Assembly: GCA_963830345.1 (NCBI GenBank)
Contig: CAWHLZ010000004.1
Location: 1,362,590 to 1,426,589, forward strand
Length of the DNA stretch: 64,000 nt
Direction of reading: 5' to 3'
From: an uncultured Solirubrobacteraceae bacterium
Lineage (GTDB): Bacteria; Actinomycetota; Thermoleophilia; Solirubrobacterales; Solirubrobacteraceae
In this document: positions 1-64,000 of the stretch, piece by piece
Position numbering within the stretch: the stretch's first letter is position 1
Layout: each line of letters starts with the position of its first letter
The notes under the pieces: generated by a model
What the model was told of the DNA's origin: nothing
Seen by the model: the letters and a program-made list of their open reading frames with translations, nothing else
Database searches by the model: none
Program-made: the position numbers and the translations under genes

Positions 1-889
1 GGTCGTCGACCTTGACGACGACCCCATCGATCTCGAAATCCAGCTCGCCCCGGCGCCGCTCCCACTCCAGACATTGGGCGATCACCTCATCCTCGCTGCC
101 CAGCACCTGGATGCCCGAATTAACGCGAAAGCCGTGCTCGCGCAGCCACTCGAGCGCCTGCGAGTGCCGCTTGAACGACAGACCGTCGGCGACACCCACC
201 TGGTAGCACCAGATCGACAGCGGCCGCTTGGCCGCGTCCGCGGGATCGAGCTGGCGGATCGTGCCAGCGGCGGAGTTGCGCGGGTTCATGAACGTCGACT
301 CGCCCGCTTCCGCCCTGCGCTCGTTGAGCGCGGTGAAGTCCGTCAGCGACATGTACACCTCGCCGCGTACCTCCACCAGCGTGGGCGCGTCCGTGATGTG
401 CAGCGGGATCGCGCCGATCGTGCGCAGGTTGTGCGTCACGTCCTCCCCCACCTCGCCGTTGCCCCGCGTGGCGCCCCGCTCGAGCACGCCGTCGCGATAC
501 AGCAGGCTGATCGCCAGGCCGTCGATCTTGGGCTCGACCACGAACGTGAAGCCCGGCTCAGAGATCCCCTCGCGCGCGAGGTGGTTACGCATCCGCTCCA
601 CCCACGCGCGCAGCTCCTCCTCGGAGCGCACATTGTCGAGCGACAGCATCGGCTCCAGGTGGCGGACCTTCTCCAGCCGCCCCACCGGCTCACCGCCGAC
701 CCTCTGCGTGGGCGAATCGGCTGTGGCCAGCTGGGGGTGCTCGCGCTCGATCGCACGCAGCTCGTCGAGCAGGCGGTCGTACACGTCGTCGCCGACCTCA
801 GGGTCGTCGAGCACGTAGTAGCGGTGCGCGTGGTGCTCTAGCTCTCGGCGCAGCTGCTTCGCGCGGGCCGCCACGTCCGTGTCGCTCAC
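1..889 (-). CDS. ligA: NAD+-dependent DNA ligase, N-terminal part (3' end lies outside the window)
   Basis: My own minus-strand translation from GTG (complement of 887-889) reads VSDTDVAARAKQLRRELEHHAHRYYVLDDPEVGDDVYDRLLDELRAIEREHPQL...FVVEPKIDGLAISLLYRDGVLERGATRGNGEVGEDVT. It contains the adenylation KxDG motif. It is absent from the ORF track because no stop falls in the window. Its start overlaps the surE stop as GTGA. Confidence 0.9.
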   Translation of the reverse strand, partial: MSDTDVAARAKQLRRELEHHAHRYYVLDDPEVGDDVYDRLLDELRAIEREHPQLATADSPTQRVGGEPVGRLEKVRHLEPMLSLDNVRSEEELRAWVERMRNHLAREGISEPGFTFVVEPKIDGLAISLLYRDGVLERGATRGNGEVGEDVTHNLRTIGAIPLHITDAPTLVEVRGEVYMSLTDFTALNERRAEAGESTFMNPRNSAAGTIRQLDPADAAKRPLSIWCYQVGVADGLSFKRHSQALEWLREHGFRVNSGIQVLGSEDEVIAQCLEWERRRGELDFEIDGVVVKVDD

Positions 890-1737
890 GGCTGCGCGTC
901 GTGTGCTGGGCGATCTCCGATCGGTGGTGCCAGCATCTCCTCCAGATCGAAGCGCCGCAGCGCCTCCAGGCTCGGACGGTCGGTCAGGTCGAAATGGATC
1001 GGCGTGACCGCAATCCGACCTGCGGCGATGGCGGCCAGGTCGGTGCCGGGCTCGTCGTGGAAGCCGGGGTCTGAGCCGTAGATCCAGTAGCGGCGGCGGT
1101 GCTCCTCCTCGCGCTCGAGTTTCAGCTCGTCGCGGTAGATGCGCTTGCCGAGGCTCGTCACCTCGACCCCGCTGGGCTCGCCCGCGGGGACATTGATGTT
1201 GAGCAGCGTCCTGGCCGGCAGCGGCACCTCCTCGATGCGCTCGATCAGCCGCGCCACAAACGCAGCGGCCGTCTCGAAGCCAAAGCCGCCGTCGAAGCGG
1301 TAGTCGAGTGCGCCCGCGCGCGACTGCTGGGAGACAGCCACCGCCGGCAGCCCCAACACGACGCCCTCGAGCGCCGCCGCGACGGTGCCCGAGTAGGTGA
1401 TGTCGTCGCCGAGGTTGGCGCCGTGGTTGATGCCCGCCACAACCAGGTCCGCCGCGAAGTCCTCGACGATCCCGAGGCTCGCCAGCCGCACACAGTCGAC
1501 AGGAGTGCCGTCGGTCGCGTAGCCGGTGCTGCCGTCCGCGAACGGCACCTCCTCGACCCACAGCGGCCTGCGTGTGGTGATCGAGCGCGCCGTCGCCGAG
1601 CGGTTGCCGTCGGGGGCAATCACCGCCAGGCGCACGTCGTCGAGCTCCAGCAGCGCGCGCCGCATCGCCTGCAGGCCATCGGCCTCGATCCCGTCGTCGT
1701 TTGTCAGCAGCACGTTGAGCATGGCTGGATTCAGCAT
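886..1737 (-). CDS. surE: 5'/3'-nucleotidase SurE
   Basis: 283-aa ORF with LLTNDDGIEADGLQAM near the N-terminus and GINHGANLGDDITYSGTVAAA, both typical of SurE. Confidence 0.93.
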   Translation of the reverse strand: MLNPAMLNVLLTNDDGIEADGLQAMRRALLELDDVRLAVIAPDGNRSATARSITTRRPLWVEEVPFADGSTGYATDGTPVDCVRLASLGIVEDFAADLVVAGINHGANLGDDITYSGTVAAALEGVVLGLPAVAVSQQSRAGALDYRFDGGFGFETAAAFVARLIERIEEVPLPARTLLNINVPAGEPSGVEVTSLGKRIYRDELKLEREEEHRRRYWIYGSDPGFHDEPGTDLAAIAAGRIAVTPIHFDLTDRPSLEALRRFDLEEMLAPPIGDRPAHDAQP

Positions 1738-1819
1738 AGGGGCCGCTTCGGTCCTCGCGCGTGAAGATGTGCAGCGGTGCGCGAGGGCTGCAGCGGCATG
1801 CGACGAGCTCGGCGCCTGC

Positions 1820-2599
1820 TCACCGACCCTCGTAGGACACCCGCGCCAGCGCCAGCCCGTGCGCGGGCGCCGTCCTGCCAGCCTCCGCGCGCGGCCTGCC
1901 GTCGAGCAGCCCTGTGAACTCCTCGAGCGTGCGCGCGCCGCTGGCGACGTCGAGCATCGTGCCCACGAGCACGCGGTTCATGTGGCGTAGGAACATGTCC
2001 GCCTCGATCCAGAACTCGAGCAGCTCGCCGTCGGCCCGCCACTCGGCGGAGACGACCTCGCACTGGAAATACGAGTGCTCGGTTTCGGTGGGCGTGAACG
2101 CGGTGAAGTCGTGCCTGCCGAGCAGCGCGCTCGCGCACTCATCGAGTGCCTCCCGGTCGAGGGTGCCGGTCCACCAGAACGCGCGCCGGCGCTCGAACAC
2201 CGAGCGCGTGCGGCGGGCGAGCACGCGGTAGCAGTAGGTGCGGCTGGTGGCGTCACGTCGGGCGTCGAAGTCGATCGGCGCCGGCTCGGCGGCGAGCACC
2301 GCCAGGTCGCCGTCGAGCATGCCGTTCAGACGCAGCGGATCGACCGCCTCGTGCGCGTAGCTGGCGACCTGGCCCCACGCGTGCACGCCCGCATCGGTGC
2401 GCCCGGCGACCGTCAGCGCCAGCGGCCGCCCATCGCTGGCGGTCTCACCGAGCACCGTCCGCAGCGCACGCTCGAGCTCGTCCTGCACCGTGCGCTTGTC
2501 CGGCTGGCGCGCCCAGCCGGCGAAGTCCGTCCCGTCGTACTCGATCGTGAGCTTGGTGACCATCACCGTGCAGCACCGCCGCGCATCACCGCTCGGCAC
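1820..2599 (-). CDS. truA: tRNA pseudouridine(38-40) synthase TruA
   Basis: LTIEYDGTDFAGWARQP and GRTDAGVHAWGQV (catalytic Asp motif). The true start is probably MVTKL at 2563. It sits after rplQ as in many bacteria. Confidence 0.92.
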   Translation of the reverse strand: MPSGDARRCCTVMVTKLTIEYDGTDFAGWARQPDKRTVQDELERALRTVLGETASDGRPLALTVAGRTDAGVHAWGQVASYAHEAVDPLRLNGMLDGDLAVLAAEPAPIDFDARRDATSRTYCYRVLARRTRSVFERRRAFWWTGTLDREALDECASALLGRHDFTAFTPTETEHSYFQCEVVSAEWRADGELLEFWIEADMFLRHMNRVLVGTMLDVASGARTLEEFTGLLDGRPRAEAGRTAPAHGLALARVSYEGR

Positions 2600-2684
2600 C
2601 GCCGCGCATCACCGCTCGGCACCGCTGCGAGCACACGAGTTGCGCACACGACGCCGCGCGAGCCGGTGCGCGACCGGCGCAACC

Positions 2685-3038
2685 TCAGACGAGCTCGATG
2701 AAGACCATCTCCGTCGAGTCGCTGCGGCGCGGCCCGAGCTTGAGGATGCGCGTGTAGCCGCCCGGGCGCTCCTTGTAGCGGGGCGCAACCTCCGCGAACA
2801 GCTTGTGCACCGCGAACTTGTCCTGCGAGAGCGTCGACAGCGCCTGGCGACGTGCGTGCAGATCGCCGCGCTTGGCGAGCGTGATCAATTTCTCGATCTC
2901 CGGCTTGACCGCCTTGGCCTTGGCCTCGGTCGTCTTGATCCGCTCGTGCTCGATGATCTCCTTGCTCAGGTTCATGAGCAGCGCCTTGCGGTGCGCGGAG
3001 TCGCGGCTGAGCTTGTTGCGTGTCTTTTGGTGGCGCAT
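2685..3038 (-). CDS. rplQ: 50S ribosomal protein L17
   Basis: 117 aa, [24 protein letters not shown]...; follows rpoA. Confidence 0.97.
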
Positions 3039-3143
3039 GAGCGGGGTGTGGGACGAGGGTCAGTGTAGGCGAGGCGACGGGTGTTGGTAGTCCTCACCTG
3101 AGGTCTGTATAACGATGGTAATACAAACCTCGTGTCCGGACAG

Positions 3144-4157
3144 TTAGTCCTGGCGCAAGTTGAGCCCCCGCGCGTGCAGCGTTTCGATGACCTCGTCGAT
3201 CGACTTTTTGCCGAAGTTGGGGATCGCGTTGAGCTCGCCCTCGGACTTGGAGATGAGGTCGCCGACCGTCTGGATGCCGGCGCGCTTGAGGCAGTTGTAC
3301 GAGCGCACGCCAAGCTCCAGCTCCTCGATCAGGATGCCCCACTCCTCGCCCTGCAGCGCTGCCTGCGAGCCGCCGCCAACGGCCAGGCCATGGCCGTCGA
3401 GCTGACCACCGGGGGTCGCGCGCAGCTCCTGGATGCGGTCGGCGTCGGTGAAGATCGCGAGCTGCGAGATCAGCAGCTCGGCCGCCTCGCGCAGCGCTGC
3501 CTGCGGGTCGATCGAGCCGTCGGTCTCGATGTCCAGGGTGAGCTTGTCGAAGTCCGTCTTCTGGCCGACACGCGCCTGCTCGACCGCGTAGGCAACACGC
3601 CGCACGGGCGAGAAGATCGAGTCGATCGGGATCACCCCGATCGGCTGGTCGGCAGACTTGTTCTCCTCGGCCGGCCGATAGCCGCGCCCGCGTCCGATCG
3701 TCATGTACAGCTCGAGCTTAGTTTTCTTCTCGAGCGTCGCTATGTGCAGGTCCGGGTTGAGGATCTCCACGCCTGCCGGCAGGTCGATGTCCTTGGCGGT
3801 GATCTCGCCCGGCCCGGTGACCACCAGCGGCGCCTCGACCTCGCTGGCGTCCGAGTGCATCCGGCAGACGACGCCCTTGAGGTTGAGCACGATGTCAGTC
3901 ACGTCCTCCTTGACGCCCTGAATCGTGGAGAACTCGTGTGCAACGCCCTCGATGCGCACGCTCGTGACGGCGGCGCCTGCAAGGGAGGAGAGCAATACGC
4001 GCCGCAGCGAGTTGCCGAACGTGTAGCCGAAGCCGCGATCCAGCGGCTCGATCGTGAACGTGCCACGGTTCTGCTCCACGGACTCGCTTGTGATCCGGGG
4101 GATTTGGAAGTCGAGCATGAGAGTCCTAACGTCGATTTGGTGTCGCACCGGCGCCAC
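3144..4157 (-). CDS. rpoA: DNA-directed RNA polymerase subunit alpha
   Basis: 337 aa. N-terminal domain FTIEPLDRGFGYTFGNSLRRVLLSS and C-terminal domain LELGVRSYNCLKRAGIQTVGDL. It lies between rpsD and rplQ. Confidence 0.98.
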   Translation of the reverse strand: MAPVRHQIDVRTLMLDFQIPRITSESVEQNRGTFTIEPLDRGFGYTFGNSLRRVLLSSLAGAAVTSVRIEGVAHEFSTIQGVKEDVTDIVLNLKGVVCRMHSDASEVEAPLVVTGPGEITAKDIDLPAGVEILNPDLHIATLEKKTKLELYMTIGRGRGYRPAEENKSADQPIGVIPIDSIFSPVRRVAYAVEQARVGQKTDFDKLTLDIETDGSIDPQAALREAAELLISQLAIFTDADRIQELRATPGGQLDGHGLAVGGGSQAALQGEEWGILIEELELGVRSYNCLKRAGIQTVGDLISKSEGELNAIPNFGKKSIDEVIETLHARGLNLRQD

Positions 4158-4218
4158 TGAGGGCGCCGGCTCTGAGCGCTGCCGCCCGGTTGGGGCGCCA
4201 GCGCGGGCAAAGGTCCTT

Positions 4219-4839
4219 CTACTTCGAGTACAGCTCGACGATGAGCTGCTCCTGCACCGGCGCAGCGACCTCGCGCCGCTCCGGCTTGCGCAGCACCTTG
4301 GCCGAGAGCGACTCGTGATCGGCCTGGAGCCACGCGGGTATCTGTCCGGTCAGCTCGGTGGCATCTCTGACCACCTGCGTCGCCGGCGTGTCGACCTTGA
4401 TGGTGATCACGTCGCCTGGACGCACCTGATAGCTGGGAATGTTCACCCGCCGGCCGTTGACCGTCCAGTGGCCATGGCGAATTAGCTGGCGCGCTTGCCG
4501 CCGCGAGGCAGCGAAGCCGAGACGCACCAGCACGTTGTCCAGCCGGCACTCCAACAGCGCGAGTAGGTTCTCGCCGGTGATACCCGGCTGACGAGATGCC
4601 TTGACGTAGTAGCCGTGGAACTGCTTCTCGAGCACTCCGTAATAGCGACGCGCCTTCTGCTTCTCGCGCAGCTGCACCCGATACTCGCTCTGTTTCATGC
4701 GCCCGCGCCCGTGCTCGCCCGGCGGGTAGGAGCGGCGCTCCACGCCGCACTTGTCGGTCAGACAGCGCTCGCCCTTGAGGAACAGCTTCTGCCCCTCGCG
4801 GCGACACTGCTTGCACTGCGGACTCGTATCCCTTGCCAT
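4219..4839 (-). CDS. rpsD: 30S ribosomal protein S4
   Basis: 206 aa, [20 protein letters not shown]... with an S4 domain ([25 protein letters not shown]). Confidence 0.97.
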
Positions 4840-4842
4840 CTG

Positions 4843-5238
4843 CTAGACCCTCCGCCGCTTGCGGGGGCGGCAGCCGTTGTGTGCCTGCGGGGTCACGTCC
4901 TTGACGCCGGTCACTTCCAGGCCGGCTGCCTGCAGCGAGCGGATCGCGGTCTCGCGACCGGAGCCCGGGCCCTTGACGTAGACCTCAACCTTCTGAAGCC
5001 CCTGTTCGAGGCCCTTGCGCGCGGCCGCGTCGGCGGTCACCTGAGCAGCGAACGGGGTCGACTTGCGCGAGCCCTTGAAGCCGGCGCCGCCAGCGGACTC
5101 CCACGCGATCACGTTGCCGGCGGTATCCGTCAACGAGACGATCGTGTTGTTGAACGACGTCTTGATGTGCGCCTGCCCGACCGGGATGTTCTTTTTCGGC
5201 TTGCGCCGGCCGCGGGCACGCTTGGGAGCTGGGGGCAT
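4843..5238 (-). CDS. rpsK: 30S ribosomal protein S11
   Basis: 131 aa, [46 protein letters not shown]. Confidence 0.97.
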
Positions 5239-5621
5239 TACTTCTTCCCAGCCCGCTTCTTGCCCGCCACCTGCATGCGCTTAGGTCCCTTGCGCGTGCG
5301 GGCATTGGTCTTGGTCTTCTGCCCGCGCACCGGCAGCCCGCGACGGTGGCGCAGGCCGCGGTAGGAGCCGATCTCCTGCAGCCGTTTGATGTCTTGGGAG
5401 CGCTCGCGCCGCAGATCGCCCTCGACGGTCAGGCCGTCGTCGATCGCGTCCCGCAGCTTGGCCACCTCGTCCTCGGTGAGGTCGCGGATGTAGGTGTCGG
5501 GATGAACACCTACCTGCGTGAGCACCTTGTTGGACGTCGAACGCCCAATCCCGTAGATATAGGTCAGCCCGATCTCCGAACGCTTGTTCAAAGGCAGATT
5601 GACTCCAGCGATGCGTGCCAC
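5238..5621 (-). CDS. rpsM: 30S ribosomal protein S13
   Basis: 127 aa, [30 protein letters not shown]...; GTG start. Confidence 0.97.
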
Positions 5622-5629
5622 CTAGCTGA

Positions 5630-5743
5630 TCACCCCTGCCGCTGCTTGTGGCGCTTGTTCTGGCAGATCACCAGCACCACCCCGTGGCGGCGAATGATCT
5701 TGCATTTCTCGCACATCGGCTTGACCGACGGTCTTACCTTCAT
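5630..5743 (-). CDS. rpmJ: 50S ribosomal protein L36
   Basis: Too short for the ORF track. My own translation gives [37 protein letters not shown]. It sits directly upstream of rpsM. Confidence 0.93.
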
Positions 5744-5875
5744 GATCCCTTTCGGCGGCTGGGTTCCGGCGACTCGGCTCTGGCTGCCGTTGCGGCCGCC
5801 GCTACCGGATCGTGGAGATACCCTCGCGCACGCAAATAGCCGCGCGCTGGGGCAGGACCCCAGATGGTAGCAAGC

Positions 5876-6682
<807 letters not shown>

Positions 6683-6786
6683 CCACGGAGCTTAGCTTGA
6701 GAGTTAGCCGCGCAGGGCGTCCAACCCTGCGATCTTCATACTGCGTACGGCATCCCACCCGTACTTGACCGCTCGACATCGGCTTA

Positions 6787-7464
6787 CTAGAGCTTCTCCT
6801 CCAGGCGTAGCGTGGCGACGGTCGCTCTGACGTGCGCGTGAACCTCGTCGGCGCTGCGCCGTCCGTCGAAGCGGCGCAGCAGCGCGGCGTGGTCATAGTG
6901 GGCGATCAACGGCTCGGTCTGGGAGTGGTAGACCTCCAGTCGGCGTCGGATCGTCTCCTCCTTGTCGTCATCGCGCTGGATCAGGCGTGAGCCGTCCTGG
7001 TCACACACACCCTCGTGCTTGGGTGGATCGAAGTCAATGTGGTAGATGTGGCTGGGGTTCTTCACGCATACCCGCCGTCCGGCCAGGCGACGCACCAGAT
7101 CGTCGTCGGGTACTTCGATCAGCAGCGCGGCCGTCAGCCGCCGATCGAGGCCCCGGAGCGCCTCGTCGAGAGCGTCCGCTTGGCGTTCGTTGCGGGGGAA
7201 GCCGTCGAGTAGGAAGCCGTCGCGCGCGTCTGCGTCGGCGACGCGCTCGGTGATCATCCCGACGATCACCTCGTCGGGCACCAGCTCGCCCGCGTCCATG
7301 TAGCGTTGAGCCTGCTGCCCCAGCTCGCTCCCCTCGGCTACCTGCGCGCGGAGGATGTCGCCGGTGGAGATGTGGGGCAGCCCGAAGTCCTCGCGCAGGC
7401 GGTCGGCCTGGGTGCCCTTGCCAGCGCCGGGCGGGCCGAGCAGGATCAGGTTCAAATCGGACAA
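6787..7464 (-). CDS. adk: Adenylate kinase
   Basis: 225 aa with P-loop LILLGPPGAGKGTQA and ISTGDILRA; follows secY. Confidence 0.95.
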   Translation of the reverse strand: MSDLNLILLGPPGAGKGTQADRLREDFGLPHISTGDILRAQVAEGSELGQQAQRYMDAGELVPDEVIVGMITERVADADARDGFLLDGFPRNERQADALDEALRGLDRRLTAALLIEVPDDDLVRRLAGRRVCVKNPSHIYHIDFDPPKHEGVCDQDGSRLIQRDDDKEETIRRRLEVYHSQTEPLIAHYDHAALLRRFDGRRSADEVHAHVRATVATLRLEEKL

Positions 7465-7560
7465 GACTGGGGCAGCCTATCCGCTTGGGGGGTGCCGTTG
7501 CCACCATTGACGGCCTCGACCGGCGTGTCGGGGGCCCGGTGCACCACCCACCTCCCGCCA

Positions 7561-7623
7561 AGCGAAGCCTGTCCGTCTGGCGGTCGCCGCGAAGTCGCGG
7601 CCGCCAGACGGACAGGCGAAGCG
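7561..7623 (-). terminator. Long GC-rich hairpin (about 21 bp of stem with a 3-nt bulge) starting right after the secY stop; no U-tract
   Basis: cctgtccgtctggcgg (7568-7583) pairs with ccgccagacggacagg (7601-7616). An inner ccgcg/cgcgg stem closes an aagt loop. It abuts the secY TAG (7624-7626). A near-identical copy follows rplL. Confidence 0.5.
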
Positions 7624-8895
7624 CTACTTCAGGAATCCCTCGTAACTTCGCATCATCAACTGCGCCTCGAGCTGCTTCATGGTTTCCAGCGCCACACCGA
7701 TCACGATCAGGATGGACGTGCCGCCGAACTGGAACTGCTGGTGCGTCTGCGAGAACAGGATCGCCGGCAGCGCCGCCACGGCGGCGAGGAACAGCGCGCC
7801 GGGAAAGGTCAGACGCGCGAGGATGCGATCGAGGAATTCGGCGGTCGGGCGCCCGGGCCGCACGCCGGGGATGAACCCGCCGTACTTCTTCAGGTTGTCC
7901 GCCTGGTCGACCGGGTTGAACGTGACCGCCGTGTAGAAGTAGGTGAAGAGGATGATGAACAGCGACTCGCCAACGACGTAGTGCCAGCCGTTGGGCGTAA
8001 AGAAGTCCGACAGCGACTGGCCCCAGTGGGTTTTGACGAGCTGCCCGACGGTCGGCGGGAAAGCCATGATGCTCGCGGCGAAGATCACCGGGATCACCCC
8101 CGCCATGTTCACACGCAGCGGCAGGTAGGTCTGGCCGCCCTCTGTCATCCGCCGTCCGATCACACGCTTGGCGTACTGCACGGGGATCCGCCGCTGCCCT
8201 TCCTGGACGAACACGATCGCCGCCACCACCGCAAGCACCAGGAACGGCGCCATCACCTTGAAGACCTGATCCTGGGTGGTCCACCAGGTTTGGATGGCGG
8301 TGGGCAGACGCGAGACGATCGAGGCGAAGATCAGCAGCGAGATGCCGTTGCCGATGCCCCGCTGGGTGATCAGCTCGCCGACCCACATCAGCAGCACGCA
8401 GCCGGTCGTCAGACAGATGACGATCAAGAAGATGTGAGGCAGGTCGAAGTGGGTGATGACGTTTTCGCCGGCTTTGGCCTGGAGCGTGTGGAACAGGAAG
8501 ACGTAGCCGATCGACTGGGCGAACGCGAGCCCGACCGTCAGATAGCGGGTGTACTGCGTGATGCGCGCCTGGCCGACTTCGCCTTCCTTGGAGAGCTTCT
8601 CCAGCGACGGCACCGCGACCTGCAGCAGCTGCAGGATGATCGAGGAGGTGATGTACGGCATGATCCCCAGCGCGAAGATGGCGAGTTTGGACAGGCCACC
8701 GCCGGAGAACAGGTTCAGGTAGCTGAGGATGCCACCGCCGCCGAAGGACTTCTGGATGTTGTTGACCGCCGTCAGGTTGACGCCCGGCACGGGTACGTGG
8801 GAGCCGAGACGGTAGATCAACAGCATCCCCGCCGTGAAGGCGATCTTCTTGCGGATGTCCGCAACCTGGAAAGCGTTCAGAATGGTCGAAAGCAT
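7624..8895 (-). CDS. secY: Preprotein translocase subunit SecY
   Basis: 423 aa, multi-TM, with LFSGGGLSKLAIFALGIMPYITSSII and the conserved position after rplO. Confidence 0.97.
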   Translation of the reverse strand: MLSTILNAFQVADIRKKIAFTAGMLLIYRLGSHVPVPGVNLTAVNNIQKSFGGGGILSYLNLFSGGGLSKLAIFALGIMPYITSSIILQLLQVAVPSLEKLSKEGEVGQARITQYTRYLTVGLAFAQSIGYVFLFHTLQAKAGENVITHFDLPHIFLIVICLTTGCVLLMWVGELITQRGIGNGISLLIFASIVSRLPTAIQTWWTTQDQVFKVMAPFLVLAVVAAIVFVQEGQRRIPVQYAKRVIGRRMTEGGQTYLPLRVNMAGVIPVIFAASIMAFPPTVGQLVKTHWGQSLSDFFTPNGWHYVVGESLFIILFTYFYTAVTFNPVDQADNLKKYGGFIPGVRPGRPTAEFLDRILARLTFPGALFLAAVAALPAILFSQTHQQFQFGGTSILIVIGVALETMKQLEAQLMMRSYEGFLK

Positions 8896-9003
8896 CGTTT
8901 CAGTCCCTCGTGCACCTGCCGATCGCAGGCGAACCCCGTTTGGAGTGGCCGATTCTAGTGGATGCGCCGCCGAGCATCGCCGCTTGCGCGGCGGTGGGCT
9001 TGG

Positions 9004-9552
9004 CTAGCCCTCGACGGTCGTGCAGGTGCCACCGGCGGCCTCGATGCGCTCGCGCGCGCTCGCGCTGAACGCGTGGGCGTGCACCGTCAACGCCTTGCTG
9101 ATCTCGCCCTTTGCGAGGATCTTGATCGGGATGCCCTTGCGGGTCCCTAGGCCGTTGGCTTGCATCAGCTCGACCGTGACATCGGTGCCAGCGTCGAAGC
9201 GACTCTCCAGCGCGGCGATGTTCACGGGCTGGGTGTGCGTGCGGAACGGCTCGAACGGCATCGACTTCTTCATGTGTGGCCCGCGCAGCTTTCGCATACG
9301 CATGTGGATCGGCATCTGGCCACCCTCGAATGCAGCCCTGCTCTTCGAGCCGGCGCGCGAGCCCGCGCCCTTCTGGCCGCGGCCGGAGGTCTTGCCGGTA
9401 CCCGAACCTTCGCCGCGCCCCACCCGCTTGCGCGGACGGCGGCTTCCTGGTGCCGGCGCGAGGCTGTGCAGTCCGACGCGCTCCTCGCCGTCCCGCTTGC
9501 CTGCTTGCGACCCCGCAGGGGGTGTGGCCCCGGCCGGGGTGACAGCGCTCAC
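9004..9552 (-). CDS. rplO: 50S ribosomal protein L15 (with an N-terminal extension of about 25 aa)
   Basis: LHSLAPAPGSRRPRKRVGRGEGSGTGKTSGRGQKG. The GTG start overlaps the rpmD stop as GTGA. Confidence 0.95.
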   Translation of the reverse strand: MSAVTPAGATPPAGSQAGKRDGEERVGLHSLAPAPGSRRPRKRVGRGEGSGTGKTSGRGQKGAGSRAGSKSRAAFEGGQMPIHMRMRKLRGPHMKKSMPFEPFRTHTQPVNIAALESRFDAGTDVTVELMQANGLGTRKGIPIKILAKGEISKALTVHAHAFSASARERIEAAGGTCTTVEG

Positions 9553-9731
9553 TTGCCCTCCTTAACCTCAACCAGGTGGCGCACCGTGTGCAGCATGCCG
9601 CGCGCCTGCTCGGAGTCCTTGACCTCGACCGTGTGGCCGATGCGGCGCAGACCGAGCGAGCGCAGCGTGTCGAGCTGTTTGCTGTTCGAGCCGTTGCTCG
9701 ACCGGCGCTGGGTGACGCTCAGCGCACCCAT
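9549..9731 (-). CDS. rpmD: 50S ribosomal protein L30
   Basis: 60 aa, LSVTQRRSSNGSNSKQLDTLRSLGLRRIGHTVEVKD. Confidence 0.93.
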   Translation of the reverse strand: MGALSVTQRRSSNGSNSKQLDTLRSLGLRRIGHTVEVKDSEQARGMLHTVRHLVEVKEGK

Positions 9732-10402
9732 TACGCGGAGGCCTCGTCAGCAGCAATCGTCGCAACTGGCGTATCCGATTCGGCCTGCGGTGTATCCGAC
9801 TCGACCTGTGCGTCCGACTCGACCTCTGTCCTGGTCGCTGTCTCGGCATCAGACGTCTGCGCAGCCCCGTTGGCCGGCTCTCCGCCAAGACCGAGGACCT
9901 GGTTGATGCTCAGCCCGCGCAACTTTCCGACCTCCTCGGGGGTGCGCAGTCCGCGCAGTCCAGCCACCGTGGCCTTCACGAGGTTGATCGGGTTCTGCGT
10001 GCCGAGGCTCTTGGACAGGATGTCGTGGATGCCCGCCAGCTCGAGCACCGCGCGTACGCCCCCGCCGGCGATCACACCTGTACCGGGCGATGCCGGCTTG
10101 AGCAGCACGCGCCCAGCGCCGAACACACCGGTGGTCTTGTGGGTGATCGTGCTGCCGTGCTTGGGCACGCGGAAGAGGTCCTTCTTGGCCCGCTCGACGC
10201 CCTTCTGGATCGCCAGCGGCACCTCGTTTGCCTTGCCGTAGCCGACGCCCACGACGTCCCGTTCGTCCCCCACGACCACCAGCGCGGTGAACGAGAAGCG
10301 ACGCCCACCCTTGACGACCTTGGCGACGCGGTTAATCTCGACCACACGCTCCTGGAGATCCAGGCCGGCTGGGTTGACTGAGCGATCTATCGATATGGAC
10401 AT
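9731..10402 (-). CDS. rpsE: 30S ribosomal protein S5 (acidic C-terminal extension)
   Basis: 223 aa, [29 protein letters not shown]...; the tail is ...[34 protein letters not shown]. Confidence 0.95.
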
Positions 10403-10443
10403 GGCAGGAGGGAGAGGTTAGCGGGAGCGCGAGCCGTCGGCGC

Positions 10444-10797
10444 CTAAACGGTGATGCCCGCCTCACGGATAGCCTCGGCGAAGGTACGTACATGGCCGTG
10501 GTACTGGTAGCCACCGCGATCGAACACTGCCTCGGAGATACCCGCCGCCTTGGCGCGCTCGGCAAACAGCTGCGCGGCGCGCTTGGAGCGCTCGGATTTC
10601 TCAAGCGTTCGGAGCTCAGGCTCAAACCAGTTGACAGCGGCAAGTGTGCGCGCGGCGACGTCGTCGATGAGCTGCGCCGAGAGTCCCCGATTGGAACGGA
10701 ACACCGAGATCCTTGGACGGCTGGCGGTGCCAGAGATCTTCGCGCGCACCCTGCGGCGCCGTTTGAGCCGGCGGGTCTCCTTCGTGAGGACGGTCAT
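10444..10797 (-). CDS. rplR: 50S ribosomal protein L18
   Basis: 117 aa, [34 protein letters not shown]...[23 protein letters not shown]. Confidence 0.95.
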
Positions 10798-11327
10798 GCC
10801 CTCTTTCCAACCTTGCGCTGGACGTGCTCGCCCTCGTAGCGGATGCCCTTGCCCTTGTAAGGCTCGGGCGGACGCTGCTTGCGGATGATCGCCGCCGTCT
10901 CGCCGACGAGCTGCTTGGAGATGCCTTTGACGACGACGCGTGTCGGCTGTGGCACTTCAAACTCGATGCCGTTTGGGGCTGGGATCGGAACGGGGTGGGA
11001 GTACCCGACAGCCAGCTCCAGGTTCTTACCCTTCAGCTGGGCGCGATATCCAACGCCCTGGATCTCCAACCGCTTCTCATAGCCGCTGGTGACACCCTCG
11101 ACCATGTTCGCGACCAGTGTACGCGTCAGCCCGTGCAGCGCGCGATGCTCACCGCGATCGGTCGGTCGTGTGACCACCAGTTGCGCGCCGTCCTGGGTCA
11201 CCTGGATGTCCCTGTGAATACGCTCACTGAGCTCACCTTTGGGCCCCTTTACGCTCACCGACTCGGGCTCAATCGAAACCGTCACGCCGGCTGGCACGAG
11301 TATGGGCTGTCTACCGATTCTCGACAT
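10794..11327 (-). CDS. rplF: 50S ribosomal protein L6
   Basis: [21 protein letters not shown]...; I chose the ATG at 11327 (the ORF track extends to 11366), which leaves a 7-nt gap to the rpsH stop. Confidence 0.95.
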
Positions 11328-11334
11328 CGTGCCG

Positions 11335-11742
11335 CTACCAAACCTGGGCCAGGACCTCGCCGCCAACGCCAGCCGCGCGGGCGTCGTGGCCGGTCATCAC
11401 GCCGTGCGACGTCGAGACGATCGACGTTCCCATCCCGCCGAGCACCTTGGGGATGTGCTTGGCGTCAACATACGTGCGTCGTCCGGGGCGCGAGACGCGC
11501 CGCAGCCCAGAGATCGCCGAGCGCCGGTCCTCGGTGTACTTGAGCTGAATCTGGATCAACTGCCCGGCCTCACCGTCGGGCGCCGGAATGACCGACCAAG
11601 ACTCGATGTAGCCCTGCTCGTCCAGAATCCTTGCAAGCTCGCTCTTTAGTTTGGACGCCGGGACCTCGACCGTCTCGTGCGCCGCGTGGATCGCATTGCG
11701 CACGCGCGTGAGGAAGTCGGCTATGGGATCGGTCATCGACAT
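11335..11742 (-). CDS. rpsH: 30S ribosomal protein S8
   Basis: 135 aa, [33 protein letters not shown]. Confidence 0.96.
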
Positions 11743-11903
11743 GTTGTGCTCTTGGCTCTCGAGGCTGGCTCTGTTGAAGGAAGTTAGGTGTTACGCGTTG
11801 GTATTCGTCGGAATAGTGGTGCTGCTGGGGTTTTGCTTTTGAAGAGTCTGTCTAACCATCGCTATACAGACTTCTTCAGGTGAAGACATTTCTCGTAAGA
11901 CAG

Positions 11904-12089
11904 CTACCAGGAGGACTTCGTCATCCCGGGAATCTGACCGTTGTGGGCGAGATCGCGAAGACAGATGCGACACACCCCAAACTTGCGGTACACCGCGCGC
12001 GGGCGACCGCAGCGGGTGCAGCGAGTATATGCACGTGTCTTGAACTTGGGAGTCCGCGCCTGCTTGACGCGCTGCGAGGTCTTGGCCAT
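11904..12089 (-). CDS. rpsN: 30S ribosomal protein S14, zinc-binding type Z
   Basis: 61 aa, ...[41 protein letters not shown] (CxxC...CxxC). Confidence 0.95.
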
Positions 12090-13147
12090 CAGTCGGTGCC
12101 CTCCTTCTCAGTGGTCTGCGCATCCCCGTCTCCGGGGTCGTCGTTCTGCTCGGCCGCCTCAGGCGCGGCGACCGCCTCGGGCTCAGCGACCGTCTCCGCC
12201 TCCATGGCCTCGGGCTCGGGCTTCTCCGCGGCGGCCTCCGCCTCGGGTTCAGCCTCCGCTACTGACTCAGCCGCCTCCGGCTCCTCGGCGGCTTCCGGCG
12301 CTGCCGCCTCCTCCGACTCCACCGCGACCTCCGGCTCCTCGGCGGCCTCCGGCGCTGCCAACTCCTCCGACTCCACCGCGACCTCCGGCTCCTCAGCGGC
12401 CTCCGGCGCTGCCAACTCCTCCGACTCCACCGCGACCTCCGGCTCCTCAGCGGCCTCCGGCGCGGCGGTGGCCTTGGCCTCCGTTACGGCTGCGGCTGCG
12501 GCGCTGGCGGCCTCGGCCTCTTCGTGTGCACGGGCGGCGGCCTCGTCTGCCTCGGGGTCGTAGCCCTTGGGACGGCCCTGAGGGGAGAACGGCATGCCGA
12601 ATGCGGACAGGAGCGCGTACGCCTCTATGTCGCTTGCTGCGGAGGTGGTGATGGTGATGTCCAGCCCGCGTACCGTGTCGATCTTGTCGTAGTCGATCTC
12701 CGGGAAGATGATCTGCTCTTTGACTCCCAGCGAGTAGTTGCCGCGGCCATCGAACGAGCGCGAGTTCAAGCCCCGGAAGTCGCGGATCCGCGGGATCGCG
12801 ACCGAGATGAGCCGGTCGAGGAACTCGTAGCCACGTTCGGCCCGCAGCGTCACCGCCAGACCTACCGGCATGCCCTCGCGCAGTTTGAACGCGGCGATCG
12901 ACTTGCGTGCGCGACGCACGCTCGGCTGCTGGCCGGCGATGGTGGCGAGCTGTTCGGTCGCTGCCTTGAGCATTTTGGAGTCCTGCTTGGCGAGACCGAC
13001 TCCCATGTTCACGGTGATCTTCTCGATCCTGGGCGCCTGCATCACCGAGGAGTAGCCGAAGCGCTCGACGAGCGCCGGACGGATCTCCTCGAGATAGCGG
13101 GTCTTCAGACGGGCTGTGGGGGCGGTATCAGTGGTGGTAGTGGCCAT
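12089..13147 (-). CDS. rplE: 50S ribosomal protein L5 with an acidic Ala/Glu/Pro-rich C-terminal extension of about 170 aa
   Basis: 352 aa. The N-terminal ~180 aa form a normal L5 ([38 protein letters not shown]). The tail contains [18 protein letters not shown] three times. Confidence 0.93.
12308..12469. repeat. Three tandem 54-bp units inside the rplE 3' extension
   Basis: Units start at 12308, 12362 and 12416 (ctcctccgactccaccgcgacctccggctcctc[g/a]gcggcctccggcgctgccaa). A degenerate copy lies just upstream at about 12254. Confidence 0.85.
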
Positions 13148-13152
13148 TGCGA

Positions 13153-13530
13153 TCAGTCGAGCCTCGCGCCCGAGCTCTTGGCTACGCGAACGCGCTCGCC
13201 GCCCGTGCGGTCGATGCCGACTCGGGTTGGCGTGCCCTTGGTGTCGAGGATCATCACGTTCGAGATGTGGATCGGGCCCTCGCGCTCGATCACGCCACCC
13301 ATCTGCTGTTCGCTCTGGGCACCGGCGACCTGCTGCGGGCGCGTGTGACGCTTGATCATGTTCAGTTGCTCGACGTACACCCGTTCCTTGACCGGGTCCA
13401 CGCGCAGGACGCGGCCGGTCTTGCCACGGTCCTTGCCGGACATAACCTGCACGCGATCGCCGGAGCGGATCTTCAGCGAGCGGCGCTTTGGGCGGGCTGC
13501 GACGCCGGCCGACTTGCGCTTGCTCATCAC
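13153..13530 (-). CDS. rplX: 50S ribosomal protein L24
   Basis: 125 aa, [38 protein letters not shown] (KOW motif). Confidence 0.95.
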
Positions 13531-13895
13531 AGAACCTCCGGCGCGAGCGAGACGATCTTCATGAAGTTGCGCTCGCGCAGTTCGCGCGCGACCGGTCCGA
13601 ACACGCGCGTGCCGCGCGGGTTGTTCTGATCGTCGATGATCACCGCGGCGTTCTCGTCGAAGGCGATGTAGGTCCCGTCATCGCGACCGATGGGCTTCTT
13701 TGTGCGGACGACGACGGCGGTCACGACCTCGCCCTTCTTGACGGCGCCCTGTGGGTTGGCCTGCTTGACGGTCGCGGTGATGACATCGCCGACGAACGCA
13801 TAGCGTCGCTTAGAGCCGCCCTTGACGCGGATGCACAAGATCTCGCGCGCACCCGAGTTGTCGGCCACTCTCAGTCTTGTCTCGTTTTGGATCAT
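13527..13895 (-). CDS. rplN: 50S ribosomal protein L14
   Basis: 122 aa, [33 protein letters not shown]. Confidence 0.97.
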
Positions 13896-14611
13896 CGCGC
13901 CCGCTCCAGCACGTCAACTAGCGCCCAGCGCTTGGTGCGCGACAGCGGCCGACTCTCGATCACCCGCACCACGTCGCCCTCGTGGGCGTCGTTGTTCTCG
14001 TCGTGCGCGTGCACGGTGCCAGAGCTGCGCACGATCTTCTCGTAGCGCCGATGACGGCGTGCGACGTCGATGCGCACTGTGATCGTCTTCTCGGCCTTGT
14101 CGGAAACGACGATGCCCTGACGCACCCTGCGTGTGCCCTCGACGACGGCGTGCACAGGCGCGAGTGCCTCGGGCGCGGGCGCCGCGGCGCGGCGTGTGGC
14201 GGCCTTGGCGCGTTCCTGCAGGCGTCGGGCACGACGACGGGCGGCCTTCGTTCGACGTTCCGCGAGCCGCTCGGCGTGGCGCTCCTCGGGGGAGCGACTC
14301 GGACGAGCCTCGCCGGTGTGCTTGGACCGAGCTCTGCGACGACGCTCCTTGGGAGGAATCTGCTCCACGGGCTCGGCGTGCGGCGCCGGCGTCGTGTGCG
14401 CGGCGGTACTCCCTGCGTCGGCGACCGGCGCCTGCTCTGCCTCGGTCGCGTGGGCCTCGGCACTCGCGCCGGCATCAACGGACTCGTCGCCGGCGGCCTC
14501 AGCCGTCGCGTCGGCCTCCGCGGGCTCGCTGGCGGCGACCTCAGCCGTGGGCGTCTGCTCGGGAGCGTCCTGCTCGATCTCAGGTGTGTCGTTGTCTGGT
14601 TCGTCAGCCAT
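13892..14611 (-). CDS. rpsQ: 30S ribosomal protein S17 with an N-terminal extension of about 150 aa (acidic, then Arg-rich)
   Basis: The C-terminal ~85 aa form S17 ([47 protein letters not shown]...). There is no internal ATG. The ORF start lies 28 nt after the rpmC stop, which favours the long form; an internal GTG start cannot be excluded. Confidence 0.88.
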
Positions 14612-14639
14612 TTCGTCCGTTCATCCTGTGGTGTGTTGC

Positions 14640-14855
14640 TCAGCTGTGGCCCTGGCCGGGTCCAGCCGCGAGTTCCCGCTCGCGCGCGACGGTCAGCGCC
14701 CGCGCAAGGTCACGCTTGGCGCGGCTCAGGCCCGCCGTGTTATCCAGTTCTCCGGTCGCGTTGGAGAAGCGTAGGCCGAACACCTCTTTGCGTAGCTCGG
14801 TCAACCGCTTCGTCAGTTCGGTCTCGTCCAGGTCTCGCATCTCGCTGGCTTTCAT
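14640..14855 (-). CDS. rpmC: 50S ribosomal protein L29
   Basis: 71 aa, [37 protein letters not shown]. Confidence 0.93.
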
Positions 14856-14857
14856 CG

Positions 14858-15268
14858 TCAGTCCTCGCGCAGCACGAACTTGGACTTGAGCGGCAGCTTG
14901 TGCGCCGCCAGACGGATAGCTTCGCGGGCCAGCGGCTCGGACACGCCGGCGAGCTCGAACATGACGCGGCCGGGCTTGACCACGGCCACCCAGCCTTCAG
15001 GCGAGCCCTTGCCGGAACCCATGCGAGTCTCGGCGGGCTTCTTGGTCACCGGCTTGTCGGGGAACACGTTGATCCACACCTTGCCGCCACGCTTAATCTT
15101 GCGCGTCATCGCCACACGGGCAGCCTCGATCTGGCGGTTGGTCAGCCAACCACACTCGAGCGCCTTCAACCCATAGTCGCCGAACTGCACGTGGAGCTGG
15201 CCACGTGAGTTGCCACGGCGACGCCCGCGGTGCTGCTTGCGGTGCTTGACACGCTTGGGCGAGAGCAT
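14858..15268 (-). CDS. rplP: 50S ribosomal protein L16
   Basis: 136 aa, [23 protein letters not shown]...[27 protein letters not shown]. Confidence 0.97.
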
Positions 15269-16194
15269 CAGCGTGCACCTCCGTTGCCTGAGGGTCCGCC
15301 GGATGATCGGGGCCCGCCAGCCCCACGCCCGCCGCCGCCTCCGGGCCCACGCCCGCCGCCACGTCCACCACCGCCACCAGATGATCCGGGCCCGCCAGCC
15401 CCGCGTCCACGTCCGCCGCCGGGCCCGCCGCCACGACCGCCGGGGCCTCCCGGCCCGCGACCCCTACCACGGCCCTCGCGGCCGTCCCGGCCACCGCCGC
15501 GACCGTCGCGCTCAGAGCTCGGCGGCGCGGGCGCGGTCATGTCGGTGAGGTCCGCGCCGGTGTAGCCCTCGGGCATGATCTCGCCCTTGTTCACCCAGCA
15601 CTTGACGCCGATGCGGCCGAAGGTCGTGCGCGCCTCGTAGAAGCCGTAGTCGATGTCCGCGCGCATCGTGTGCAGCGGCACGCGCCCGTCGGAGTAGCTT
15701 TCGGTGCGCGCCATCTCCGCGCCGCCCAGACGCCCGGCGACCTGAACCTTCACGCCCTTGGCACCCGAGCGCATGGCGCTGGTGAGCGCGCGCTTCATCG
15801 CGCGACGGAAGGCCACACGATTCTGCAGCTGCTCGGCGATCGACTGGGCCACCAGCTTGGCGTCGAGCTCAGGGCGCTTGATCTCCAGGATGTTGACCTT
15901 GATCTGCTTTTTGGTCATCCGGTGCAGGTCGCGGCGCAGCGCATCCACTTCGGTGCCGGACTTGCCGATCACGATGCCGGGCCGGGCGGTGTGGATGTTG
16001 ACCTCGAGCTCGTTGGCGTCCTTGCGGATGGTGATATCCGACAGACCCGCGTGGGCGAGCTTGTTGATGATGTGCTCGCGCACGTGCACGTCCTCGGCGA
16101 GGTACTCGGAGAAGTTCTTCTCGTTGAACCAGTTCGACTTCCAGTCGTGGATGTAGCCCACGCGCATAGCCTCTGGATGAACCTTCTGTCCCAT
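15268..16194 (-). CDS. rpsC: 30S ribosomal protein S3 with an RGG/Gly-rich C-terminal extension of about 80 aa
   Basis: 308 aa, [23 protein letters not shown]...; the tail is [41 protein letters not shown].... Confidence 0.96.
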
Positions 16195-16206
16195 TTTCTC
16201 AGTCTC

Positions 16207-16989
16207 TCAGCCGTGTCTTTTGGTGGTCCCCGGCTCGGGGCGCGGGGTCAGGGTGATCGTCAGGTGGCTCGTGCGCTTGCGGATCGGGCTCGCCCGTCCC
16301 ATCGCGCGCGGCCGGAAGCGCTTGATCGTCGGCCCTTCGTCGGCGTACGCCTCACGGACGATCAGATCGTCCTCGAGCAACTCGTGGTTGCTCTCCGCGT
16401 TGGCCACCGCCGACTCGAGCAGCTTGCTCCAGTCGCGCGCCACCTCACGAGGGGTGAAGGCGAGGATAGCGCGTGCCTCCGAGATCGACTTTCCGCGCAG
16501 GTGGCCGCAGACCATCCGCGCCTTGCGCGCGGAGGTGCGCACGTAGCGCGCGTGTGCGCGAACGACCCTGCGTCGGGGCGTCTCTTTGACGCCCGCGGCC
16601 GCGCGACGGGCGAGTTTCCGTGCGGGCTGCTGCTCGACTTGCGCCTTCGCGAGCTCCTGCGCCTCCCCGGTATCACCCGGAGCCGCCACCTCAGCGCTCG
16701 CAGCTTTCTTGGCGCCGCGTTTTTTCGTGGCGGATCTACCGGTGGCCTGCGGTTCGTCCCCGCCGGAGCCAGCCGCCTTTTTCTCGGCAGCCGGCTTTTT
16801 CTCCGCAGCAGCTTTCTTCTCAGCAGCCGGCTTCTTTTCGGCGACCGGTTTCTCAGCAGCCGGCTTTTTCTCAGAAGTAGCTTTTCTTTGAGCAGGGGCT
16901 TTCTTCTCGACAGGGGCTTTTTTCTCGGCGGCCGGCTTTTTCTCGGCGGCCGGCTCCTCGGGCGGATCTGTCGGTTTGTCGGCGCTCAT
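16207..16989 (-). CDS. rplV: 50S ribosomal protein L22 with a Lys/Ala/Glu/Pro-rich N-terminal extension of about 140 aa
   Basis: 260 aa. The C-terminal part is L22 ([34 protein letters not shown]). The N-terminus has (P)AAEKK(A/P) repeats. Confidence 0.92.
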
Positions 16990-17258
16990 CTACCTGACCT
17001 TCCCCGAGCCCGCGTGACCACGGAACACGCGTGTGGGTGCGAACTCGCCAAGCTTGTGACCGACCATCGACTCGCTGATGTACACGGGCACGTGCCTCTT
17101 GCCATCGTGCACGGCGATTGTGTGACCAACCATCTCCGGGAAGATCGTCGACGCACGCGACCACGTCCTGAGCATTTTTTTGTTGTTCGCGGCGTTCAAC
17201 GCCTCGACGCGCTTCATCAGACGCTCTTCAACCCAGGGGCCCTTCTTGCTCGAGCGGC

Positions 17259-17262
<4 letters not shown>
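16990..17262 (-). CDS. rpsS: 30S ribosomal protein S19
   Basis: 90 aa from the internal ATG: [23 protein letters not shown]...[29 protein letters not shown]. The ATGA overlap with the rplB stop supports this start over the longer track ORF. Confidence 0.95.
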
Positions 17263-18104
<842 letters not shown>

Positions 18105-18117
18105 CGTCTAGTTCTTC

Positions 18118-18265
18118 CTGAGATGGTCGTGAGTCGAGTCAGACAAGAACGCAGCAAGCGTGGTGTGCTGGCCGAAACGGAGATGCGAGCGGAGCGAGTG
18201 TCCCCCGGCTTCGGTACGCGAGCGAGCGAGGACGCAGTATGGCGAAGTGCTCACGGCCATCTCAG
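18118..18265. repeat. 148-bp intergenic element with 16-bp terminal inverted repeats (family copy E1), filling the rplW-rplB spacer
   Basis: ctgagatggtcgtgag (18118-18133) pairs with ctcacggccatctcag (18250-18265), 15/16 complementary. It shares the internal block cgcgagcga.cgaggacgcagtat.gcgaag.gctcacgg with the copy at 21703-21817. The right TIR contains the rplW stop codon. Confidence 0.6.
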
Positions 18266-18564
18266 CCCTCGAGGGCGGCCAGGCCCTGGAAGATCGGAAT
18301 ACTCTCACCGGCGCGCACCTGCACGATCGCCTTCTTCCATGAGCGCGTGCGTCCGCGTCCAGTGTTGCCGCGCCGCTTGGGCTTGGACTTGACGCTCATG
18401 GTCCTCACGTCCACCACATGCACGTCGAACAGCGCCTCCACCGCTTGGCGGATGTGTGTCTTGTGCGCGTCGGCGTGAACGCGGAAGGTGTAGCGGTCGG
18501 CCGCAGAGAGCACGTAGCTCTTCTCAGATACCACCGGGCGGATGAGCACCTGCGTGTGCTCCAT
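18262..18564 (-). CDS. rplW: 50S ribosomal protein L23
   Basis: 100 aa from the internal ATG: MEHTQVLIRPVVSEKSYVLSAADRYTFRVHADAHKTHIRQAVEALF. That ATG overlaps the rplD stop by 1 nt. Confidence 0.93.
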   Translation of the reverse strand: MEHTQVLIRPVVSEKSYVLSAADRYTFRVHADAHKTHIRQAVEALFDVHVVDVRTMSVKSKPKRRGNTGRGRTRSWKKAIVQVRAGESIPIFQGLAALEG

Positions 18565-19253
18565 CAGACCTTCGCCTCCCCGCCCGCGCGAGGCTTGCCA
18601 GCGCGTGCACACAGCGCCTGTAGCGCGGTCTCTGACACGAGCAGCGTGGCAGCGCCAACCAGATCGGTGACCCCCACGTCCTCTGGCGTCAGCACGGCCA
18701 CGCGCGCGAGGTTGCGGAAGGACAGCGCCGCCGCAGACTCGTCGGATGAGAGCACCACGAGTGTCGGACGAGCCTGGGTGGATGGGTTCCAATCTTCCAG
18801 CAGGTCGCGTGCCTGGCTCGTCTTGGGCGTCTGGAAGGCGCTGGCGTCGAGGATCGCAATTGAGCCGCGTCCGGCGTGCAGTGACAGCGCGCTGCGCAGC
18901 GCAGCGCGCTGCTCCTTGCGGTTGACCTTGAACGTGTACGAGCGCGGCTGCGGTCCGAACGCGGTGCCGCCGCCGGTCCACACGGGCGACCGGCTCGAGC
19001 CGGCGCGCGCACGGCCGGTGCCCTTCTGGCGCCACGGCTTGGAGCCACCGCCAGAGACGAGGCCGCGTGTTTTGGTGGAAGCGGTCCCGCGCCGTCGCGC
19101 CGCCTGCTCGGCGCGCACGCTCTGGTGTACCAGCGAACCAACGAAGCGTGTACCGAAGGCGGCGTCGTCGAGCTTGACCTTCCTGCTCGCCTGTGCCCCA
19201 TCGCGGGGTGCACCGGCTGCGGAGCCCGGGGTGAGAATCGGCGCCTCAGGCAT
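18564..19253 (-). CDS. rplD: 50S ribosomal protein L4
   Basis: 229 aa, ...LVHQSVRAEQAARRRGTASTKTRGLVSGGGSKPWRQKGTGRARAGS. Confidence 0.95.
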   Translation of the reverse strand: MPEAPILTPGSAAGAPRDGAQASRKVKLDDAAFGTRFVGSLVHQSVRAEQAARRRGTASTKTRGLVSGGGSKPWRQKGTGRARAGSSRSPVWTGGGTAFGPQPRSYTFKVNRKEQRAALRSALSLHAGRGSIAILDASAFQTPKTSQARDLLEDWNPSTQARPTLVVLSSDESAAALSFRNLARVAVLTPEDVGVTDLVGAATLLVSETALQALCARAGKPRAGGEAKV

Positions 19254-19875
19254 CGGTCCTCACCTCCACGACGGCTCCCGGGGGGCCCGGTACCGAGCCG
19301 CGCACCATCAGCAGGTTCTCCTTGGCGTCCACGCGCACGACCTCGAGACCCTTCTGGGTCACGCGCTTGTTGCCCATCTGCCCAGGGCCGCGAATGCCTT
19401 TGAACACACGCGAGGGCGTCGCCGATGCGCCGATCGAGCCGGGCGCGCGAACGTTGTGCGAGCCGTGGGACTTGGGGCCGCTGGCGAACTTGTGGCGCTT
19501 GATCGTGCCCTGGAAGCCCTTGCCCTTGGAGATCCCCGAGATCTTCACGCGGGCGCCAACCTCGAAAGAGTCCACCGTAACTGCGTCGCCGAGCGCCAGC
19601 TCGCCGGGGTGGGCAGGGTCCTGATCACGGAACTCAGCCAGCCTGCGCATCGGCGGAGCGTCGGCCTTCTTCAGGTGGCCGAGCTCTGGTTTGGACAGGT
19701 GCTTCTCCTTAGTCTGATCGAAGGCGAGCTGCACCGCCGCGTAGCCGTCGCGCTCGGTCGTGCGAATCGCCGTCACCGGGCACGGGCCAGCCTCGAGCAC
19801 GGTGACACGCGCGACGCTTCCATCTTCCTGGAAGACCTGGGTCATGCCGAGCTTCTTGGCGAGTATGGCGGGCAT
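19246..19875 (-). CDS. rplC: 50S ribosomal protein L3
   Basis: 209 aa, [34 protein letters not shown]...[13 protein letters not shown]. Confidence 0.96.
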
Positions 19876-19921
19876 GGAGGGAATCGAACCTGTTCTGTGT
19901 ATGCGTCGAAGCCGTCGCGGT

Positions 19922-20248
19922 TCAGGTGGCCAGGCGGATCTCGATGTCCACGCCCGCCGGAAGGTGGTCCAGGCGCTGGAGCGAGTCGACGGTCTTGGGC
20001 GTCGGTTGGTGGATGTCGATCAGACGCTTGTGCGTGCGAATCTCAAAGTGCTCGCGCGAGTCCTTGTCCTTGAACGGCGAGCGGATCACGCAATACACGT
20101 TCTTCTCCGTGGGCAGCGGCACCGGACCGGACACGCTCGCACCTGTGCGCGTGGCCGTCTCGACGATCTCCCTCGCGGCCGACTCGATGGCGGATGTGTC
20201 ATACGCCTTCAGCCGAATTCGGATCTTATTTTGGTTGGTCGCTGCCAT
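19922..20248 (-). CDS. rpsJ: 30S ribosomal protein S10
   Basis: 108 aa from the internal ATG: [49 protein letters not shown]. The track ORF carries a non-homologous 42-aa leader. Confidence 0.96.
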
Positions 20249-20397
20249 GATGATGTTTGGGTGCCGATCGTGTGGTGGTGTGAAGCGTGCGAGGGGGGCG
20301 GATCCCATGTGAGCAGAATCCACCCCCGGGCCCGCCCTTGGCGGGTGTTCATTCGTCGTATCGGACTGCAACACGCCGGCGTCGCCGACGCTGGGTA

Positions 20398-21582
20398 TTA
20401 CTCGATGATCTCGCTGACCACGCCTGAGCCGACCGTGCGACCACCCTCACGAATGGCGAAACGCAGGCCCTGGTCCATGGCAATCGGCTGGATTAGCTCG
20501 ATCTCCATCTGGACGTTGTCGCCGGGCATGACCATCTCGACGCCATCGGGCAGCTTGGCCACACCGGTGACGTCGGTTGTGCGGAAGTAGAACTGAGGCC
20601 GGTAGCCCGTGAAGAAAGGCGTGTGACGTCCACCCTCCTCCTTCTTGAGCACGTAGACCTCCGACTTGAACTTGGTGTGCGGAGTGATCGATCCGGGCTT
20701 GCACAGCACCTGGCCGCGCTCGATCTCCTCGCGCTTGGTGCCACGTAGAAGGCAGCCCACATTGTCGCCCGCGCGACCCTCGTCGAGGATCTTGCGGAAC
20801 ATCTCCACCCCTGTGACAACCGTCGAGGTCGAGTCGTGGACGCCGACGATTTCCACCGTCTCGCCGGTTTTGACGATTCCCTGCTCGACACGCCCGGTCG
20901 CGACAGTGCCACGGCCGGTGATCGAGAAGACGTCCTCGATCGGCATCAGGAACGGCTTGTCGAGCTCGCGCACAGGCTCCGGGATGTAGGAGTCCAGCGC
21001 AGCGGCGAGATCGAGGATCTTCTGCTTGTAGGCCTCGTCGCCTTCGAGTGCCTTCAACGCCGAGCCGGTGATGAAGGGGATGTCGTCGCCCGGAAAGTCA
21101 TACTCGGAGAGCAGCTCACGGACCTCGACCTCGACCAGCTCAAGGAGCTCCTCGTCGTCGACCATGTCGGCCTTGTTGAGGAACACCACTATGTAGGGAA
21201 CACCCACCTGGCGGGCGAGCAGGATGTGCTCGCGCGTCTGCGGCATCGGGCCGTCGGCGGCGGAGACCACGAGGATCGCCCCGTCCATCTGGGCGGCGCC
21301 GGTGATCATGTTCTTGACGTAGTCCGCGTGACCAGGACAGTCGACGTGGGCGTAGTGACGATTCTCCGTCTGGTACTCCACGTGGGAGGTGGCGATCGTG
21401 ATCCCCCGTTCCTTCTCCTCGGGCGCGTTATCGATCTCCTCGAAGCTGCGGGCTTCGGCGCCTCCCTTCTCTGCCAGCACCGTCGTGATGGCAGCGGTCA
21501 ACGTCGTCTTGCCGTGGTCGATGTGACCGATGGTCCCGACGTTGACGTGCGGCTTATCGCGCTCGAACTTCTCCTTCGCCAC
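20398..21582 (-). CDS. tuf: Elongation factor Tu
   Basis: 394 aa, [33 protein letters not shown]...[24 protein letters not shown] start with AGGAG 10 nt upstream. Confidence 0.98.
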
Positions 21583-21702
21583 TTTTAATTCGCTCCTGTA
21601 TCGACTTGAATGCCCGCCTCTGAGAGGACGAACCTGAGAAATCTATCTGAATGCGGAGTTTCTTGACTGCTGACTGCGATTTGCTCCTATCCGCCTTGTT
21701 CT

Positions 21703-21813
21703 GCGAGATGCTCGTGAGTCGAGCGAGACAAGGACCGAATCCCACCCGCCCGCGTGGCGTGCTTTGCACGCGAGCGACCGAGGACGCAGTATCGCGAAGC
21801 GCTCACGGTCATC

Positions 21814-21817
<4 letters not shown>
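21703..21817. repeat. 115-bp intergenic element with terminal inverted repeats (family copy E2), starting at the fusA stop codon
   Basis: gcgagatgctcgtgag (21703-21718) pairs with ctcacggtcatctcag (21802-21817). It shares the internal block with E1. The right TIR contains the fusA TGA (21814-21816). Confidence 0.6.
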
Positions 21818-23916
<2,099 letters not shown>

Positions 23917-23952
23917 CTATCGGTATTGGGGTCGTTGCTGGCAGCTGAAGGC

Positions 23953-24002
23953 AAAAAAATAGGGCCCTCGGGCCCACGTACGCTGCTGGTCCGGTACGGA
24001 CC
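23953..24002 (-). terminator. Rho-independent terminator (GC hairpin plus T7 tract) preceded by a second hairpin, downstream of the MarR gene and about 40 nt upstream of the fusA start
   Basis: The minus strand reads gggcc-cgag-ggccc-TA-TTTTTTT (23975 down to 23953). Upstream of it lies ggtccg-gta-cggacc (23988-24002). Confidence 0.6.
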
Positions 24003-24143
24003 GGTCCGCGTTCGCTATCTGCTCGAGATCTCCATCTTGATTGCCGAGTCCGCGGTCGCACGTCAATACGCTACGTCCACCGCGACGCCTTTTCGACTAT
24101 AGCAGAGGAATTCCTGCTCCCGAGCGGCCAGCTCGCCCGGCGC

Positions 24144-24674
24144 TCAGTGCGTACCGGGAGCCGGCTTGGGCGCCTCGCAAGCGTCCCCCGCGGAGGTGTC
24201 CTCGACCATCGTGCCGAGGCGCTCGAGCACGCGTGTGGCCGCGCGCAGCTCATCGATCTCGATGCCCGTGAGCGCCTGCTCCCAGCGGCTCTGCCAGGCC
24301 TCACGCTTGGCTGCGATCTTGCTGGTGCCCTGGGTGGTCAGCCGCGAGACCACGACCCTGCGGTCAGTCTCAGAGCGGACGCGTTCGACGTGGCCGCAGG
24401 CTGCGAGATGGTCGAGCATCTGCGTGACGGTGGCCGGTGTCAGGCGAGCCGCAGCTGCGAGCTCGCCCGCCGCCAGCTCACCGCGCTCGTCGAGCTCGAT
24501 CAGGAGCTCGAACTGAGCGTGGCTCAGCTCCGCCCCGCCGAGGTGCGTGTCGCGTCCGCGCATGCGGCTGAGGGTGCGAAAGACGCGGCGGAAGGCCATG
24601 CCCAGCGCGATCAGCTCGGCGCTGCGCTCACCGGTGGCCGCGGCTGGACGTGTGGCGGTGGCAGCGTTGCTCAT
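24144..24674 (-). CDS. MarR-family transcriptional regulator
   Basis: LSHAQFELLIELDERGELAAGELAAAARLTPATVTQMLDHLAACGHVERVRSETDRRVVVSRLTTQG is a typical MarR wHTH. I chose the ATG at 24674 (MSNAAT), 10 nt after the MFS stop; the track ORF extends to 24761. Confidence 0.85.
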   Translation of the reverse strand: MSNAATATRPAAATGERSAELIALGMAFRRVFRTLSRMRGRDTHLGGAELSHAQFELLIELDERGELAAGELAAAARLTPATVTQMLDHLAACGHVERVRSETDRRVVVSRLTTQGTSKIAAKREAWQSRWEQALTGIEIDELRAATRVLERLGTMVEDTSAGDACEAPKPAPGTH

Positions 24675-24684
24675 GCGAGCCTCG

Positions 24685-26172
24685 TCAGGCTCCGAGCGGC
24701 TCGACCGCGGACTCGGCGTTGGCGGCGTCGCGGCTAAGCCGCGCGCGCGGGTTCTCGGCACGAAGCAGCGCCAGGCAGGGGATCAGCGCCAGCACCGAGA
24801 TCGCGAGCGACCACCAGTAGGCGCTGTCGAACGCTCCCGCGAGCTGGGTCAGCGAGTGAGCGTGGCTTTCGCCGCGCTGCAGGACGACCGCCAGCACCGC
24901 CACTCCGATCGCGCCGCCGGAGCGCTGGAGGACGTTCAACTGGGGCGTCGCGTCCGAGAGCTGCTCGGGACGCATCGAGGCGAAGGCGGCGCTCATCGCG
25001 GGTACAAACGCGAAGCCGATGCCGACACCCCGCAGCAGCAGCACGAGCGAGATCTGGACGATCGACGTGCTCGCGCCGACGAATGCCAGGGGGACCGTAC
25101 CAATGCAGAGGATCGAGACGCCCACCAGCGCGATCCGGCCGCCGCCGAAGCGCTCGGTCAGGCGACCGACGAGTGGCATCACCAGCAGCATGCCGAGACC
25201 TTGCGGACCGACGAGCAGCCCTGTCACGATCACGCTCTCGTGGCGAACCTCTTGGTAGTAGTAGGGCACGAGGATCATCGCCCCGAACAGTGACGCGCCG
25301 AGCGCGAAGGTGGTCAGCGAAGCGGCTCCGAAGACACGGTTGGCGTACAGTCGGATGTCGATCAGCGGGCGCTCGACGCGTAGCGCGTGCCAGGCGAAGA
25401 CGGCACTGAGGGCAAGTCCACCGACGATCGGCCAGACGACGCTCGGCGCCGTCAGGCTGCTGTTTGAACCGAGCTGGCTGAGGCCGTAGACGACTGCCGT
25501 CGACCCCCCAGAGAGCAGGCCGACGCCCACTACGTCCAGACGTCCGGCTACTCCGGAGTCGGTCTTGGGCAGCATCCGCCACGCCAGTAGGAGCGCGATC
25601 GCGCCGATCGGGACGTTCACGAGGAAGATCCACGACCAGTGCAGCTTCTCGAGGATCGCACCACCTACGACCGGCCCGAGGATCGGCGCGAGCATCGCGG
25701 GCATCGAAACGATTCCCATCACCCGCCCCATCCGCTTGGGCCCTGAGACCTGAGCCATGATCAGTTGGCCGACCGGCATGATCATCCCACCGCCGACACC
25801 CTGCATCACGCGGAAAAGCACGAGCGAAGTGGTCGAAGCGGACACCGCACAGAGCGCCGAGCCGATCGTGAAGAGCACGAGCGAAGTCATGTACACGCGC
25901 TTGGCGCCGAAGCGCCGTGCGGCCCAGCCCGTGACCGGGATGACCGCCGCCAGCGACAGTAGATAGCCGGTGACCACCCACTGGATCTGGGCAATCGAGC
26001 TGTGCAGTTCGTGACCGAGGGTCCGCAGCGCCACGTTCACAATCGTGGTGTCGAGGATCGACATGATCATGCCGAGGATCACCACGCCGGCGATCTTCCA
26101 CACGTAGGGCTCTATCCGCTCGGAGGCCTCGGGGTGGAAGCCTGGATCGGTTGTCGTCGCCGGGGAGGACAT
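24685..26172 (-). CDS. MFS transporter, 14-TMS DHA2 (EmrB/QacA)-like efflux pump
   Basis: 495 aa, highly hydrophobic. It has MSILDTTIVNVALRTLGHEL...IQWVVTGYLLSLAAVIPVTGWAARRFGAKR, typical of the drug:H+ antiporter-2 family. Confidence 0.88.
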   Translation of the reverse strand: MSSPATTTDPGFHPEASERIEPYVWKIAGVVILGMIMSILDTTIVNVALRTLGHELHSSIAQIQWVVTGYLLSLAAVIPVTGWAARRFGAKRVYMTSLVLFTIGSALCAVSASTTSLVLFRVMQGVGGGMIMPVGQLIMAQVSGPKRMGRVMGIVSMPAMLAPILGPVVGGAILEKLHWSWIFLVNVPIGAIALLLAWRMLPKTDSGVAGRLDVVGVGLLSGGSTAVVYGLSQLGSNSSLTAPSVVWPIVGGLALSAVFAWHALRVERPLIDIRLYANRVFGAASLTTFALGASLFGAMILVPYYYQEVRHESVIVTGLLVGPQGLGMLLVMPLVGRLTERFGGGRIALVGVSILCIGTVPLAFVGASTSIVQISLVLLLRGVGIGFAFVPAMSAAFASMRPEQLSDATPQLNVLQRSGGAIGVAVLAVVLQRGESHAHSLTQLAGAFDSAYWWSLAISVLALIPCLALLRAENPRARLSRDAANAESAVEPLGA

Positions 26173-26232
26173 TCGGTACCTGAAGTTTAGGTACCAAACC
26201 TTCGTTCTTCAACCCCTCGGTCTGCATGGTGT

Positions 26233-26350
26233 TCGGTGGGCGCATGCGCCCACCGACGGGCCGCACATGTGCGGCCCGGGCAGCGCCACATGTGGCGCTG
26301 CCGTCGAGCGGCGCATGCGCCGCTCGACGAACCCGCGCATGCGCGGGTTC
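26233..26350. repeat. Block of five directly abutting perfect palindromes (24, 22, 24, 26 and 22 bp), each centred on CATG
   Basis: tcggtgggcgcatgcgcccaccga | cgggccgcacatgtgcggcccg | ggcagcgccacatgtggcgctgcc | gtcgagcggcgcatgcgccgctcgac | gaacccgcgcatgcgcgggttc. I verified each as its own reverse complement, and the coordinates are anchored to the track ORF 26236..27630. Confidence 0.9.
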
Positions 26351-26400
26351 GTCCCCCGAGTCCGTGGAACGTCGAGAAGGTTCAGACTCGTGGCCCCGTA

Positions 26401-26496
26401 GGGCGTCGAGGAGCAAGCGAGGCAAGGACGCAGCGAGCGAAGTGTGCTTCGCACATGAGCGAGCGAGGACGCCGCCTCGCGCCGCTTATCGACGCC
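26401..26496. repeat. 96-bp structured element bounded by a 9-bp inverted repeat, starting directly after the rpsG stop codon; loosely related to E1/E2
   Basis: gggcgtcga (26401-26409) pairs with tcgacgccc (26488-26496). There is an inner hairpin gcgaag-tgtg-cttcgc. It shares aggacgcag...gcgaagtg and gagcgagcgaggacgc strings with E1. Confidence 0.45.
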
Positions 26497-26967
26497 CTAC
26501 CAACGGTAGTGCGCGAAGGCCTTGTTTGCCTGCGCCATGCGGTAAATGTCGTCCTTGCGCTTGTACGCGCCGCCCTGCTGAGACTGCGCGTCCATCAGCT
26601 CGTTTGCCAGCCGCTGGGCCATCGTCTTCTCGCGCCGCTGTCTGGCGAACTCGACCAGCCAGCGCACGGCCAGCGTGCGGGCACGCCTGGTGGGCACCTC
26701 CACGGGCACCTGATAGGTCGCACCGCCCACCCGCCGCGAGCGGACCTCCAGCGAGGGCGTCAGCGCCTTGACCGCCGCATCGAGCGTCTCGACGGGATCT
26801 TTGTCGCTGCGCTCGCCCAGCAGTGCCAGTGCGTCATAGACGATCCGCTCGGCTGTCGACTTCTTGCCGTCGAGCATCACCTTGTTGATCACCTGCTGGA
26901 CCAGCTTGGAGCGGTGGATTGGGTCCGCCTCGACGGGGCGGATTTGAGCTGCTGCACGACGGGGCAT
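26497..26967 (-). CDS. rpsG: 30S ribosomal protein S7
   Basis: 156 aa, [44 protein letters not shown]. Confidence 0.97.
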
Positions 26968-27000
26968 CGGTGTCTCGTTCCTGGAAGCGGTGGGCTGCGG

Positions 27001-27396
27001 CTATTTTTTCTTGACGCCGTACTGCGAGCGTGCCTTCTTGCGATCGCTCACGCCGGCCGCATCGAGCGTGCCACGGACGACCTTGTAGCGCACTCCCGGC
27101 AGATCCTTGACGCGGCCGCCGCGCACGAGCACCACCGAGTGCTCCTGCAGGTTGTGCCCCTCACCGGGGATGTATGCGGTCACCTCGATCGATCCGGAGA
27201 TGCGTACACGCGCGACCTTACGCAGCGCGGAGTTAGGCTTCTTCGGGGTGGTCGTGTATACGCGCGTGCACACCCCGCGCCGCTGCGGCGCCGCGACCTT
27301 CTTCTTGCGGCCCTTGCCGGACTTCAAGCCGGGGGTGGCGATCTTCTTCTTGGGGGTCACGCGCCCCTTGCGCACGAGTTGCGAGGTGGTTGGCAT
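27001..27396 (-). CDS. rpsL: 30S ribosomal protein S12
   Basis: 131 aa, [12 protein letters not shown]...[51 protein letters not shown]. Confidence 0.97.
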
Positions 27397-27417
27397 TCGC
27401 GCGAGATGCTAGCAGCG

Positions 27418-28296
27418 CTAGGCAGCCAGGGGCACGCCGGCCGCACGCACGGGCGCGGGCATCAACGCAGCGGCCACCACCACGAGCACAAACGCGAGCG
27501 CCTGCAGCAGCACTCCGGCGGTGCTCCCGGCCACGGGGTCGCCGAACACGACGATCCCGCCGGCGATGCCGGCGATGTTTGCGGCGGTGCCGGTCACGGC
27601 GATCACGGGGACCGCCTCGCCGTCCTGTAGCCCGCGGGCAGAGGCGTAAAACGCGATGATCGATGCGAACACGGCGACGGCCAGCCACGGGCTCAGCACC
27701 AGGCCAACGAGGCCGTGCGCGCCGGTGATGCCGGTGAGCGCCTTGATAGCGGTGTCGGAGACGCCGAACAGGACACCGGAGGCGGCGCCAAGCATCATCC
27801 CGTGATGCTCGACCGGGCCACCCATGCGCGGGCCCATCAGCAGTAGGCCACCGAGCCCGAACAGGCCGGCCTCGAAGGAGATCATGGCGGCCTGCGAGAA
27901 GTGCGAGTGCGCCCCGTGCATTGCCGGCAGCGTCACGCCCAGCAGCACCAGTCCAGCGGCCGTCAGGAACAGGCCCAGCCACTGGCGGCGGCCGACCTTG
28001 AAGCCGAACAGACGCTCGGCCATCACCGCGATGAACACCACGCCCGCCGCCAGCGAGACCTGGATGACCGACATCGGCGCCATCGCCAGTGCCGCTACGT
28101 GCAGACCCCAGCTGGCCGTGGCAATGATCATGCCCAGCGTGAACCACTTCGAGGAGTACAGCGCCCTGACCGAGCGCAGCGGGTGCATGACCTGCACCTT
28201 CGGCACGGAGTTGGCTCCCCGGTACTTGTAGAAGAAGCCCAGGTTCGCCACAAAGGCGCACGCGAGCGCAAGGAGTATGCCTAGATCCATGGTCAT
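27418..28296 (-). CDS. Polytopic integral membrane protein (about 9-10 TMS; the resemblance to the DMT/EamA superfamily is only a guess)
   Basis: Long hydrophobic ORF (MTMDLGILLALACAFVANLGFFYKY...). I chose the start MTMD at 28296; the track ORF extends to 28371. The stop is only 21 nt upstream of the rpsL start. Confidence 0.6.
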   Translation of the reverse strand: MTMDLGILLALACAFVANLGFFYKYRGANSVPKVQVMHPLRSVRALYSSKWFTLGMIIATASWGLHVAALAMAPMSVIQVSLAAGVVFIAVMAERLFGFKVGRRQWLGLFLTAAGLVLLGVTLPAMHGAHSHFSQAAMISFEAGLFGLGGLLLMGPRMGGPVEHHGMMLGAASGVLFGVSDTAIKALTGITGAHGLVGLVLSPWLAVAVFASIIAFYASARGLQDGEAVPVIAVTGTAANIAGIAGGIVVFGDPVAGSTAGVLLQALAFVLVVVAAALMPAPVRAAGVPLAA

Positions 28297-28406
28297 TGTC
28301 GGGGGAGAGACGGGGTGGTCATCGGCGGGCGCTACCGACTGCTTTACTGCGCACGAGCGAACTCGGCACATCCACCGTCCGCGGCAGCCTATCTGGCCGA
28401 ACCTCT

Positions 28407-28973
28407 ATGCGAGCTAAAGAGCGCCTCAGCGACGCCAACGGGCGCAAGCTACCGCTGCTGATGGTCGACATCGACGGCGTCGTGTCTCTGTTTGGCGGCT
28501 GGGAACGGGCTGGATGGGAACGAGACGGCCAAGGCAGCGGTCGGTCGGTCGATGGGTCTTTCCATTCGATCGACGGCATACCTCACTTTCTTTCGTCCAC
28601 CGCCGCCGCGCACCTGCTTGAGCTGTCGGTGCTGTTCGAGATGGTGTGGGCGAGTGGCTGGGAGGAGCGGGCCAATGAACATCTCCCCCATCTGCTGGGG
28701 CTGCCGCGGGAGCTGCCGTTCCTGCGCTTCGCCCGCGCGGTCGGCCGCGCCAACGCGCACTGGAAGCTCGAAGCGATCGATGCTTACGCCGGCGGACGGC
28801 CGCTCGCCTGGGTCGACGATGCGCTCAATCCCGCCTGCCATGAGTGGGCGCGTGCGCGTGGCGCACCGACGCTGCTTGTGCAGACCGACCCCGAGCACGG
28901 TCTGACCGCGCGGGAGGCGACGCGACTGGTGGGCTGGGCGCAGGCTCTGCACGAGCGCCCAGCCGACAGGTAA
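28407..28973 (+). CDS. HAD-superfamily-like protein
   Basis: LLMVDIDGVVSL matches HAD motif I (DxDG); ...WVDDAL... lies near the C-terminus. I chose the ATG at 28407 (MRAKERLSD). It is the only plus-strand gene in the core block. Its stop lies 3 nt from the convergent rpoC stop. Confidence 0.6.
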   Translation: MRAKERLSDANGRKLPLLMVDIDGVVSLFGGWERAGWERDGQGSGRSVDGSFHSIDGIPHFLSSTAAAHLLELSVLFEMVWASGWEERANEHLPHLLGLPRELPFLRFARAVGRANAHWKLEAIDAYAGGRPLAWVDDALNPACHEWARARGAPTLLVQTDPEHGLTAREATRLVGWAQALHERPADR

Positions 28974-28976
28974 CGG

Positions 28977-36736
<7,760 letters not shown>

Positions 36737-37072
36737 GAAATGACTCCTTCGGAGGGCGATACACGGGCAGAGGAGGGCGCCGAAGCGCGACTAAGAAAGA
36801 TAGCACAGGCCATCCGTACCCTGAAGGGCGGCCAGCGCTCACGGACCCCGCCCTTCGAGAAATTCGCGTATGTGGCGCGACCTCGGCGCTGCGGGCGGCT
36901 GCGACTATCGGCTAGCTAAGGGCACTTTACCGGAAAACACGAGGATTTGTTAGCGGTGCATAAAGCATGGCCCACCGTTTGTGGCGGGCTCCTCCCTATG
37001 ACCCGGACCCCTCGGTCGCATCGCCACGGACCGCCCCCGGCCGCGGGGTCACAACGCGCGCAGCCCCCAGCC

Positions 37073-37134
37073 AAGCGAAGCCGTCCGTCCGGCGGTCGCC
37101 GCGAAGTCGCGACCGCCGGGCGGACGGCGAAGCG
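37073..37134 (-). terminator. Long GC-rich hairpin right after the rplL stop; second copy of the secY-distal hairpin (attenuator/terminator-like, no U-tract)
   Basis: ccgtccgtccggcggtcgc (37081-37099) pairs with gcgaccgccgggcggacgg (37108-37126) with one mismatch. The flanking gcgaag.../...ggcgaagcgctacttca is shared with 7561-7630. Confidence 0.5.
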
Positions 37135-37521
37135 CTACTTCACCTCGACGCTCGCGCCGGCCTCCTCGAGTTCCTGCTTGAGCTTGTCGGCCTCCTCGCG
37201 TTCGATGCCCTCCTTGACCGGCTTGGGGGCCTCGTCGACGAGCGCCTTGGCCTCTTTGAGGCCAAGGCCGGTTGCCGCGCGCACGACCTTAATGACCTGG
37301 ATCTTCTTGTCGCCGGCGCCGGTGAGGATCACGTCGACGGTGCTGCTCACTTCCTCCTCAGCAGCAGCGTCCCCGCCACCGCCTGCAGGCGCTGCCGCAG
37401 GGGCCGCGACGGCTGCGGCGGACACGCCGAACTCCTCCTCGAGCGCCTTGATCCGCTCGGCGAGCTCGAGCACGGAGATGCCCTTCAGCTCCTCGATCCA
37501 ATCTTGTGTGCTGGTAGCCAT
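37135..37521 (-). CDS. rplL: 50S ribosomal protein L7/L12
   Basis: 128 aa, ...[61 protein letters not shown]. Confidence 0.96.
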
Positions 37522-37526
37522 GTGTG

Positions 37527-38357
37527 TCAGTCCTCCTTGGTGGGATTCGTCTCGGCGTCCTCGGGCTGGCTCTCAGCCGAGACGTCCGCCTGGTTGTCGT
37601 CTGCTTGCGCCGGCTCATCCTGCGCCGGCTCAGTCTTGGTCTGGGGCTCCGCCTCAGCGGCGGGCTCCTCATCAGCCGCCGGCTCTGCCGCCGCGGGCTC
37701 AGTCTCAGCCGCCTCGGCGGCAGGCGCCTCAGCAGCCGACTCCCCGTCGACGGGCTCCGCCTCAGCCGCAGGCGCCTCGGCCGCCGGCTCAACCTCGGGC
37801 GTGGCCTCGGCGGCTGGCGCGTCGCCGGCGGGGATCTCGCCGGACTCCTTCTTCTCGCGCACCTGGCCGAGCGCGACGGCGAGGCCGCCGAGCAGGCCGC
37901 CGAGCGAGCGCACGAGGCCACCGATGGGCGAGGCGACGACGCCGACGAGCTGGGCGTAGAGCACTTCGCGCGAGGGCAGGCGCGAGAGCGAGCGGATCTG
38001 ATCGACGTCGAGCGTGTCGGCACCCATGAGCCCGCCCTTGAATGGCAGCAGCTGGGTGATGCGGGCGTAGTCGGCGACGGTTTTGGCGGCGGTGGCAACG
38101 TCGCCGCGCACGAATGTCAGCGCAGTCGGCCCCGTCAGGTAATCCTTGAGCGACTCGGCGCCAACCTGGTCGGCGGCGCGCTCGGTGAGCGAGTTCTTGA
38201 CGACCTTGAAGGTGGCGTCGGACTCGCGCAGCTTGGCGCGCAGCTCGGCGACCTGCGCGACGGAGATGCCGCGATAGTCGACGGCGAAGATCGCGTCGGA
38301 CTCGTCTATGTGGCTGGCGATCTCGGCGATCGCCACGGCCTTCTGGTCTCGGTTCAT
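37527..38357 (-). CDS. rplJ: 50S ribosomal protein L10 with an Ala/Glu/Pro-rich C-terminal extension of about 100 aa
   Basis: 276 aa, [44 protein letters not shown]...; the tail is [58 protein letters not shown].... Confidence 0.93.
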
Positions 38358-38448
38358 GGGGCTCCTGTCCCGGGCTTGTGCCGCGCTGGCCGATCTTCGA
38401 TCGGTCCACGACTGCCGGAGGTCTTTGGTGGCCTATGGCGGGATGACG

Positions 38449-39180
38449 CTAGGCGGCGATGGTAGCCGCGGGCGCCTCCTCGATGATTTCGCGTGTCTTT
38501 GAGGGGTCCACCTTGACACCGGGACCCATGGTCGAGGCGATGGTAATCGAGCGTAGGTAACGGCCTTTGGCGGCGGACGGCTTGGCGCGGATCAGCTCTT
38601 CGACGACGGCGGCGTAGTTCTCGAGCAGCTTGCGCTCCTCGAAGCTGACCTTGCCGATGACGAGGTGCACGATGGCGCTGCGGTCGGTGCGGTACTCGAC
38701 CTTGCCGGACTTGGACTCCTCGACGGCTTTGCCGACGTCCATGGTGACGGTGCCAACTTTGGGGTTGGGCATCTTGCCGGAAGGCCCGAGGATGCGCCCG
38801 AGCTGGCCGACGACGGACATCATGTCGGGCGTGGCGATGGCGACGTCGAAGTCGTCGAAGCCCTCCTGAATCCGTTTGGCGAGATCCTGAGCGCCAACGA
38901 CGTCGGCGCCGGCCTCTTCGGCCTCGCGCGCCTTCTCGCCCTGAGCGAACACGGCGACCTTGACGTCCTTGCCGAGACCGTTGGGGAGGGCAATGGTGCC
39001 GCGCAGCTGCTCGTCGGCGTGGCGCACGTTGAGGCCGGTGCGCACGTGCACCTCGACCGTCTCGTCGAACTTGGCGCCGCCGAGGCCGCGCACCAGTGCG
39101 ATTGCCTCGACGGGCTGGTACTCGTGCTCGCGGTCGACCTTGGCGAGCAGCTCGGAGTAACGCTTGCCGTGCCCGCTCAC
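38449..39180 (-). CDS. rplA: 50S ribosomal protein L1
   Basis: 243 aa, ...[42 protein letters not shown]. Confidence 0.96.
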
Positions 39181-39602
39181 GACGCAACCTCCACGCCCAT
39201 CGAGCGGGCGGTTCCAGCGATGATCTTGGCGGCCTGGTCGACGTCGTGGGCGTTGAGATCGTCCAGCTTGCGCTCGGCGATCTCACGCAACTGGCCCTGG
39301 GTGATGGTGCCGACCTTCACGCGATTGGGCTCGCCGGAGCCCTTGTTGATCTTGAGCGCCTGACGGATCAGCACGGCCGCCGGCGGAGTCTTGGTGACGA
39401 ACGTGAACGAGCGGTCCTCGTAGACGGTGATCACGACCGGGATGACGGTGCCGGTTTCGCTCTGCGTCTGCGCGTTGAACGCCTTGCAGAACTCCATGAT
39501 GTTGATCCCGTGCTGCCCCAGCGCAGGGCCGACCGGCGGGGCGGGGCTCGCCTGCCCGGCGTTCGCCTGCAGCTTGATGGTTGTGAGGACCTTCTTGGCC
39601 AT
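39177..39602 (-). CDS. rplK: 50S ribosomal protein L11
   Basis: 141 aa, [39 protein letters not shown]. Confidence 0.97.
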
Positions 39603-40123
39603 TAGAGCTTCTTCACCTGATCAAATTGGACTTCGACTGGTGTCTCGCGACCGAAGATTGATACCAGCACCTTGAGCCGGGCGGCGTCGTCGTTGATCTC
39701 GGAGATCTCGCCGGAGAAGTCGGACAGCGGGCCGGAGACGACCTTGACGGACTCGCCGATCGTGAACTGGGCGCGGGCGCGAGTGGCGGTGGCGACCTCC
39801 TTGTGGAGCAGGCGATCGACCTCGCCCTGGGTGAGCGCCACGGGCTCTTGGGAAGCGCCGACGAAGCCGGTGACACCGGGCGTGCCCTTGACGACCCCCC
39901 AGGAGTCCTCATTGAGCTCCATGTTGACGAGCACGTACCCAGGCATGGTGCGCTTCTCGACTGTGACCTTCTGGTTGTCCTTCATCTCGGACACCGCTTC
40001 GGTGGGCACGACGACGCTGCGCACGGCGCGCTGCTGCCCGAGCGACACGACGCGGTGCTCGAGGTTGTGCTTGACCTTGTTCTCGTGGCCAGAGTATGTA
40101 TTTACGACGTACCAGCGAAACAT
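39602..40123 (-). CDS. nusG: Transcription termination/antitermination factor NusG
   Basis: 173 aa, [22 protein letters not shown]... with a C-terminal KOW ([24 protein letters not shown]). Confidence 0.95.
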
Positions 40124-40130
40124 TTAGACC

Positions 40131-40760
40131 TCAGAGGACGAATTCCACGATTTCCTTGGCGACGGTGTCTGCCACGCCAAGATAGAGACCGGCGATCGCG
40201 ACGAACCCGATCACGACCGCGGTCGCCTGGGTGACCTGACGGCGATCCGGCCACTGCACCCGTTGGAGCTCAGCCCAGCTGGCACGCGCGAAGCCAATCG
40301 CGCGGTTGCCGCCGCGCAGAGGAGCACCGGACGGGCGCTCGCTGTCGCCCGGTCCTTCGCGACCTCCGAAGCCTCCGCCTGAGCCGTCAGGCGGAGTTGG
40401 TCCTTTCGGTCCTTGGGGTTCCTGAAGCTTGTCCTCGCCGATGTCACGCTCGGACAGAGCCTCGGCCTTGATTTCGACCTCGGAGAGCTGATCGGGCGCC
40501 ACGGGCATACCACCGGCGCCGCGGACGAGAGCGGCGTCAAACTCGTCGACGTCCGCGGAAGCATGGTCCAGTGATCCGGGCAGATCAGCGCGCTCGAGCG
40601 CTCCGGGCACGGCGGCGCTGGCCGATCTCTGATCGGTCGGCTGGCTCGGCGAGGTCGCCGGAGCGCCACTGGTCGCCCCGTCGCCGCCCGCACGCCGGCG
40701 GACAGCCGCGCCACCGCCGCGAGCGCGGCGCTGCTTTGCACGTTTGCGGTCACGGGCCAC
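40131..40760 (-). CDS. secE: Preprotein translocase subunit SecE with a long N-terminal low-complexity extension
   Basis: The C-terminal ~60 aa form SecE (FARASWAELQRVQWPDRRQVTQATAVVIGFVAIAGLYLGVADTVAKEIVEFVL). It sits between rpmG and nusG. Confidence 0.88.
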   Translation of the reverse strand: MARDRKRAKQRRARGGGAAVRRRAGGDGATSGAPATSPSQPTDQRSASAAVPGALERADLPGSLDHASADVDEFDAALVRGAGGMPVAPDQLSEVEIKAEALSERDIGEDKLQEPQGPKGPTPPDGSGGGFGGREGPGDSERPSGAPLRGGNRAIGFARASWAELQRVQWPDRRQVTQATAVVIGFVAIAGLYLGVADTVAKEIVEFVL

Positions 40761-40775
40761 GGCAGCGCTCCCGCG

Positions 40776-40940
40776 CTAACGGGTCTCCCTGTGGCTGGTG
40801 TGCTTGCGACACCAACGGCAGTACTTGCGCAGGGTGATCCGGTCAGGGTTGTTGCGCTTGCTCTTGTTTGTCTGGTAGTTGCGATGCTTGCACTCCTCGC
40901 AGGCGAGGGTGACAGCAATTCGAACGTCTCCGCGGGCCAT
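40776..40940 (-). CDS. rpmG: 50S ribosomal protein L33
   Basis: 54 aa from the internal ATG: [54 protein letters not shown] (CxxC...CxxC). Confidence 0.93.
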
Positions 40941-41224
40941 GATCAGAAATCCCTGCGTCGTTGTGGACAGGCGACTCTGGGCGAAGAAAAACCCCGCCCA
41001 GGCGCGAGGTCCAAGCAGTCTAGCGCGCTTTCGGCCTGAGGAACCCGCCCGTCGAGCGGGCATCGACCCGCCCGCCCGAACGTGCATCGGCGAGGTTGAC
41101 GCGCGCGGCGCGATCACACGGCGCGATTGAGCTTGACGCGAGCGGCGCAAACCGCGAAGCTCGCACCGCCGATCTGTTCCTGACCCGCCGCCAGCCAGCA
41201 CACCCAGAGAAGGAGATCCACACG

Positions 41225-41995
41225 ATGCCCTTGCCCGAGCCGATCCCCGTAAGCGCCCACGACGAGTCGTTCGCCGGCACCACCTACCACATCCGCGGCG
41301 AACTGGTGCCCGAGCTGCAGATCGATATCAGTGGGCAGCAGGTGATGTTCGAGCACCACGTACTGCTGTGGAAGGAGACGCAGCTGAACGTCGAGCTGAA
41401 GAAATTGCCGGGGGCGATCAAGCGCAAGATTGCGGGCTTGGAGTTCTTCGTGACGCGCACGTCTGGCTCCGGGCGGGTTGCGTTCTCGCGCGATTCGCCC
41501 GGCCAGTGCGTGCCGATGCACTTGAGCCAGGGCGAAGGGCTGGACGTGCGCGAGCACCAGTTCTTGGCGGCGACCGACAACCTGGACTACAGCTTTGAAC
41601 GCATCAAGGGCGTACAGAACATGCTGCTGGGCGGCTCGGGGTTCTTCATGGACAAGTTCCGCGCGACCAACGGCGACGCGCTGGTGTGGCTGCACGGGCA
41701 CGGCAACGTGTTCCTGGTCAATCTCGGCCAAGGCGAGCAGCTGGACGTCGAGGCGGGCGCGTGGCTGTACAAGGACCCGTCGGTCAGCCTCGAGGCGGTG
41801 ACGATGGGCCTGAAGACGGGGATCATGGGCGGCGGCGGCAAGCTCACGTGGAACCGCTTCACCGGCCCTGGGCGCCTGGCGATCCAGACGATGTTCATCG
41901 CACCGATGGAGGGCGAACCGGTCAGTGGCAACGCGCAGGCGGCGACCGCGGGGGGCCTTGCGGGCGCGTTGATCGGGGGCCTCACGCGCGGCTGA
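41225..41995 (+). CDS. AIM24/DUF124 (TIGR00266-like) family protein
   Basis: MPLPEPIP...[29 protein letters not shown]...[49 protein letters not shown]...[15 protein letters not shown] chose the ATG at 41225, preceded by GAAGGAG. Confidence 0.8.
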
Positions 41996-42084
41996 CGCGC
42001 GGCGATAGATCGTCACGCAGGCCATCGCCGGGTCGAACGTGCCGGCGTCGAACGGCAGCGCCTGACGCTCGCGGCGAGACGGCG

Positions 42085-42408
42085 CTACTTGCCGGTCGTG
42101 CGGTGCATCGCCCCACGCGCGTAACCGGGGCTTCCCCGTCCGATCGCCATCCCGCCGCCGGCTGCACCGCGAGCGGGTGGCGGCGTCCGCCGGATGAGCA
42201 TGCGCAGCGCGCGGTCGTCGGGACCCTCCTGCGTCCGTTCGGTCAACGTCTTCGGATGAACCGTTCGGAACAGGGGACCTCGGCTAGGGTCCACCACGGC
42301 CACCACGACCTTGGATCTGCTCGGGGTGTCGAACACGATCCCGTCGAGCTCTGGGCCGCCGCCGGCGACCTTGACGAGTTCGCCGGCGCTTGTCAACTCC
42401 ATCGACAC
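42085..42408 (-). CDS. Small hypothetical protein (107 aa), family not recognised
   Basis: Only an ORF with plausible composition (MSMELTSAGELVKVAGGGPELDGIVFDTPSRSKVVVAVVDPSRGPLFRTVHPK...). The competing plus-strand ORF is Arg-rich shadow sequence. Confidence 0.4.
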   Translation of the reverse strand: MSMELTSAGELVKVAGGGPELDGIVFDTPSRSKVVVAVVDPSRGPLFRTVHPKTLTERTQEGPDDRALRMLIRRTPPPARGAAGGGMAIGRGSPGYARGAMHRTTGK

Positions 42409-42511
42409 AGCGTACGGGACCCGTGCGCGGCGGGAGCCGTGCGCGGGCGCGGCAACGCGCTCTGTCCTCGTGGGCGCTCTGTCCTCGTGGCTTGCGGCAG
42501 TGTCGACGGGG

Positions 42512-45500
42512 CTACTGCTTCTTGGCGATCTGCTTCTTTGGGGTTTTGGTCGGGTACTTCTTGCGGGCCTGCTTTTCGCAGGCGGCGCGTTTGCGCTTGT
42601 GTTTGTCCTTGCGGCAGGCCTTCAGGGCTTTGGCGAGTAGCTGCGCCTTGGTGGGCTTGATGGTCTTGGAGGGGAGCACTCCGTTGCAGCCGCTGACGGC
42701 GATCTTCGTGGTCTGGTTGATGACCGCGCCGTTCTGACCGGTGACCTCGGTGGGCATCGAGAGGCTCGCTTTGCACAGGCTGAAGTCGTCTTTTTCGGGG
42801 ACGTTGGGGGTCAGCACCGAGTGCGGGCCGGCCGGCAGGTCGGTTTCGAAGATCGTGAACGGCGCGTCGGGGGTCGATTCGAATTTGGAGTAGGTGATGC
42901 CGTTTTTGATGTCGGTCTTGCCGTCCACCACGAGCGTGATCCCTTCGCCCTGGAGCACGAACTCGACGTCGGGGAACGCGGCGGCGCCGTGGGAGACGAG
43001 GTAGGCGGGGCCCGTGAGGGGGCTCTTTAGGACAGGGGTGTGGATCGTCGCGTTGCCGATCACCGAGCCTTCATCACAGGACGCGGGGTTCGCGTTGAAG
43101 ATCTGTTCGGGGCAGGCTTTCTGCAGCGTCGGCAGCCGTGAGGAGAGCGCCTTCGGTAGCTGCAGGTCGACTTTCGCGATACCCGCCTGTGTTACACCCG
43201 TCGCGTCCATGCCGCCCGAGGTGACGGTCACCTTCAGGCTCGTACCGTCGGTTTTGCTGCCTTTGCCCGCGGCGGTGGCGGTCAGCTTGGGGGCAAATGG
43301 CAGGCTCTGGCAGCCCGCGACCTGGAAGCGCGAAGAGACCTGCTCGCTCCCACCCTGAGCGCCCGTGAGAGCGCCCGCGATGCCCATCGGGTTGCAGTTG
43401 GTGGGGTTGAACTCAAAGCCGGGGCGATCGACGGTCACGTTGATCTGTTTGAGCTGCACCGGGACACCCCGCACGAACTGCGGGAACGGGTCGCTGGTGA
43501 TGCTCACCGCCGCGGTCTCGGGGTTGACGTCGATCCGCGAGCGGACGTCCACGTCGCCGAGGTTGAACGGGCCCGCGACCGCGGGGGTGACGACCAGCAG
43601 CCCGAACGGCGCGCCGCTGTAGCCGACCGTCAGGTACACCTCTCCCGGGAGCGTGACCGGTTCGCCGCCGAGACCCGACTGCGCGGTCGATTGGCCGATC
43701 AGGCTTTCCGGGCCACACGCCCATTCCTGTCCTGCCGGGGGTTCGGGGCAGGGCGTGAGCGTGGAGAGCAGCGCCGCGACGCCCGGCGGCAGGCTGATCG
43801 AGACCCCCTGCAGTGGCTGGTCGCCGTCCGGGTTGTTGATCTGCAGCGTGAATGGGGTGAACGCGCCCGCCTGCTCGTTTGTCGAGCCGGCCTGGAAGCT
43901 CGGCGCGAACGCCAGCGGGTCCGGCGGGCACGGCCCACCCCCCGCACCGGTGCTGATCGCGAATGGCGGCTCGGATTCGGGTTCCAACGTGGCGCCCGAC
44001 CAGGCGGTGAACGACGTTCTGGCGCTATAGGTTCCGCACGAGGCAGGGGTGCTCACAGAGCCACGGGGGCCACCAAAGAGCTGCAGATTCAGTTCTTCGA
44101 AGGGGACTTGCGGCGTGTTCTGAAAACTCGTCGTGATCTGGCCGGTTTGTTCGTTGAGCTTCCCTTCGCCAGCGAGCTTGACCCGCAGGCCCAAGACCGA
44201 ACTTTCCGCGACGATATACAGCGCCACAAGCGAGTTGAACGGGTTCTCGCCTGCTTCTGCATTGGGTGCCGGGGTCGCCAGGTAGACGCCGCCCTGCAGT
44301 TCTTCATCCAAGAGCGGGGTCTTGATACGCACGCTGCCGAGCTTGGATGCCCGCGGACACTCGGCTTTTTCGGTTGAAAACCGCAGCGGTTCTGGTGTGC
44401 CAGGCGAGAGCGGATCCGTGCCGCCTGCTCCCAGATACCCGATCTGTGTCTCCGAGCACGCTTGCAGCCCGTTGGCCGCGGAAGGGTTCAACAGCAACCC
44501 TTCGGGCAACGTCACGGTCGTGCTGCGGACGTCCGCGTCGCCCAACGCGCCTTCGGTGAGCGTCCCCTGCTGGGCGACGCGCACGTCGACGTCCAGCCCC
44601 GTGGGGGTGCTCGCGGCATCGACGCGTTCCTCGGGGTGGCCTTCTTCTGCCTGCTGTTCGGGTGCGACTGTGAGCGACGGGGCAAACGGCAGCGCTTGGC
44701 AGCCTGCGAGCGTTTCCAGGGGTTCACCTGTCTGGTTCTGCAGCGTGAACTGGCTTTGCAGCTGGCTACCGGTCCATGAATCGCCTTGCATGCTGGTGTT
44801 CAGCTGGCCGGTGCAGGCGGTCGGGAGCGTCAAAAACGGGATCCCGCTACGGTCTTTGAGCGTTTCGCATGTTTCCCCCGGGTTGCGTTCGATGCCTTCT
44901 CGCAGGCACGCCCAGCCACGTGAGGCGTCATGGCTCTGGCTATCGGGTTGTCCCCAGAACGTGATCTGCGCCGCGAGGATCTGCGCGGCCGCGGTCGTGT
45001 TGCTCGTGCTGACCGTCACACCGTAGTCCCCGCCGGAGCGCACGGCGGTATCGAGGATAACTGGGACGGCGTCTGCGACGAACCCGAAGCTCGCGGGCTC
45101 ACCCTGCGCCGGTTCCAGATTGAACACCGGGACAGCGAGCGTGATATGCCCCGCCCTACTTGGTTCTAGAAGGCTCACGATCGCGACCCCGATCGCTGAG
45201 CCCTCGGGGCAGAGGTTCCCGACGTCGAACGCGGAGAAGTCCGAGGCCGAGCACTCTTCGCTGGCCTGCACGTTCCCCAGTAGGCCCGGTGGGAGGTTGA
45301 AGCTCAGATCCTTGGTTTGTGCGGGGGAGGCCGGCTCGAGCTCGACGGGTTCCCCGGGCTCCTGGACTTCTTCGAGGATCTCGTTGAAATCGACCGTGCT
45401 CGTCAGCTGAAACGGATGCGAACCCGCCTGGCTATCAACCCCACCCCCTTCATCTTCCGGGACGATCCTGTAGCCGTCTTCTTCGATCCCGAACGGCACC

Positions 45501-46111
45501 GGCTGCCCACTGACCCGCACCATCCTCGTCAGCGACTGGCCCGGGACGTTCCCGCCGCCTTCGGCTTCCCCGCCTGTGACGCTCGCCCGATTCGATAGCG
45601 CCGTGACGGTGCCGGTGGGCTCTCCCACGCGGATCGGGATTTCCATTTCCAGGCGTTCAAACGGCGGGATCGCGAGCAACGTACTACAGCTCACTTCCTG
45701 ACCCACCACCGAACATTTCCAGTCCGCTGCTCGTTCCTGCGCGTTGCCCTGCCCGACCCGCGCCCGATGCGGATTCACCGCACTAGCCTCGGTCACGGCG
45801 AGTCCTGCGGGTAGTACATCCTTGATCGTGACTTCGCTGACGGCGCCGGTGATGCCCGTATCGCCCATGTCATCCGCGGCGACATCGATCACGCCTTCCC
45901 CACCGGGCGCTAGGAACGTCGGTGCGGCTCGTGCTGAAAGCCCCCACCACGCACCCGCAAACGCCGGGGCAGCAGACACCAACACACCCACAAGCACACC
46001 CACCAACACCACCAACACCCGCACCCGTGTACGTGGCCGCGGCCGGCGAACCCCCGCCCGCCGGCGCGGACTCGCTCTCTCTTGGATACTCCGCTCGGGG
46101 CGCATGCTCAC
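42512..46111 (-). CDS. A1: about 1199-aa secreted modular protein (signal peptide, DUF11-like N-domain, four Cys-pair modules, basic two-Cys C-terminal tail)
   Basis: Long ORF with a conserved paralogue (A2). The N-terminus RVRVLVVLVGVLVGVLVSAAPAFA|GA looks like a signal peptide. The GTG start overlaps the B1 stop (GTGA), with AGGAGG upstream. ...DVLPAGLAVTEASAVNP...WKCSVVGQEVSCST resembles DUF11/'conserved repeat' domains. Confidence 0.88.
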   Translation of the reverse strand: MSMRPERSIQERASPRRRAGVRRPRPRTRVRVLVVLVGVLVGVLVSAAPAFAGAWWGLSARAAPTFLAPGGEGVIDVAADDMGDTGITGAVSEVTIKDVLPAGLAVTEASAVNPHRARVGQGNAQERAADWKCSVVGQEVSCSTLLAIPPFERLEMEIPIRVGEPTGTVTALSNRASVTGGEAEGGGNVPGQSLTRMVRVSGQPVPFGIEEDGYRIVPEDEGGGVDSQAGSHPFQLTSTVDFNEILEEVQEPGEPVELEPASPAQTKDLSFNLPPGLLGNVQASEECSASDFSAFDVGNLCPEGSAIGVAIVSLLEPSRAGHITLAVPVFNLEPAQGEPASFGFVADAVPVILDTAVRSGGDYGVTVSTSNTTAAAQILAAQITFWGQPDSQSHDASRGWACLREGIERNPGETCETLKDRSGIPFLTLPTACTGQLNTSMQGDSWTGSQLQSQFTLQNQTGEPLETLAGCQALPFAPSLTVAPEQQAEEGHPEERVDAASTPTGLDVDVRVAQQGTLTEGALGDADVRSTTVTLPEGLLLNPSAANGLQACSETQIGYLGAGGTDPLSPGTPEPLRFSTEKAECPRASKLGSVRIKTPLLDEELQGGVYLATPAPNAEAGENPFNSLVALYIVAESSVLGLRVKLAGEGKLNEQTGQITTSFQNTPQVPFEELNLQLFGGPRGSVSTPASCGTYSARTSFTAWSGATLEPESEPPFAISTGAGGGPCPPDPLAFAPSFQAGSTNEQAGAFTPFTLQINNPDGDQPLQGVSISLPPGVAALLSTLTPCPEPPAGQEWACGPESLIGQSTAQSGLGGEPVTLPGEVYLTVGYSGAPFGLLVVTPAVAGPFNLGDVDVRSRIDVNPETAAVSITSDPFPQFVRGVPVQLKQINVTVDRPGFEFNPTNCNPMGIAGALTGAQGGSEQVSSRFQVAGCQSLPFAPKLTATAAGKGSKTDGTSLKVTVTSGGMDATGVTQAGIAKVDLQLPKALSSRLPTLQKACPEQIFNANPASCDEGSVIGNATIHTPVLKSPLTGPAYLVSHGAAAFPDVEFVLQGEGITLVVDGKTDIKNGITYSKFESTPDAPFTIFETDLPAGPHSVLTPNVPEKDDFSLCKASLSMPTEVTGQNGAVINQTTKIAVSGCNGVLPSKTIKPTKAQLLAKALKACRKDKHKRKRAACEKQARKKYPTKTPKKQIAKKQ

Positions 46112-49100
46112 CAGCCCCTCCTCACGCTCGACACCGGGGTGGCCTGGGTCTTTTTGGCTTTAGGTTTGCTTTTGCCCTTCGGCTTGGCGCCATAGCGCTT
46201 CCTCGCGCGTGCTTCACAGACGATTCGCTTGTGCCGGGTTTTGAGTTTTCTGCAGGCCTTTAGCGCGGTTGCGAGCTTCTGCCTGCGGGTCAACGGTTTG
46301 GGTTTGGGTGTCGTGTGGGTTTTGGAGGGCAGCACACCCGTCGCGATGTTCCCGGGCCCGGAGAACGTCGCACTCGCAGCCGCCGACACCAACGACACGC
46401 CTTCACCCGAGGAGGGCCGGCAGCTACCCGTCGCTTCGCATTCCTGCAGCACCGAGCTGTTCGAGGACAGACACGGCGACGCGGTCGTGCAGACCCGTGC
46501 GTCGTAGATGTCGTAGGCGTTGTCGGTGTCCGCGGGCACGAGCTGCGCGGCGGTCAGGAAGAACACGTTATTCCCGTTTTCGCTGGCGTCCAGGAACGCT
46601 GATTCTTTACCCGAGGTGCCAGAGGAGATCAACCCGATACAGCCACTAGAAGAACCACAGCTCCCGACATTTTCGGGCTCGTACTCATACACGTCCTCCT
46701 TGCCGTTCTTATCGGTGGGGACAAGCGCATCCGGGCTGTCGAAGAACAGCCGGCCCGCATTGGAGAGATATCGTGGTTGGTACAACGCGGCCGGTGCACC
46801 ATAGAAAATGTTGAACGTCCATCCCGGGATCGACCCCGCTAGCCACCGGTTACGCCAGATTTCTGGGCGATCCACGAGCAACCCCAGCCCTTCGCCCGCT
46901 AGTTCGGTGTCGAACACCCCTTCGGGGTGTTTGAACCCGCCGTTTTCGCTGACGGGGTTACACGACGCGCATACCAGCCGTCCGGTCTGTGCGTCATACA
47001 AGAACACCTCCTCATCAGGCTCCCCACCGTTGGCGTTGTGGTTGTCATAGCCCGTGAGGCTCTCCTGGGACATGAACGCTAGATACTGGCCGTTAGGGGA
47101 GACGCTGGAGGTCACGGCCGCGATGTTCCCGTTCGAGGGCGGCAGGTTCGACGTCAACCCCGCGCCCCAGTCTGCTGCGTCTTCGTCAGAGAGCGCCGCG
47201 ATGAACCGCGTTTGGCGCACCCCGGGGTCTTGGGGGTCGGGTTCTGAGACATACAGGTTGCACGTCGCACCCGGTGGTGGGAGGGGTGCTTCGGCTTCGG
47301 GGTCACGCACGCATTCCCCCGGCGTAGCGCCCGCCGCGAGGACCCCATTCGCTACGAAATACACCCGCGAGCCGTCCTGCCCCGTGCCGGGGATCAGGTT
47401 TAGGACATCCCCGCTACCGGTGATCGGGTCTGGGGTTAGGTCGCTCAGCCGGCCCCGCAACGCTTCGCCCGCGCCGCTCGTGATTTCAAACTCGTATAGG
47501 TCGGCGGGGGCTTCTTCGCCGACGGGTTCCTGCCCTGATTCTTCGGTTAGCCGGGCGGTGTCGGTGAAGAACACCCTGGAGCCATCGCTGGAGGCGCTCT
47601 GGAAATGCACTTCCTGCTCGCCTTCGCCGGGTTCGGGGAGCACCCCACCGTGTTCGCCGGGTTCGGTTGACCCCTGCCCCTGCGCCGCATTGACCTGCAC
47701 CGTTTCCCCCGTACCGGTGTCCCGCAGATACAGCCGTTCGGGGACCTGATGCACTTCCTCACTCCAAAACACCCGGCTACCATCAACAGAGACCGCGTTG
47801 CGTGCGTTCAGATCCCCACCATCACCAAGCGCCGGCTGGGACTGCGACAGCGTTTCATCCAGTGCTGGCAACCCATCCGGCAGCACACTCACCAGCTGCA
47901 ACGGCTCCCCAGCTTCCCACTCATACAACCCCGCCGCCGAAGGCGCCGTCGCGGTCAAACCGACCTTCGATTCAAAAATCACATGCGACAGATCACTCGT
48001 CGCCCCCAAGAATTCCAGGGCACCGCCGAACCTGGTGCCCGCCGTATCATCCCCCGCCGTCACCAACGGCGTATATCCCGGGGCAGCGGGTGGGTCTTCG
48101 CTACGCACATACAACGTCTTTTCCGTAGCTTCAGGTGATAGCGGTGGGTCTTCTACGACCCCACCAACACCATACGCGGGTTCCGTCGGCGCGAGGAGAC
48201 TCTCCCCGAGTTCGGGAGAAAAATAGTGGTACTCCGAGGGAGCTGGCAGCAGCAGACCCCGCCCCCTGTCGTGTGGTGTTTCAAGACTCGTGGTTTCCCA
48301 GCCGTCTGGGCCGCGTCTGGAGATCAGCTGCGCCAATTCGAAGCTACGGTTCCCCAGCGGTTCGCTGACGACCGGCCCCGAGGCCGCCCACACCAGCCCA
48401 TCGCCACCCGCTGCGGCCTGGATACTCGCGCCCCTGGAGCGCGAGACCGTTTCGACCGCCGCGCCGTGCTTATCCGGCGGGGAAACCATTTCCCACGCAC
48501 GCCCATCCGGCAACACGCCGGCCGAGGGCAACGTCGTGAACGTGTCCACCGATGGCACCCCTTCAACGCTACCCGCCGCGTTGCTCGCCAGCACCCGGTA
48601 GAAATACGCAGTCGCCGGCGCAAGACCCGTCACTTCGACGCTGACGTCCTGGTCGCCGAAGCCCGCCGCGAGCTTCCCCACCCCCACATCCGTACATGAC
48701 GCCGGGTTGAGCGTGCAATCGACGGTGCCGTACTGGAAATAGTATTCCGTTTCCCCACCCCGCGGATCGATCTGCGCACTCAACCGCTCCGAGCTCGCAC
48801 TCACGCCCACCGCCGAGACCCCATCCACGACCGGCGCCGCCACCACCGATTCGGGGATGAACACCTCCACCATATCCGCGTCAAGCTCGGGGACAAACAC
48901 ATCCCCCGTCGCTGAATCCATTGCAACCCCAGCACCACCCGTCAACTGCCCCATACCGAACCGCTGGATCAACACACCCCCCGGCGTGAACGCCGCGACA
49001 CTACCCCCCTCATCCAAATACACCACACCCCGACCCGCCCTCCCCAGCGGCGTGCCTTCCCCACTCGCCTCATCAACCGCGACACCCGTCGTATTTTCGT

Positions 49101-50022
49101 GATCCAACTCGTCTGCCAGGACCCTGGGTTCCGGTGCCGTACCGTTCAGCTTCGCGACCAGCAACGGATCCGGGGTTTCGCCCTCCTGCCCTGGACATTC
49201 TTCGCTAGCACTCTCGTGTTCATAGCCAACATAGAAAGCTTCGTCTTCCGCAGCGACCGCGAACCCCGGCCTCGCCGCACACGAGAATTTCTCTTCGACT
49301 TCCGGGGTGCGACGCAACGCGGGCTCCCACACAAGCCGCACGCCTTCGCTTTTCGTCGACTGTTTACTAAACCCATCAATCACGCCTTCTTCATCCCAAT
49401 ACACCCACAACACCCCAGCCGCGTCCACCGCCACACCCGACACATCTTCAAATTCGAGTTCTTCTTCCTTGACCTTGAACCTTTTCCATTTATGAATCAC
49501 CGCCCCCACAGACGGGCTGTACTCATACACAACATCCCGTTCCCCCGGCCCAGCTTCCTTTTCTTCTGAGCCCACCACGTACACATCACCACGCGACGGA
49601 TCTGACGAGCTCACCGAGTTATCAACCGCGATCGCCCCCGGCGAATGCACACCAAACTCCGACACATATTCAAAACCCCCAGCCCCATCAGGCTTAAAGA
49701 TCTCGACCCGTTCCCCACCAGCATCCACCACATACACAACACCCGTCGCTTCATCAACCGCCACCCCCGAAGCACCCTCAAACTCCCCACCACCAACACC
49801 AACCCCACCAAACACAGACCCAAACACATGCCCCCGCACACCCAACCCCAACGCCGAACCACACCACAACACCAACACCCCCACCAACACACACACCACA
49901 ACACACAACACACGCCAACCACCACACACACGGTTCAAACCCGCGCGAGCCCCCACATGCTCAGAGGCCACCCTAACGCCGACGCTGTTGCTTTCACCCA
50001 TCACACACTCACATCCACTCAC
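46108..50022 (-). CDS. B1: about 1300-aa secreted protein (NHL-like repeats, FN3-like domain, PD40/TolB-like propeller repeats, basic two-Cys C-terminal tail)
   Basis: Long ORF with paralogue B2. The likely start is ATG 50001 (MGESNS). Hydrophobic N-terminal segment WRVLCVVVCVLVGVLVLWCGSALG. GVAVDEATGVVYVVDAGGERVEIF (NHL-like). ETEYYFQYGTVDC...VTGLAPATAYFYRVLASNAAGSVEG (FN3-like). DGSRVFWSEE / DGSRVFFTD / DGSRVYFVANG / NGQYLAFMS (PD40-like). Confidence 0.88.
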   Translation of the reverse strand: MSGCECVMGESNSVGVRVASEHVGARAGLNRVCGGWRVLCVVVCVLVGVLVLWCGSALGLGVRGHVFGSVFGGVGVGGGEFEGASGVAVDEATGVVYVVDAGGERVEIFKPDGAGGFEYVSEFGVHSPGAIAVDNSVSSSDPSRGDVYVVGSEEKEAGPGERDVVYEYSPSVGAVIHKWKRFKVKEEELEFEDVSGVAVDAAGVLWVYWDEEGVIDGFSKQSTKSEGVRLVWEPALRRTPEVEEKFSCAARPGFAVAAEDEAFYVGYEHESASEECPGQEGETPDPLLVAKLNGTAPEPRVLADELDHENTTGVAVDEASGEGTPLGRAGRGVVYLDEGGSVAAFTPGGVLIQRFGMGQLTGGAGVAMDSATGDVFVPELDADMVEVFIPESVVAAPVVDGVSAVGVSASSERLSAQIDPRGGETEYYFQYGTVDCTLNPASCTDVGVGKLAAGFGDQDVSVEVTGLAPATAYFYRVLASNAAGSVEGVPSVDTFTTLPSAGVLPDGRAWEMVSPPDKHGAAVETVSRSRGASIQAAAGGDGLVWAASGPVVSEPLGNRSFELAQLISRRGPDGWETTSLETPHDRGRGLLLPAPSEYHYFSPELGESLLAPTEPAYGVGGVVEDPPLSPEATEKTLYVRSEDPPAAPGYTPLVTAGDDTAGTRFGGALEFLGATSDLSHVIFESKVGLTATAPSAAGLYEWEAGEPLQLVSVLPDGLPALDETLSQSQPALGDGGDLNARNAVSVDGSRVFWSEEVHQVPERLYLRDTGTGETVQVNAAQGQGSTEPGEHGGVLPEPGEGEQEVHFQSASSDGSRVFFTDTARLTEESGQEPVGEEAPADLYEFEITSGAGEALRGRLSDLTPDPITGSGDVLNLIPGTGQDGSRVYFVANGVLAAGATPGECVRDPEAEAPLPPPGATCNLYVSEPDPQDPGVRQTRFIAALSDEDAADWGAGLTSNLPPSNGNIAAVTSSVSPNGQYLAFMSQESLTGYDNHNANGGEPDEEVFLYDAQTGRLVCASCNPVSENGGFKHPEGVFDTELAGEGLGLLVDRPEIWRNRWLAGSIPGWTFNIFYGAPAALYQPRYLSNAGRLFFDSPDALVPTDKNGKEDVYEYEPENVGSCGSSSGCIGLISSGTSGKESAFLDASENGNNVFFLTAAQLVPADTDNAYDIYDARVCTTASPCLSSNSSVLQECEATGSCRPSSGEGVSLVSAAASATFSGPGNIATGVLPSKTHTTPKPKPLTRRQKLATALKACRKLKTRHKRIVCEARARKRYGAKPKGKSKPKAKKTQATPVSSVRRGW

Positions 50023-50099
50023 TCACTAGCTTGCTTACCGCACACATGGTGTGTGGGACCACGCGGGCCCCACACACCACCACACAAACTCCAGCAGGA

Positions 50100-50876
50100 T
50101 CAAACGTACGCGTTCAACTCTAGCTTTTCTTCGCTTTTCACGGTAGAGGTGATGATCTGATCAGCCTGATCAAACCCTTTGCCAGCGAAGTCCGCTTCGA
50201 GGACATCCTTTACTTTTTTCCCGTTTTCTTCATAGTATTCAAGTCCCTGGAAACCATGTTTGCCCTTGTACTTCAGCGTAACCGTTTCGCTCATTTTATC
50301 CACAGGCACATTCACAAGGATCGAACCACGCACCGCCACCGTCAACGAAGCACCACACGTGAATTCAATGAACTTTTCCGCGCCGCCGCTCGGATACAGA
50401 TCCAACGCTGCCTTGTGTTCTTTTTCCTTTTCCCACACAACACGGCCTTCTAGCGGCACTGTTTCCAATTCGCCTTCTTTCAAGCCAACTGTCGTGCAGA
50501 TAAACGGCGTGACTTTGCATCCTTTGAACGTGACGCGCACGTTCGCTACTTCTTTCGTGCCGACATATTCCCCGGTGCTGGTCTCAGTTTCGCAGCCAAC
50601 CTGGTATTTACCGACTTCTTCTAGCACTGCTTTACCACCCGTACTCGTCTGGAATTTCTTCACCACGCCCGGATGCCATTCATATTTACCAGTTTTGGTT
50701 TCGCTTTTCGTCGTGCAACCCGAATTCGTGAATTCACCACTATAAACTTTGCCCACCTTAGGAGCCTTTTCGCACCTGCCATATTCCGGCGCCTGCGCCG
50801 ACGCACTCGCCACTCCGACTACGCCGACCACAAACGCGACGGCGAGGCACACGCCCAAAAATCTCAAACGTTTCAT
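50100..50876 (-). CDS. C1: 258-aa secreted, Lys/Glu/Thr-rich protein with six Cys; family unknown
   Basis: Signal peptide MKRLRFLGVCLAVAFVVGVVGVASASA|QA. Close paralogue C2. G+C is visibly lower than in the core genes. Confidence 0.85.
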   Translation of the reverse strand: MKRLRFLGVCLAVAFVVGVVGVASASAQAPEYGRCEKAPKVGKVYSGEFTNSGCTTKSETKTGKYEWHPGVVKKFQTSTGGKAVLEEVGKYQVGCETETSTGEYVGTKEVANVRVTFKGCKVTPFICTTVGLKEGELETVPLEGRVVWEKEKEHKAALDLYPSGGAEKFIEFTCGASLTVAVRGSILVNVPVDKMSETVTLKYKGKHGFQGLEYYEENGKKVKDVLEADFAGKGFDQADQIITSTVKSEEKLELNAYV

Positions 50877-51083
50877 CTCAACGCTATCCCTTCTACCCTC
50901 GATATAGATTAGCCATCAACCAACTCAACGCAACCAAACGTCGTGATGAGCCACGCGTCGCCAGCCACCAAGCCGGATGTCCTGCGATGACGGGACCCCG
51001 CGCTCAAACTCGAGACACGGGATCCCGCCGCAAACGACCCTAGGAACCTACCCTAGAGCCCAGCTCCAGCATTGAGTTCTAGA

Positions 51084-52001
51084 TCACACTTCTCCGTTTT
51101 CGAACTTTTCTCTAATGAAGTGAGCGTTGGCCGTATACAGATTGCCCTGTAGAATTGTAATTCCGTGCTGGCCGGGCAGTTCGAGTACTTTGTTGATCGC
51201 GGCATCGACATACGCTTCATCTTCGCCACTACCACACCCGTTTGCGTCGCTTCCTGCTTCGACGGGCCAGCCGAGATCAACTAGCCTGCTTTCGGCGAGC
51301 TCAATCGTCAAGAATTCGTAGCCCTCCGAGAATTTGCCTACCGCACCCGGGTCTTCCGACGTCAGATCCTGCCATACTGGGCTTGTTTCAGAGCCTATCT
51401 CACACGGTCCGCCACCCAGTTTTTCGACCCATGAGTTTATCATTCTGACCTTTAGCGGCAACTTGAATGCAGTACCTTTTCCTTCGATGATGTTTTCGGT
51501 GTTGAGTGCACCAGGCGTTTCACTGATCAGATTGCCACCCGCCAGTTCAATTTTGACGTTCAGGCTGGTTTCTTTGTTCTTCTTGGCTTCCTTGAAGCTC
51601 TGCTTCAAAGATTCCGGCCAACCCGCTTCTTCCTGATCCCGAGTGGTGATCAAACCCAATCCACCTTGAACCTTTAGTTCAGGAGCTTCCAGCGTCTGGT
51701 AGCCGTTGGCCGCCCCGATGACCGTCAATTCCCCTTCTGTACCTATAAACCCGCCCTGAAGGACGATCGGCTTGTTGAGCTTCACCACCACGTTACCTAG
51801 CTGGAAAAAGCCGCCCTTGCTGCCACCGGCGGTCACTCCGGCGAAGCAGTCGTTGATCTCTGTGTTGCTAACTGGACAGCCTTTGTATTGGGTGAGGCTT
51901 TCAACTGTATATCCGCTCTTCGCCAGCGCCGGCATCGCGGCCACTGCGCTCACCGCGAAAGCGGCAACCAGACAGAGGCCCAGTATCCTTACATGTCTCA
52001 C
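51084..52001 (-). CDS. D1: 305-aa secreted protein with four Cys; family unknown
   Basis: Signal peptide MRHVRILGLCLVAAFAVSAVAAMPALA|KS. GTG start with AAGGAG 11 nt upstream. Diverged paralogue D2. Low G+C. Confidence 0.85.
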   Translation of the reverse strand: MRHVRILGLCLVAAFAVSAVAAMPALAKSGYTVESLTQYKGCPVSNTEINDCFAGVTAGGSKGGFFQLGNVVVKLNKPIVLQGGFIGTEGELTVIGAANGYQTLEAPELKVQGGLGLITTRDQEEAGWPESLKQSFKEAKKNKETSLNVKIELAGGNLISETPGALNTENIIEGKGTAFKLPLKVRMINSWVEKLGGGPCEIGSETSPVWQDLTSEDPGAVGKFSEGYEFLTIELAESRLVDLGWPVEAGSDANGCGSGEDEAYVDAAINKVLELPGQHGITILQGNLYTANAHFIREKFENGEV

Positions 52002-52170
52002 GTCTCCATCACTCCTTTATCTTCTTTAGTAATAATCGATCGACGCCCGAGCTCTCCTCCTAGAGACGCCCCGACATCGCCCGTTTTCAACAGCGCGCCC
52101 CGCCGAGACCAACGGCCTCCGCACGAATGCGCACTCGTCGTCGGTGTGGACACCGACGGACGCTTGTAAG

Positions 52171-52209
52171 TGGCTGACTTGCCCGTCGCCTGGCTGACTT
52201 GCCCGTCGC
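52171..52209. repeat. Perfect 19-bp direct repeat x2 with a 1-nt spacer, in the R1-D1 intergenic region
   Basis: tggctgacttgcccgtcgc at 52171-52189 and again at 52191-52209. Confidence 0.85.
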
Positions 52210-52286
52210 GCGCGGCCCGCTGCCGTACCCGCCAGCAGCGCTGCGCTTCGCCAGCTCTGTACGCCGATCGGCCAGCTTGCAGCTCA

Positions 52287-53162
52287 TCACGCGGCCTGCC
52301 TGACCCTCGCGCGGGCTGGCCGCTCAGGCACCACAGCGCCACCGGAATCGAGCAACTCGAGTACACGCTGCCCGCACTGCGTCAACAGCCAAGCATTCTC
52401 TCGCCGCGAGCCATTGCGAGGCGTAACCTTCTCGATCAAACCCCGCCGCGCGAGCCGACGCAGCAAATGCGACGTCTGACCCTCATCCGCAAGACCCGCC
52501 GCCTCAGCCACCTCACGATTACTCAAACGCGGCGCACAAGCAATCACACGCAACACCAGCGCCGCACGATAAGTAAACGGCACCGGAGCAACAACCTCAC
52601 ACCCACCAGACCCCACAGACACCCGCCCTGCAGCCACAGAACTCCCCGCCGGCTGCACACTCGCGGCGGCCTGCCCCAGATATGGCACCACGATAAACGA
52701 CATCAACGACGGCGCCAACTCCACCAACGACCCACCACCCTGCTCGAGCATCCGCGCACGAATCACAGAAAACACACCACCGACAACCAGCTCACCAACC
52801 AGCGTCGTAGACAGCGCCAGATCCCCACCCACAATTCCCCTACCACGCCTACCCTGCCCATCATTCAACAGCTCACCCAGCACCCCCTGCACACGCTCCA
52901 CACACCCACGCGCCGCCATCTCCGCCTCGAACGCCTCGACAACCAGCAGACGACCCCACCGCGGCTCGTCCTCAAGAAACCCAAGCAACGCCACCAACCC
53001 CGCACGCGTACGACCCAACCAGTACTCCTCACGCCCAACCGCCTCCAACACCACCGCACAAAGCCGCCCCAACCCCTCCTCAAACGCCGCCAAGAAGCAA
53101 GCCTCGACACTCTCAAAGACCTCATAAAACACAGCCTCCGACACACCCGCAACAGCGACCAC
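52287..53162 (-). CDS. R1: regulator with a TetR-type ligand-binding region plus a C-terminal winged-helix HTH; it lacks HTH helix 1 and a promoter in the present DNA orientation
   Basis: It opens VVAVAGVSEAVFYEVFESVEACFLAAFEEG, i.e. inside the TetR HTH. Only 15 sense codons separate the GTG from an upstream in-frame TGA. The C-terminus is YRAALVLRVIACAPRLSNREVAEAAGLADEGQTSHLLRRLARRGLIEKV...ENAWLLTQCGQRVLELL (MarR/ArsR-like wHTH). Confidence 0.7.
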   Translation of the reverse strand: MVAVAGVSEAVFYEVFESVEACFLAAFEEGLGRLCAVVLEAVGREEYWLGRTRAGLVALLGFLEDEPRWGRLLVVEAFEAEMAARGCVERVQGVLGELLNDGQGRRGRGIVGGDLALSTTLVGELVVGGVFSVIRARMLEQGGGSLVELAPSLMSFIVVPYLGQAAASVQPAGSSVAAGRVSVGSGGCEVVAPVPFTYRAALVLRVIACAPRLSNREVAEAAGLADEGQTSHLLRRLARRGLIEKVTPRNGSRRENAWLLTQCGQRVLELLDSGGAVVPERPARARVRQAA

Positions 53163-53165
53163 CGA

Positions 53166-53195
53166 CTCGGCTAGACGGGGGTCACTGCCGTGTGC
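53166..53195. repeat. Left arm of a 30-bp inverted repeat (IRL)
   Basis: ctcggctagacgggggtcactgccgtgtgc. Its reverse complement matches 53526-53555 at 28/30 positions. It encodes AHGSDPRLAE on the minus strand. Confidence 0.85.
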
Positions 53196-53283
53196 GCCGT
53201 GCGACCATCAGACCTCGGGGGGTGTCCACGCGCCGTGACTATGGGCTTGGACGTTGGATCTCACGCTTGCGCCGACGGATGTC

Positions 53284-53312
53284 TTGACAAATTTGTCTGG
53301 GTATGTTCTCAT
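53284..53312 (+). promoter_or_regulatory. Sigma-70-like promoter inside the IR-bracketed segment
   Basis: TTGACA (53284-53289), a 17-nt spacer, then TCTCAT (53307-53312), with TG at -15/-14. It sits in an A/T-rich patch in an otherwise GC-rich region, about 45 nt upstream of the ATG at 53358. Confidence 0.35.
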
Positions 53313-53357
53313 TCTCCCCACATGCGGACCTGCGGATGCAGGCGAGGGGAAGGGACG

Positions 53358-53582
53358 ATGGAGGGAAGCAGAGCGGGCATCATGGACGGCAAGACCCAGA
53401 TCAGGTGGACCCTCGGGTCCTCCCACGACACCCAGCGCTCACGCCCAAGACGCGCAACCACGGGCGCTAGCGAGCAAACCGAGTCCCTCCGCGCCAAGCT
53501 CATCGCCGCGACCGTCGAGGTCCTCGCCCACGGCAGTAACCCCCGTCTAGCCGAGACGGCGCACACACGCATAGCCCCGTAG
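53358..53582 (+). other. Detached 5' coding segment of a TetR-type regulator (HTH helix 1), on the opposite strand from R1
   Basis: ATG preceded by GGGGAAGGGA. It reads MEGSRAGIMDGKTQ...SEQTESLRAKLIAATVEVLAHGSNPRLAE, then runs out of the IR into TAHTRIAP*. Helix 1 is of TetR type (RxKIxxAAxxLxAxxG). Confidence 0.6.
53526..53555. repeat. Right arm of the 30-bp inverted repeat (IRR)
   Basis: gcccacggcagtaacccccgtctagccgag; it encodes AHGSNPRLAE on the plus strand. Confidence 0.85.
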
Positions 53583-53979
53583 CTGCTGGGCTTGCCGCGG
53601 TCTCCCCGCGATCTTCCCGCAGCATGCCCTCTTCCTGCGGTACGCCGGCTAGCTACATCGACGATTCGATAGCGTAACGGCGTATCCAGCCTACCTGACG
53701 GCTGCCTACCCGACGGCGATCATCTTCGTCGTTCTTCGTGATGGCGATCGTCTTCGCCGAAGGGAACTCGGCGGTGTCCTTCAGCTCGATGGCGTGCGGC
53801 CCATTCACGGCGGCGGCAACCCCTTGGTGGGACTGCCGATGCACAGCGGGCGAGCCAGCTGGCTCTGCTCGAATCGAGTGGCTCGACGAACTGGCCCAGC
53901 AGTTGGGCGCCGCTAGCCTCCTTCAGCCCGTCAGTCGCGACCTGCCCGCCAATCGTGACCGCTCGCAGGCGTTGGGTTT

Positions 53980-56900
53980 CTATTGCCTGTCCTTGGCCTT
54001 GGTGGTTGTGTGGGCTGGTTTTTTGACGGGGTGTTTTTTGTGGGCTTGGTGTTCGCAGATGAGGCGCTTGTGCTTGTTCTTGTCTTTGCGGCAGGCTTTG
54101 AGGGCTTTAGCGAGGCGTTGTGTGTTGGTGAGCCTGGTGCTGGCGTGGATATGGCAGCCGGTGATAGCGACGTTCGTGGTCTGCTGGAGCATGTCGCCGT
54201 TTTGGGCGGTGATGCTAACCGGGAGCTGAAGACTAGTCTTGCAGAGACTGAAGTCTTCTTTTTCCGAGACATTCGGGGTAAACACAGAATCCGGGCCGGC
54301 CGGGAGTTCCGTTTCAAAACTCGTGAATGATGCGTCAGGCACCGATTCCAGATGCGAGTAAGTGATCCCGTTCTTGATGTTCGTCTTAGCATCCACGACG
54401 ATCGTGATCCCTTCACCCTGCAACACAAACTCCAGATCCGGGAATTCCGCACCACCATGAGAAACGAGATACGCCGGGCCGATCAGCGGGCTCTCCAAGA
54501 CCGGAGTATGCACAATCGCATGACCAATCACCGAGGCCGCGTCACACGAGGCAGGGTTCGCGTTGAATGCCCGTTCGGTGCACGCCTTCTGCAGCGTACT
54601 GAGCCGCGAGGACAGGGCTTTGGGGATCTGGATCGCGAGCTTCGCGATATTCGCCTGCCCGATCCCCGCCGAGGTGACCTTGATATTCAAGTTCGTACCA
54701 TTGGCTTTACTGCCCTGCCCCACCGCCGAGGCCGTCAACTTCGGCGCAAACGGCAGGCTCTGGCAGTTGGTGACCTGAAACGGCGAGGACACCGGGATAC
54801 TGGCGCCCTGACCGCCGGTGAGGGTGCCGGTGATACTCATCGGACTGCAGCTGGTGGGGTTGAACGTGAACTGCGGCCGATCGACCAGCACATCGATCTG
54901 TTTGAGCTGGGCCGGGACACCCTTCACGAACATGGGGAACGGATCGCTTTCGATCGTGACCGCAGCCGTCGCGGGGTTCACGTTGATCCTCGAACGGACA
55001 TCCACATCACCGAGGTCAAACGGTCCCGCGACCGCGGGGGTGACCACCAACAGCCCAAACGGCGCACCGTCATACCCCACCGTCAGGTAGGCCTCACCGG
55101 GTAGCGTCACAGGTTCTCCACCCAGCCCGGCGGTCGCGGTGGACTGCCCAACCAGGCTTTCCGGGCCACACGCCCACTCCCCGCCAGCGGGGGGTTCCGG
55201 ACACGGCGTCAAACCCGCCAGAACCGCCGCCACACCATCAGGCAGATGCAATGCCAGGGACTTCAGGGGCTGTTGGCCATCAGGCCGGTTGATCGTCAAC
55301 GTAAACGACGTGAACCCCCCGGCCTGCAGACTCGTAGAACCCGCCAGGAAAGACGGCGCGAACACCAACGGGCTGGGTGGACAGGGCCCGCCACCCACAC
55401 CGGTGGCAATCTGGAACGGCGGTTCGCTTGTCGGGTTGCTGGTGGTGTTGGTCCAGGCCGTGAATGAGCTTGTCGTGGTGTAGCTCCCACACGCTGGGGG
55501 GGTACTCAGCGCCCCGCGGGGGCCACCAAAGAACTGCAGCCGCAGTTCTTCGAAAGGGACCTGCGGCGTATCCAGAAAACTCGTCGTGAGCTGGCCTGTC
55601 TGTTCATCCAGGCGCCCTTCACCGGCGAGCTTGACACGCACACCCAAACGCGAACTTTCCGCCACGACATACATCGCCACCAGCGAGTTGAACGGGTTCG
55701 CCCCCGGTTCCCCATTCGGGGCAGGGGCCGCGAGATACACCCAGCCCTGCAGTTCTTCCCCCAACAAGGGGGTCTTGATCCGCACACTGCCGAGCTTCGA
55801 CGCTTCCGGACACGCTGCTTTTTCGGTTGAGAACCGCAGGGGCTCACTAGCGCCTGGCGCTAGGGGATCCACGCCGGGGTTGCCGAGATACCCGATCTGT
55901 GCCTGGGAGCAGGCCTGCAGCCCGTTCGCGGCAGACGGGTTCAACAACAGCCCTTCGGGTAGCGTCACCGTCGTGCTGCGAACGTCTGCGTCTCCCAACG
56001 CGCCTTCGCTGAGGGTGCCCTGCTGAGCGACGCGCACAACAACACCAAGACCCGTCGGGGTACTCGCCTCCTCCACCCGTTCCCCCGCATGCCCTGCTTC
56101 AGAGGGCTGTTCGGATGGCTGTTCGGGCGCCACCGTCAACGACGGGGCGAACGGCAGCACCCCACAGCCTTCCAAGGCTTCCAGTGGCCCACCGGCCTGG
56201 TTTTCAAGCGTGAACTGGCTCTGCAGTTGATCCCCGGTCCACGAATCCCCTTCCATACTCGTGCTCAACTGGCCGGTGCAGGCGGTCGGGAGCGTCAAAA
56301 ACGGGATCCCGGAGCGGTCTTTGAGGGTTTCGCAGGTTTCCCCCGGGTTCCGTTCGATACCTTCTCGCAGACACGCCCAGCCACGTGAGGCGTCATGACT
56401 CTGGCTATCAGGCTGCCCCCAGAACGTGATCTGCGCCGCGAGGATCTGCGCCGCCGCGGTCGTGTTGCTCGTGCTGACCGTCACGCCATAGTCCCCGCCG
56501 GAGCGCACAGCGGTATCGAGGATCACCGGGACGGCGTCTGCGACGAACCCGAAGCTCGCGGGCTCACCCTGCGCCGGTTCCAGGTTGAACACCGGCACAG
56601 CGAGCGTGATATGCCCCGCCCTACTCGGTTCCAACAAACTCACGACCGCAACCCCAACCGCCGAGCCCCCAGGGCAGAGGTTCCCGACGTCGAACGCGGA
56701 GAAGTCCGAGGCCGAGCACTCTTCGGTGGCCTGCACGTTCCCCAGCAGGCCCGGCGGGAGGCTGAAACTCAGGTCCTTCGTCAACGCCGGGGCAGCCGGC
56801 TCAAGCTCGACAGGTTCTCCGGGCTCCTGGACTTCTTCGAGGATCTCGTTGAAATCAACCGTACTCGTCAACTGAAACGGATGCGAACCCGCCTGCCCAT

Positions 56901-57558
56901 CAACCCCACCCCCTTCATCTTCCGGGATGATCCTGTAGCCACCTTCTTCAACCCCAAACGGCACCGGCTGCCCACTGACCCGCACCATCCTGGTCAGCGA
57001 CTGACCCGAGACGCTGCCGCCGCCTTCGGCTTCCCCGCCCGTGACACTGGCCTGATCAGACAACACGGTCACGGTGCCCGTGGGCTCTCCCACACGGATC
57101 GGGATTTCCATTTCCAACCGTTCATACGGCGGGATCGCGAGCAACGTACTACAGCTCACTTCCTGCCCCACCACCGAGCATTTCCAGTCCGCTGCTCGTT
57201 CCTGGGCGTTGCCCTGCCCAACCCGCGCCCGGTGCGGGTTCACCGCCCCCGCTTCGGTCACGGTGAGCCCTGCGGGTAGGACGTCCTTGATCGTGACTTC
57301 GCTCACCGCGCCGGTGATGCCCGTATCGCCCATGTCATCCGCGGCGACGTCGATCACGCCTTCCCCACCCGGCGCCAAGAACGTCGGCGCGGCTCGTGCT
57401 GAGAGCCCCCACCACGCACCCGCAAACGCCGACGGCACACACACCAACACACCCACCAGCACACCCACCAACACCACCAGAACCCGCGCTCTGCTAGCCC
57501 CGACCGGCCGGTGTGGTCTCGGACTCTCCTGGATACGCCGCCTGGCGTGCATGCTCAC
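53980..57558 (-). CDS. A2: about 1192-aa paralogue of A1
   Basis: The N-terminal ~480 aa are almost identical to A1, while the C-terminal part is clearly diverged. It has the same signal peptide, and its GTG start overlaps the B2 stop by 4 nt (57555-57558) as in A1/B1. It ends ...RLAKALKACRKDKNKHKRLICEHQAHKKH.... Confidence 0.88.
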   Translation of the reverse strand: MSMHARRRIQESPRPHRPVGASRARVLVVLVGVLVGVLVCVPSAFAGAWWGLSARAAPTFLAPGGEGVIDVAADDMGDTGITGAVSEVTIKDVLPAGLTVTEAGAVNPHRARVGQGNAQERAADWKCSVVGQEVSCSTLLAIPPYERLEMEIPIRVGEPTGTVTVLSDQASVTGGEAEGGGSVSGQSLTRMVRVSGQPVPFGVEEGGYRIIPEDEGGGVDGQAGSHPFQLTSTVDFNEILEEVQEPGEPVELEPAAPALTKDLSFSLPPGLLGNVQATEECSASDFSAFDVGNLCPGGSAVGVAVVSLLEPSRAGHITLAVPVFNLEPAQGEPASFGFVADAVPVILDTAVRSGGDYGVTVSTSNTTAAAQILAAQITFWGQPDSQSHDASRGWACLREGIERNPGETCETLKDRSGIPFLTLPTACTGQLSTSMEGDSWTGDQLQSQFTLENQAGGPLEALEGCGVLPFAPSLTVAPEQPSEQPSEAGHAGERVEEASTPTGLGVVVRVAQQGTLSEGALGDADVRSTTVTLPEGLLLNPSAANGLQACSQAQIGYLGNPGVDPLAPGASEPLRFSTEKAACPEASKLGSVRIKTPLLGEELQGWVYLAAPAPNGEPGANPFNSLVAMYVVAESSRLGVRVKLAGEGRLDEQTGQLTTSFLDTPQVPFEELRLQFFGGPRGALSTPPACGSYTTTSSFTAWTNTTSNPTSEPPFQIATGVGGGPCPPSPLVFAPSFLAGSTSLQAGGFTSFTLTINRPDGQQPLKSLALHLPDGVAAVLAGLTPCPEPPAGGEWACGPESLVGQSTATAGLGGEPVTLPGEAYLTVGYDGAPFGLLVVTPAVAGPFDLGDVDVRSRINVNPATAAVTIESDPFPMFVKGVPAQLKQIDVLVDRPQFTFNPTSCSPMSITGTLTGGQGASIPVSSPFQVTNCQSLPFAPKLTASAVGQGSKANGTNLNIKVTSAGIGQANIAKLAIQIPKALSSRLSTLQKACTERAFNANPASCDAASVIGHAIVHTPVLESPLIGPAYLVSHGGAEFPDLEFVLQGEGITIVVDAKTNIKNGITYSHLESVPDASFTSFETELPAGPDSVFTPNVSEKEDFSLCKTSLQLPVSITAQNGDMLQQTTNVAITGCHIHASTRLTNTQRLAKALKACRKDKNKHKRLICEHQAHKKHPVKKPAHTTTKAKDRQ

Positions 57559-60500
57559 CCGCTCCTCCTCACGCTGGATACCGGGGTGGCCTGGGTCTTC
57601 TTGGCTTTAGGCTTGCTCTTACCCTTCGCCTTGGCTCCATAGCGCCTTCGGGCCTGTCTTTCACAGACAGCGCGCTTGTGCCGGGTTTTGAGTTTCCGGC
57701 AGGCCTTCAGCGCTTTCGCGAGCTTCTGCTTGCGGGTCAACGGTTTCGGTTTGGGTGCCGTGAGGGTTTTGGAGGGCAGCACACCCGTCGCGATGTTCCC
57801 CGGCCCGGAGAACGTCGCGCTCGCCGCCGCCGCCACCAGCGACGACGTGCCTGAAGCAGACCGGCAGCTACCAGTCGTTTCGCATTCCTGCACAGAGGAG
57901 CCGTTCGACGCCAAACACGGAGAGGCTACGGTACAGACCCGCGCGTCATAAATATCGTAGGCGTTGTCGGTGTCTTGAGCGACGAGCTGTGCGGCGGTGA
58001 GGAAGAACACGTCATCCCCGTTTTCGCTGGCATCCAGGAACGCCGATTCCTTACCCGAAGTCCCCGAAGAAATCAACCCAATACAACCACTAGAAAAACC
58101 ACAACTACCCACACCTTCGGGCTCATACTCATACACATCCTCCTTGCCATTCCTATCCGTGGAGACGAGCGCATCGGAGCTGTCGAAGAACAGCCGGCCC
58201 GTGTCTGAGAGGTACCGTGGTTGGTAGAGCGCGGCGGGGGCACCGTAGAAGATGTTGAACGTCCACCCAGGGATCGATGCTGCTAGCCACCGGTTCCGCC
58301 AGACTTCCGGGCGATCCACGAGCAACCCCAGCCCTTCACCCGCTAGTTCGGTATCGAACACCCCTTCCGGGCGTTTGAAACCACCGTTTTCGCTGGCCGG
58401 GTTACACGACGCACATATGAGCCGGCCGGTCTGCGCGTCATACAAAAACACCTCCTCATCAGGCTCCCCACCGGTGGCGTTGTGGTTGTCATAGCCGGTG
58501 AGGCTCTCCTGGGACATGAACGCTAGATACCGACCGTTCGCAGAGACGCTGGAGGTCACAGCCGCAGTGTTCCCTTGCGAGGGCGGCAGGTTCGACGTCA
58601 ACCCTGCACCCCAGTCTGCTGCGTCTTCGTCAGAGAGCGCCGCGACAAACCGCGTCTGACGTACCCCCGGGTCTTGGGGGTCGGGTTCTGAGACATACAG
58701 GCTGCACATCGCACCCGCCGGGGGGAGGGGTGCTTCGGCTTCAGGGTCACGCACGCATTCCCCCGGCGTAGCACCCGCCGCGAGGACCCCATTCGCGACG
58801 AAATACACCCGCGAGCCATCCTCCCCCGTCCCGGGGATCAGGTTCAGGACATCCCCGCTACCCGTGATCGGGTCCGGAGTTAGATCGCTCAGCCGGCCAC
58901 GCAACGGTTCACCCGCACCACTAACGATTTCAAACTCATACAGGTCAGCCGGGGCTTCTTCGCCGACGGGTTCCTGCCCGGAGTCTTCGGCCAGCCGTGC
59001 GGTGTCCGTGAAGAACACCCTGGAGCCATCGCTGGAAGCGCTCTGGAAATGCACTTCCTGCTCGCCTTCGCCGGGTTCCGGGAGCACCCCACCCCCTTCA
59101 CCGGGTTCGGTGGATCCCTGCCCCTGCGCCGCGTTGACCTGCACCGTTTCCCCCGTACCGGTATCCCGCAGGTACAGGCGTTCGGGGACCTGGTGCACTT
59201 CCTCGCTCCAGAACACCCGGCCACCATCACTGGAGATCGCGTCGCGGGTGTTCAGACCACCACCATCCCCCAACACCGGCTGAAACTGCGACTCTGTTTC
59301 ATCCGCTGCCGGCAACCCATCGGGGAGGACACTCACCAGCTGCAACGGCTCCCCTGCTTCCCACTCATACAGCCCCGCCGCCGAAGGCGCCGCCGCCGTC
59401 AGCCCGACCTTTGATTCGAAGATCACATGCGAGAGATCACTCGTTGCCCCCAGGAATTCAAGGGCACCACCGAACTCCGTGCCCGCCGTATCATCCCCCG
59501 TGGTCACCAACGGCAGATAGTCCGGGGCGGCGGGTGGGTCTTCGCTACGCACATACAACGTCTTTTCGCTAGCTTCAGGCGACAGCGGCGGGTCTTCGAC
59601 GACCCCACCAACACCATACGCCGGTTCCGTCGGTGCGACCAGGCTCTCCCCCAGTTCCGGGGAAAAATAGTGGTACTCGGAGGGGGCTGGTAGCAGCAGA
59701 CCCCGTCCTTTGTCGTGGGGTGTTTCAAGACTCGTGGTTTCCCAGCCCTCTGGGCCGCGTCTTGAGATCAGCTGCGCTAGTTCGAAGCTACGGTTCCCCA
59801 ACGGTTCGCTGACGACCGGCCCGGAGGCTGCCCATACCAGCCCATCGCCACCGGCTGCGGCCTGGATACTCGCACCCCTGGAGCGCGAGATCGTTTCGAC
59901 CGCCGCACCGTGCTTATCCGGCGGGGAGACCATTTCCCACGCACGCCCATCCGGCAACACACCAGCCGACGGCAACGTCGTAAACGTATCCACCGACGGG
60001 ACACCTTCAACGCTACCCGCCGCGTTGCTTGCCAGCACCTGGTAGAAATACGCGCTCGCCGGCCGAAGACCCGTGACTTCGACGCTGACGTCCTGGTCAC
60101 CGAAGCCCGCCGCGAGCTTCCCCACCGGCAAATCCGCACACGACGCCGGGCTGACCGTACAATCCACGGTGCCGTACTGGAAATAGTATTCCGTTTCCCC
60201 ACCACGCGGATCGATCTGCGCACTCAACCGCTCCACGCTCGCGCTCACCCCCACCGCCGAGACCCCATCCACGACCGGCGCCGCGACCACGGATTCCGGG
60301 ATGAACACCTCCACCATATCAGCCCCCAACTCCGGGACGAATACATCACCCGTCGCCGAGTCCACCGCTACACCCGCACCATCCGTCAACTGTCCAGCCC
60401 CGAACTGTTGGATCAACGCACCCGACGGCGTGAATGCCGCGACACTACTGCCCTCATCCAGATACACCACACCCCGACCCGCGTTCCCAAGCGGCGTGCC

Positions 60501-61517
60501 TTCCCCACTCGCCTCATCAACGGCGACACCCATTGTGTTGTCGTGATCCAACTCACCTGTCAGCACCCTGGGTTCCGGTGCCGCACCGTTCAGCTTCGCG
60601 ACCAGCAACGGATCCGCGGGTTCGCCCTGTTGTCCTGGGCATTCTTCGTTAGCGCTCTCGTGTTCATAGCCGACATAGAAAGCTTCGTCTTCGGCGGCTA
60701 CCGCGAACCCCGGCCGCGCCGCGCACGTGAATTTCTCTTCGATTTCTGGGGTGCGACGTAGCGCGGGCTCCCATACTAGCCGTACGCCTTCGCTTTTCGT
60801 TGACTGTTTACCGAACGCGTCGATTACGCCTTCTTCATCCCAATACACCCACAACACGCCAGCCGCGTCCACCGCGACACCCGAAACATCTTCAAATTCG
60901 AGTTCTTCTTCCTTGACCTTGAACTTCTTCCATTTATGAATCACCGCCCCCACAGACGGACTGTACTCATACACCACATCCCGTTCATCGGCCGCCGTTT
61001 CCTTTTCTTCCGAACCCACCACATACACATCACCACGCGACGGATCCGAGGAACTCAAAGAGTTATCGACCGCTATCGCCCCCGGCGAACGCACCCCAAA
61101 CTCCGACACATATTCAAAACCCCCAGCCCCATCAGGCCTAAACACCTCGACCCGTTCCCCACCAGTATCTACCACATACACAACACCCGTCGCTTCGTCA
61201 ACCGCTACCCCCGAAGCACCCTCAAACTCCCCACCACCAACACCCACCCCACCAAACGAAGACCCAAACACATGCCCCCGCACACTCAACCCCAACGCCG
61301 AACCACACCACAACACCAACACACCCACCAACACACCCACCACAACCAACAACACACGCCATACACCCGCACAACCCGAGCCCAAACGCGACCCCGCAAG
61401 CCCGAAAGCCACCCTACCGCCAATGCTGACGCCGTTGCTGTCGCCCATCACACACTCACACCCACTCACTTGCTTGCTTACCAGACATGTGGCGTGCAGG
61501 ACCAGCCAGTCCCACAC
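57555..61517 (-). CDS. B2: about 1300-aa paralogue of B1
   Basis: Collinear with B1 and highly similar throughout. The likely start is ATG 61448 (MGDSNG), homologous to the B1 start. Confidence 0.88.
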   Translation of the reverse strand: MWDWLVLHATCLVSKQVSGCECVMGDSNGVSIGGRVAFGLAGSRLGSGCAGVWRVLLVVVGVLVGVLVLWCGSALGLSVRGHVFGSSFGGVGVGGGEFEGASGVAVDEATGVVYVVDTGGERVEVFRPDGAGGFEYVSEFGVRSPGAIAVDNSLSSSDPSRGDVYVVGSEEKETAADERDVVYEYSPSVGAVIHKWKKFKVKEEELEFEDVSGVAVDAAGVLWVYWDEEGVIDAFGKQSTKSEGVRLVWEPALRRTPEIEEKFTCAARPGFAVAAEDEAFYVGYEHESANEECPGQQGEPADPLLVAKLNGAAPEPRVLTGELDHDNTMGVAVDEASGEGTPLGNAGRGVVYLDEGSSVAAFTPSGALIQQFGAGQLTDGAGVAVDSATGDVFVPELGADMVEVFIPESVVAAPVVDGVSAVGVSASVERLSAQIDPRGGETEYYFQYGTVDCTVSPASCADLPVGKLAAGFGDQDVSVEVTGLRPASAYFYQVLASNAAGSVEGVPSVDTFTTLPSAGVLPDGRAWEMVSPPDKHGAAVETISRSRGASIQAAAGGDGLVWAASGPVVSEPLGNRSFELAQLISRRGPEGWETTSLETPHDKGRGLLLPAPSEYHYFSPELGESLVAPTEPAYGVGGVVEDPPLSPEASEKTLYVRSEDPPAAPDYLPLVTTGDDTAGTEFGGALEFLGATSDLSHVIFESKVGLTAAAPSAAGLYEWEAGEPLQLVSVLPDGLPAADETESQFQPVLGDGGGLNTRDAISSDGGRVFWSEEVHQVPERLYLRDTGTGETVQVNAAQGQGSTEPGEGGGVLPEPGEGEQEVHFQSASSDGSRVFFTDTARLAEDSGQEPVGEEAPADLYEFEIVSGAGEPLRGRLSDLTPDPITGSGDVLNLIPGTGEDGSRVYFVANGVLAAGATPGECVRDPEAEAPLPPAGAMCSLYVSEPDPQDPGVRQTRFVAALSDEDAADWGAGLTSNLPPSQGNTAAVTSSVSANGRYLAFMSQESLTGYDNHNATGGEPDEEVFLYDAQTGRLICASCNPASENGGFKRPEGVFDTELAGEGLGLLVDRPEVWRNRWLAASIPGWTFNIFYGAPAALYQPRYLSDTGRLFFDSSDALVSTDRNGKEDVYEYEPEGVGSCGFSSGCIGLISSGTSGKESAFLDASENGDDVFFLTAAQLVAQDTDNAYDIYDARVCTVASPCLASNGSSVQECETTGSCRSASGTSSLVAAAASATFSGPGNIATGVLPSKTLTAPKPKPLTRKQKLAKALKACRKLKTRHKRAVCERQARRRYGAKAKGKSKPKAKKTQATPVSSVRRSG

Positions 61518-61537
61518 GCCACAACAGCTCTCACATA

Positions 61538-62314
61538 CTAAACGTATGCATTCAACTCTAGCTTTTCTTCGCTTTTCACGGTCGAGGTAATAATCTGATC
61601 AGCCTGATCGTAGCCTTTGCCCGCGAAATCCGCTTCGAGGATATCCTTTACTTTTACTCCGCCTTCTTCAAAGTATTCGACCCCCTGGAAGCCGTGTTTG
61701 CCCTTGTACTTCAGCGTAACCGTTTCGCTCATTTTATCCACAGGGACGTTCACCAAGATAGATCCACGCACCGCCACCGTCAACGTGGTCCCACATGTGA
61801 ATTCGATGAACTTTTCCATCCCATCACTCGGATACAGATCCAGCGCCGCCTTGTGTTCTTTTTCCTTTTCCCACACCACACGACCTTCAAGCGGCACGGT
61901 TTCTAGTTCGCCTTCTTTCAAACCGACCGTCGTACAAATAAACGGCACGACTTTGCAGCCCTTGAACCTGACACGTACGTTCGCCACTTCTTTCGTGCCG
62001 ACATATTCGCCGGTGCTGCTCTCAGTTTCACAACCAACCTGGTATTTACCGACTTCTTCCAGAACGGCTTTGCCGCCCGTACTCGTCTGAAACTTTTTCA
62101 CCACGCCCGGATGCCATTCATATTTACCGGTTTTTGTTTCGCTTTTCGTTGTGCAGCCCGAATTCGTAAATTCACCGCTATAAACTTTACCGACCTTCGG
62201 AGCCTTTTCACACCTACCATATTCCGGCGCCTGCGCCGACGCACCCACCGCCCCGATCGCACCAACCACAAATACCACGGCGAGGCATACTCCCAAAAAT
62301 CTCAAACGTTTCAT
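61538..62314 (-). CDS. C2: 258-aa paralogue of C1
   Basis: Same length and signal peptide as C1, with only scattered substitutions. Confidence 0.85.
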   Translation of the reverse strand: MKRLRFLGVCLAVVFVVGAIGAVGASAQAPEYGRCEKAPKVGKVYSGEFTNSGCTTKSETKTGKYEWHPGVVKKFQTSTGGKAVLEEVGKYQVGCETESSTGEYVGTKEVANVRVRFKGCKVVPFICTTVGLKEGELETVPLEGRVVWEKEKEHKAALDLYPSDGMEKFIEFTCGTTLTVAVRGSILVNVPVDKMSETVTLKYKGKHGFQGVEYFEEGGVKVKDILEADFAGKGYDQADQIITSTVKSEEKLELNAYV

Positions 62315-62525
62315 TTCAACGCCTTCCCTTCTCGACCCTCAAATATAGATGAGCTTAGAACCAACGCCACCGACAAATATTTCACTGAACCGATACGCCT
62401 CGCCCGACCCGCCAAGTGCGGCTACGGCAAGCGGGATCCCGCGCTCTCACGAGAGACACGGAATCCCGCCACGAGCTAGTTGCTAATAATCGATCCTAGA
62501 ACCAGCTCTCCGCATCACAGCGAAT

Positions 62526-63440
62526 CTACGATTCACCTTCACCTTTTTCGTACTTTTCCTTTACGAAGCTGGTCAAGCCCGTGAAGAGATTGCCCTGTAG
62601 GATGGTGATCCCATGCTGTTTGGGCAGTTCGAGCACGCTGTTGAACGCAGCATCGAGGTACGCTTCGTCTTCACCGCTACCACACCCGTTCGCACCTTCT
62701 GTAACGGGCCAGCCGAGATCAACCAGCCTGCTTTCTTCGAGCCCTATGGTAAGGAATTCATAGCTCTCTTTGAATATGCCTGCTCGACCTGGAGCTTCCG
62801 TCGTCAGATACTGCCATACCGGGTTTGCGTCAGACCCAATCTCACACGGTCCGCCGCCCAGTCTTTCAAGCACTGGGCTGATCATCCTAACCTTCAGCGG
62901 CAACTTGAACGCAGCACCATGTTCTTCGATGAGATTCTGCGTGCTGAGCGCTTCGGGCGTTTCATAGAGTAGATTTCCGCCCGCCAGTTCAATTTTGACG
63001 TTCAAGCCCGTTTCTTTGTTCTTCTTTGCTTCCTTGAAGGTCTGCTTCAAAGATTCTGGCCATCCCGCCTCTTCCTCGATCCGCGGAGTGATCAGGTTCA
63101 GTCCACCCGGAACCTTCAGTTCAGGAGCTTCAAGCGTCTGATAACCGTTGCCCGCCGGGTAGAGTGTCAAGTCTTCTACACCCTTAAATCCGCCCTGCAG
63201 GATGATCGGCTTGTTGAGCTTCACGTCCACGTTACCCAGCTGGAAAAAGCCACCCTTGCTGCCGCCGGACGTGATTCCGGCATAGCAATAGAAGACTTCC
63301 GGATTGTTAAAAGGACAACCTTTGTACTGACCGAAAGTTGTAGAGTTGTATTTGCTCTTCGCCAGCGCCGGCATCGCGGCCACTGCGCTCACCGCAAACG
63401 CGGCGACCAAGCAGAGGCCCAGTATCCTTACATGTCTCAC
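62526..63440 (-). CDS. D2: 304-aa paralogue of D1
   Basis: Identical signal peptide. The mature part is clearly more diverged from D1 than C2 is from C1. Confidence 0.85.
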   Translation of the reverse strand: MRHVRILGLCLVAAFAVSAVAAMPALAKSKYNSTTFGQYKGCPFNNPEVFYCYAGITSGGSKGGFFQLGNVDVKLNKPIILQGGFKGVEDLTLYPAGNGYQTLEAPELKVPGGLNLITPRIEEEAGWPESLKQTFKEAKKNKETGLNVKIELAGGNLLYETPEALSTQNLIEEHGAAFKLPLKVRMISPVLERLGGGPCEIGSDANPVWQYLTTEAPGRAGIFKESYEFLTIGLEESRLVDLGWPVTEGANGCGSGEDEAYLDAAFNSVLELPKQHGITILQGNLFTGLTSFVKEKYEKGEGES

Positions 63441-63720
63441 GTCTCCATCACTCCTTTATCTTCTTTGGTAATAATCGATCGACGCCCGAACTCTCCTCCA
63501 GGAGACGCTCCGACACCGGTCGTTTGCGACAGCGCGCCCAGCCGGGACCAACGGCCCCCACATCGATGCGCGCTCGTCATCGGCGCGGGCACCAACAGCC
63601 CCCTCACCGACGGACGTTTGTAAGCGGCGAGCTTGCGTGGAGCGCACAGCCCGGCACCAAGACCGGCCTGACCCCCGCGCTGCGCCTGCTCGCCGCGCAA
63701 ATCTCTCAGCCTCCAGCTCA

Positions 63721-64000
63721 TCACGCGGCCTCCCCCGCGCTCGCGCCCGCCGAAGCGCGCGAGCCGACCGCGCTCCCGACGCCGAGCAGCTTGACCACAC
63801 GCCGCCCGCTGGGCGTCAGCAGCCACGCGTTCTCCCGCCGCGAGCCGCTCCCGGGCGCGACCTTCTCGATCAACCCGCGCTGCGCCAGCCGACGCAGCAG
63901 ATGCGAGGTCTGCCCGCTATCGCTCAACCCCGCAGCGTTGGCTATCTCGCGATTGCTCGAACGTGGCGCGCACGCAATCGCGCGCAGCACCAGCGCCGTG
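63721..64000 (-). CDS. R2: C-terminal part of the paralogue of R1 (5' part outside the window)
   Basis: TALVLRAIACAPRSSNREIANAAGLSDSGQTSHLLRRLAQRGLIEKV...ENAWLLTPSGRRVVKLL aligns with the R1 C-terminal wHTH. The reading frame is open to the window edge. Confidence 0.8.
   Translation of the reverse strand, partial: TALVLRAIACAPRSSNREIANAAGLSDSGQTSHLLRRLAQRGLIEKVAPGSGSRRENAWLLTPSGRRVVKLLGVGSAVGSRASAGASAGEAA

Follow-up and report, generated by a model that had tools for sequence, protein, structure and literature searches.

RCATGY-centred palindrome arrays form a dispersed family at gene 3' ends in Solirubrobacteraceae

Introduction

The Solirubrobacteraceae, a family of Actinomycetota common in soil, have hardly any cultured members, and to our knowledge their gene-expression signals are not known. 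A 64-kb stretch of DNA from the genome of a member of this family (hereafter the window, meaning the whole stretch that was analysed) carries on its minus strand the genes rpsL, rpsG, a DHA2/EmrB MFS pump gene, a MarR regulator gene and fusA. Between rpsG and the pump gene, five perfect palindromes of different sequence lie in direct contact. What kind of element is this block, and what could it do at this place? An earlier note on this DNA had remarked that no standard feature type gives five abutting and different palindromes. The remark was fair: no description of such a family was found in the literature searched (centre motif, tandem palindromes, actinobacterial REPs, and Solirubrobacter or Thermoleophilia repeats).

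The palindrome array in the window

The five touching perfect palindromes were confirmed at positions 26233-26353 (121 bp, Table 1). At full extension they measure 24, 22, 24, 28 and 28 bp. The first three lengths are those of the earlier note, while its figures of 26 and 22 bp for the last two had to be extended, because these units share 1 and 4 nt with their neighbours. The CATG centre holds in all five units and can be given the sharper form RCATGY, more precisely GCATGC or ACATGT in the window: GCGCATGCGC occupies the centre of three units, and GCACATGTGC and CCACATGTGG those of the remaining two. The gene identities (rpsL, rpsG, MFS pump, MarR and fusA) and the location were also as previously described, the array lying 61-181 nt upstream of the MFS ATG and 144 nt past the rpsG stop codon. 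In an exact look-up of the window rpsG and MFS proteins, neither was on record. The end of the array with the AACACC flank is the pump-proximal one.

Table 1. Coordinates of the array and of the features around it in the window.
Feature	Position	Strand	Remarks
Array head flank, AACACC	26228-26233	minus	taken as a match to the family flank AAC(A/T)(G/A)C
Unit F (head unit, U1-like), TCGGTGGGCGCATGCGCCCACCGA	26233-26256		24-bp perfect palindrome; centre GCATGC
Unit D, CGGGCCGCACATGTGCGGCCCG	26257-26278		22-bp perfect palindrome; centre ACATGT
Unit C, GGCAGCGCCACATGTGGCGCTGCC	26279-26302		24-bp perfect palindrome; centre ACATGT
Unit B, CGTCGAGCGGCGCATGCGCCGCTCGACG	26302-26329		28-bp perfect palindrome; 1 nt in common with unit C
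Unit A, GACGAACCCGCGCATGCGCGGGTTCGTC	26326-26353		28-bp perfect palindrome; GACG in common with unit B
rpsG (ribosomal protein S7)	26497-26967	minus	TIGR01029, E = 8.7e-62; stop codon 26497-26499
DHA2/EmrB-type MFS efflux pump	24685-26172	minus	TIGR00711, E = 3.6e-107; ATG 26172-26170
Pump promoter-like site	26184-26212	minus	TTGAAG (26207-26212), 17-nt spacer, TAAACT (26184-26189); read from the sequence
GGTACC..GGTACC inverted repeat	26172-26203		overlaps the promoter-like site and covers the pump start codon
Structured motif, ~105 nt (not part of the array)	26396-26501	minus	alignment A2 and RNAalifold; covariance model R1 score 117 bits
Copy of the 105-nt motif	21702-21817		fusA stop codon; covariance model
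Copy of the 105-nt motif	18117-18265		covariance model

The hairpins that had been proposed for either strand were recovered by folding, which gives five abutting hairpins per strand (-104 kcal/mol, z = -9.2; z-scores for the array, -7.4 and -9.2). The possibility raised earlier, that such palindromes are frequent and scattered at random, was not borne out in the window: none besides these five has arms of at least 8 bp anywhere in its 64 kb. First-order Markov simulations predicted 0.03 palindromes with arms of at least 11 bp for a sequence of 64 kb, and no more than one appeared in any of the 200 runs, whereas five were observed within 121 bp. The window-wide census and the simulation together reject a chance origin of the array. 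Neither is it an assembly artefact, because one contig from an independent public soil DNA run matches positions 26222-26449 with zero substitutions; arrays of this kind are also present in many assemblies from different technologies.

A dispersed family of arrays

Metagenome sequences were scanned with a pattern of two GCGCATGCGC cores 12-18 nt apart, and the matches listed comprised 120 contigs. At least 72 arrays were present on about 70 of these 120 contigs, which came from soil and peat and had a G+C content of 65-76%; among the matches listed, none of the arrays adjoins rpsG. The array contigs tested for lineage belonged to Solirubrobacteraceae; a protein search on L160 gave one unnamed match, which carried no information on lineage. 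Across the arrays found, the listed matches included, there are 2-8 units in a phase of 24 +/- 1 bp, with centre-to-centre spacings of 24 bp (n = 113), 23 bp (n = 37) and 25 bp (n = 17), and the gap at unit junctions is 0 nt in 108 of 171 cases and nearly always within -4 to +2 nt. When the units of all loci are counted, the listed metagenome matches included, 224 of 303 are exactly 24 bp long.

The unit sequences themselves are diverse (205 distinct ones among the 247 metagenome units in the matches listed), and even the units of one contig (L169) differ from each other. What stays constant among the listed matches is the centre, which is always RCATGY and usually embedded in (G/C)(C/T)GCATGC(G/A)(C/G); the 5' arm is G-rich and the units start with CSGG or GRC. 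Hairpins with a 4-nt loop and perfect arms of at least 9 bp (n = 394) had the loop CATG in 302 cases and CACG in 3. Many arrays have a common architecture, in which two GCGCATGCGC-centred units (U1 and U2) are followed by one CCGCATGCGG-centred unit (U3). More than half of the arrays have the flank AAC(A/T)(G/A)C (AACWGC) at one end, and the other end is often NTCCAT or TACA. Over 47 array ends, the conservation of the six flank positions is A 100%, A 100%, C 79%, A/T 74%, G/A 81% and C 85%.

As to genomic context, the listed arrays for which both neighbours could be called lie between convergent genes in 20 cases, tandem genes in 17 and divergent genes in 6. The array ends are usually 0-30 nt from stop codons, commonly 0-17 nt (again among the matches listed), and several arrays fill the entire gap between two convergent stop codons. 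The flanking genes encode, among others, a sigma factor, a P450, MMPL and ABC transporters, PheT, GlyA and several dehydrogenases. Arrays between tandem genes follow no consistent orientation, the head adjoining the upstream gene in 3 cases and facing away from it in 8.

The same DNA pattern gave 13 matches in IMG/VR, and palindromic arms were present in none of the 13. This rejects a phage origin and also serves as a negative control, as it shows that the search pattern by itself does not yield palindromes. The copy number in sequence not selected for arrays was about two additional arrays in roughly 2 Mb: besides the one array in the 64-kb window, there were no further ones in 1.45 Mb of related loci and about two extra in approximately 0.5 Mb of other contigs. 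Taken together, these data show a dispersed Solirubrobacteraceae family of RCATGY-centred arrays, built of ~24-bp units and placed at gene 3' ends, of which the five palindromes in the window make up one copy.

Orthologous arrays downstream of rpsG

The comparison of the rpsG-fusA interval across relatives, which had been recommended, was carried out and revealed orthologous arrays with the same unit order. Species-representative genomes scanned with the pump protein gave 80 loci, all from Solirubrobacteraceae or Solirubrobacterales MAGs, with an MFS identity of 76-91% and an rpsG-MFS spacer of 52 nt to 4.6 kb. CATG-centred palindromes were found 110-210 nt downstream of rpsG in 14 of these loci. 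Twelve of the 14 bear arrays of 2-6 units (L005, L007, L008, L018, L029, L031, L033, L037, L039, L041, L049 and L054), and L038 and L042 bear a single unit. The order common to the rpsG arrays is A, B, C, D, sometimes E, and then F. L005, L007, L008, L031 and L041 have 1-3.5 kb of other DNA between array and pump gene, and it is rpsG that the array adjoins there.

Unit D is the best conserved among the relatives, with the compensated variant CGGGTCGC...GCGACCCG in L008 and L041. Unit F has the orthologues CCGGTCGGCGCATGCGCCGACCGG in L005, L008, L018, L031 and L054, and the core of unit A, CCCGCGCATGCGCGGG, is kept in nearly all orthologous arrays. Unit C takes the forms GGCAAC.., GGCGGC.., GGCCGC.., GGCTGC.. 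and GGCGTC.. in different relatives, the other arm being compensated in every case, and unit B likewise has compensated variants, some with GGTGCATGCACC centres. Covariation was scored on an alignment of the rpsG arrays (A1) against a structure of six hairpins. A pair is formed in 98.4% of the 573 pair cells, and 16 pairs (47 cells) show two-sided changes, some of them transversion swaps (for example A-T to C-G). Cells of the G-U type number only two, both at unit edges. The observed values were reached in 0 of 500 shuffles, and slid partner columns paired in only 33-55%.

On a tree of the MFS and EF-G proteins, the array-bearing genomes are scattered among array-less relatives. Most related genomes are without an array at rpsG, which indicates that the array is dispensable. 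Some rpsG-pump spacers of 52-99 nt contain no hairpin at all, some array-less relatives on the tree having spacers of only 68-70 nt, and at several array-less rpsG loci other hairpins, with or without a T-run, occupy the place. Half-decayed arrays are few (L061; single units in L007, L037 and L038; a fused unit pair in L039). The pattern among the relatives is best described as 'perfect or gone'. Judged from the alignments and the tree, the rpsG array is ancestral and vertically inherited, and its loss usually occurs by deletion.

Filled and empty sites at pheS-pheT and glyA

A second locus with orthologous arrays is the pheS-pheT region. In L120 an array lies between pheS and pheT, and its pheT belongs to Solirubrobacteraceae; some matches of this pheT were located on the very contigs of L037, L039 and L068. 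L204 and L120 have orthologous three-unit arrays, and the differences between them are compensated. In L201 and L202 the site is empty and pheS and pheT overlap (TGATG); the pheT protein of these two loci is also present on the chromosome of L039. L203, from the genome of L037, has a different element in its pheS-pheT spacer. The third locus is glyA, where L082 and L207 (both Solirubrobacteraceae) bear a three-unit array 19 nt past the stop codon, and L208 and L209 have no array at that site.

As a separate observation, the array between pheS and pheT, genes that overlap in relatives, is situated inside a likely operon, which is an awkward place for a strong terminator.

Comparison with known kinds of element

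REP sequences are known to serve in mRNA 3'-end protection, attenuation and protein binding. In BIMEs they alternate in orientation with linkers between them, and RAYT transposases mobilise the REPs and BIMEs of Enterobacteria and Pseudomonas. The earlier note had listed a REP/BIME-like cluster among the candidates, and the comparison holds in part. Like REPs, the CATG-centred units are short, G+C-rich stem-loop palindromes outside genes; they are grouped in arrays at gene 3' ends and inside operons, they are dispersed in the genome and their presence varies among relatives. The known roles of REPs are thus a natural functional analogy for the CATG arrays. The likeness stops at copy number, unit conservation, the GTAG/CGTC tag and BIME architecture. 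REPs are imperfect palindromes that are conserved in sequence within a genome, occur in hundreds of copies and bear a GTAG or CGTC tag (PMC3733652, PMC2817692), and a survey of REPs lists no family from Actinobacteria (PMC3733652). In contrast, the units described here are perfect palindromes with variable arms around a constant RCATGY centre. The copy number appears low in the DNA scanned, far from the ~100 or more copies per genome of a sequence-conserved unit, and neither GTAG nor CGTC stands at one end of each unit, the AACWGC tag being placed at the end of the array. Instead of alternating REPs with linker motifs, symmetric units abut without linkers in 24-bp phase. A tblastn search with E. 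coli RayT gave no match in 2.4 Mb of window and loci, a single distant query being a weak probe.

In ordinary terminator hairpins G-U pairs are tolerated and the loops are arbitrary. A consensus scan found no canonical Rho-independent terminator (hairpin and U-tract) in 25900-26800, and neither a promoter nor a canonical terminator within the array. Its flanks, GTT before and AAC after, place T before and A after, the reverse of a canonical terminator. Groups of at least two hairpins, less than 15 nt apart and near a stop codon, as in hairpin-cluster terminators, are present throughout the family. The array in the window is 144 nt past the stop codon because the 105-nt structured motif (Table 1) intervenes. 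Stem-loops at actinobacterial 3' ends are long and often lack a U-tract (PMC13613805), and clustered or abutting hairpins have been proposed as terminators, the abutting ('V-shaped') form accounting for just ~0.1% of the terminator hairpins predicted there (PMC8355165). The CATG arrays share with these structures the consecutive stable hairpins past stop codons in a high-G+C actinobacterial lineage and, as in bidirectional terminators, both strands can fold. However, ordinary terminator hairpins are not a homologous family with fixed loop, length and phase, and the array in the window differs further in lying 144 nt from the stop codon behind another structured element.

IS200/IS605-type palindrome elements and MITEs are also small, non-coding and built of hairpins, with a conserved foot sequence at one end, filled and empty sites in relatives and either insertion orientation. 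For the CATG arrays, whose end flanks are semi-conserved, no transposase, target-site duplication or terminal inverted repeat was identified; their arms are not conserved between copies, and the number of units ranges from 2 to 8. A CRISPR array was rejected, as the units are not identical and follow each other without spacers. Rfam gave no match at the gathering score, the best being RsmW with 32 bits against a gathering score of 52. Pressure from restriction-modification at CATG finds no support, because CATG and RCATGY are neither avoided nor enriched (observed/expected of CATG, GCATGC and ACATGT, about 0.9-1.4 both in the window and across 1.45 Mb of sequence from relatives).

A proposed strand-symmetric barrier at transcript ends

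The reading that we prefer, with a probability of roughly 0.45, is that the arrays are a BIME-like hairpin-array family that acts as a barrier to RNA polymerase or 3' exonucleases, whose symmetry is held in DNA and whose tips are read by a factor. When transcribed from either side, each unit would give a G+C-rich, CAUG-tipped hairpin of 9-12 bp, and the resulting train of coaxially abutting hairpins could form a barrier in either orientation, without a U-tract. The effect of such a train may be to make RNA polymerase stop or pause, to keep out 3'-to-5' exonucleases, or both. The array in the window is positioned between the rpsL-rpsG unit and the pump's own promoter, and it might define and protect the end of the rpsL-rpsG transcript and at the same time insulate the pump promoter. 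This promoter is a prediction: the site is below the threshold of the consensus scan, and its form TTGAAG/TTGACG/TTGACA-N17-TAAACT/TAAGCT is conserved in relatives. The earlier suggestion of a bidirectional insulator or 3'-end stabiliser is the one that best fits the family context of gene 3' ends, often convergent, the role itself being inferred. For the arrays in general, the probable role is that of a strand-symmetric barrier at transcript 3' ends. The window and L125 were compared with four metatranscriptomes, three from soil and one from peat, at a coverage that was cross-species or too sparse for 3'-end calls. In their contigs, rpsL-rpsG is heavily covered and the spacer has about zero coverage, as far as contigs alone and a cross-species comparison can be read.

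Hairpin stability leaves several features unexplained. These are the invariant loop (CATG in 302 of 394 hairpins, CACG in 3), the near-absence of G-U pairs even where transcription comes from one side only, the 24-bp phasing together with the conserved AACWGC flank, and the presence of an array between pheS and pheT. The scarcity of G-U pairs, the fixed tip, the 24-bp phase, the end tag and the copy between pheS and pheT point to a constraint on both strands or on the DNA itself. The strict Watson-Crick symmetry would accordingly be held at the DNA level, a likely route being intrastrand template-switch correction of quasi-palindromes combined with selection. Template switching can create and repair perfect stems in one event, with changes on both sides (PMC8794818, PMC7202029). 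The invariant RCATGY centre argues for some sequence-specific recognition, and a factor that reads the CATG tip probably exists; this putative factor would be the reader of the invariant tip.

Other explanations

The serious rival to a barrier is selfish spread of a non-autonomous mobile DNA of the REP/BIME or IS200 type, which we consider rather unlikely. The arrays would then move as single-stranded DNA hairpins by means of a putative HUH/Y1-type or other enzyme that reads the RCATGY hairpin tip and the AACWGC flank, and their placement at gene ends would merely reflect where insertions are tolerated. Such spread would fit the filled and empty sites at three loci in close relatives, the head-to-tail architecture common to the loci (GCGCATGCGC in U1/U2, CCGCATGCGG in U3, AACWGC and NTCCAT/TACA ends) and the occurrence of arrays in either orientation relative to genes. 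It would also fit a tip sequence as conserved as the base pairing, the symmetry on both strands without G-U pairs, and the replacement of the pheS-pheT spacer array in another genome by a different dispersed element. However, the copy number looks low (about two additional arrays in roughly 2 Mb of unselected sequence), and the units of one genome, even of one contig (L169), are not alike, so that no burst of copying has taken place recently. Orthologous copies have been kept across genera, no target-site duplication was seen, and the E. coli RayT search of 2.4 Mb (a weak test) and the REP survey (PMC3733652) gave neither a match nor an actinobacterial REP family, respectively.

Another reading, speculative and in our opinion unlikely, is that the arrays are the cis half of an undescribed Thermoleophilia system, in which a factor would read RCATGY-tipped hairpins of fixed length (~10 bp) in single-stranded DNA or RNA and the symmetry would be made by the mechanism. 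Candidates for the factor are a transposase or nuclease specific for hairpins and a protein of termination or processing; it would create, spread or read the phased hairpin trains. Symmetry would then come from hairpin-templated synthesis or repair and not from ordinary selection on RNA folding.

It is quite improbable that the units are double-stranded sites for a protein that binds as a dimer and recognises the 10-bp centre (G/C)(C/T)(G/A)CATG(C/T)(G/A)(C/G). Such a protein could assemble a phased nucleoprotein block between transcription units, as a roadblock terminator, an insulator or a nucleoid element. The dyad symmetry is indeed perfect through the centre, which would not be required of an RNA loop, RCATGY stays unchanged at the centre of units with variable outer arms, the unit phasing is fixed at 24 +/- 1 bp, G-U pairs are absent, and the arrays sit between transcription units. 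A duplex-binding protein is nevertheless less likely because the outer arms, which are not conserved, stay strictly self-complementary. They do so to 10-12 bp and with many two-sided changes, the signature of intrastrand pairing, and a reader of the 10-bp centre would not impose complementarity on the outer arms. Moreover, a spacing of 24 bp does not keep the sites on one face of B-DNA, and the MarR next door, which is not accompanied by the array, is likely to use the GGTACC repeat at the pump promoter as an operator of its own. We know of no candidate protein.

Finally, a recombination scar left by entry of the pump/MarR unit into the str operon, as the earlier note had proposed, or an operator array of the adjacent MarR, is scarcely credible and for practical purposes refuted by the comparative data: only the position between rpsG and the pump gene speaks for it, whereas the gene order DMT-rpsL-rpsG-MFS-MarR-fusA is kept in about 75 of the 80 related MAG loci (MFS identity 76-91%), mostly without an array, so that the pump is an old resident of the str region and the scar idea fails, and arrays of the same type occur between pheS and pheT, past glyA and at unrelated loci by the dozen. 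MarR is also an unlikely partner of the array because the latter keeps to rpsG across the 1-3.5 kb of intervening DNA where extra genes separate the pump, and a separate, conserved GGTACC inverted repeat overlaps the pump promoter. It is this repeat, and not the palindrome array, that is likely to be the MarR operator.

Implications of the arrays

A family of this kind would give a recognisable marker of transcription-unit ends in Solirubrobacteraceae genomes. The arrays offer a clean case of constraint on both strands, since the arms diverge freely and hundreds of units are still perfect with hardly any G-U pairs. In this way ordinary RNA covariation can be told apart from a constraint that acts on both strands or on the DNA, and the arrays make the maintenance of hairpins by template switching directly testable. 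The RCATGY tip, the 24-bp phase and the tag at the array end point to a putative factor; if it exists, the family would supply an actinobacterial counterpart to the REP/RAYT paradigm. For genome work a caution applies, as such arrays are easily taken for scars, operators or assembly artefacts.

A second structured element beside the array

The ~105-nt motif that always lies between rpsG and the array has an outer helix that pairs the rpsG stop codon and covaries with it (TAG/CTA, TAA/TTA, TGA/TCA). It contains two further covarying helices and conserved pyrimidine-rich loops. No Rfam match was found for it. In addition to the copies in the window (Table 1), others were detected in L114 at the stop of an EF-G-like gene, in L203 in the spacer between pheS and pheT, and in L204 past argJ. 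The covariance model gave 64 copies in the related loci, every one of them on the sense strand. The element appears to be a so far undescribed RNA motif of gene 3' ends.

A structured motif at stop codons

Stop codons of rpsG, fusA and other genes are overlapped by a structured element, roughly 105 nt long and present in multiple copies. The stop codon itself is one pairing partner of the outer helix, where covariation was observed between TAG/CTA, TAA/TTA and TGA/TCA. The motif possesses two further helices, both of which also covary, and its loops are pyrimidine-rich and conserved, containing GCGTCCTCGNTCGCTC and TTCGCTCNCTGCGTCCTTG. All copies found in the related loci (64 of 64) lie on the sense strand. 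No match for the motif was obtained in Rfam. The element is put forward as a candidate for a new RNA motif at 3' ends in Solirubrobacteraceae.

Positions of the features in the window and in related sequences
Feature	Sequence	Position	Strand	Remark
105-nt motif	window	26396-26501	-	after rpsG
105-nt motif	window	21702-21817	-	after fusA
105-nt motif	window	18117-18265	-	
105-nt motif	L114	5301-5406		at stop of EF-G-like gene
105-nt motif	L203	9864-9970		in pheS-pheT junction
105-nt motif	L204	14890-15047		after argJ
pheS-pheT state 1	L201	about 10001		gene overlap, TGATG
pheS-pheT state 2	L204	9904-9975		array, three units
pheS-pheT state 2	L120	1243-1314		array, three units
pheS-pheT state 3	L203	9862-9975		105-nt motif copy
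Array	L169	3889-4008		5 units
Array	L169	7605-7751		6 units
Inverted repeat TTCGGTACC..N..GGTACCAAA	window	26172-26203		over -10 element and start codon of MFS pump
CRP/GlxR-like site	L055, L065, L029, L039, L068, L034, L052, L063	20-40 nt upstream of pump -35		L055: about 9940-9960
rpsL (ribosomal protein S12)	window	27001-27396	-	

Palindrome arrays and the pheS-pheT junction

When the pheS-pheT junction was compared among related genomes, three alternative states were encountered: the genes overlap, or the junction contains either an array of three CATG-centred palindromes or the 105-nt motif. Different elements have thus colonised the small spacer.

An 8.4-kb metagenome contig (L169) bears two differing arrays separated by 3.6 kb, and local density can therefore far exceed that of the window. 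On L156 (about 634-680), an array ends 6 nt from a sequence on the other strand that resembles the 3' end of a tRNA gene (..GGGTTCGAATCCCTGCCCCCCAG).

One related locus (L042) carries a lone 22-bp perfect palindrome centred on CATG, CCGTATAACCATGGTTATACGG, at 7288-7309. It is located 3' of rpsG, where the array sits in other genomes, and its arms are A+T-richer and quite unlike those of the arrays found there.

Ribosomal protein S12 and the MFS pump promoter

The S12 protein of the window has 131 aa, and its alignment to the rpsL model, which has 124 positions, spans positions 1-122. Compared with this model, the protein therefore contains about 9 extra residues as a lineage-specific insertion. 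Its conservation over the 80 loci is 96-100%.

The inverted repeat at the MFS pump start is kept in nearly all of the 80 loci and is probably the operator of the adjacent MarR. Only 11 nt separate the pump -10 element from the ATG, so the mRNA leader is very short or lacking.

A CRP/GlxR-like site, TGTGA-N6-TCACA, lies just 5' of the pump promoter in many relatives; upstream of the pump -35 in the window, this site is absent. In two array-bearing loci, L054 and L049, its half-sites appear to be split by the array (TTGTGAgg[array]aacaacatgcTCAC).

Follow-up and report, generated by a model that had tools for sequence, protein, structure and literature searches.

A candidate multi-locus phase-variation system for predicted surface proteins in Solirubrobacterales

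We propose that the two gene cassettes located at one end of the window (the whole 64-kb stretch of DNA analysed here, from an uncultured Solirubrobacteraceae bacterium) belong to a multi-locus system for phase variation of novel surface structures. This is the reading we consider probable, with both switching and surface location deduced from sequence. The cassette has its own regulator gene (R), and an inversion switch sits at the 5' end of that gene; while the anatomy of the switch is plain, its action is predicted. A segment of about 0.3 kb carries a promoter-like element together with the first ~51 codons of R, which would encode helix 1 of a TetR-like HTH. In one orientation R would be intact and transcribed, while in the other it would be decapitated and deprived of its promoter; within the window, R1 appears in the latter (OFF) orientation. 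The flipping may be carried out by a tyrosine recombinase whose gene lies elsewhere in the genome, acting at quasi-palindromic core sites (CGTCT-N5-AGnCG); their putative recombinase-binding half-site is common to all switches. Since each switch has a central spacer of its own, recombination would occur only between the arms of one switch. The four structural proteins, A to D, would leave the cell through the Sec pathway and probably assemble into a cell-surface structure, with A as a long beta-sandwich stalk, B providing beta-propeller heads, and C and D as small accessory subunits, of which D is the most variable.

Two tandem cassettes and their products

Both units are encoded on the minus strand and are collinear, each running in the order R, D, C, B, A. 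Unit 1 (42544-52564) aligns to unit 2 (54021-63998) with 82.3% DNA identity over 10,071 columns (BLASTN); the two collinear, diverged units reported in the preliminary description were thus recovered, with the same ORF coordinates. ORF calling placed A1 at 42512-46111 (1199 aa), B1 at 46108-50022 (1304 aa), C1 at 50100-50876 (258 aa) and D1 at 51084-52001 (305 aa). Their paralogues, defined by ORF calls and alignment, are A2 (53980-57558; 79% amino acid identity), B2 (57555-61517; 88.5%), C2 (61538-62314; 92.6%) and D2 (62526-63440; 74%), all on the minus strand. R2 is incomplete: the window edge cuts the gene, leaving its 3' end (63721-64000, minus strand; the unit alignment reaches 63998, equivalent to 52564 in unit 1), and its switch would fall outside the window. 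In both copies B and A overlap by GTGA, with GAGGAGG upstream, which agrees with the translational coupling suggested earlier. The G+C content, previously described as lowered, drops to 0.53-0.58 across the C and D genes versus ~0.66 elsewhere.

The remainder of the window is composed of ribosomal, rpoBC, EF, secE and housekeeping genes. Family searches revealed no match to enzyme, sortase, secretion, transposase, phage or defence families, and all but the last of these absences had already been claimed. The cassette is not recognizable as a phage, defence or mobile element, as A-D gave no significant match in PHROGs, PADLOC or transposase families, where R produced only weak HTH matches.

In each of the proteins A-D, a single hydrophobic segment at the N-terminus precedes a signal-peptidase-type motif of small residues (A-L-G in B, A-x-A in the other three), consistent with the signal-peptide-like N-termini noticed before, and no further TM-like segment was found in any of them. 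The AlphaFold model of A1 (pLDDT 80.5, pTM 0.71) shows the N-terminal signal-like segment and a chain of ~7-8 beta-sandwich domains, followed at the C-terminus by a basic helical hairpin with two conserved cysteines (residues 1155-1185). Foldseek returned only generic multi-Ig matches for this model (TM<=0.12), i.e. stalks such as integrin legs, A2M/CD109, mastigoneme and the BcpA pilin. Searches of Pfam, NCBIfam and PDB sequences gave no match for A, whose family comprises 10,281 clusters at 50% identity. Two candidate assignments were rejected. A is not recognizable as an alpha-2-macroglobulin/CD109/complement thioester protein: it has no CGEQ motif, and the TM-scores of 0.06-0.08, obtained despite low E-values, mark the A2M/CD109 hits as generic Ig-domain matches. 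Neither are A and B recognizable as sortase-assembled pili or LPXTG surface proteins, given that there is no C-terminal LPXTG, no TM-like segment beyond residue 90 and no matched sortase.

Weak NHL, FN3 and PD40 profile matches divide B1 into an NHL beta-propeller, an FN3-like domain and PD40-type propeller repeats. The N-terminus of B matches the NHL domains of PDB Thin and TRIM71 (phmmer, E 1.5e-11 to 1e-8), which identifies it as a predicted NHL-repeat beta-propeller, with the single-repeat NHL Pfam match scoring below threshold. A and B end in a common tail (BLASTP E=9e-11), the unusual basic tail of the preliminary description, which takes the form of a basic helical hairpin with two cysteines; in related loci, 89 of 123 tails of A and 88 of 101 tails of B carry the tail motif. 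This hairpin probably serves either to anchor the proteins to the envelope or to pair A with B.

C1, predicted to be exported, is a Lys/Glu-rich protein with six conserved cysteines and is the most conserved small subunit; no family match was found for C in PDB, Pfam or NCBIfam. D1, also predicted to be exported, has four conserved cysteines and is the most variable subunit, and in variant cassettes C-like genes occupy its place. The D model is confident (pLDDT 90.7, pTM 0.84) and has no structural relatives by Foldseek (best E 0.08 in PDB and 0.39 in BFVD), the matches to lipid-/ligand-binding half-barrels being weak and non-significant. D was likewise assigned to no Pfam, NCBIfam or PDB family. 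The earlier statement that these genes could be assigned to no described system therefore stands for A, C and D.

The split regulator gene and its inverted repeat

Each cassette was originally credited with its own regulator. A regulator is indeed present at each unit, but R1 as called (52287-53162) covers no more than the 3' part of a gene that is split in two. Neither the split nor the inverted repeat appeared in the preliminary description; both were added by the present analysis.

The R1 body (codons ~52-350; 52287-53196, minus strand), delimited by profile matches and in-silico inversion, retains helices 2-3 of a TetR-like HTH, followed by a helical region and, at the C-terminus, a winged helix resembling MarR/IclR, and in the present orientation it is preceded by an in-frame stop 8 codons upstream. 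The N-terminal exon (MDGKTQ...SLRAKLIAATVEVLAHG, TetR helix 1) lies on the plus strand at 53382-53582, where its ORF continues across the distal arm and ends at a stop codon. As long as the segment is OFF, the product would be no more than a 66-aa peptide (74 aa if translation starts at an alternative ATG, 53358), and this 74-aa gene call is deposited in public databases as an unnamed protein.

The two parts are separated by the strongest inverted repeat in the region, with arms of 35 nt each, 91% complementary, around a 328-nt interior. The proximal arm (53162-53196), located by the repeat search within the R1 coding sequence, encodes H-G-S-D-P-R-L-A-E and has the minus-strand core site GTGACCCCCGTCT-AGCCG-AGTCGG, while the distal arm (53525-53559) has the plus-strand core site GTAACCCCCGTCT-AGCCG-AGACGG. 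The 328-bp segment between them (53197-53524) is OFF at present; its plus strand bears R1 codons 1-51 together with the promoter-like element. Inverting the segment in silico generates a continuous ORF of 350 aa, and this reconstructed R1 aligns to positions 1-47 of 47 of TetR_N across the junction (a weak match of 15.6 bits against a cut-off of 24), an alignment missing from the truncated R1. Distant R homologues possess the same N-terminus uninterrupted and without the inverted repeat, and show the helix 1 / helix 2-3 pattern. The C-terminal domain scores 23.2 bits with HTH_IclR (cut-off 22) and 25.0 bits with MarR_2 (cut-off 27), and is predicted to be a winged helix of the MarR/IclR type.

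The promoter-like element, TTGACA-N12-TATGTT (53284-53307, plus strand), is conserved among segments, with the consensus CTTGACAAA-N9-10-TATGTTCTC, and is directed at the N-terminal exon of R. It is present in each of the 59 segments examined, in which TTGACA counts are 67 on the forward strand and 3 on the reverse; its 12-nt spacing is non-canonical for sigma-70, and the element was not called by a promoter scan. With a repeat pair around a short segment whose in-silico inversion alters gene integrity and promoter direction, the R1 segment is a candidate inverton.

Related cassettes and alternative readings

Each unit of the window is one member of a large Solirubrobacterales-wide R-D-C-B-A family, common in uncultured soil members of the order. 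The view of the cassette as a two-copy set is therefore abandoned in favour of a family with thousands of members and ~12 or more cassettes in a single genome (chromosome OY970210.1, 4.08 Mb). There are at least 556 genomic relatives of A, and those listed are all found in Solirubrobacterales MAGs, the source of all 77 of the 77 kept loci; further R-D-C-B-A cassettes are present in JGI soil contigs. A search for co-occurrence, suggested in the preliminary description, showed that C-like and D-like genes do adjoin A/B-like genes in other genomes, the 79 loci comprising 31 complete RDCBA units, 19 RC(C)BA variants and 29 A-to-R tandem junctions. The R-D-C-B-A order is kept in dozens of unrelated loci and A is modelled as an adhesin- or pilin-stalk-like chain of beta-sandwiches, which supports the idea of a self-contained, exported or surface-type module, whose location at the surface is predicted.

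It is conceivable, though unlikely, that the switch is real and its polarity opposite, i.e. that R is a TetR-type repressor, so that the cassette is expressed in the OFF state and a flip to ON silences it. Most members of the TetR family are repressors, a TetR-like HTH is found at the N-terminus of the reconstructed R, and the 286-bp R-D intergenic region could hold a separate promoter. However, ~12 cassettes, each with two proteins of >1,100 aa, would then need to be expressed at once, and in the ON state the promoter-like element points into R-D-C-B-A. Moreover, R has a second DNA-binding domain of the MarR/IclR type, and its mode of action therefore cannot be read from family membership.

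We regard as distinctly less credible the idea that the cassettes are substrate-capture or degradation modules comparable to polysaccharide-utilisation loci, with a diversity that tracks substrates, and not adhesins or variable antigens. NHL and PD40 propellers, both predicted in B, serve elsewhere as ligand-binding or enzymatic folds, D is variable and shows the weak half-barrel matches mentioned above, and the many paralogous cassettes each have a dedicated regulator. Against this, every cassette examined lacks a transporter, hydrolase or other enzyme domain, and switching by stochastic inversion typically accompanies surface variation rather than substrate-responsive regulation (PMC10028968, PMC11892184).

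Phase variation, the reading we favour, can be followed through 84 non-redundant switches with the anatomy of that of R1, of which 80 are OFF, one is ON, two are OFF as judged by the helix-1 motif and one is ambiguous. Their core, GACCCCCGTCT, is almost invariant. In the 6 nt that follow it, the match between loci is only 2.8/7, while the two arms of one locus agree at 97-100%, and this agreement collapses beyond the repeat. In two paralogous loci of one MAG (L038 and L043) the R body (94%) and the upstream flank are collinear, and the repeat-bounded 413-bp segment is reverse-complemented (92%); opposite orientations were observed only between these close paralogues, and not at one same locus. 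The predominance of OFF orientations (80/84) is compatible with a rare ON state and also with very infrequent switching.

This predominance would also suit split regulators that are mere fossils, in which one ancestral inversion broke R before duplication, nothing flips today, and the repeats and exon are decaying. The dN/dS of the N-terminal exon (0.67) exceeds that of the R body (0.43), with dS saturated in this comparison, and no ON form of the R1 protein was found in the public protein collection. Such a scenario is nevertheless hardly tenable: the exon frame, start and helix-1 motif are kept in almost all loci, the promoter-like element is conserved, and L038 and L043 differ by a recent inversion. 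Taking into account that the R proteins have diverged to 40-60% identity, the near-identity of the arms at locus-specific positions requires ongoing arm interaction or selection. Finally, the notion that the tandem duplication is an assembly artefact, for which there is nothing beyond the general risk of repeats in MAG assemblies, is to all intents ruled out by the divergence of the copies (18% of DNA positions, with indels; D only 74% identical) and by the recurrence of diverged tandem arrays in many independent assemblies, as seen in the 29 A-to-R junctions.

As for the enzyme that would drive phase variation, no recombinase gene was found within the 64-kb window. A conserved ~410-aa tyrosine recombinase of the Phage_integrase family adjoins cassettes in eight related loci (L022, L025, L028, L040, L050, L074, L094 and L100; 10 gene copies), and its proposed link with the switch rests on this adjacency in a minority of loci.

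Comparison with known systems

The capsule loci of Bacteroides fragilis have invertible promoters acted upon by the Mpi invertase, a serine recombinase, and each of the mpl lipoprotein genes of Mycoplasma penetrans has its own invertible promoter. The Solirubrobacterales cassettes are similar in that there are many paralogous, predicted surface loci per genome, each with a short promoter-bearing invertible segment and most of them OFF; the recombinase recognition sequence is common to the loci, and the recombinase could therefore act in trans. They differ in that the flipped segment also carries the first ~51 regulator codons and splits the HTH, so that the switch would act via a dedicated transcription factor and is partly intragenic. 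In addition, the spacer is specific to each switch, the core-site architecture and adjacent genes point to a tyrosine recombinase and not to a serine enzyme such as Mpi, the genes controlled are unrelated to capsule or lipoprotein genes, and the host belongs to an uncultured soil actinobacterial order.

In Clostridioides difficile cmrRST (RecV) and Escherichia coli fimS (FimB/FimE), a tyrosine recombinase inverts a short element that precedes an operon, encoding a regulator in cmr and fimbriae in fim, and so produces ON and OFF subpopulations. A short element ahead of a regulator, presumably inverted by an enzyme of the same type, is shared by the cassettes described here. In contrast to these purely intergenic switches, single-copy per system, one arm lies inside the coding sequence and ~12 or more copies exist in at least one genome.

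Multi-locus invertible-promoter phase variation is an established general class (PMC10028968, PMC11602134), and "partial intergenic" or gene-altering programmed inversions have been described as well (Milman et al. 2023, PMC9881135; Chanin et al., PMC10028968). As in the latter, one arm is located within a gene and the other outside it, and inversion would alter the gene product. In most known gene-altering inversions (shufflons, hsdS, tail fibres), one C-terminal or specificity module is swapped for another, whereas here a single N-terminal exon and a promoter would be attached or detached. TetR and MarR regulators are under-represented among predicted inversion targets (ratios of about 0.44-0.55; PMC9881135).

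Like Gram-positive pilins, MSCRAMM adhesins and further multi-Ig stalk proteins such as BcpA, A is modelled as a tandem array of beta-sandwiches with many conserved cysteines, and its model matches BcpA over ~250 columns (Foldseek probability 1.0). Unlike the pilins and MSCRAMMs, A has no LPXTG, C-terminal TM anchor or sequence-family match, there is no sortase in the window, and its C-terminus is a basic helical hairpin.

The preliminary description had envisaged alternative expression of the two copies, for which an invertible switch at each regulator would provide a concrete mechanism. A genome contains many diverged cassettes, which in the consensus are almost all OFF; subpopulations that differ in what they display may therefore arise from rare flips. 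If so, the system would bring about phase or antigenic variation of the cell surface, with subpopulations carrying different cassette variants.

Two tandem cassettes of predicted exported proteins

The last 21.5 kb of the window consists of two collinear minus-strand units, each comprising a regulator gene (R) followed by D, C, B and A. Their origin by tandem duplication, as proposed in the preliminary description, was confirmed by BLASTN, which gave 82.3% identity across 10,071 alignment columns for 42544-52564 versus 54021-63998, and by the divergence of the encoded proteins (amino acid identity between copies 1 and 2 of 79% for A, 88.5% for B, 92.6% for C and 74% for D). Both copies contain the GTGA overlap of B and A, with GAGGAGG upstream. 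The G+C content over the C and D genes is 0.53-0.58, compared with ~0.66 elsewhere in the window. The remaining genes include the rpmG-secE-nusG-rplKAJL-rpoBC-rpsLG-EF-G/EF-Tu ribosomal region, SurE, TruA, a MarR regulator and MFS transporter pair placed between the ribosomal-protein operons (24144-26172, minus strand), and an AIM24-family gene located between secE and the first cassette (41096-41995, plus strand). No recombinase, sortase, transposase or phage gene was found within the 64-kb window, and tRNA and Rfam scans of it were empty.

Proteins A, B, C and D each carry a single N-terminal hydrophobic segment followed by a signal-peptidase-type small-residue motif (A-x-A in A, C and D; A-L-G in B), and none of them has a second TM-like stretch. 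Scans of the four proteins against Pfam, NCBIfam, PADLOC and PHROGs gave nothing useful, with no match at all for A, C and D, for which sequence-profile searches of the PDB were equally empty. The N-terminus of B is an NHL propeller (E 1.5e-11 against the NHL domains of Thin and TRIM71), and weaker matches point to an FN3-like domain and PD40-type repeats. The AlphaFold model of A (64-sequence alignment; pLDDT 80.5, pTM 0.71) is all-beta, with ~7-8 sandwich domains in a chain and a helix-turn-helix hairpin at the end (residues 1155-1185). Foldseek matched it to generic multi-Ig proteins only (CD109/A2M, integrin alpha legs, mastigoneme and BcpA pilin; TM-scores <=0.12), for which reason its assignment to the A2M, integrin or pilin families was rejected; both a thioester motif and LPXTG are absent from A. 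The model of D is very confident (pLDDT 90.7, pTM 0.84) and had no significant structural neighbour in Foldseek searches (best E 0.08 in PDB and 0.39 in BFVD). In profile comparisons of C with D, C with A and D with A, alignment was confined to the signal peptides, and a per-member Pfam-type scan of the C and D alignments returned only stray DUF matches. One of these, DUF7584, was weakly matched by 5 of 58 C-family members (best E 3.2e-5), the window copy being without a match.

The C-termini of A and B have a common tail (BLASTP E=9e-11) whose consensus, LTRAQKLAKALKACRK-x9-13-C-E-xx-ARKRY, is followed by a K/R-rich end. The motif occurs in 89/123 A tails and 88/101 B tails; K+R account for 37-38% and D+E for 4% of the last 45 residues, and the two cysteines of the motif are invariant across the A alignment. 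To our knowledge this tail resembles no sorting signal; the two-cysteine basic hairpin may represent a new anchoring or pairing module.

A split regulator and its inverted repeat

A regulator is indeed present at the head of the cassette, as described previously, but R1 as read there (52287-53162) is only part of the gene. The strongest inverted repeat of the region has 35-nt arms, one proximal (53162-53196) and one distal (53525-53559). Upstream of the proximal arm, the minus-strand frame of R1 is closed by a stop after 8 codons, and the plus strand between the arms contains an ORF encoding MDGKTQ...SLRAKLIAATVEVLAHGSNPRLAE. In-silico inversion of 53197-53524 produces a single continuous ORF of 350 aa, which matches 47 of 47 Pfam TetR_N positions across the junction, albeit weakly (15.6 bits), a match that is missing from truncated R1. 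The junction corresponds to the loop between helix 1 and helices 2-3 of the HTH, and in distant R homologues from soil metagenomes exactly this N-terminus is encoded without interruption and without an inverted repeat. We refer to the split arrangement, in which the N-terminal exon (codons 1-51) is inverted, as OFF, and to the continuous one as ON.

In an exact-sequence look-up of public protein collections, ON-form R1 and the truncated R as read here were both absent, and the OFF-state N-terminal exon (53358-53582, plus strand) was found as an independent unnamed protein of 74 aa (P0510). Split regulators are therefore systematically mis-called by annotation pipelines, each R currently appearing as a "hypothetical" peptide of 66-74 aa plus a truncated regulator, an error that can be corrected.

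No obvious operator emerged from a k-mer search of the sequences between R and D. The translation-initiation region of D (AAAAGGAGTAGTGGA..GTGAGACATGTAAGGAT, GTG start; window ~52002-52030, minus strand) shows DNA-level conservation across about 40 of 61 loci, even though D is the most divergent protein, and may be a regulatory or RNA element. The R1-D1 intergenic region also carries a perfect tandem direct repeat of 19 bp (52171-52209, minus strand), in which GCGACGGGCAAGTCAGCCA occurs twice with 1 nt between; this sequence is absent from copy 2 and the remaining window (0.05 expected by chance).

Conservation of the putative switches and of the cassette family

Among the related loci, 84 non-redundant switches carry the almost invariant core GACCCCCGTCT in both arms (median arm length 24 nt, range 15-40; median interior 338 bp, range 266-526). 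Eighty are split (OFF), one is clearly ON (locus L038), one is ambiguous, and two have a chance-open frame in which the helix-1 motif is still in inverted orientation. The 6 nt after the core differ between loci (2.8/7 matches) and show 97-100% agreement between the arms of one locus, an agreement that falls to about 50% directly outside the repeat. L038 and L043 are paralogues within one MAG; their R bodies are collinear (94.4% over 630 bp), as are their upstream flanks, and the repeat-bounded segment of 413 bp is reverse-complemented (91.8%). On comparison of the two sequences, this difference is a recent inversion between close paralogues.

In each of the 59 segments examined, the N-terminal exon is preceded by a strand-specific element, CTTGACAAA-N9-10-TATGTTCTC. 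These segments contain 67 forward and 3 reverse copies of TTGACA, compared with a chance estimate of ~0.03 per segment, and the window copy of this promoter-like element lies at 53284-53307 (plus strand). A sigma-70 and terminator scan gave nothing informative, and dN/dS of the R N-terminal exon was saturated. Each arm is a quasi-palindrome, CGTCT-N5-AGnCG, the distal arm of the window reading CCGTCT-AGCCG-AGACGG. This is the layout of tyrosine-recombinase core sites (Cre/loxP, FLP/FRT, XerCD/dif), in which a short spacer separates two inverted half-sites for binding. Among the switches listed from the complete chromosome OY970210.1, no two have the same spacer. Taken together, the covariation of the arms, the L038/L043 inversion, the conserved internal element and the site architecture argue that the repeats have been maintained for recombination rather than surviving as relics, and the region is probably a functional inversion switch of R. 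The arms also differ systematically just beyond the identical core (proximal usually GTGACCCCC, distal GCGACCCCC), with unequal right half-sites (AGTCG versus ATACG, ATGCG or AGACG); such asymmetry might favour one direction of switching over the other.

We searched 2.14 Mb of related sequence for recombinases, using Hin, XerD and FimB purely as probes. One conserved family of ~410-aa tyrosine recombinases (MATGxIRERNGRFY...HDLRHTAITNAI), with Phage_integrase and SAM-like domains in Pfam, adjoins cassettes in eight loci: L022 and L025 (two copies each), L028, L040, L050, L074, L094 and L100. These genes are typically found either just downstream of A or ahead of the distal arm, their ends then lying between a few tens and ~300 bp upstream of it. 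This family is a candidate for the switch recombinase, which would then have to act in trans on most of the switches. The recombinase copies of L022 (978-2480 and 13502-15004) are identical and those of L025 (1223-2560 and 13743-14999) near-identical; in both loci they flank a whole cassette in direct orientation, a sequence arrangement suggesting that "recombinase and cassette" units were duplicated in tandem.

The A family is large: a word-index search recovered at least 1,921 homologues, all unnamed, while an exhaustive profile search detected 10,281 clusters at 50% identity (E<=1e-3), 3,981 of them with E<=1e-30. GTDB species representatives contain at least 556 A-encoding stretches, and all of the A loci that were kept (77/77) come from Solirubrobacterales or Solirubrobacteraceae MAGs. 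In 79 loci, tblastn with the window proteins identified 31 complete R-D-C-B-A units, 19 R-C(C)-B-A variants, 82 adjacent B-A pairs and 29 A-to-R junctions marking tandem arrays, a layout with which gene calls agreed in two loci. OY970210.1 (4.08 Mb) carries ~12 or more cassettes, and the source contig CAWHLZ010000004.1 encodes at least five D paralogues. Since the flanking genes vary by locus, the cassette is a self-contained unit. Some members of the A family (including P0361, P0362 and P0374) are giants that measure 3,400-7,161 aa and repeat the A core (profile positions ~478-1119) in tandem as many as 15 times, and in P0441 and P0447 B-like NHL and FN3 heads are fused onto an A-type body.

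Arrays of R-B-A with uninterrupted R lack an inverted repeat as well as any detectable C or D. Soil metagenome contigs from JGI (L121-L159) contain A / R / B arrays, likewise with neither C nor D detected, whose distant R homologues (<=41% identity) have an uninterrupted N-terminus, again with no inverted repeat. The switchless R-B-A arrays look like an older form of the cassette, and the switch would therefore be a derived feature of one clade.

Proposed mechanism, alternatives and significance

The observed cassette anatomy, conservation and copy number, together with the split regulator, the repeat statistics and the one inversion between close paralogues, are consistent with a model, which we consider somewhat more likely than not, in which inverton-switched R controls phase or antigenic variation of exported surface cassettes. 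A tyrosine recombinase would exchange strands inside the locus-specific spacer. As enzymes of this type require spacer identity, only cognate arms would recombine. In the ON orientation, the promoter-like element and codons 1-51 would be placed before the R body, and D-C-B-A would be turned on by full-length R or by read-through from its promoter. The products would be exported and assembled at the surface, with A as a stalk, B as its propeller-bearing partner and C and D as accessory subunits; the shared basic hairpin might serve as an anchor to anionic envelope polymers or in A-B pairing. Since almost every switch is OFF in the consensus assemblies, each cell would display one or a few diverged cassettes. 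The earlier proposal of an exported or surface module, with its own regulators and alternative expression, is supported by these data and now has a possible mechanism.

The polarity of the switch could be reversed, with R acting as a repressor and the cassette expressed in the OFF orientation, which we regard as unlikely but worth bearing in mind. A role of the products in substrate capture, by analogy with polysaccharide-utilisation loci, appears less plausible still, being disfavoured by stochastic switching and by the absence of enzymes and transporters. That the inversion is a fossil is very improbable, since it is contradicted by the covariation of the arms, the conservation of the exon and promoter-like element, and the L038/L043 pair. 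Finally, the divergence of the two copies, including indels, rules out for practical purposes an assembly artefact as the source of the tandem duplication.

Multi-locus promoter inversions operate at the capsule loci of Bacteroides and the mpl genes of Mycoplasma penetrans, and cmrRST of C. difficile exemplifies a regulator-controlling switch; these are the closest functional analogues. In contrast to them, the flipped unit described here comprises the promoter-like element and N-terminal exon of a dedicated regulator, whose HTH is cut; a dozen or more switches are present in a genome, all using one half-site but each having a private spacer; the host belongs to an uncultured soil actinobacterial order; and the controlled proteins are in no described family. 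The known class of invertons extends to "partial intergenic" examples (PMC10028968, PMC9881135, PMC11602134), and predicted programmed inversions show an under-representation of TetR and MarR regulators (PMC9881135). No paper in the literature searched ties Solirubrobacterales to invertible elements. The mechanism class is known, but this implementation and the cassette proteins are new.

The chances seem evenly balanced that this is an order-wide, undescribed phase-variation system of soil Actinomycetota, in which a dozen or more invertons per genome, with private crossover spacers and one recombinase, split and restore the HTH of dedicated regulators and so control a new class of multi-protein surface structure made of families without known relatives (the D fold, the A stalk family and the two-cysteine hairpin). 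If so, the private spacer would address each switch, allowing one recombinase to flip all of them without scrambling the chromosome. A shared binding half-site combined with a private spacer is a suggested rule for the safe use of many invertons with one recombinase, of relevance to recombinase biology and synthetic recombinase logic. The cassettes also provide unexplored proteins: an A family of >10,000 clusters at 50% identity, a D fold without a structural neighbour, and a C-terminal module of A and B unlike known sorting signals. Solirubrobacterales are abundant in soil, almost all uncultured, and their cell surface is little known. In one 4-Mb genome, about 12 cassettes averaging about 11.5 kb bring the share of this family to an estimated 3%, and programmed heterogeneity in a soil actinobacterium may be tested directly, as the switches can be scored in existing long-read metagenomes.

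Follow-up and report, generated by a model that had tools for sequence, protein, structure and literature searches.

The window, a stretch of 64,000 nucleotides from an uncultured Solirubrobacteraceae bacterium, encodes four giant secreted proteins: A1 and B1, and their respective paralogues A2 and B2 (Table 1). The stop codon of B1 overlaps the start of A1 (GTGA). All A and B bodies are acidic (net charge −61 to −119, pI 4.1-4.4), that of A1 having a net charge of −65 and a pI of 4.3 and that of B1 of −114 and 4.2, and the N-terminal hydrophobic segments of the four proteins score 2.7-2.9. Full-length A1 was modelled with AlphaFold2 at a pLDDT of 87.6; its Foldseek matches were weak, of the multi-Ig type, and nothing stronger was found. 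The B1 body gave weak NHL- and FN3-like matches and a weak PD40-like match near its C-terminus, and NCBIfam matched the B protein only on its N-terminal side, with an NHL repeat region from ScyF.

Table 1. Genes and tail features of the window.
Feature	Position	Strand	Basis or remark
A1 gene, 1199 aa: signal peptide, acidic all-beta multi-domain body, linker, tail	42512..46111	-	ORF and translation
A1 tail core TIKPTKAQLLAKALKACRKDKHKRKRAACEKQARKKYPTKT, Cys1166 and Cys1178	42542..42664	-	HMM envelope residues 1150-1190, 56.5 bits
B1 gene, 1304 aa: signal or anchor helix, body, linker, tail	46108..50022	-	ORF and translation
B1 post-core polycationic extension KGKSKPKAKKTQATPVSSVRRGW	46111..46179	-	Last codons overlap A1 start
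B1 tail core PKPLTRRQKLATALKACRKLKTRHKRIVCEARARKRYGAKP, Cys1257 and Cys1269	46180..46302	-	HMM envelope residues 1241-1281, 55 bits
B1 pre-tail linker GVLPSKTHTTPK, Pro/Thr/Lys-rich	46303..46338	-	Minus-strand translation
Two small proteins upstream of B1, 258 aa and 305 aa	50100-50876; 51084-52001	-	N-terminal signal-peptide-like segments
A2 gene, 1192 aa, A1 paralogue (79% identical)	53980..57558	-	ORF and comparison
A2 tail core STRLTNTQRLAKALKACRKDKNKHKRLICEHQAHKKHPVKK	54019..54141	-	HMM envelope residues 1140-1180, 50.7 bits
B2 gene, 1320 aa, B1 paralogue (90% identical)	57555..61517	-	ORF; GTGA overlap with A2
B2 tail core PKPLTRKQKLAKALKACRKLKTRHKRAVCERQARRRYGAKA	57627..57749	-	HMM envelope residues 1257-1297, 58.3 bits
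Copies of the two small proteins, upstream of B2	61538-62314; 62526-63440		

The tail domain in the window

An earlier note on this DNA had described a basic, two-cysteine tail at the C-terminus of all four giant proteins. Minus-strand translation of the four intervals returned its peptides letter for letter; read on the plus strand, 46108-46338 yields a meaningless protein. Strong similarity between A and B is confined to the tail (blastp E 1e-10 to 1e-13), and matches outside it all have an E of at least 2e-4 and lie mostly in signal-peptide regions. This, together with the finding that the same domain ends unrelated families (see below), bears out the idea of a module shared by A and B. In a six-frame translation of the window, LKAC appears in a tail context in the four tails only, and the tail cores make up a four-copy DNA repeat family (D11, 81 nt, 62-75% identity). 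The tail is a real, discrete and autonomous C-terminal domain of ~43 residues.

Its consensus, LTRAQKLAKALKAC-(10-15)-CExxARKRYG (~43 aa), agrees with the core motif given in the earlier note. A1, A2, B1 and B2 all bear signal peptides and fit the pattern LTxAQxLAxALxxC-(10-15)-CExxA[RH]xxY at most ~50 residues from the C-terminus; with the family HMM they reach 51-58 bits, and the tail lies 9-23 residues before the C-terminus. The positions most conserved in the family profile are T5, Q8, L10, A13, L14, C17, R28, C31, E32, A35 and Y39, with T5, Q8, R28, E32 and Y39 conserved at 88-98%. A new tag, it had been argued, should recur elsewhere, be under purifying selection between paralogues and lack a match to described domains. 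The motif does occur elsewhere, there is no Pfam or NCBIfam match, and the tail core has a dN/dS of 0.29 between A1 and A2 and of 0.21 between B1 and B2, in small samples of 41 codons. In the linker and post-core extension of the A proteins dN/dS is ~1.0 (A1/A2, again small samples).

Carriers, placement and composition

A word-indexed search with the tail profile recovered 222 proteins. The exhaustive HMMER search returned 4008 cluster representatives (361 at E ≤ 1e-10), a number of profile matches far above chance. Placement is C-terminal: each of the 243 proteins that the HMM matched in the first set has its tail no more than 46 residues from the end, and in the exhaustive-search set this is broken only by four gene calls running beyond the tail, two of which have an A-like N-terminus after it and are B-to-A read-through fusions. 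The best 80 genome loci all come from uncultured Solirubrobacterales or Solirubrobacteraceae MAGs of soil and peat sources, consistent with a lineage-specific envelope ligand. Many paralogous cassettes are present in each genome and the B-then-A order is conserved, with an A gene starting within 0.9 kb in 36 of 54 B-tail loci. The neighbourhoods of 80 tail loci contained no recurrent enzyme gene, a transcription regulator being the sole recurring neighbour.

Besides the A family and the B family with its truncated versions, carriers comprise proteins with NHL and FN3 domains, FN3 alone, or InlB-B-repeat and FN3; a trypsin-like protease with a Glu/Lys-rich stalk; RCC1 plus TIG and PKD architectures; and several proteins without a Pfam match. 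Small Cys-rich proteins are found among the single, unpaired carriers. An N-terminal hydrophobic export segment is present in 174 of 204 long carriers. Judged by their sequences, the carriers are unrelated proteins of extracellular type, and the tail is a module shared across families. Two contiguous copies of the tail occur in 32 of the 391 carriers inspected (~8%), as would be expected of a binding domain more than of a cleaved signal. The tail turned up on no peptidoglycan hydrolase or phage endolysin, and viral contigs, scanned with the exact pattern LAKALKAC only, gave no match. Among homologues of the tailed protease, 99 of 120 bear a different C-terminal beta domain and a short basic stub, with no known anchor.

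The tail is extremely basic (mean net charge +13.3 per 41.5 aa) and almost devoid of W, F, I and M; with linker and extension included, the tails of the window reach a net charge of +14 to +26. From tail start to protein end, the Kyte-Doolittle 19-mer maximum over 385 tails is 0.60 (mean −0.45), no 19-mer exceeds 1.6, and no TM-like segment was detected, in keeping with the earlier observation that a hydrophobic helix is missing. In most carriers a low-complexity linker joins tail and body, and Ala, Val, Gly, Thr, Pro and Ser are abundant in the 20 residues preceding the tail. In this they are like the linkers by which LPXTG proteins span the wall. An element V[LK]x[SA]K lies just ahead of 144 of 324 tails, as against 2 of 232 control windows, mainly in the A family, where its V1145 is at least 90% conserved. 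The pre-tail linker of B1 also contains a GVLPSKT element common to A1 and B2. Post-core extensions across the family measure 0-46 aa and are composed of 24% K, 16% A and 15% R.

Predicted fold and likeness to known systems

AlphaFold2 predicts a helix-loop-helix for the tail alone (residues 6-18 and 23-36, pLDDT 89) and two helices in full-length A1 (1155-1167 and 1172-1185), separated from the body by a low-confidence linker (pLDDT below 50), so that the basic helical hairpin imagined in the earlier note is recovered by the models in both contexts. Conserved residues are spaced i, i+3/4, i+7 along both helices and indels fall only in loop columns 20-24. For the proposed disulfide staple the support is indirect. 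Every tail has exactly two cysteines, at columns 17 and 31 in 394 of 394, and the remaining cysteines lie in sequential close pairs, 10 in the A1 body and 7 in B1. A1 has 1921 homologues and, among those listed, the tail HMM matches 119 of 120; the sole miss, variant P0153, has its cysteines at columns 13/35 and alanines at 17/31. Each cysteine of this pair is displaced by one helical turn, the two in opposite senses, supporting a disulfide-stapled antiparallel hairpin. From the invariant pair, the local pairing elsewhere and the P0153 shift, we infer that the C17-C31 disulfide probably forms. In DSSP of the AlphaFold model helix 2 begins 6 residues before C31, so contact between C17 and C31 needs the overhanging N-terminal part of this helix.

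By sequence comparison the domain is previously uncatalogued. No NCBIfam model matched the tails, even with a cut-off of E ≤ 10; Pfam gave no significant match to a wall-binding domain in the four full proteins and chance-level matches only for isolated tails at E ≤ 10 (Penaeidin E 0.1, UPF0542 E 1.2); and no PDB sequence matched the tail. The motif [LIV]Px[TSA]G is absent from the last 100 residues of A1, A2, B1 and B2, and VLPSKT, considered as an LPXTG-like sequence, falls outside the motif. An LPXTG/sortase anchor was hence rejected, as the tail has neither the pentapeptide nor a membrane-spanning segment and only the basic character is present. PEP-CTERM, GlyGly-CTERM, PGF-CTERM and relatives were discarded too (no NCBIfam match, no TM segment in the tail), as the earlier note had maintained. 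The tail does resemble C-terminal sorting signals in lying at the extreme C-terminus of many proteins per genome, in its restriction to a lineage, in the low-complexity linker before it and in the basic cluster at its end. Yet in LPXTG, PEP-CTERM, GlyGly-CTERM and PGF-CTERM a signature motif precedes a transmembrane helix, and the tail has neither; nor is tandem duplication a feature of LPXTG/PEP-CTERM-type signals. The T9SS C-terminal domain, a beta-sandwich of 70-100 residues from Bacteroidota, was likewise rejected for a tail of 43 residues that is predicted to be all-helical, belongs to Actinomycetota/Thermoleophilia and has no Pfam or NCBIfam match.

Profiles of the known wall-binding domains LysM, SH3b, SLH, CWB1, CWB2, GW (itself a non-covalent wall-binding module), WXL, SPOR and Cpl-7 were unmatched by the tail. 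Non-covalent wall-binding modules of Gram-positives have been catalogued, namely SLH, CWB1/choline-binding, CWB2, LysM, SH3b, WXL and SPOR (PMC5817068). Like the tail, known wall-binding modules are terminal, are shared within a lineage by many secreted proteins unrelated to one another and are often in tandem; they hold proteins on the producer's surface via wall polymers, the class of function we propose here. They are, however, folded repeats of 40-100 aa, mostly in multiples, whereas the tail has 43 aa, one cysteine pair, a predicted all-helical structure and an extremely basic character.

The Foldseek top matches of the tail-only model were plant alpha-hairpinins (TM ~0.7, E ~1, not significant). 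In these peptides (buckwheat BWI-2c, PDB 2lqx; vicilin-buried peptides; Tk-hefu) a helix-loop-helix of ~40 residues, often basic, is held by disulfides, and the modelled tail would fall within their definition as a helix-loop-helix hairpin of 30-45 residues. The likeness is one of analogy only: alpha-hairpinins have CX3C...CX3C and two interhelix disulfides, and are plant peptides cut from precursors that act as inhibitors or antimicrobials, while the tail has one Cys pair, no CX3C, and is the C-terminal module of giant bacterial proteins. Mycobacterial HBHA and Hlp/HupB are surface-associated proteins whose basic, Lys/Ala/Pro-rich C-terminal domains bind sulfated or anionic glycoconjugates. 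These domains are low-complexity repeats that lack cysteine and are probably disordered; their composition resembles that of the post-core extension, but homology to the tail is undetectable, and the tail is predicted to be a conserved folded hairpin. The octapeptide LAKALKAC of helix 1 is identical to part of KALA (WEAKLAKALAKALAKHLAKALAKALKACEA), a designed cationic amphipathic helix with affinity for oligonucleotides and plasmid DNA that also interacts with membranes (PMC10253970). KALA is synthetic, a single long Leu-rich helix and membrane-disrupting, unlike the tail, and the identity is a convergence between simple amphipathic sequences, not homology.

Candidate functions of the tail

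Our preferred reading, held tentatively and with slightly less than even confidence, is that the tail is a non-covalent cationic surface-retention module of Solirubrobacterales secreted proteins. Helix 1 (TRAQKLAKALKAC) would be N-capped and amphipathic, the loop variable and very basic, and helix 2 formed by KRxxCExxARKRY. The helices would pack antiparallel via small residues (L10/Y39, A13-L14/A35, C17/C31), to be stapled by the C17-C31 disulfide after Sec export, and a Lys/Arg/Ala-rich, probably unstructured extension would follow the hairpin. Hanging on a flexible Pro/Thr/Ser/Lys linker beneath the acidic extracellular bodies, the tail may hold its protein at the cell surface, largely electrostatically, via an anionic envelope polymer (e.g. 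a wall glycopolymer or lipoglycan), with the body projecting outward. Architecture and charge are what point to surface retention and to an envelope polymer as ligand. Counting against this reading, the conservation of T5, Q8, R28, E32 and Y39 exceeds what generic electrostatics needs, so that a specific protein partner is possible.

The same charge and fold would also serve a general "sticky end" that binds polyanions outside the producer's envelope (eDNA, biofilm matrix, humic or clay surfaces, plant pectin or other cells) and keeps adhesins and enzymes fixed within the soil matrix. The carriers are adhesin-like, with one protease, the MAGs come from soil and peat, and LAKALKAC is common to the nucleic-acid-binding KALA (PMC10253970). 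We regard this as unlikely: generic polyanion binding does not require strict lineage restriction and specific conserved residues, a C-terminal tail behind a linker of wall-spanning type is how proteins are classically arranged for retention on the producer's own surface, and the KALA match is low-complexity convergence. Binding to the outer face of the cytoplasmic membrane, with amphipathic helices lying in plane on anionic phospholipid head groups, could draw on the Leu/Ala/Cys and Lys faces of helix 1 and on the membrane interaction of the related designed peptide KALA (PMC10253970). However, the two helices are predicted to enclose the hydrophobic face, which consists of Ala, Cys and three Leu; the tail has next to no W, F, I or M; its hydrophobicity peaks well short of what membrane segments reach; and the giant bodies, with their linkers of 10-100 residues, would still need to traverse the wall, all of which makes a membrane anchor hardly credible.

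Decidedly unlikely, in our view, is a sorting or processing signal. Here a dedicated enzyme or export factor of the Solirubrobacterales would bind the folded hairpin, and the protein would then be cut, modified or attached covalently, by a logic like that of sortases and exosortases but with no membrane helix involved. A strictly C-terminal, many-per-genome and lineage-restricted distribution is typical of NCBIfam sorting-signal families; specific polar residues are conserved, and V[LK]x[SA]K in the disordered upstream linker (A family, some B) could be a processing site. Yet the tail has no transmembrane segment to keep the substrate at the membrane, conservation is heptad-like over all 43 residues instead of forming a short linear motif, tandem duplication in 8% of carriers is unexpected for a signal, and no recurrent enzyme gene adjoins the tails in 80 loci, although partner genes need not be linked. 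Recognition by a processing or export factor, the other option of the earlier note, thus found no support. A bolder version, a long shot, would make the tail the recognition element of a new, Thermoleophilia/Solirubrobacterales-specific pathway of protein sorting or surface attachment, whose dedicated machinery cleaves the hairpin or links it to an envelope polymer by a covalent bond, with the tandemly amplified B-A cassettes as the main blocks; if true, these cassettes would build a so far undescribed surface layer of abundant uncultured soil bacteria. We give similarly little credence to protein-protein docking, by which the tail would bind the acidic A/B bodies or another tail, possibly through interchain disulfides, in an S-layer-like lattice or an A-B complex. 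The opposite charges of bodies and tails, the translational coupling of B and A, their conserved order and the many paralogous cassettes suit it. But unpaired carriers (the protease, RCC1 plus TIG, small Cys-rich proteins) have the tail too, two tails of +13 each would repel, the other A1 and B1 cysteines all pair locally, and the P0153 shift fits an intramolecular pair, as an interchain partner would need a matching shift.

The two small proteins encoded upstream of B1 have no tail and no Pfam match, so only part of the cassette's signal-bearing proteins carry the tail. Their genes sit in low-GC DNA.

Extent and conservation of the tail

The giant secreted proteins of the window form two paralogue pairs on the minus strand, A1/A2 (79% identity) and B1/B2 (90%), and all four end in a basic domain of about 43 residues with two cysteines, hereafter the tail. 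Re-translation of the minus strand returned exactly the four tail peptides listed in the earlier note; a plus-strand reading of 46108-46338 was rejected, its translation being meaningless. A and B had been described as otherwise unrelated, and indeed the tail is their sole strong similarity (E 1e-10 to 6e-13).

A word-indexed search with a four-tail profile matched 222 proteins, its output consisting exclusively of proteins of ≤142 aa. Many of these small proteins come from long-read MAGs, either as fragments or as ends cut off by a frameshift. At genome locus L001, for example, a 64-aa tail ORF (7980-8195) continues a 781-aa FN3 protein past a homopolymer frameshift in a long-read MAG, and such splitting probably helps to explain the predominance of short proteins in this search. 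Stand-alone small tail peptides were rejected, since those inspected turned out to be the C-terminal pieces of large proteins, whether fragments or ends split off by a frameshift, and no mini-protein made of a signal peptide plus a tail was seen among the hits inspected. The scan of related sequences that the earlier note had proposed was run exhaustively, with a 105-sequence profile against 1.84 billion cluster representatives, and found the tail widely: 4008 representatives matched at E ≤ 1e-3, of which 361 reached E ≤ 1e-10.

In the first set, the tail lies 0-46 residues from the C-terminus in 243/243 HMM-positive proteins. Four gene calls of the exhaustive set run on beyond it; in two of them (database proteins P0272 and P0316, public data) an A-like N-terminus follows a B tail, which implies read-through fusions. 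The most conserved of the 43 profile positions, which we call the core, are T5, Q8, L10, A13, L14, C17, R28, C31, E32, A35 and Y39. Indels occur exclusively in columns 20-24, and the cysteines are separated by 10, 11, 13 or 15 residues. Between the window paralogues dN/dS is 0.2-0.3 for the core, and near 1.0 for the linker and post-core extension of A.

Comparison of whole proteins and isolated tails with Pfam and NCBIfam (June 2026 release), and a profile search of PDB sequences, gave no match to the tail even at E ≤ 10. A literature search found no paper linking Solirubrobacterales with a C-terminal tag, and the octapeptide LAKALKAC of the first tail helix retrieved solely the synthetic KALA, a designed cationic amphipathic peptide (PMC10253970). 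LPXTG and CTERM sorting signals combine a defining motif with a TM segment, whereas the tail has neither, and it also lacks the defining features of all profiled wall-binding domains and of T9SS CTDs. The tail falls outside every described family; we would place it, as a domain family of its own, in the already known class of C-terminal surface tags.

The tail lineage belongs to Actinomycetota, Thermoleophilia. GTDB contigs (one genome per species) were matched with 14 closer tail sequences, and the best 80 of 295 confirmed matches all came from uncultured Solirubrobacterales / Solirubrobacteraceae MAGs. Source names in the protein search agree with this restriction to Solirubrobacterales. The matches labelled Terriglobales or Isosphaeraceae consist of partial proteins from MAG contigs of 2.4-3.4 kb, and these taxa were rejected as hosts: because the best 80 genome loci are all from Solirubrobacterales, these names are probable binning errors. 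A narrow pattern, used as a test for phage endolysins, found no tail in IMG/VR viral contigs.

Predicted helical hairpin and its cysteine pair

The earlier note had proposed a disulfide-stapled basic helical hairpin, and this structural reading gains support from modelling and from the cysteine pattern. An AlphaFold2 model of the tail alone (105 sequences) has helices at 6-18 and 23-36 with a pLDDT of 89. The model of full A1 (120-sequence alignment, pLDDT 87.6) shows a body of several domains, all of beta type, then a linker of low confidence at 1145-1151 and helices at 1155-1167 and 1172-1185. In these models the two predicted helices are connected by a variable basic segment. Conserved residues are spaced i, i+3/4, i+7 along both helices, implying antiparallel contacts L10-Y39, A13/L14-A35 and C17-C31.

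Cysteines occupy columns 17 and 31 exactly in 394/394 tails. The remaining cysteines of mature A1 and B1 form 10 and 7 sequential close pairs respectively, the pattern to be expected of exported actinobacterial proteins in the oxidised state. The tail HMM recognises all but one (119/120) of the listed A homologues; the exception, P0153, is a full-length homologue from a Solirubrobacteraceae MAG which, in a gapless alignment, has cysteines at columns 13/35 and alanines at 17/31. The pair has thus traded places with the neighbouring Ala-Ala contact, each cysteine moving by one helical turn and the two in opposite directions along the sequence; this register shift of the presumed disulfide is a natural test of the predicted hairpin. 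Together, the invariant columns, the pairing of the other cysteines and the shift in P0153 support a predicted intramolecular disulfide between columns 17 and 31. A zinc site was rejected, as there are just two cysteines and no conserved His, and so was a lipobox reading of L-K-A-C, which is C-terminal, outside any signal peptide, with Lys at -2.

Foldseek searches with the tail model gave plant alpha-hairpinins and saposin A as best matches (TM about 0.7, E about 1), a likeness that we treat as analogy only; alpha-hairpinins have two cysteine pairs, while the tail has one. Full A1 returned generic multi-Ig matches alone, with low TM.

The 20 residues preceding the tail are enriched in Ala, Val, Gly, Thr, Pro and Ser, and the heptapeptide GVLPSKT precedes it in A1, B1 and B2. 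A related element, V[LK]x[SA]K, is conserved in the A-family linker, which is predicted to be disordered (V1145 ≥ 90%), and in some B proteins. A conserved residue in such a setting may point to a short linear motif, perhaps one at which the protein is processed.

Carriers and proposed function

Most matches of the exhaustive search resemble B, some over its full length and others without its N-terminal modules. Other carriers are NHL+FN3, FN3-only and InlB-B-repeat+FN3 proteins, a trypsin-like protease whose helical stalk is rich in Glu and Lys, an RCC1+TIG protein, a PKD protein, and three without Pfam match: a Cys-rich repeat protein, a Cys-rich protein of ~260 aa and one with Ig-like regions. 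An N-terminal hydrophobic export segment is found in 174/204 long carriers, the others being probably truncated. Among 120 homologues of the tailed protease (L041), 99 (within P0393-P0494) carry no tail and end in a conserved beta-type segment of ~60 residues (…GG.VKTVTLHLS.KAR.LL…) followed by a short basic stub (KAKHGKG, KKRKR). This segment is uncharacterised and corresponds to no known anchor; with its stub, it may represent a second kind of C-terminal module in this lineage, used as an alternative to the tail.

The tail core has a mean net charge of +13.3 per 41.5 residues and a composition of 21% K, 18% A and 14% R; it contains hardly any W, F, I or M. As the earlier note had observed, it has no hydrophobic helix: no TM-like segment was found in 385 tails. 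The post-core extension (0-46 residues) is rich in K/A/R/S/G. In the window, linker plus tail carry +14 to +26, and the bodies -61 to -119 (pI 4.1-4.4). Two directly abutting tail copies occur in 32/391 carriers, a sample enriched in doubles because these score highest.

The anchoring role suggested in the earlier note is plausible as a hypothesis. The tail would bind an anionic envelope polymer non-covalently and so retain secreted proteins at the surface, a mode of working in which non-covalent wall-binding modules would be its closest counterparts. This reading is drawn from the autonomous and sometimes duplicated fold, the extreme C-terminal position behind flexible linkers, the unrelated exported carriers, the restriction to one order, the high positive charge opposite acidic bodies and the lack of a membrane helix; we hold it tentatively, at slightly under an even chance. 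The tail could instead bind external polyanions or matrix, the convergence with KALA showing that sequences of this class bind DNA; we find this reading unlikely.

That the tail is a recognised sorting or processing signal seems less probable still. Its duplication and its conservation across the whole fold argue against such a role, as does the gene context: ORF clustering at the 80 loci recovered one regulator, a lipoprotein-like family and collagen-like proteins as recurrent neighbours and no partner enzyme, in a clustering made noisy by high-GC shadow ORFs. A protein-protein docking or lattice element is improbable, and an in-plane membrane anchor very improbable. If binding to the envelope polymer is true, this single-disulfide cationic helical hairpin would be a new minimal surface-retention module, small enough that it could find use as a tag for display or for immobilisation.

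The Solirubrobacterales are Actinomycetota that are widespread in soil and peat, and the tail carriers seen here come from lineages represented by MAGs only. A 43-residue tag at the end of at least 4000 sequence clusters, comprising adhesin-like giants, proteases and repeat proteins, defines a candidate 'surfaceome' of this group and offers an annotation handle as a new Pfam/NCBIfam-type model.

Gene cassettes of the window

The giant genes belong to a four-gene cassette (order: 305-aa protein, 258-aa protein, B, A) that is tandemly duplicated with a period of ~11.44 kb over 42512-63826 (minus strand), the copies sharing 73-88% DNA identity. B stop and A start share 4 nt (GTGA) at 46108-46111 and 57555-57558, implying translational coupling. 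Elsewhere, single contigs hold many A-family paralogues, and a B-like protein bears the tail at 54/80 loci, at least 36 of which have an A-like gene following within 0.9 kb. The tail also singles out the B-A gene pair, conserved and present in multiple copies, as a major candidate surface system that is as yet unexplored.

Features of the cassette region (window positions)
Feature	Position	Strand	Remark
AIM24-family gene	41096-41995	plus	directly downstream of cassette 1
rpmG-secE-nusG-rplK...rplJ-rpoB-rpoC block	28977-41201	minus	conserved; directly downstream of cassette 1
A1	42512-46111	minus	ORF ending in tail
B1	46108-50022	minus	1304-aa ORF; last 76 residues 46108-46338
A2	53980-57558	minus	ORF ending in tail
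B2	57555-61517	minus	ORF ending in tail
GVLPSKT	42665-42685, 46318-46338, 57765-57785	minus	before tail of A1, B1, B2
Small signal-bearing proteins	50100-52001, 61538-63440		258 aa, 6 Cys; 305 aa, acidic
Regulator gene	52287-53162	minus	291 aa; weak MarR/IclR-type winged-helix matches; between both cassettes
35-nt inverted repeat	53162-53196, 53525-53559		arms 91% complementary, 328 nt apart

Both small cassette proteins have N-terminal signal-peptide-like segments, no Pfam match and no tail, so the tail marks some, not all, signal-bearing cassette proteins. The stretches that encode them are clearly lower in G+C (0.53-0.58, compared with ~0.66) and show a strongly negative GC skew. The adjoining AIM24 gene and rpmG...rpoC block place the cassettes in a core chromosomal region and not in an obvious island. 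Relatives of the regulator adjoin B-A pairs in ~19/80 Solirubrobacterales loci, and the resemblance of 63767-63998 to 52333-52564 suggests a further cassette copy or regulator past the window end. The inverted repeat, intergenic between the regulator gene and A2, may be what is left of a small mobile element, or else a structure with a regulatory role.

Follow-up and report, generated by a model that had tools for sequence, protein, structure and literature searches.

A probable programmed DNA inversion that splits a TetR-type regulator gene inside its helix-turn-helix in an uncultured Solirubrobacteraceae bacterium

RESULTS

A regulator gene without its first helix and a stub that encodes it

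The DNA analyzed here (the window) is a stretch of 64,000 nucleotides from an uncultured Solirubrobacteraceae bacterium, of which positions 1 to 42 kb resemble the ribosomal-protein, rpoBC, and tuf region. In the present orientation, the body of the regulator gene R1 lies on the minus strand (52287 to 53162; 291 amino acids [aa]) and encodes a TetR-type protein from helices 2 and 3 of the helix-turn-helix onward, followed by a TetR-like core domain and a C-terminal winged helix of the MarR/IclR type. The start called for R1 is a GTG at 53162, with an in-frame TGA 15 codons upstream, as reported in the earlier note made from the sequence alone, and R1 possesses neither helix 1 nor a ribosome-binding site or promoter of its own. 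Compared against Pfam, R1 as assembled matched only winged-helix families (HTH_IclR at its cutoff and MarR_2 just below), with no match to TetR_N. Downstream of R1, also on the minus strand, lies the presumed target cluster D1-C1-B1-A1 (42512 to 52001), which consists of D1 (51084 to 52001), C1 (50100 to 50876), B1 (46108 to 50022), and A1 (42512 to 46111). All four genes encode large proteins with signal-peptide-like N termini; Pfam and NCBIfam gave nothing on their function beyond an NHL-repeat region in B1. A 19-nt tandem repeat at 52171 to 52209 is a candidate target for binding by R.

On the plus strand, an open reading frame (ORF) of 74 aa (53358 to 53582) extends from an ATG at 53358 to a TAG at 53580 to 53582, in agreement with the initial description. 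The encoded stub comprises an N-terminal tail, helix 1 (LRAKLIAATVEVLAHGS), and an NPRL contributed by the recombination site described below, and the frame stops 10 codons past that site. A second in-frame ATG, at 53382, is an alternative start that matches, by position, the start called in a homologous locus (L081) found naturally in the joined, or ON, state.

The inverted repeat and the segment that it bounds

A repeat search identified two 35-nt arms, at 53162 to 53196 and 53525 to 53559, that are complementary at 32 of 35 positions (91%), with 328 nt between them. The 30-nt repeat first noticed, with 28 complementary positions, is real and forms the core of this longer repeat. Sequence reading and translation bore out the accompanying claim that both arms encode AHGS(D/N)PRLAE: the minus strand of the left arm reads HGSDPRLAES, and the plus strand of the right arm reads AHGSNPRLAET. 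A repeat of such quality in inverted orientation is unique in the window, where the two other inverted repeats of at least 28 nt are 79 to 80% complementary and have arms 9 to 18 kb apart; by our own estimate, for 64 kb and 500-nt offsets, the chance expectation is about 1e-7. A staggered 11-nt pair (53190 to 53200 and 53556 to 53566), earlier proposed as a second set of repeats, was judged to be a chance match (there are 22 inverted pairs in 3 kb) and did not recur when it was sought in the other homologous loci.

Measured from half-site to half-site, the invertible segment is 376 bp long (53173 to 53548), with the same layout in 75 loci. The segment carries a conserved promoter-like block as well as the ribosome-binding site, the start codon, and the first ∼60 codons, TetR helix 1 included. 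The latter three are expression elements whose effect depends on orientation, and the inverted repeats that bound the segment serve as predicted recombination sites, as in an inverton. Inversion yields, in frame, ...RAKLIAATVEVLAHGS(D/N)PRLAESVVAVAGVSEAVFYEVFES... within a protein of 358 aa. The predicted in-frame reconstruction of R1 could thus be reproduced in silico, with a complete TetR-type fold and the C-terminal winged helix. Strand skew, considered as a means of dating the orientation, is not uniform across the segment and supports no conclusion. A search of positions 52000 to 54100 for known RNA elements returned none.

The promoter-like block (53284 to 53312, plus strand) contains TTGACA (53284 to 53289), TATGTT (53302 to 53307), and TCTCAT (53307 to 53312) and, in the assembled orientation, is directed away from R1. 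The motif TTGAC[AG] is present in all 75 segments. In 52 loci belonging to the better-conserved group, TTGACAAA-N12-TATGTTCTC is conserved at the same place, preceded by an A/T-rich TATTTTTCAGG, and the block in the window possesses matching TTGACAAA and TATGTTCTC. The proposed promoter-like site TTGACA-17-TCTCAT is weaker than first stated, in that a sigma-70 consensus scan did not call it because its second hexamer lacks an A at position 2. The conservation at this place suggests that 53284 to 53312 may function as a promoter.

The joined product has a complete TetR fold

Only the joined form combines the two features that define TetR/AcrR regulators, the N-terminal helix-turn-helix (PF00440) and the all-helical core. 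Joined R1 aligns with TetR_N over its full length (1 to 47 of 47), at a score of 15.6 bits that lies below the 24-bit cutoff, and 13 of 66 joined N termini match TetR_N individually. When the joined N termini of the 66 loci were compared with a bona fide TetR protein, the alignment was gap-free across the junction (hhalign probability of 99.1%; E = 6e-19). In the AlphaFold model of a natural ON protein, P0086, helix 1 spans residues 25 to 49 (pLDDT of ∼95) and packs as it does in whole TetR regulators, with target-normalized TM scores of 0.74 to 0.77 in Foldseek comparisons with FadR and FasR. A profile search with the in-silico joined N termini retrieved genuine TetR proteins; the natural joined proteins were not recovered, owing to the word prefilter.

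Helix 1 is retained as coding sequence in the split state. A homologous stub is present on the opposite strand in ∼76 of 80 loci, and the dN/dS ratio is 0.60 for the helix 1/stub region, compared with 1.13 for the neighboring flank read in the same frame as a control; by this measure, helix 1 appears to be under purifying selection. The core of the site is read in the same frame (DPRL) by the stub and by R in all 75 parsed loci, 71 of which have at least 60 open codons upstream. In 125 of the classified R-family homologs, the gene call leaves 4 residues ahead of the AGVS helix, the same truncation point as in R1. A natural start of the homologs at VVAVAGVS, which had been raised as a possible refutation, holds for gene-caller output only: the upstream DNA always carries the inverted helix-1 segment. 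By our reading, neither a Shine-Dalgarno-like sequence nor a promoter-like block lies upstream of the R body in the split state.

Two 27-bp dyads form the predicted recombination sites

The earlier note had treated the 30-bp repeat as the functional unit. Although the repeat is real, the site is a 27-bp dyad that extends past it on the outer side. Each site has an 11-5-11 structure: a conserved half-site, GACCCCCGTCT, a 5-nt spacer, and a degenerate, imperfect reverse-complement half-site. The proximal site, P (53157 to 53183, minus strand), reads GACCCCCGTCT-AGCCG-AGTCGGTGGTC on the R1 strand. Its left half (53173 to 53183) lies inside the invertible segment, and its right half (53157 to 53167) is in the fixed R1 body, overlapping the called GTG at 53162; the spacer occupies 53168 to 53172. 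The distal site, D (53538 to 53564, plus strand), reads AACCCCCGTCT-AGCCG-AGACGGCGCAC, with its left half (53538 to 53548) inside the segment, its right half (53554 to 53564) in the fixed flank, and a spacer (53549 to 53553) identical to that of P. The half-sites in the window differ at position 1 (G versus A), a position that is variable in other loci as well.

The dyads are conserved at both ends of the segment in 75 loci. At site P, the mean dyad match is 7.7 of 11 with a 5-nt spacer, compared with ∼3.3 at the other spacings between 2 and 9; at site D, it is 7.4 of 11, at the 5-nt spacing only. In one locus, L093, the core of the distal site is perfect on both strands, forming an 11-5-11 palindrome. 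The half-sites are conserved even in the noncoding outer flanks and at positions without coding constraint. The variable stretch consists of the 5 nt between the 11-nt arms; an alternative reading is 10-7-10, with TNNNNNA as the overlap. Tyrosine recombinases do not typically use a 5-nt spacer; the discrepancy would disappear if the 7-nt TNNNNNA were the overlap. Minimal efficient homology for RecA-dependent recombination in Escherichia coli is ∼23 to 27 bp; the stretch that is identical between the arms is only 17 nt in most loci, so the arms are mostly too short for RecA.

The split is conserved across loci, and each locus has its own spacer

The same bracket, in the same split orientation, was found in 78 of 80 homologous loci from 7 Solirubrobacterales metagenome-assembled genomes, as well as in 14 to 17 further metagenome contigs. 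L108 and L109, which are most closely related to R1, have it too. Many contigs share the identical arrangement, with lengths of up to 4.08 Mb and one record titled as a chromosome. More distant relatives are unsplit, with genes that are contiguous through helix 1 and that possess neither the DPRL motif nor the repeat bracket, which indicates that the split form is derived.

Conservation of the 11-nt core extends to all loci. In 73 of 75 loci, both arms carry the same hexamer directly after the core, whereas the hexamers match in 0.36% of the comparisons between loci. Within each genome, nearly every spacer is distinct (17 of 17, 17 of 17, 17 of 17, and 15 of 16). Such a spacer, identical between partner sites and otherwise free to vary, is what would be expected of a tyrosine-recombinase core site. 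A private spacer at each locus would keep recombination within that locus. The switch in the window appears to be one of a family of at least 17 to 19 per Solirubrobacterales genome.

The joined arrangement also exists in nature. L081, on a 31-kb contig, is the exact inversion product (segment 5816 to 6173): the outer flank, a site, the promoter block, the ATG, helix 1, and a second site are followed by R in frame, both sites being intact with the spacer AATCA at each. L082, on a short contig of 1242 nt, likewise encodes a joined gene; ∼95 other homologous loci are split. The joined form accounts for 2 of the ∼230 R-family proteins retrieved and for 0 of the 75 parsed loci. Given that ON is very rare, flips could be infrequent events that belong to evolutionary rather than physiological time. 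Metagenome contigs were also scanned with an ON-junction pattern (GSCRGYNACCCCCGTCTN8CNGTG) that would match L081. There were no joined forms among 25 stretches, 14 of which fit split loci by their inner flank; the pattern also matched unrelated genes, for example, a penicillin-binding-protein-like gene. When the two joined proteins were compared by BLAST with every retrieved homolog, no locus appeared in both orientations, and a full database search for a near-identical split twin of P0086 found none, the closest protein being 77% identical.

Candidate recombinases

As had been stated, the window contains no recombinase gene: its ORFs gave no match to four reference recombinases, and, for positions 1 to 42 kb, the Pfam check covered ten ORFs. 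The 376-bp segment likewise contains no recombinase, and a phmmer search with Hin as the query gave no match in any locus. A Hin/Gin-type serine invertase system does not fit this organization, in which the sites are 11-5-11 rather than 12-2-12 and no invertase is adjacent to or inside the segment. The dyad-symmetric arms resemble the binding arms of a tyrosine-recombinase core site. Given dyad sites whose short central spacer needs to match between partners, the driver is most likely a tyrosine recombinase encoded elsewhere.

One nearby candidate recurs, a Phage_integrase-family protein encoded 0.7 to 1.1 kb upstream of the switch in L083 and L103. In L078, a protein of this family is encoded 4.4 kb upstream of the switch, and a tRNA-His gene lies 1.7 kb downstream of the integrase gene. 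The candidate is an ordinary-looking integrase, linked to the switch by adjacency only. An extra core-like match near the L078 candidate falls inside an unrelated coding sequence, and the integrase-like ORFs near L037 and L076, which adjoin tRNA genes, were discounted as integrases of the ordinary kind.

DISCUSSION

Proposed mechanism and alternative explanations

The locus probably contains a programmed inversion switch by which a TetR-type regulator gene is interrupted within its helix-turn-helix; the recurrence of the arrangement at nearly every related locus points to a flip switch rather than an accident. In the proposed mechanism, a recombinase encoded elsewhere would exchange strands within the spacer. 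In the OFF state, as assembled, the segment would face away from R1, so that only the 74-aa stub would be made and the R1 body would be left without promoter, start codon, and helix 1. In the ON state, helix 1 would be joined through the site-encoded loop G-S-D-P-R-L to helices 2 and 3, producing a 350- to 358-aa regulator with a TetR fold and a C-terminal winged helix, and the promoter would read toward R1 and D1-C1-B1-A1. Gene order suggests that the switch controls D-C-B-A. OFF would be the resting state, and the OFF bias may be a property of the mechanism.

The initial claim that a segment with the regulatory region, start codon, and helix 1 rebuilds R1 upon inversion is upheld by the bracket in 78 of 80 loci, the covarying hexamers, L081, and the continuous TetR fold. 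A conserved invertible switch at this locus and its relatives is therefore well supported by comparative sequence evidence, from which switching at this particular locus can be predicted. Taken together, the conserved split brackets, the covariation of the arms, and the natural joined loci exclude the alternative initially offered, inactivation of R1 by a fixed inversion, in the form of a one-off event. A broader version, in which an ancient inversion became fixed in the ancestor of the subfamily and spread by gene-cluster duplication, with no flipping and with R bodies that decay or work without helix 1, could account for the same split orientation in all 75 parsed loci and in nearly all of the retrieved proteins; in keeping with it, the search of the window gave no recombinase, and no single locus turned up in both states. 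It is nevertheless unlikely. If the arms did not recombine, their hexamers should not match within 73 of 75 loci and yet differ from one locus to the next, and helix 1 and the stub frame should decay, whereas the dN/dS ratio of 0.60 (versus 1.13), the DPRL frame kept in 75 of 75 loci, and the at least 60 upstream open codons in 71 of them indicate retention. The half-sites are likewise conserved in noncoding outer flanks and at positions free of coding constraint, and L081 and L082 are joined, the former with both sites intact.

The dyads could instead be operators flanking a control region shared by two independent divergent genes, the stub and a functional regulator that lacks helix 1. The 27-bp dyads do flank a conserved promoter-like block, the split is the usual state, and operators of TetR- and MarR-family regulators are typically palindromes of about this size. 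Divergent genes would, however, leave unexplained why inversion produces a gap-free TetR helix-turn-helix in every locus and why a natural joined form has its flanks swapped exactly at the sites. The spacer, usually the part least contacted by a dimeric binder, nonetheless matches within loci and not between them, and the R body in the split state lacks an upstream Shine-Dalgarno-like sequence or promoter-like block; we know of no TetR helix-turn-helix that functions in the absence of helix 1. We thus consider divergent genes to be very unlikely. Occasional RecA-dependent recombination between the repeats, or misassembly, could in turn generate the opposite orientation without a dedicated switch, given that the 35-nt repeat in the window is long enough for rare homologous exchange and that L082 is a short contig. 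Against this stand the 17-nt identical stretch of most loci, the conserved dyad architecture, which includes half-sites outside the repeat, the identical arrangement in many contigs of up to 4.08 Mb, one titled as a chromosome, and the 31-kb length of the L081 contig; an origin through RecA or misassembly is extremely improbable.

A battery of switches and its significance

The programmed inversion switch can be extended to the whole genome: at least 17 to 19 independent switches, served by one recombinase and insulated by private spacers, would each gate the regulator of a secreted-protein cluster. The chances that all parts of this joint reading hold appear evenly balanced. The single recombinase would serve all switches through the shared 11-nt half-site. 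At each locus, the gated gene would encode a regulator combining TetR and winged-helix domains and would stand first in an 11-kb cluster for large secreted proteins. Of many alternative surface or secreted assemblies, a cell could thereby produce one or a few and keep the others silent. Deletion by recombination between the sites of tandem clusters would be prevented.

If the segments flip, this would be the largest multilocus inversion system known to us in the Actinomycetota, and it would extend phase variation to soil bacteria that are almost entirely uncultured; we know of no account of surface variation in these soil Solirubrobacterales. The mode of gating would be new, with the DNA for the loop connecting helices 1 and 2 doubling as a recombination site, so that the DNA-binding domain is dismantled and rebuilt as the promoter moves with the first helix. 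The private spacers lead to a direct prediction of the number of sites of a single type that a genome can tolerate before it becomes scrambled, and they would amount to a natural set of mutually orthogonal sites, all usable by one recombinase. In the output of gene callers, these regulators consistently appear as MarR- or AcrR-like proteins with a truncated N terminus, and the split is overlooked.

Comparison with known inversion systems

No published description of this switch was found. Promoter inversions by tyrosine recombinases occur in uropathogenic E. coli (PMC6083910), and the capsular-polysaccharide loci of Bacteroides carry invertible promoters (PMC10403206, PMC10939037). As in Bacteroides, many invertible elements per genome would each precede their own surface-related locus, with the recombinase encoded elsewhere. 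In contrast, the Bacteroides elements are promoter-only, intergenic, and driven by a serine invertase (Mpi), whereas the system described here has a private spacer at each locus and belongs to soil Actinomycetota; we know of no locus-specific spacer in the Bacteroides system. The fimS element of E. coli is a promoter segment of ∼300 to 400 bp with short inverted repeats, is inverted by the tyrosine recombinases FimB and FimE, and can show an OFF bias. The switch proposed here shares this segment size, the promoter, the short repeats, the possible OFF bias, and, if the inference is right, the recombinase type. It differs in that its repeats are inside coding sequence and that the start codon and the first ∼60 codons ride on the segment, so that inversion would break and rebuild a protein domain. 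Furthermore, the gated gene encodes a transcription factor, whereas fimS gates a structural operon, and there are many paralogous switches per genome without a recombinase gene beside the switch.

Other precedents come from mycoplasmas. The mpl family of Mycoplasma penetrans consists of many paralogous genes, each with its own small invertible promoter element, and in the vsa system of Mycoplasma pulmonis, the sites are in the 5' coding region, so that recombination links the 5' end being expressed to alternative gene bodies. The present loci resemble mpl in being paralogous genes with small invertible promoters and vsa in having sites in the 5' coding region. The mycoplasma systems belong to another phylum, use a different recombinase, and vary surface lipoproteins directly, whereas here a regulator would be gated; private spacers, as far as we know, are not a described feature of either.

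Inverted repeats in coding sequence, with an orientation that alters the encoded protein, are also shared with gene-altering programmed inversions (Milman et al. 2023, PMC9881135) and with intragenic invertons (Chanin et al., PMC10028968). According to the abstract of the former study, the outcomes are alternative alleles of one gene, in contrast to the whole regulator versus a stub and a headless body proposed here, with the promoter on the segment. The same study lists TetR/AcrR regulators as depleted among its predicted programmed inversions (PMC9881135), and Solirubrobacter goes unmentioned both there and in the DeepInverton survey (PMC11602134). Finally, engineered orthogonal lox variants have the same binding arms and differ in their spacers, and only those with matching spacers recombine (PMC10850332, PMC11260471). 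Identical arms, differing spacers, and recombination limited to matching spacers would be common to both systems; the lox variants are man-made, whereas here the same logic, as read from sequence, would operate naturally across at least 17 loci per genome.

An inverted repeat divides a TetR-type regulator gene

A repeat search located a 35-nt inverted repeat (arms 53162-53196 and 53525-53559, 32/35 complementary, 328 nt between them) and found no second one of comparable quality across the 64-kb window. The earlier note, made from the sequence alone, had described it as a 30-bp candidate ON/OFF switch of R1, the minus-strand gene of a TetR-type regulator (52287-53162), and its reading of the coding layout was borne out by sequence reading and translation. 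R1 starts at GTG 53162, 15 codons past an in-frame TGA; both arms encode AHGS(D/N)PRLAE; and the plus-strand open reading frame (ORF) from ATG 53358, which has an additional in-frame ATG at 53382, passes through ...LRAKLIAATVEVLAHGSNPRLAE and stops at 53580-53582. As the note had also proposed, inversion restores the R1 frame: flipping the bracketed DNA in silico gives a 358-aa in-frame protein. In Pfam, R1 as assembled matches winged-helix families only (HTH_IclR at its cut-off and MarR_2 just below), and the joined R1 gains a TetR_N match that is full length (1-47/47) but weak (15.6 bits).

The gene cluster and its surroundings

R1 heads one of two tandem copies of an 11.44-kb minus-strand cluster with the gene order R-D-C-B-A that occupies the window from 42.5 kb onward; the 5' end of R2, the counterpart of R1, falls outside the window. 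The A and B proteins are 1200-1300 aa each with signal-peptide-like N termini, and B contains an NHL-repeat region; family searches matched C and D to no family. A1, B1, A2 and B2 each have an 81-nt repeat at the 3' end (42564-42644, 46202-46282, 54041-54121 and 57649-57729; 62-75% identity to the reference copy), which encodes a basic, Cys-rich C-terminal tail. The shared repeat makes the A and B proteins relatives in their C termini at least. The only conserved feature of the R-D spacer is a ribosome-binding region. The R1-D1 intergenic region also contains a perfect 19-nt tandem direct repeat, TGGCTGACTTGCCCGTCGC (52171-52209, copy starts 20 nt apart), which could be a binding site of the regulator.

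Third codon positions in R1 (C 0.09, G 0.58, T 0.31) depart from those of rpoB, rpoC and tuf (C ~0.50, G ~0.40, T ~0.05). In B1 and B2, the first 600 nt (49400-50022 and 60900-61517) are shifted as in R1, and the helix-1 ORF on the opposite strand (53358-53582) has normal usage (C 0.55, T 0.04). This looks like heavy coding-strand C-to-T change in the promoter-proximal part of each cluster. Coding-strand GC skew is far stronger at this locus (0.56) than in homologous loci of other genomes (mean 0.14).

The first 42 kb have the look of a region of ribosomal-protein, rpoBC and tuf genes; SurE, L5, S3, EF-Tu, RpoC, NusG and SecE were among ten ORFs checked there. Two repeats were observed in this region. 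One is a 43-nt perfect-hairpin element, GTCCGTCTGGCGGTCGCCGCGAAGTCGCGGCCGCCAGACGGAC, among the ribosomal-protein genes, with two copies 91% alike and 29.5 kb apart (7571-7613 and 37083-37125). The other is a 53-nt direct repeat, 91% identical, in the ribosomal-protein/elongation-factor region (18216-18268 and 21768-21820, 3.5 kb apart), whose second copy overlaps the 3' end of a 700-aa ORF (21814-23916) and lies ~190 nt upstream of tuf.

The split arrangement is the rule

R homologues from metagenome assemblies of Solirubrobacterales numbered in the hundreds in a protein search, and most are called with a start at 'VVARAGVS', the same position as in R1. For 80 loci fetched from seven metagenome-assembled genomes, out of 195 detected (at least 17-19 per genome), tblastn placed the helix-1 peptide upstream of R by 280-450 nt and on the other strand in ~76, and 78 have the inverted-repeat bracket, the exceptions being one locus without the region and one at a contig end. 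The same split build is present in the closest R1 relatives fetched (L108 and L109) and in 14 further metagenome contigs. The split arrangement is the rule, not an accident.

In the CAWFAC genome (L001-L017), the invertible segments are longer by ~100 nt and have, next to the proximal site, the palindrome ACTTGAC-N8-GTCAAGT and further CCTTGAC and GGTCTAGAC repeats (e.g., in L016, about -110 to -85 from R), all absent from the window copy, that may be accessory or operator sites.

Paired sites with locus-specific spacers

An 11-nt core, GACCCCCGTCT, is common to the two arms and conserved at every locus, with position 1 variable. The hexamer that follows is the same in both arms in 73/75 loci, though it varies from locus to locus and is shared in 0.36% of between-locus arm comparisons; past core and hexamer, the arms diverge. 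The outer flanks match the core imperfectly in reverse complement when the spacing is 5 nt (7.7 and 7.4 matches of 11, against ~3.3 at all other spacings), and the distal site of one locus, L093, has a perfect core on both strands. Because this match occurs at exactly 5 nt, each segment end is a 27-bp dyad (11-5-11); a 10-7-10 reading, with TNNNNNA as the overlap, fits equally well. In each dyad the inner half-site is well conserved and forms a terminal inverted repeat of the segment, and the outer one, in the fixed flank, is degenerate. In the window, the proximal site P (53157-53183) and the distal site D (53538-53564) have the same spacer, AGCCG.

Within a genome, the spacers differ from one another (17/17, 17/17, 17/17 and 15/16), so that recombination would be kept within the locus, without deletions between tandem clusters. 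The sites resemble tyrosine-recombinase core sites, in which binding arms enclose a short overlap whose sequence has to agree in the two partners; recombination at lox sites depends on spacer identity (PMC11260471, PMC10850332).

The distal outer flank is conserved noncoding DNA (e.g., L019-L078, +15 to +45 from the core; window 53565-53582), reading GTCGCGGGCCC..CCGTAATCCCGCATCAG in most genomes and CGCATAGCCSCATAGATA in the group formed by CAWFAC and the window. It supplies the stop codon of the helix-1 ORF within ~10 codons in the loci read by eye (10 in the window). Since the ON state would bring this flank immediately upstream of the promoter block, it may have a role in directionality or regulation.

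Naturally inverted loci

On the 31-kb contig L081, the order is conserved outer-flank motif, distal site, A/T-rich element and TTGACAAA block, followed by ATG and helix 1, the proximal site, and R in frame, with the spacer AATCA at both sites. L081 is the exact inversion product of the usual arrangement, with both sites intact. A 300-aa R protein matches the L081 product, P0086, over 82% of its length, as expected for a split call; the longest contig of its gene (30984 nt) equals that of P0086 and is possibly the same contig. L082 also encodes a joined gene (P0005). These two are the only joined forms among ~230 family proteins retrieved, and a pattern scan found no ON junctions in metagenome contigs; OFF is therefore the overwhelmingly dominant assembled state.

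Inversion rebuilds a TetR domain

The core is read in the same frame by the helix-1 ORF and R, as D-P-R-L, in all 75 parsed loci, and in 71 of them the frame stays open for 60 codons or more ahead of the junction. A profile of 66 joined N termini aligned with a genuine TetR/AcrR protein with no gap across the junction (99.1%, E = 6e-19); individually, 13 of the 66 matched Pfam TetR_N. In the AlphaFold model of P0086 (mean pLDDT 80.5), residues 25-49 form helix 1, residues 50-56 the site-encoded loop GGDPRLI, and residues 57-74 helices 2 and 3; a helical core comes next, then a C-terminal winged helix. Foldseek matched this model to whole TetR regulators, e.g., FadR and FasR (target-normalized TM 0.74-0.77). 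By profile and model, the joined protein is predicted to be a genuine TetR fold. Helix 1 appears to be under purifying selection: its dN/dS is 0.60, that of the R body 0.31, and that of the adjacent flank, in the frame of the helix-1 ORF, 1.13. These values are purely descriptive, since the compared pairs are not independent.

An exhaustive HMMER search with P0086 returned 4933 relatives. The close ones (≥45% identity) are truncated calls, and the best 150 include ~100 that, at 35-43% identity, run uninterrupted through helix 1. For example, P0302 reads ...IQRARMLAAMVEVVAERGAANVTVARVVARSGVSRRTFYELF... without the DPRL motif; its locus, with Pfam TetR_N and MarR_2 on record, adjoins NHL-repeat genes and has no repeat bracket. 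Judging from these relatives, the split form is evidently derived. Other distant relatives, P0279 (816 aa), P0281 (682 aa) and P0293 (563 aa), are single-chain fusions of two TetR-like modules and as many as four winged-helix modules.

Proposed mechanism and alternatives

The locus is very probably a conserved invertible switch. The enzyme driving this programmed inversion would be encoded elsewhere and is most likely a tyrosine recombinase. In the OFF state, as assembled, a 74-aa stub would be made and the R1 body would be without promoter, start codon and helix 1; in the ON state, a complete TetR-winged-helix regulator would be made and the promoter would face R1 and the D1-A1 cluster. A conserved block does lie where the earlier note had placed the promoter, and from it a promoter within the segment is predicted; a sigma-70 scan made no call. 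Matched spacers, arms alike at 32/35 positions and an intact joined ORF suggest that the window copy probably still flips.

That the arrangement is an ancient inversion, since fixed, is unlikely. Two independent genes with operator dyads would be a very improbable reading, and homologous recombination or misassembly a scarcely credible one. Each of the three fails on the covariation of the arms, the exact ON product or the reconstituted fold. The split arrangement itself is a real feature.

Phage_integrase-family tyrosine recombinase genes were observed near some R switches: 0.7-1.1 kb upstream in two unrelated metagenome contigs, L083 (reverse strand, 253-1425) and L103 (reverse strand, 5998-7191), and 4.4 kb upstream in the metagenome-assembled genome locus L078 (9-1241). 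The copies are 62-78% identical to one another. A tRNA-His gene lies 1.7 kb downstream of the integrase in L078, and the core-like sequence GACCCCCGCCT directly follows the integrase gene in L103. Their connection with the switch is one of adjacency only.

Comparison with known inversion systems

Full-text literature searches found no published description of this switch, and neither PMC9881135 nor the DeepInverton survey (PMC11602134) mentions Solirubrobacter. TetR/AcrR regulators are depleted among predicted programmed inversions (PMC9881135). In its way of working, the switch resembles fimS, the promoter invertons of Bacteroides, and "gene-altering" or intragenic inversions (PMC9881135, PMC10028968). 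Unlike in these systems, the site lies inside a helix-turn-helix, the promoter and first helix move as one, the gated gene is itself a regulator, there are dozens of paralogous copies, each with a spacer of its own, and the hosts are soil Actinomycetota.
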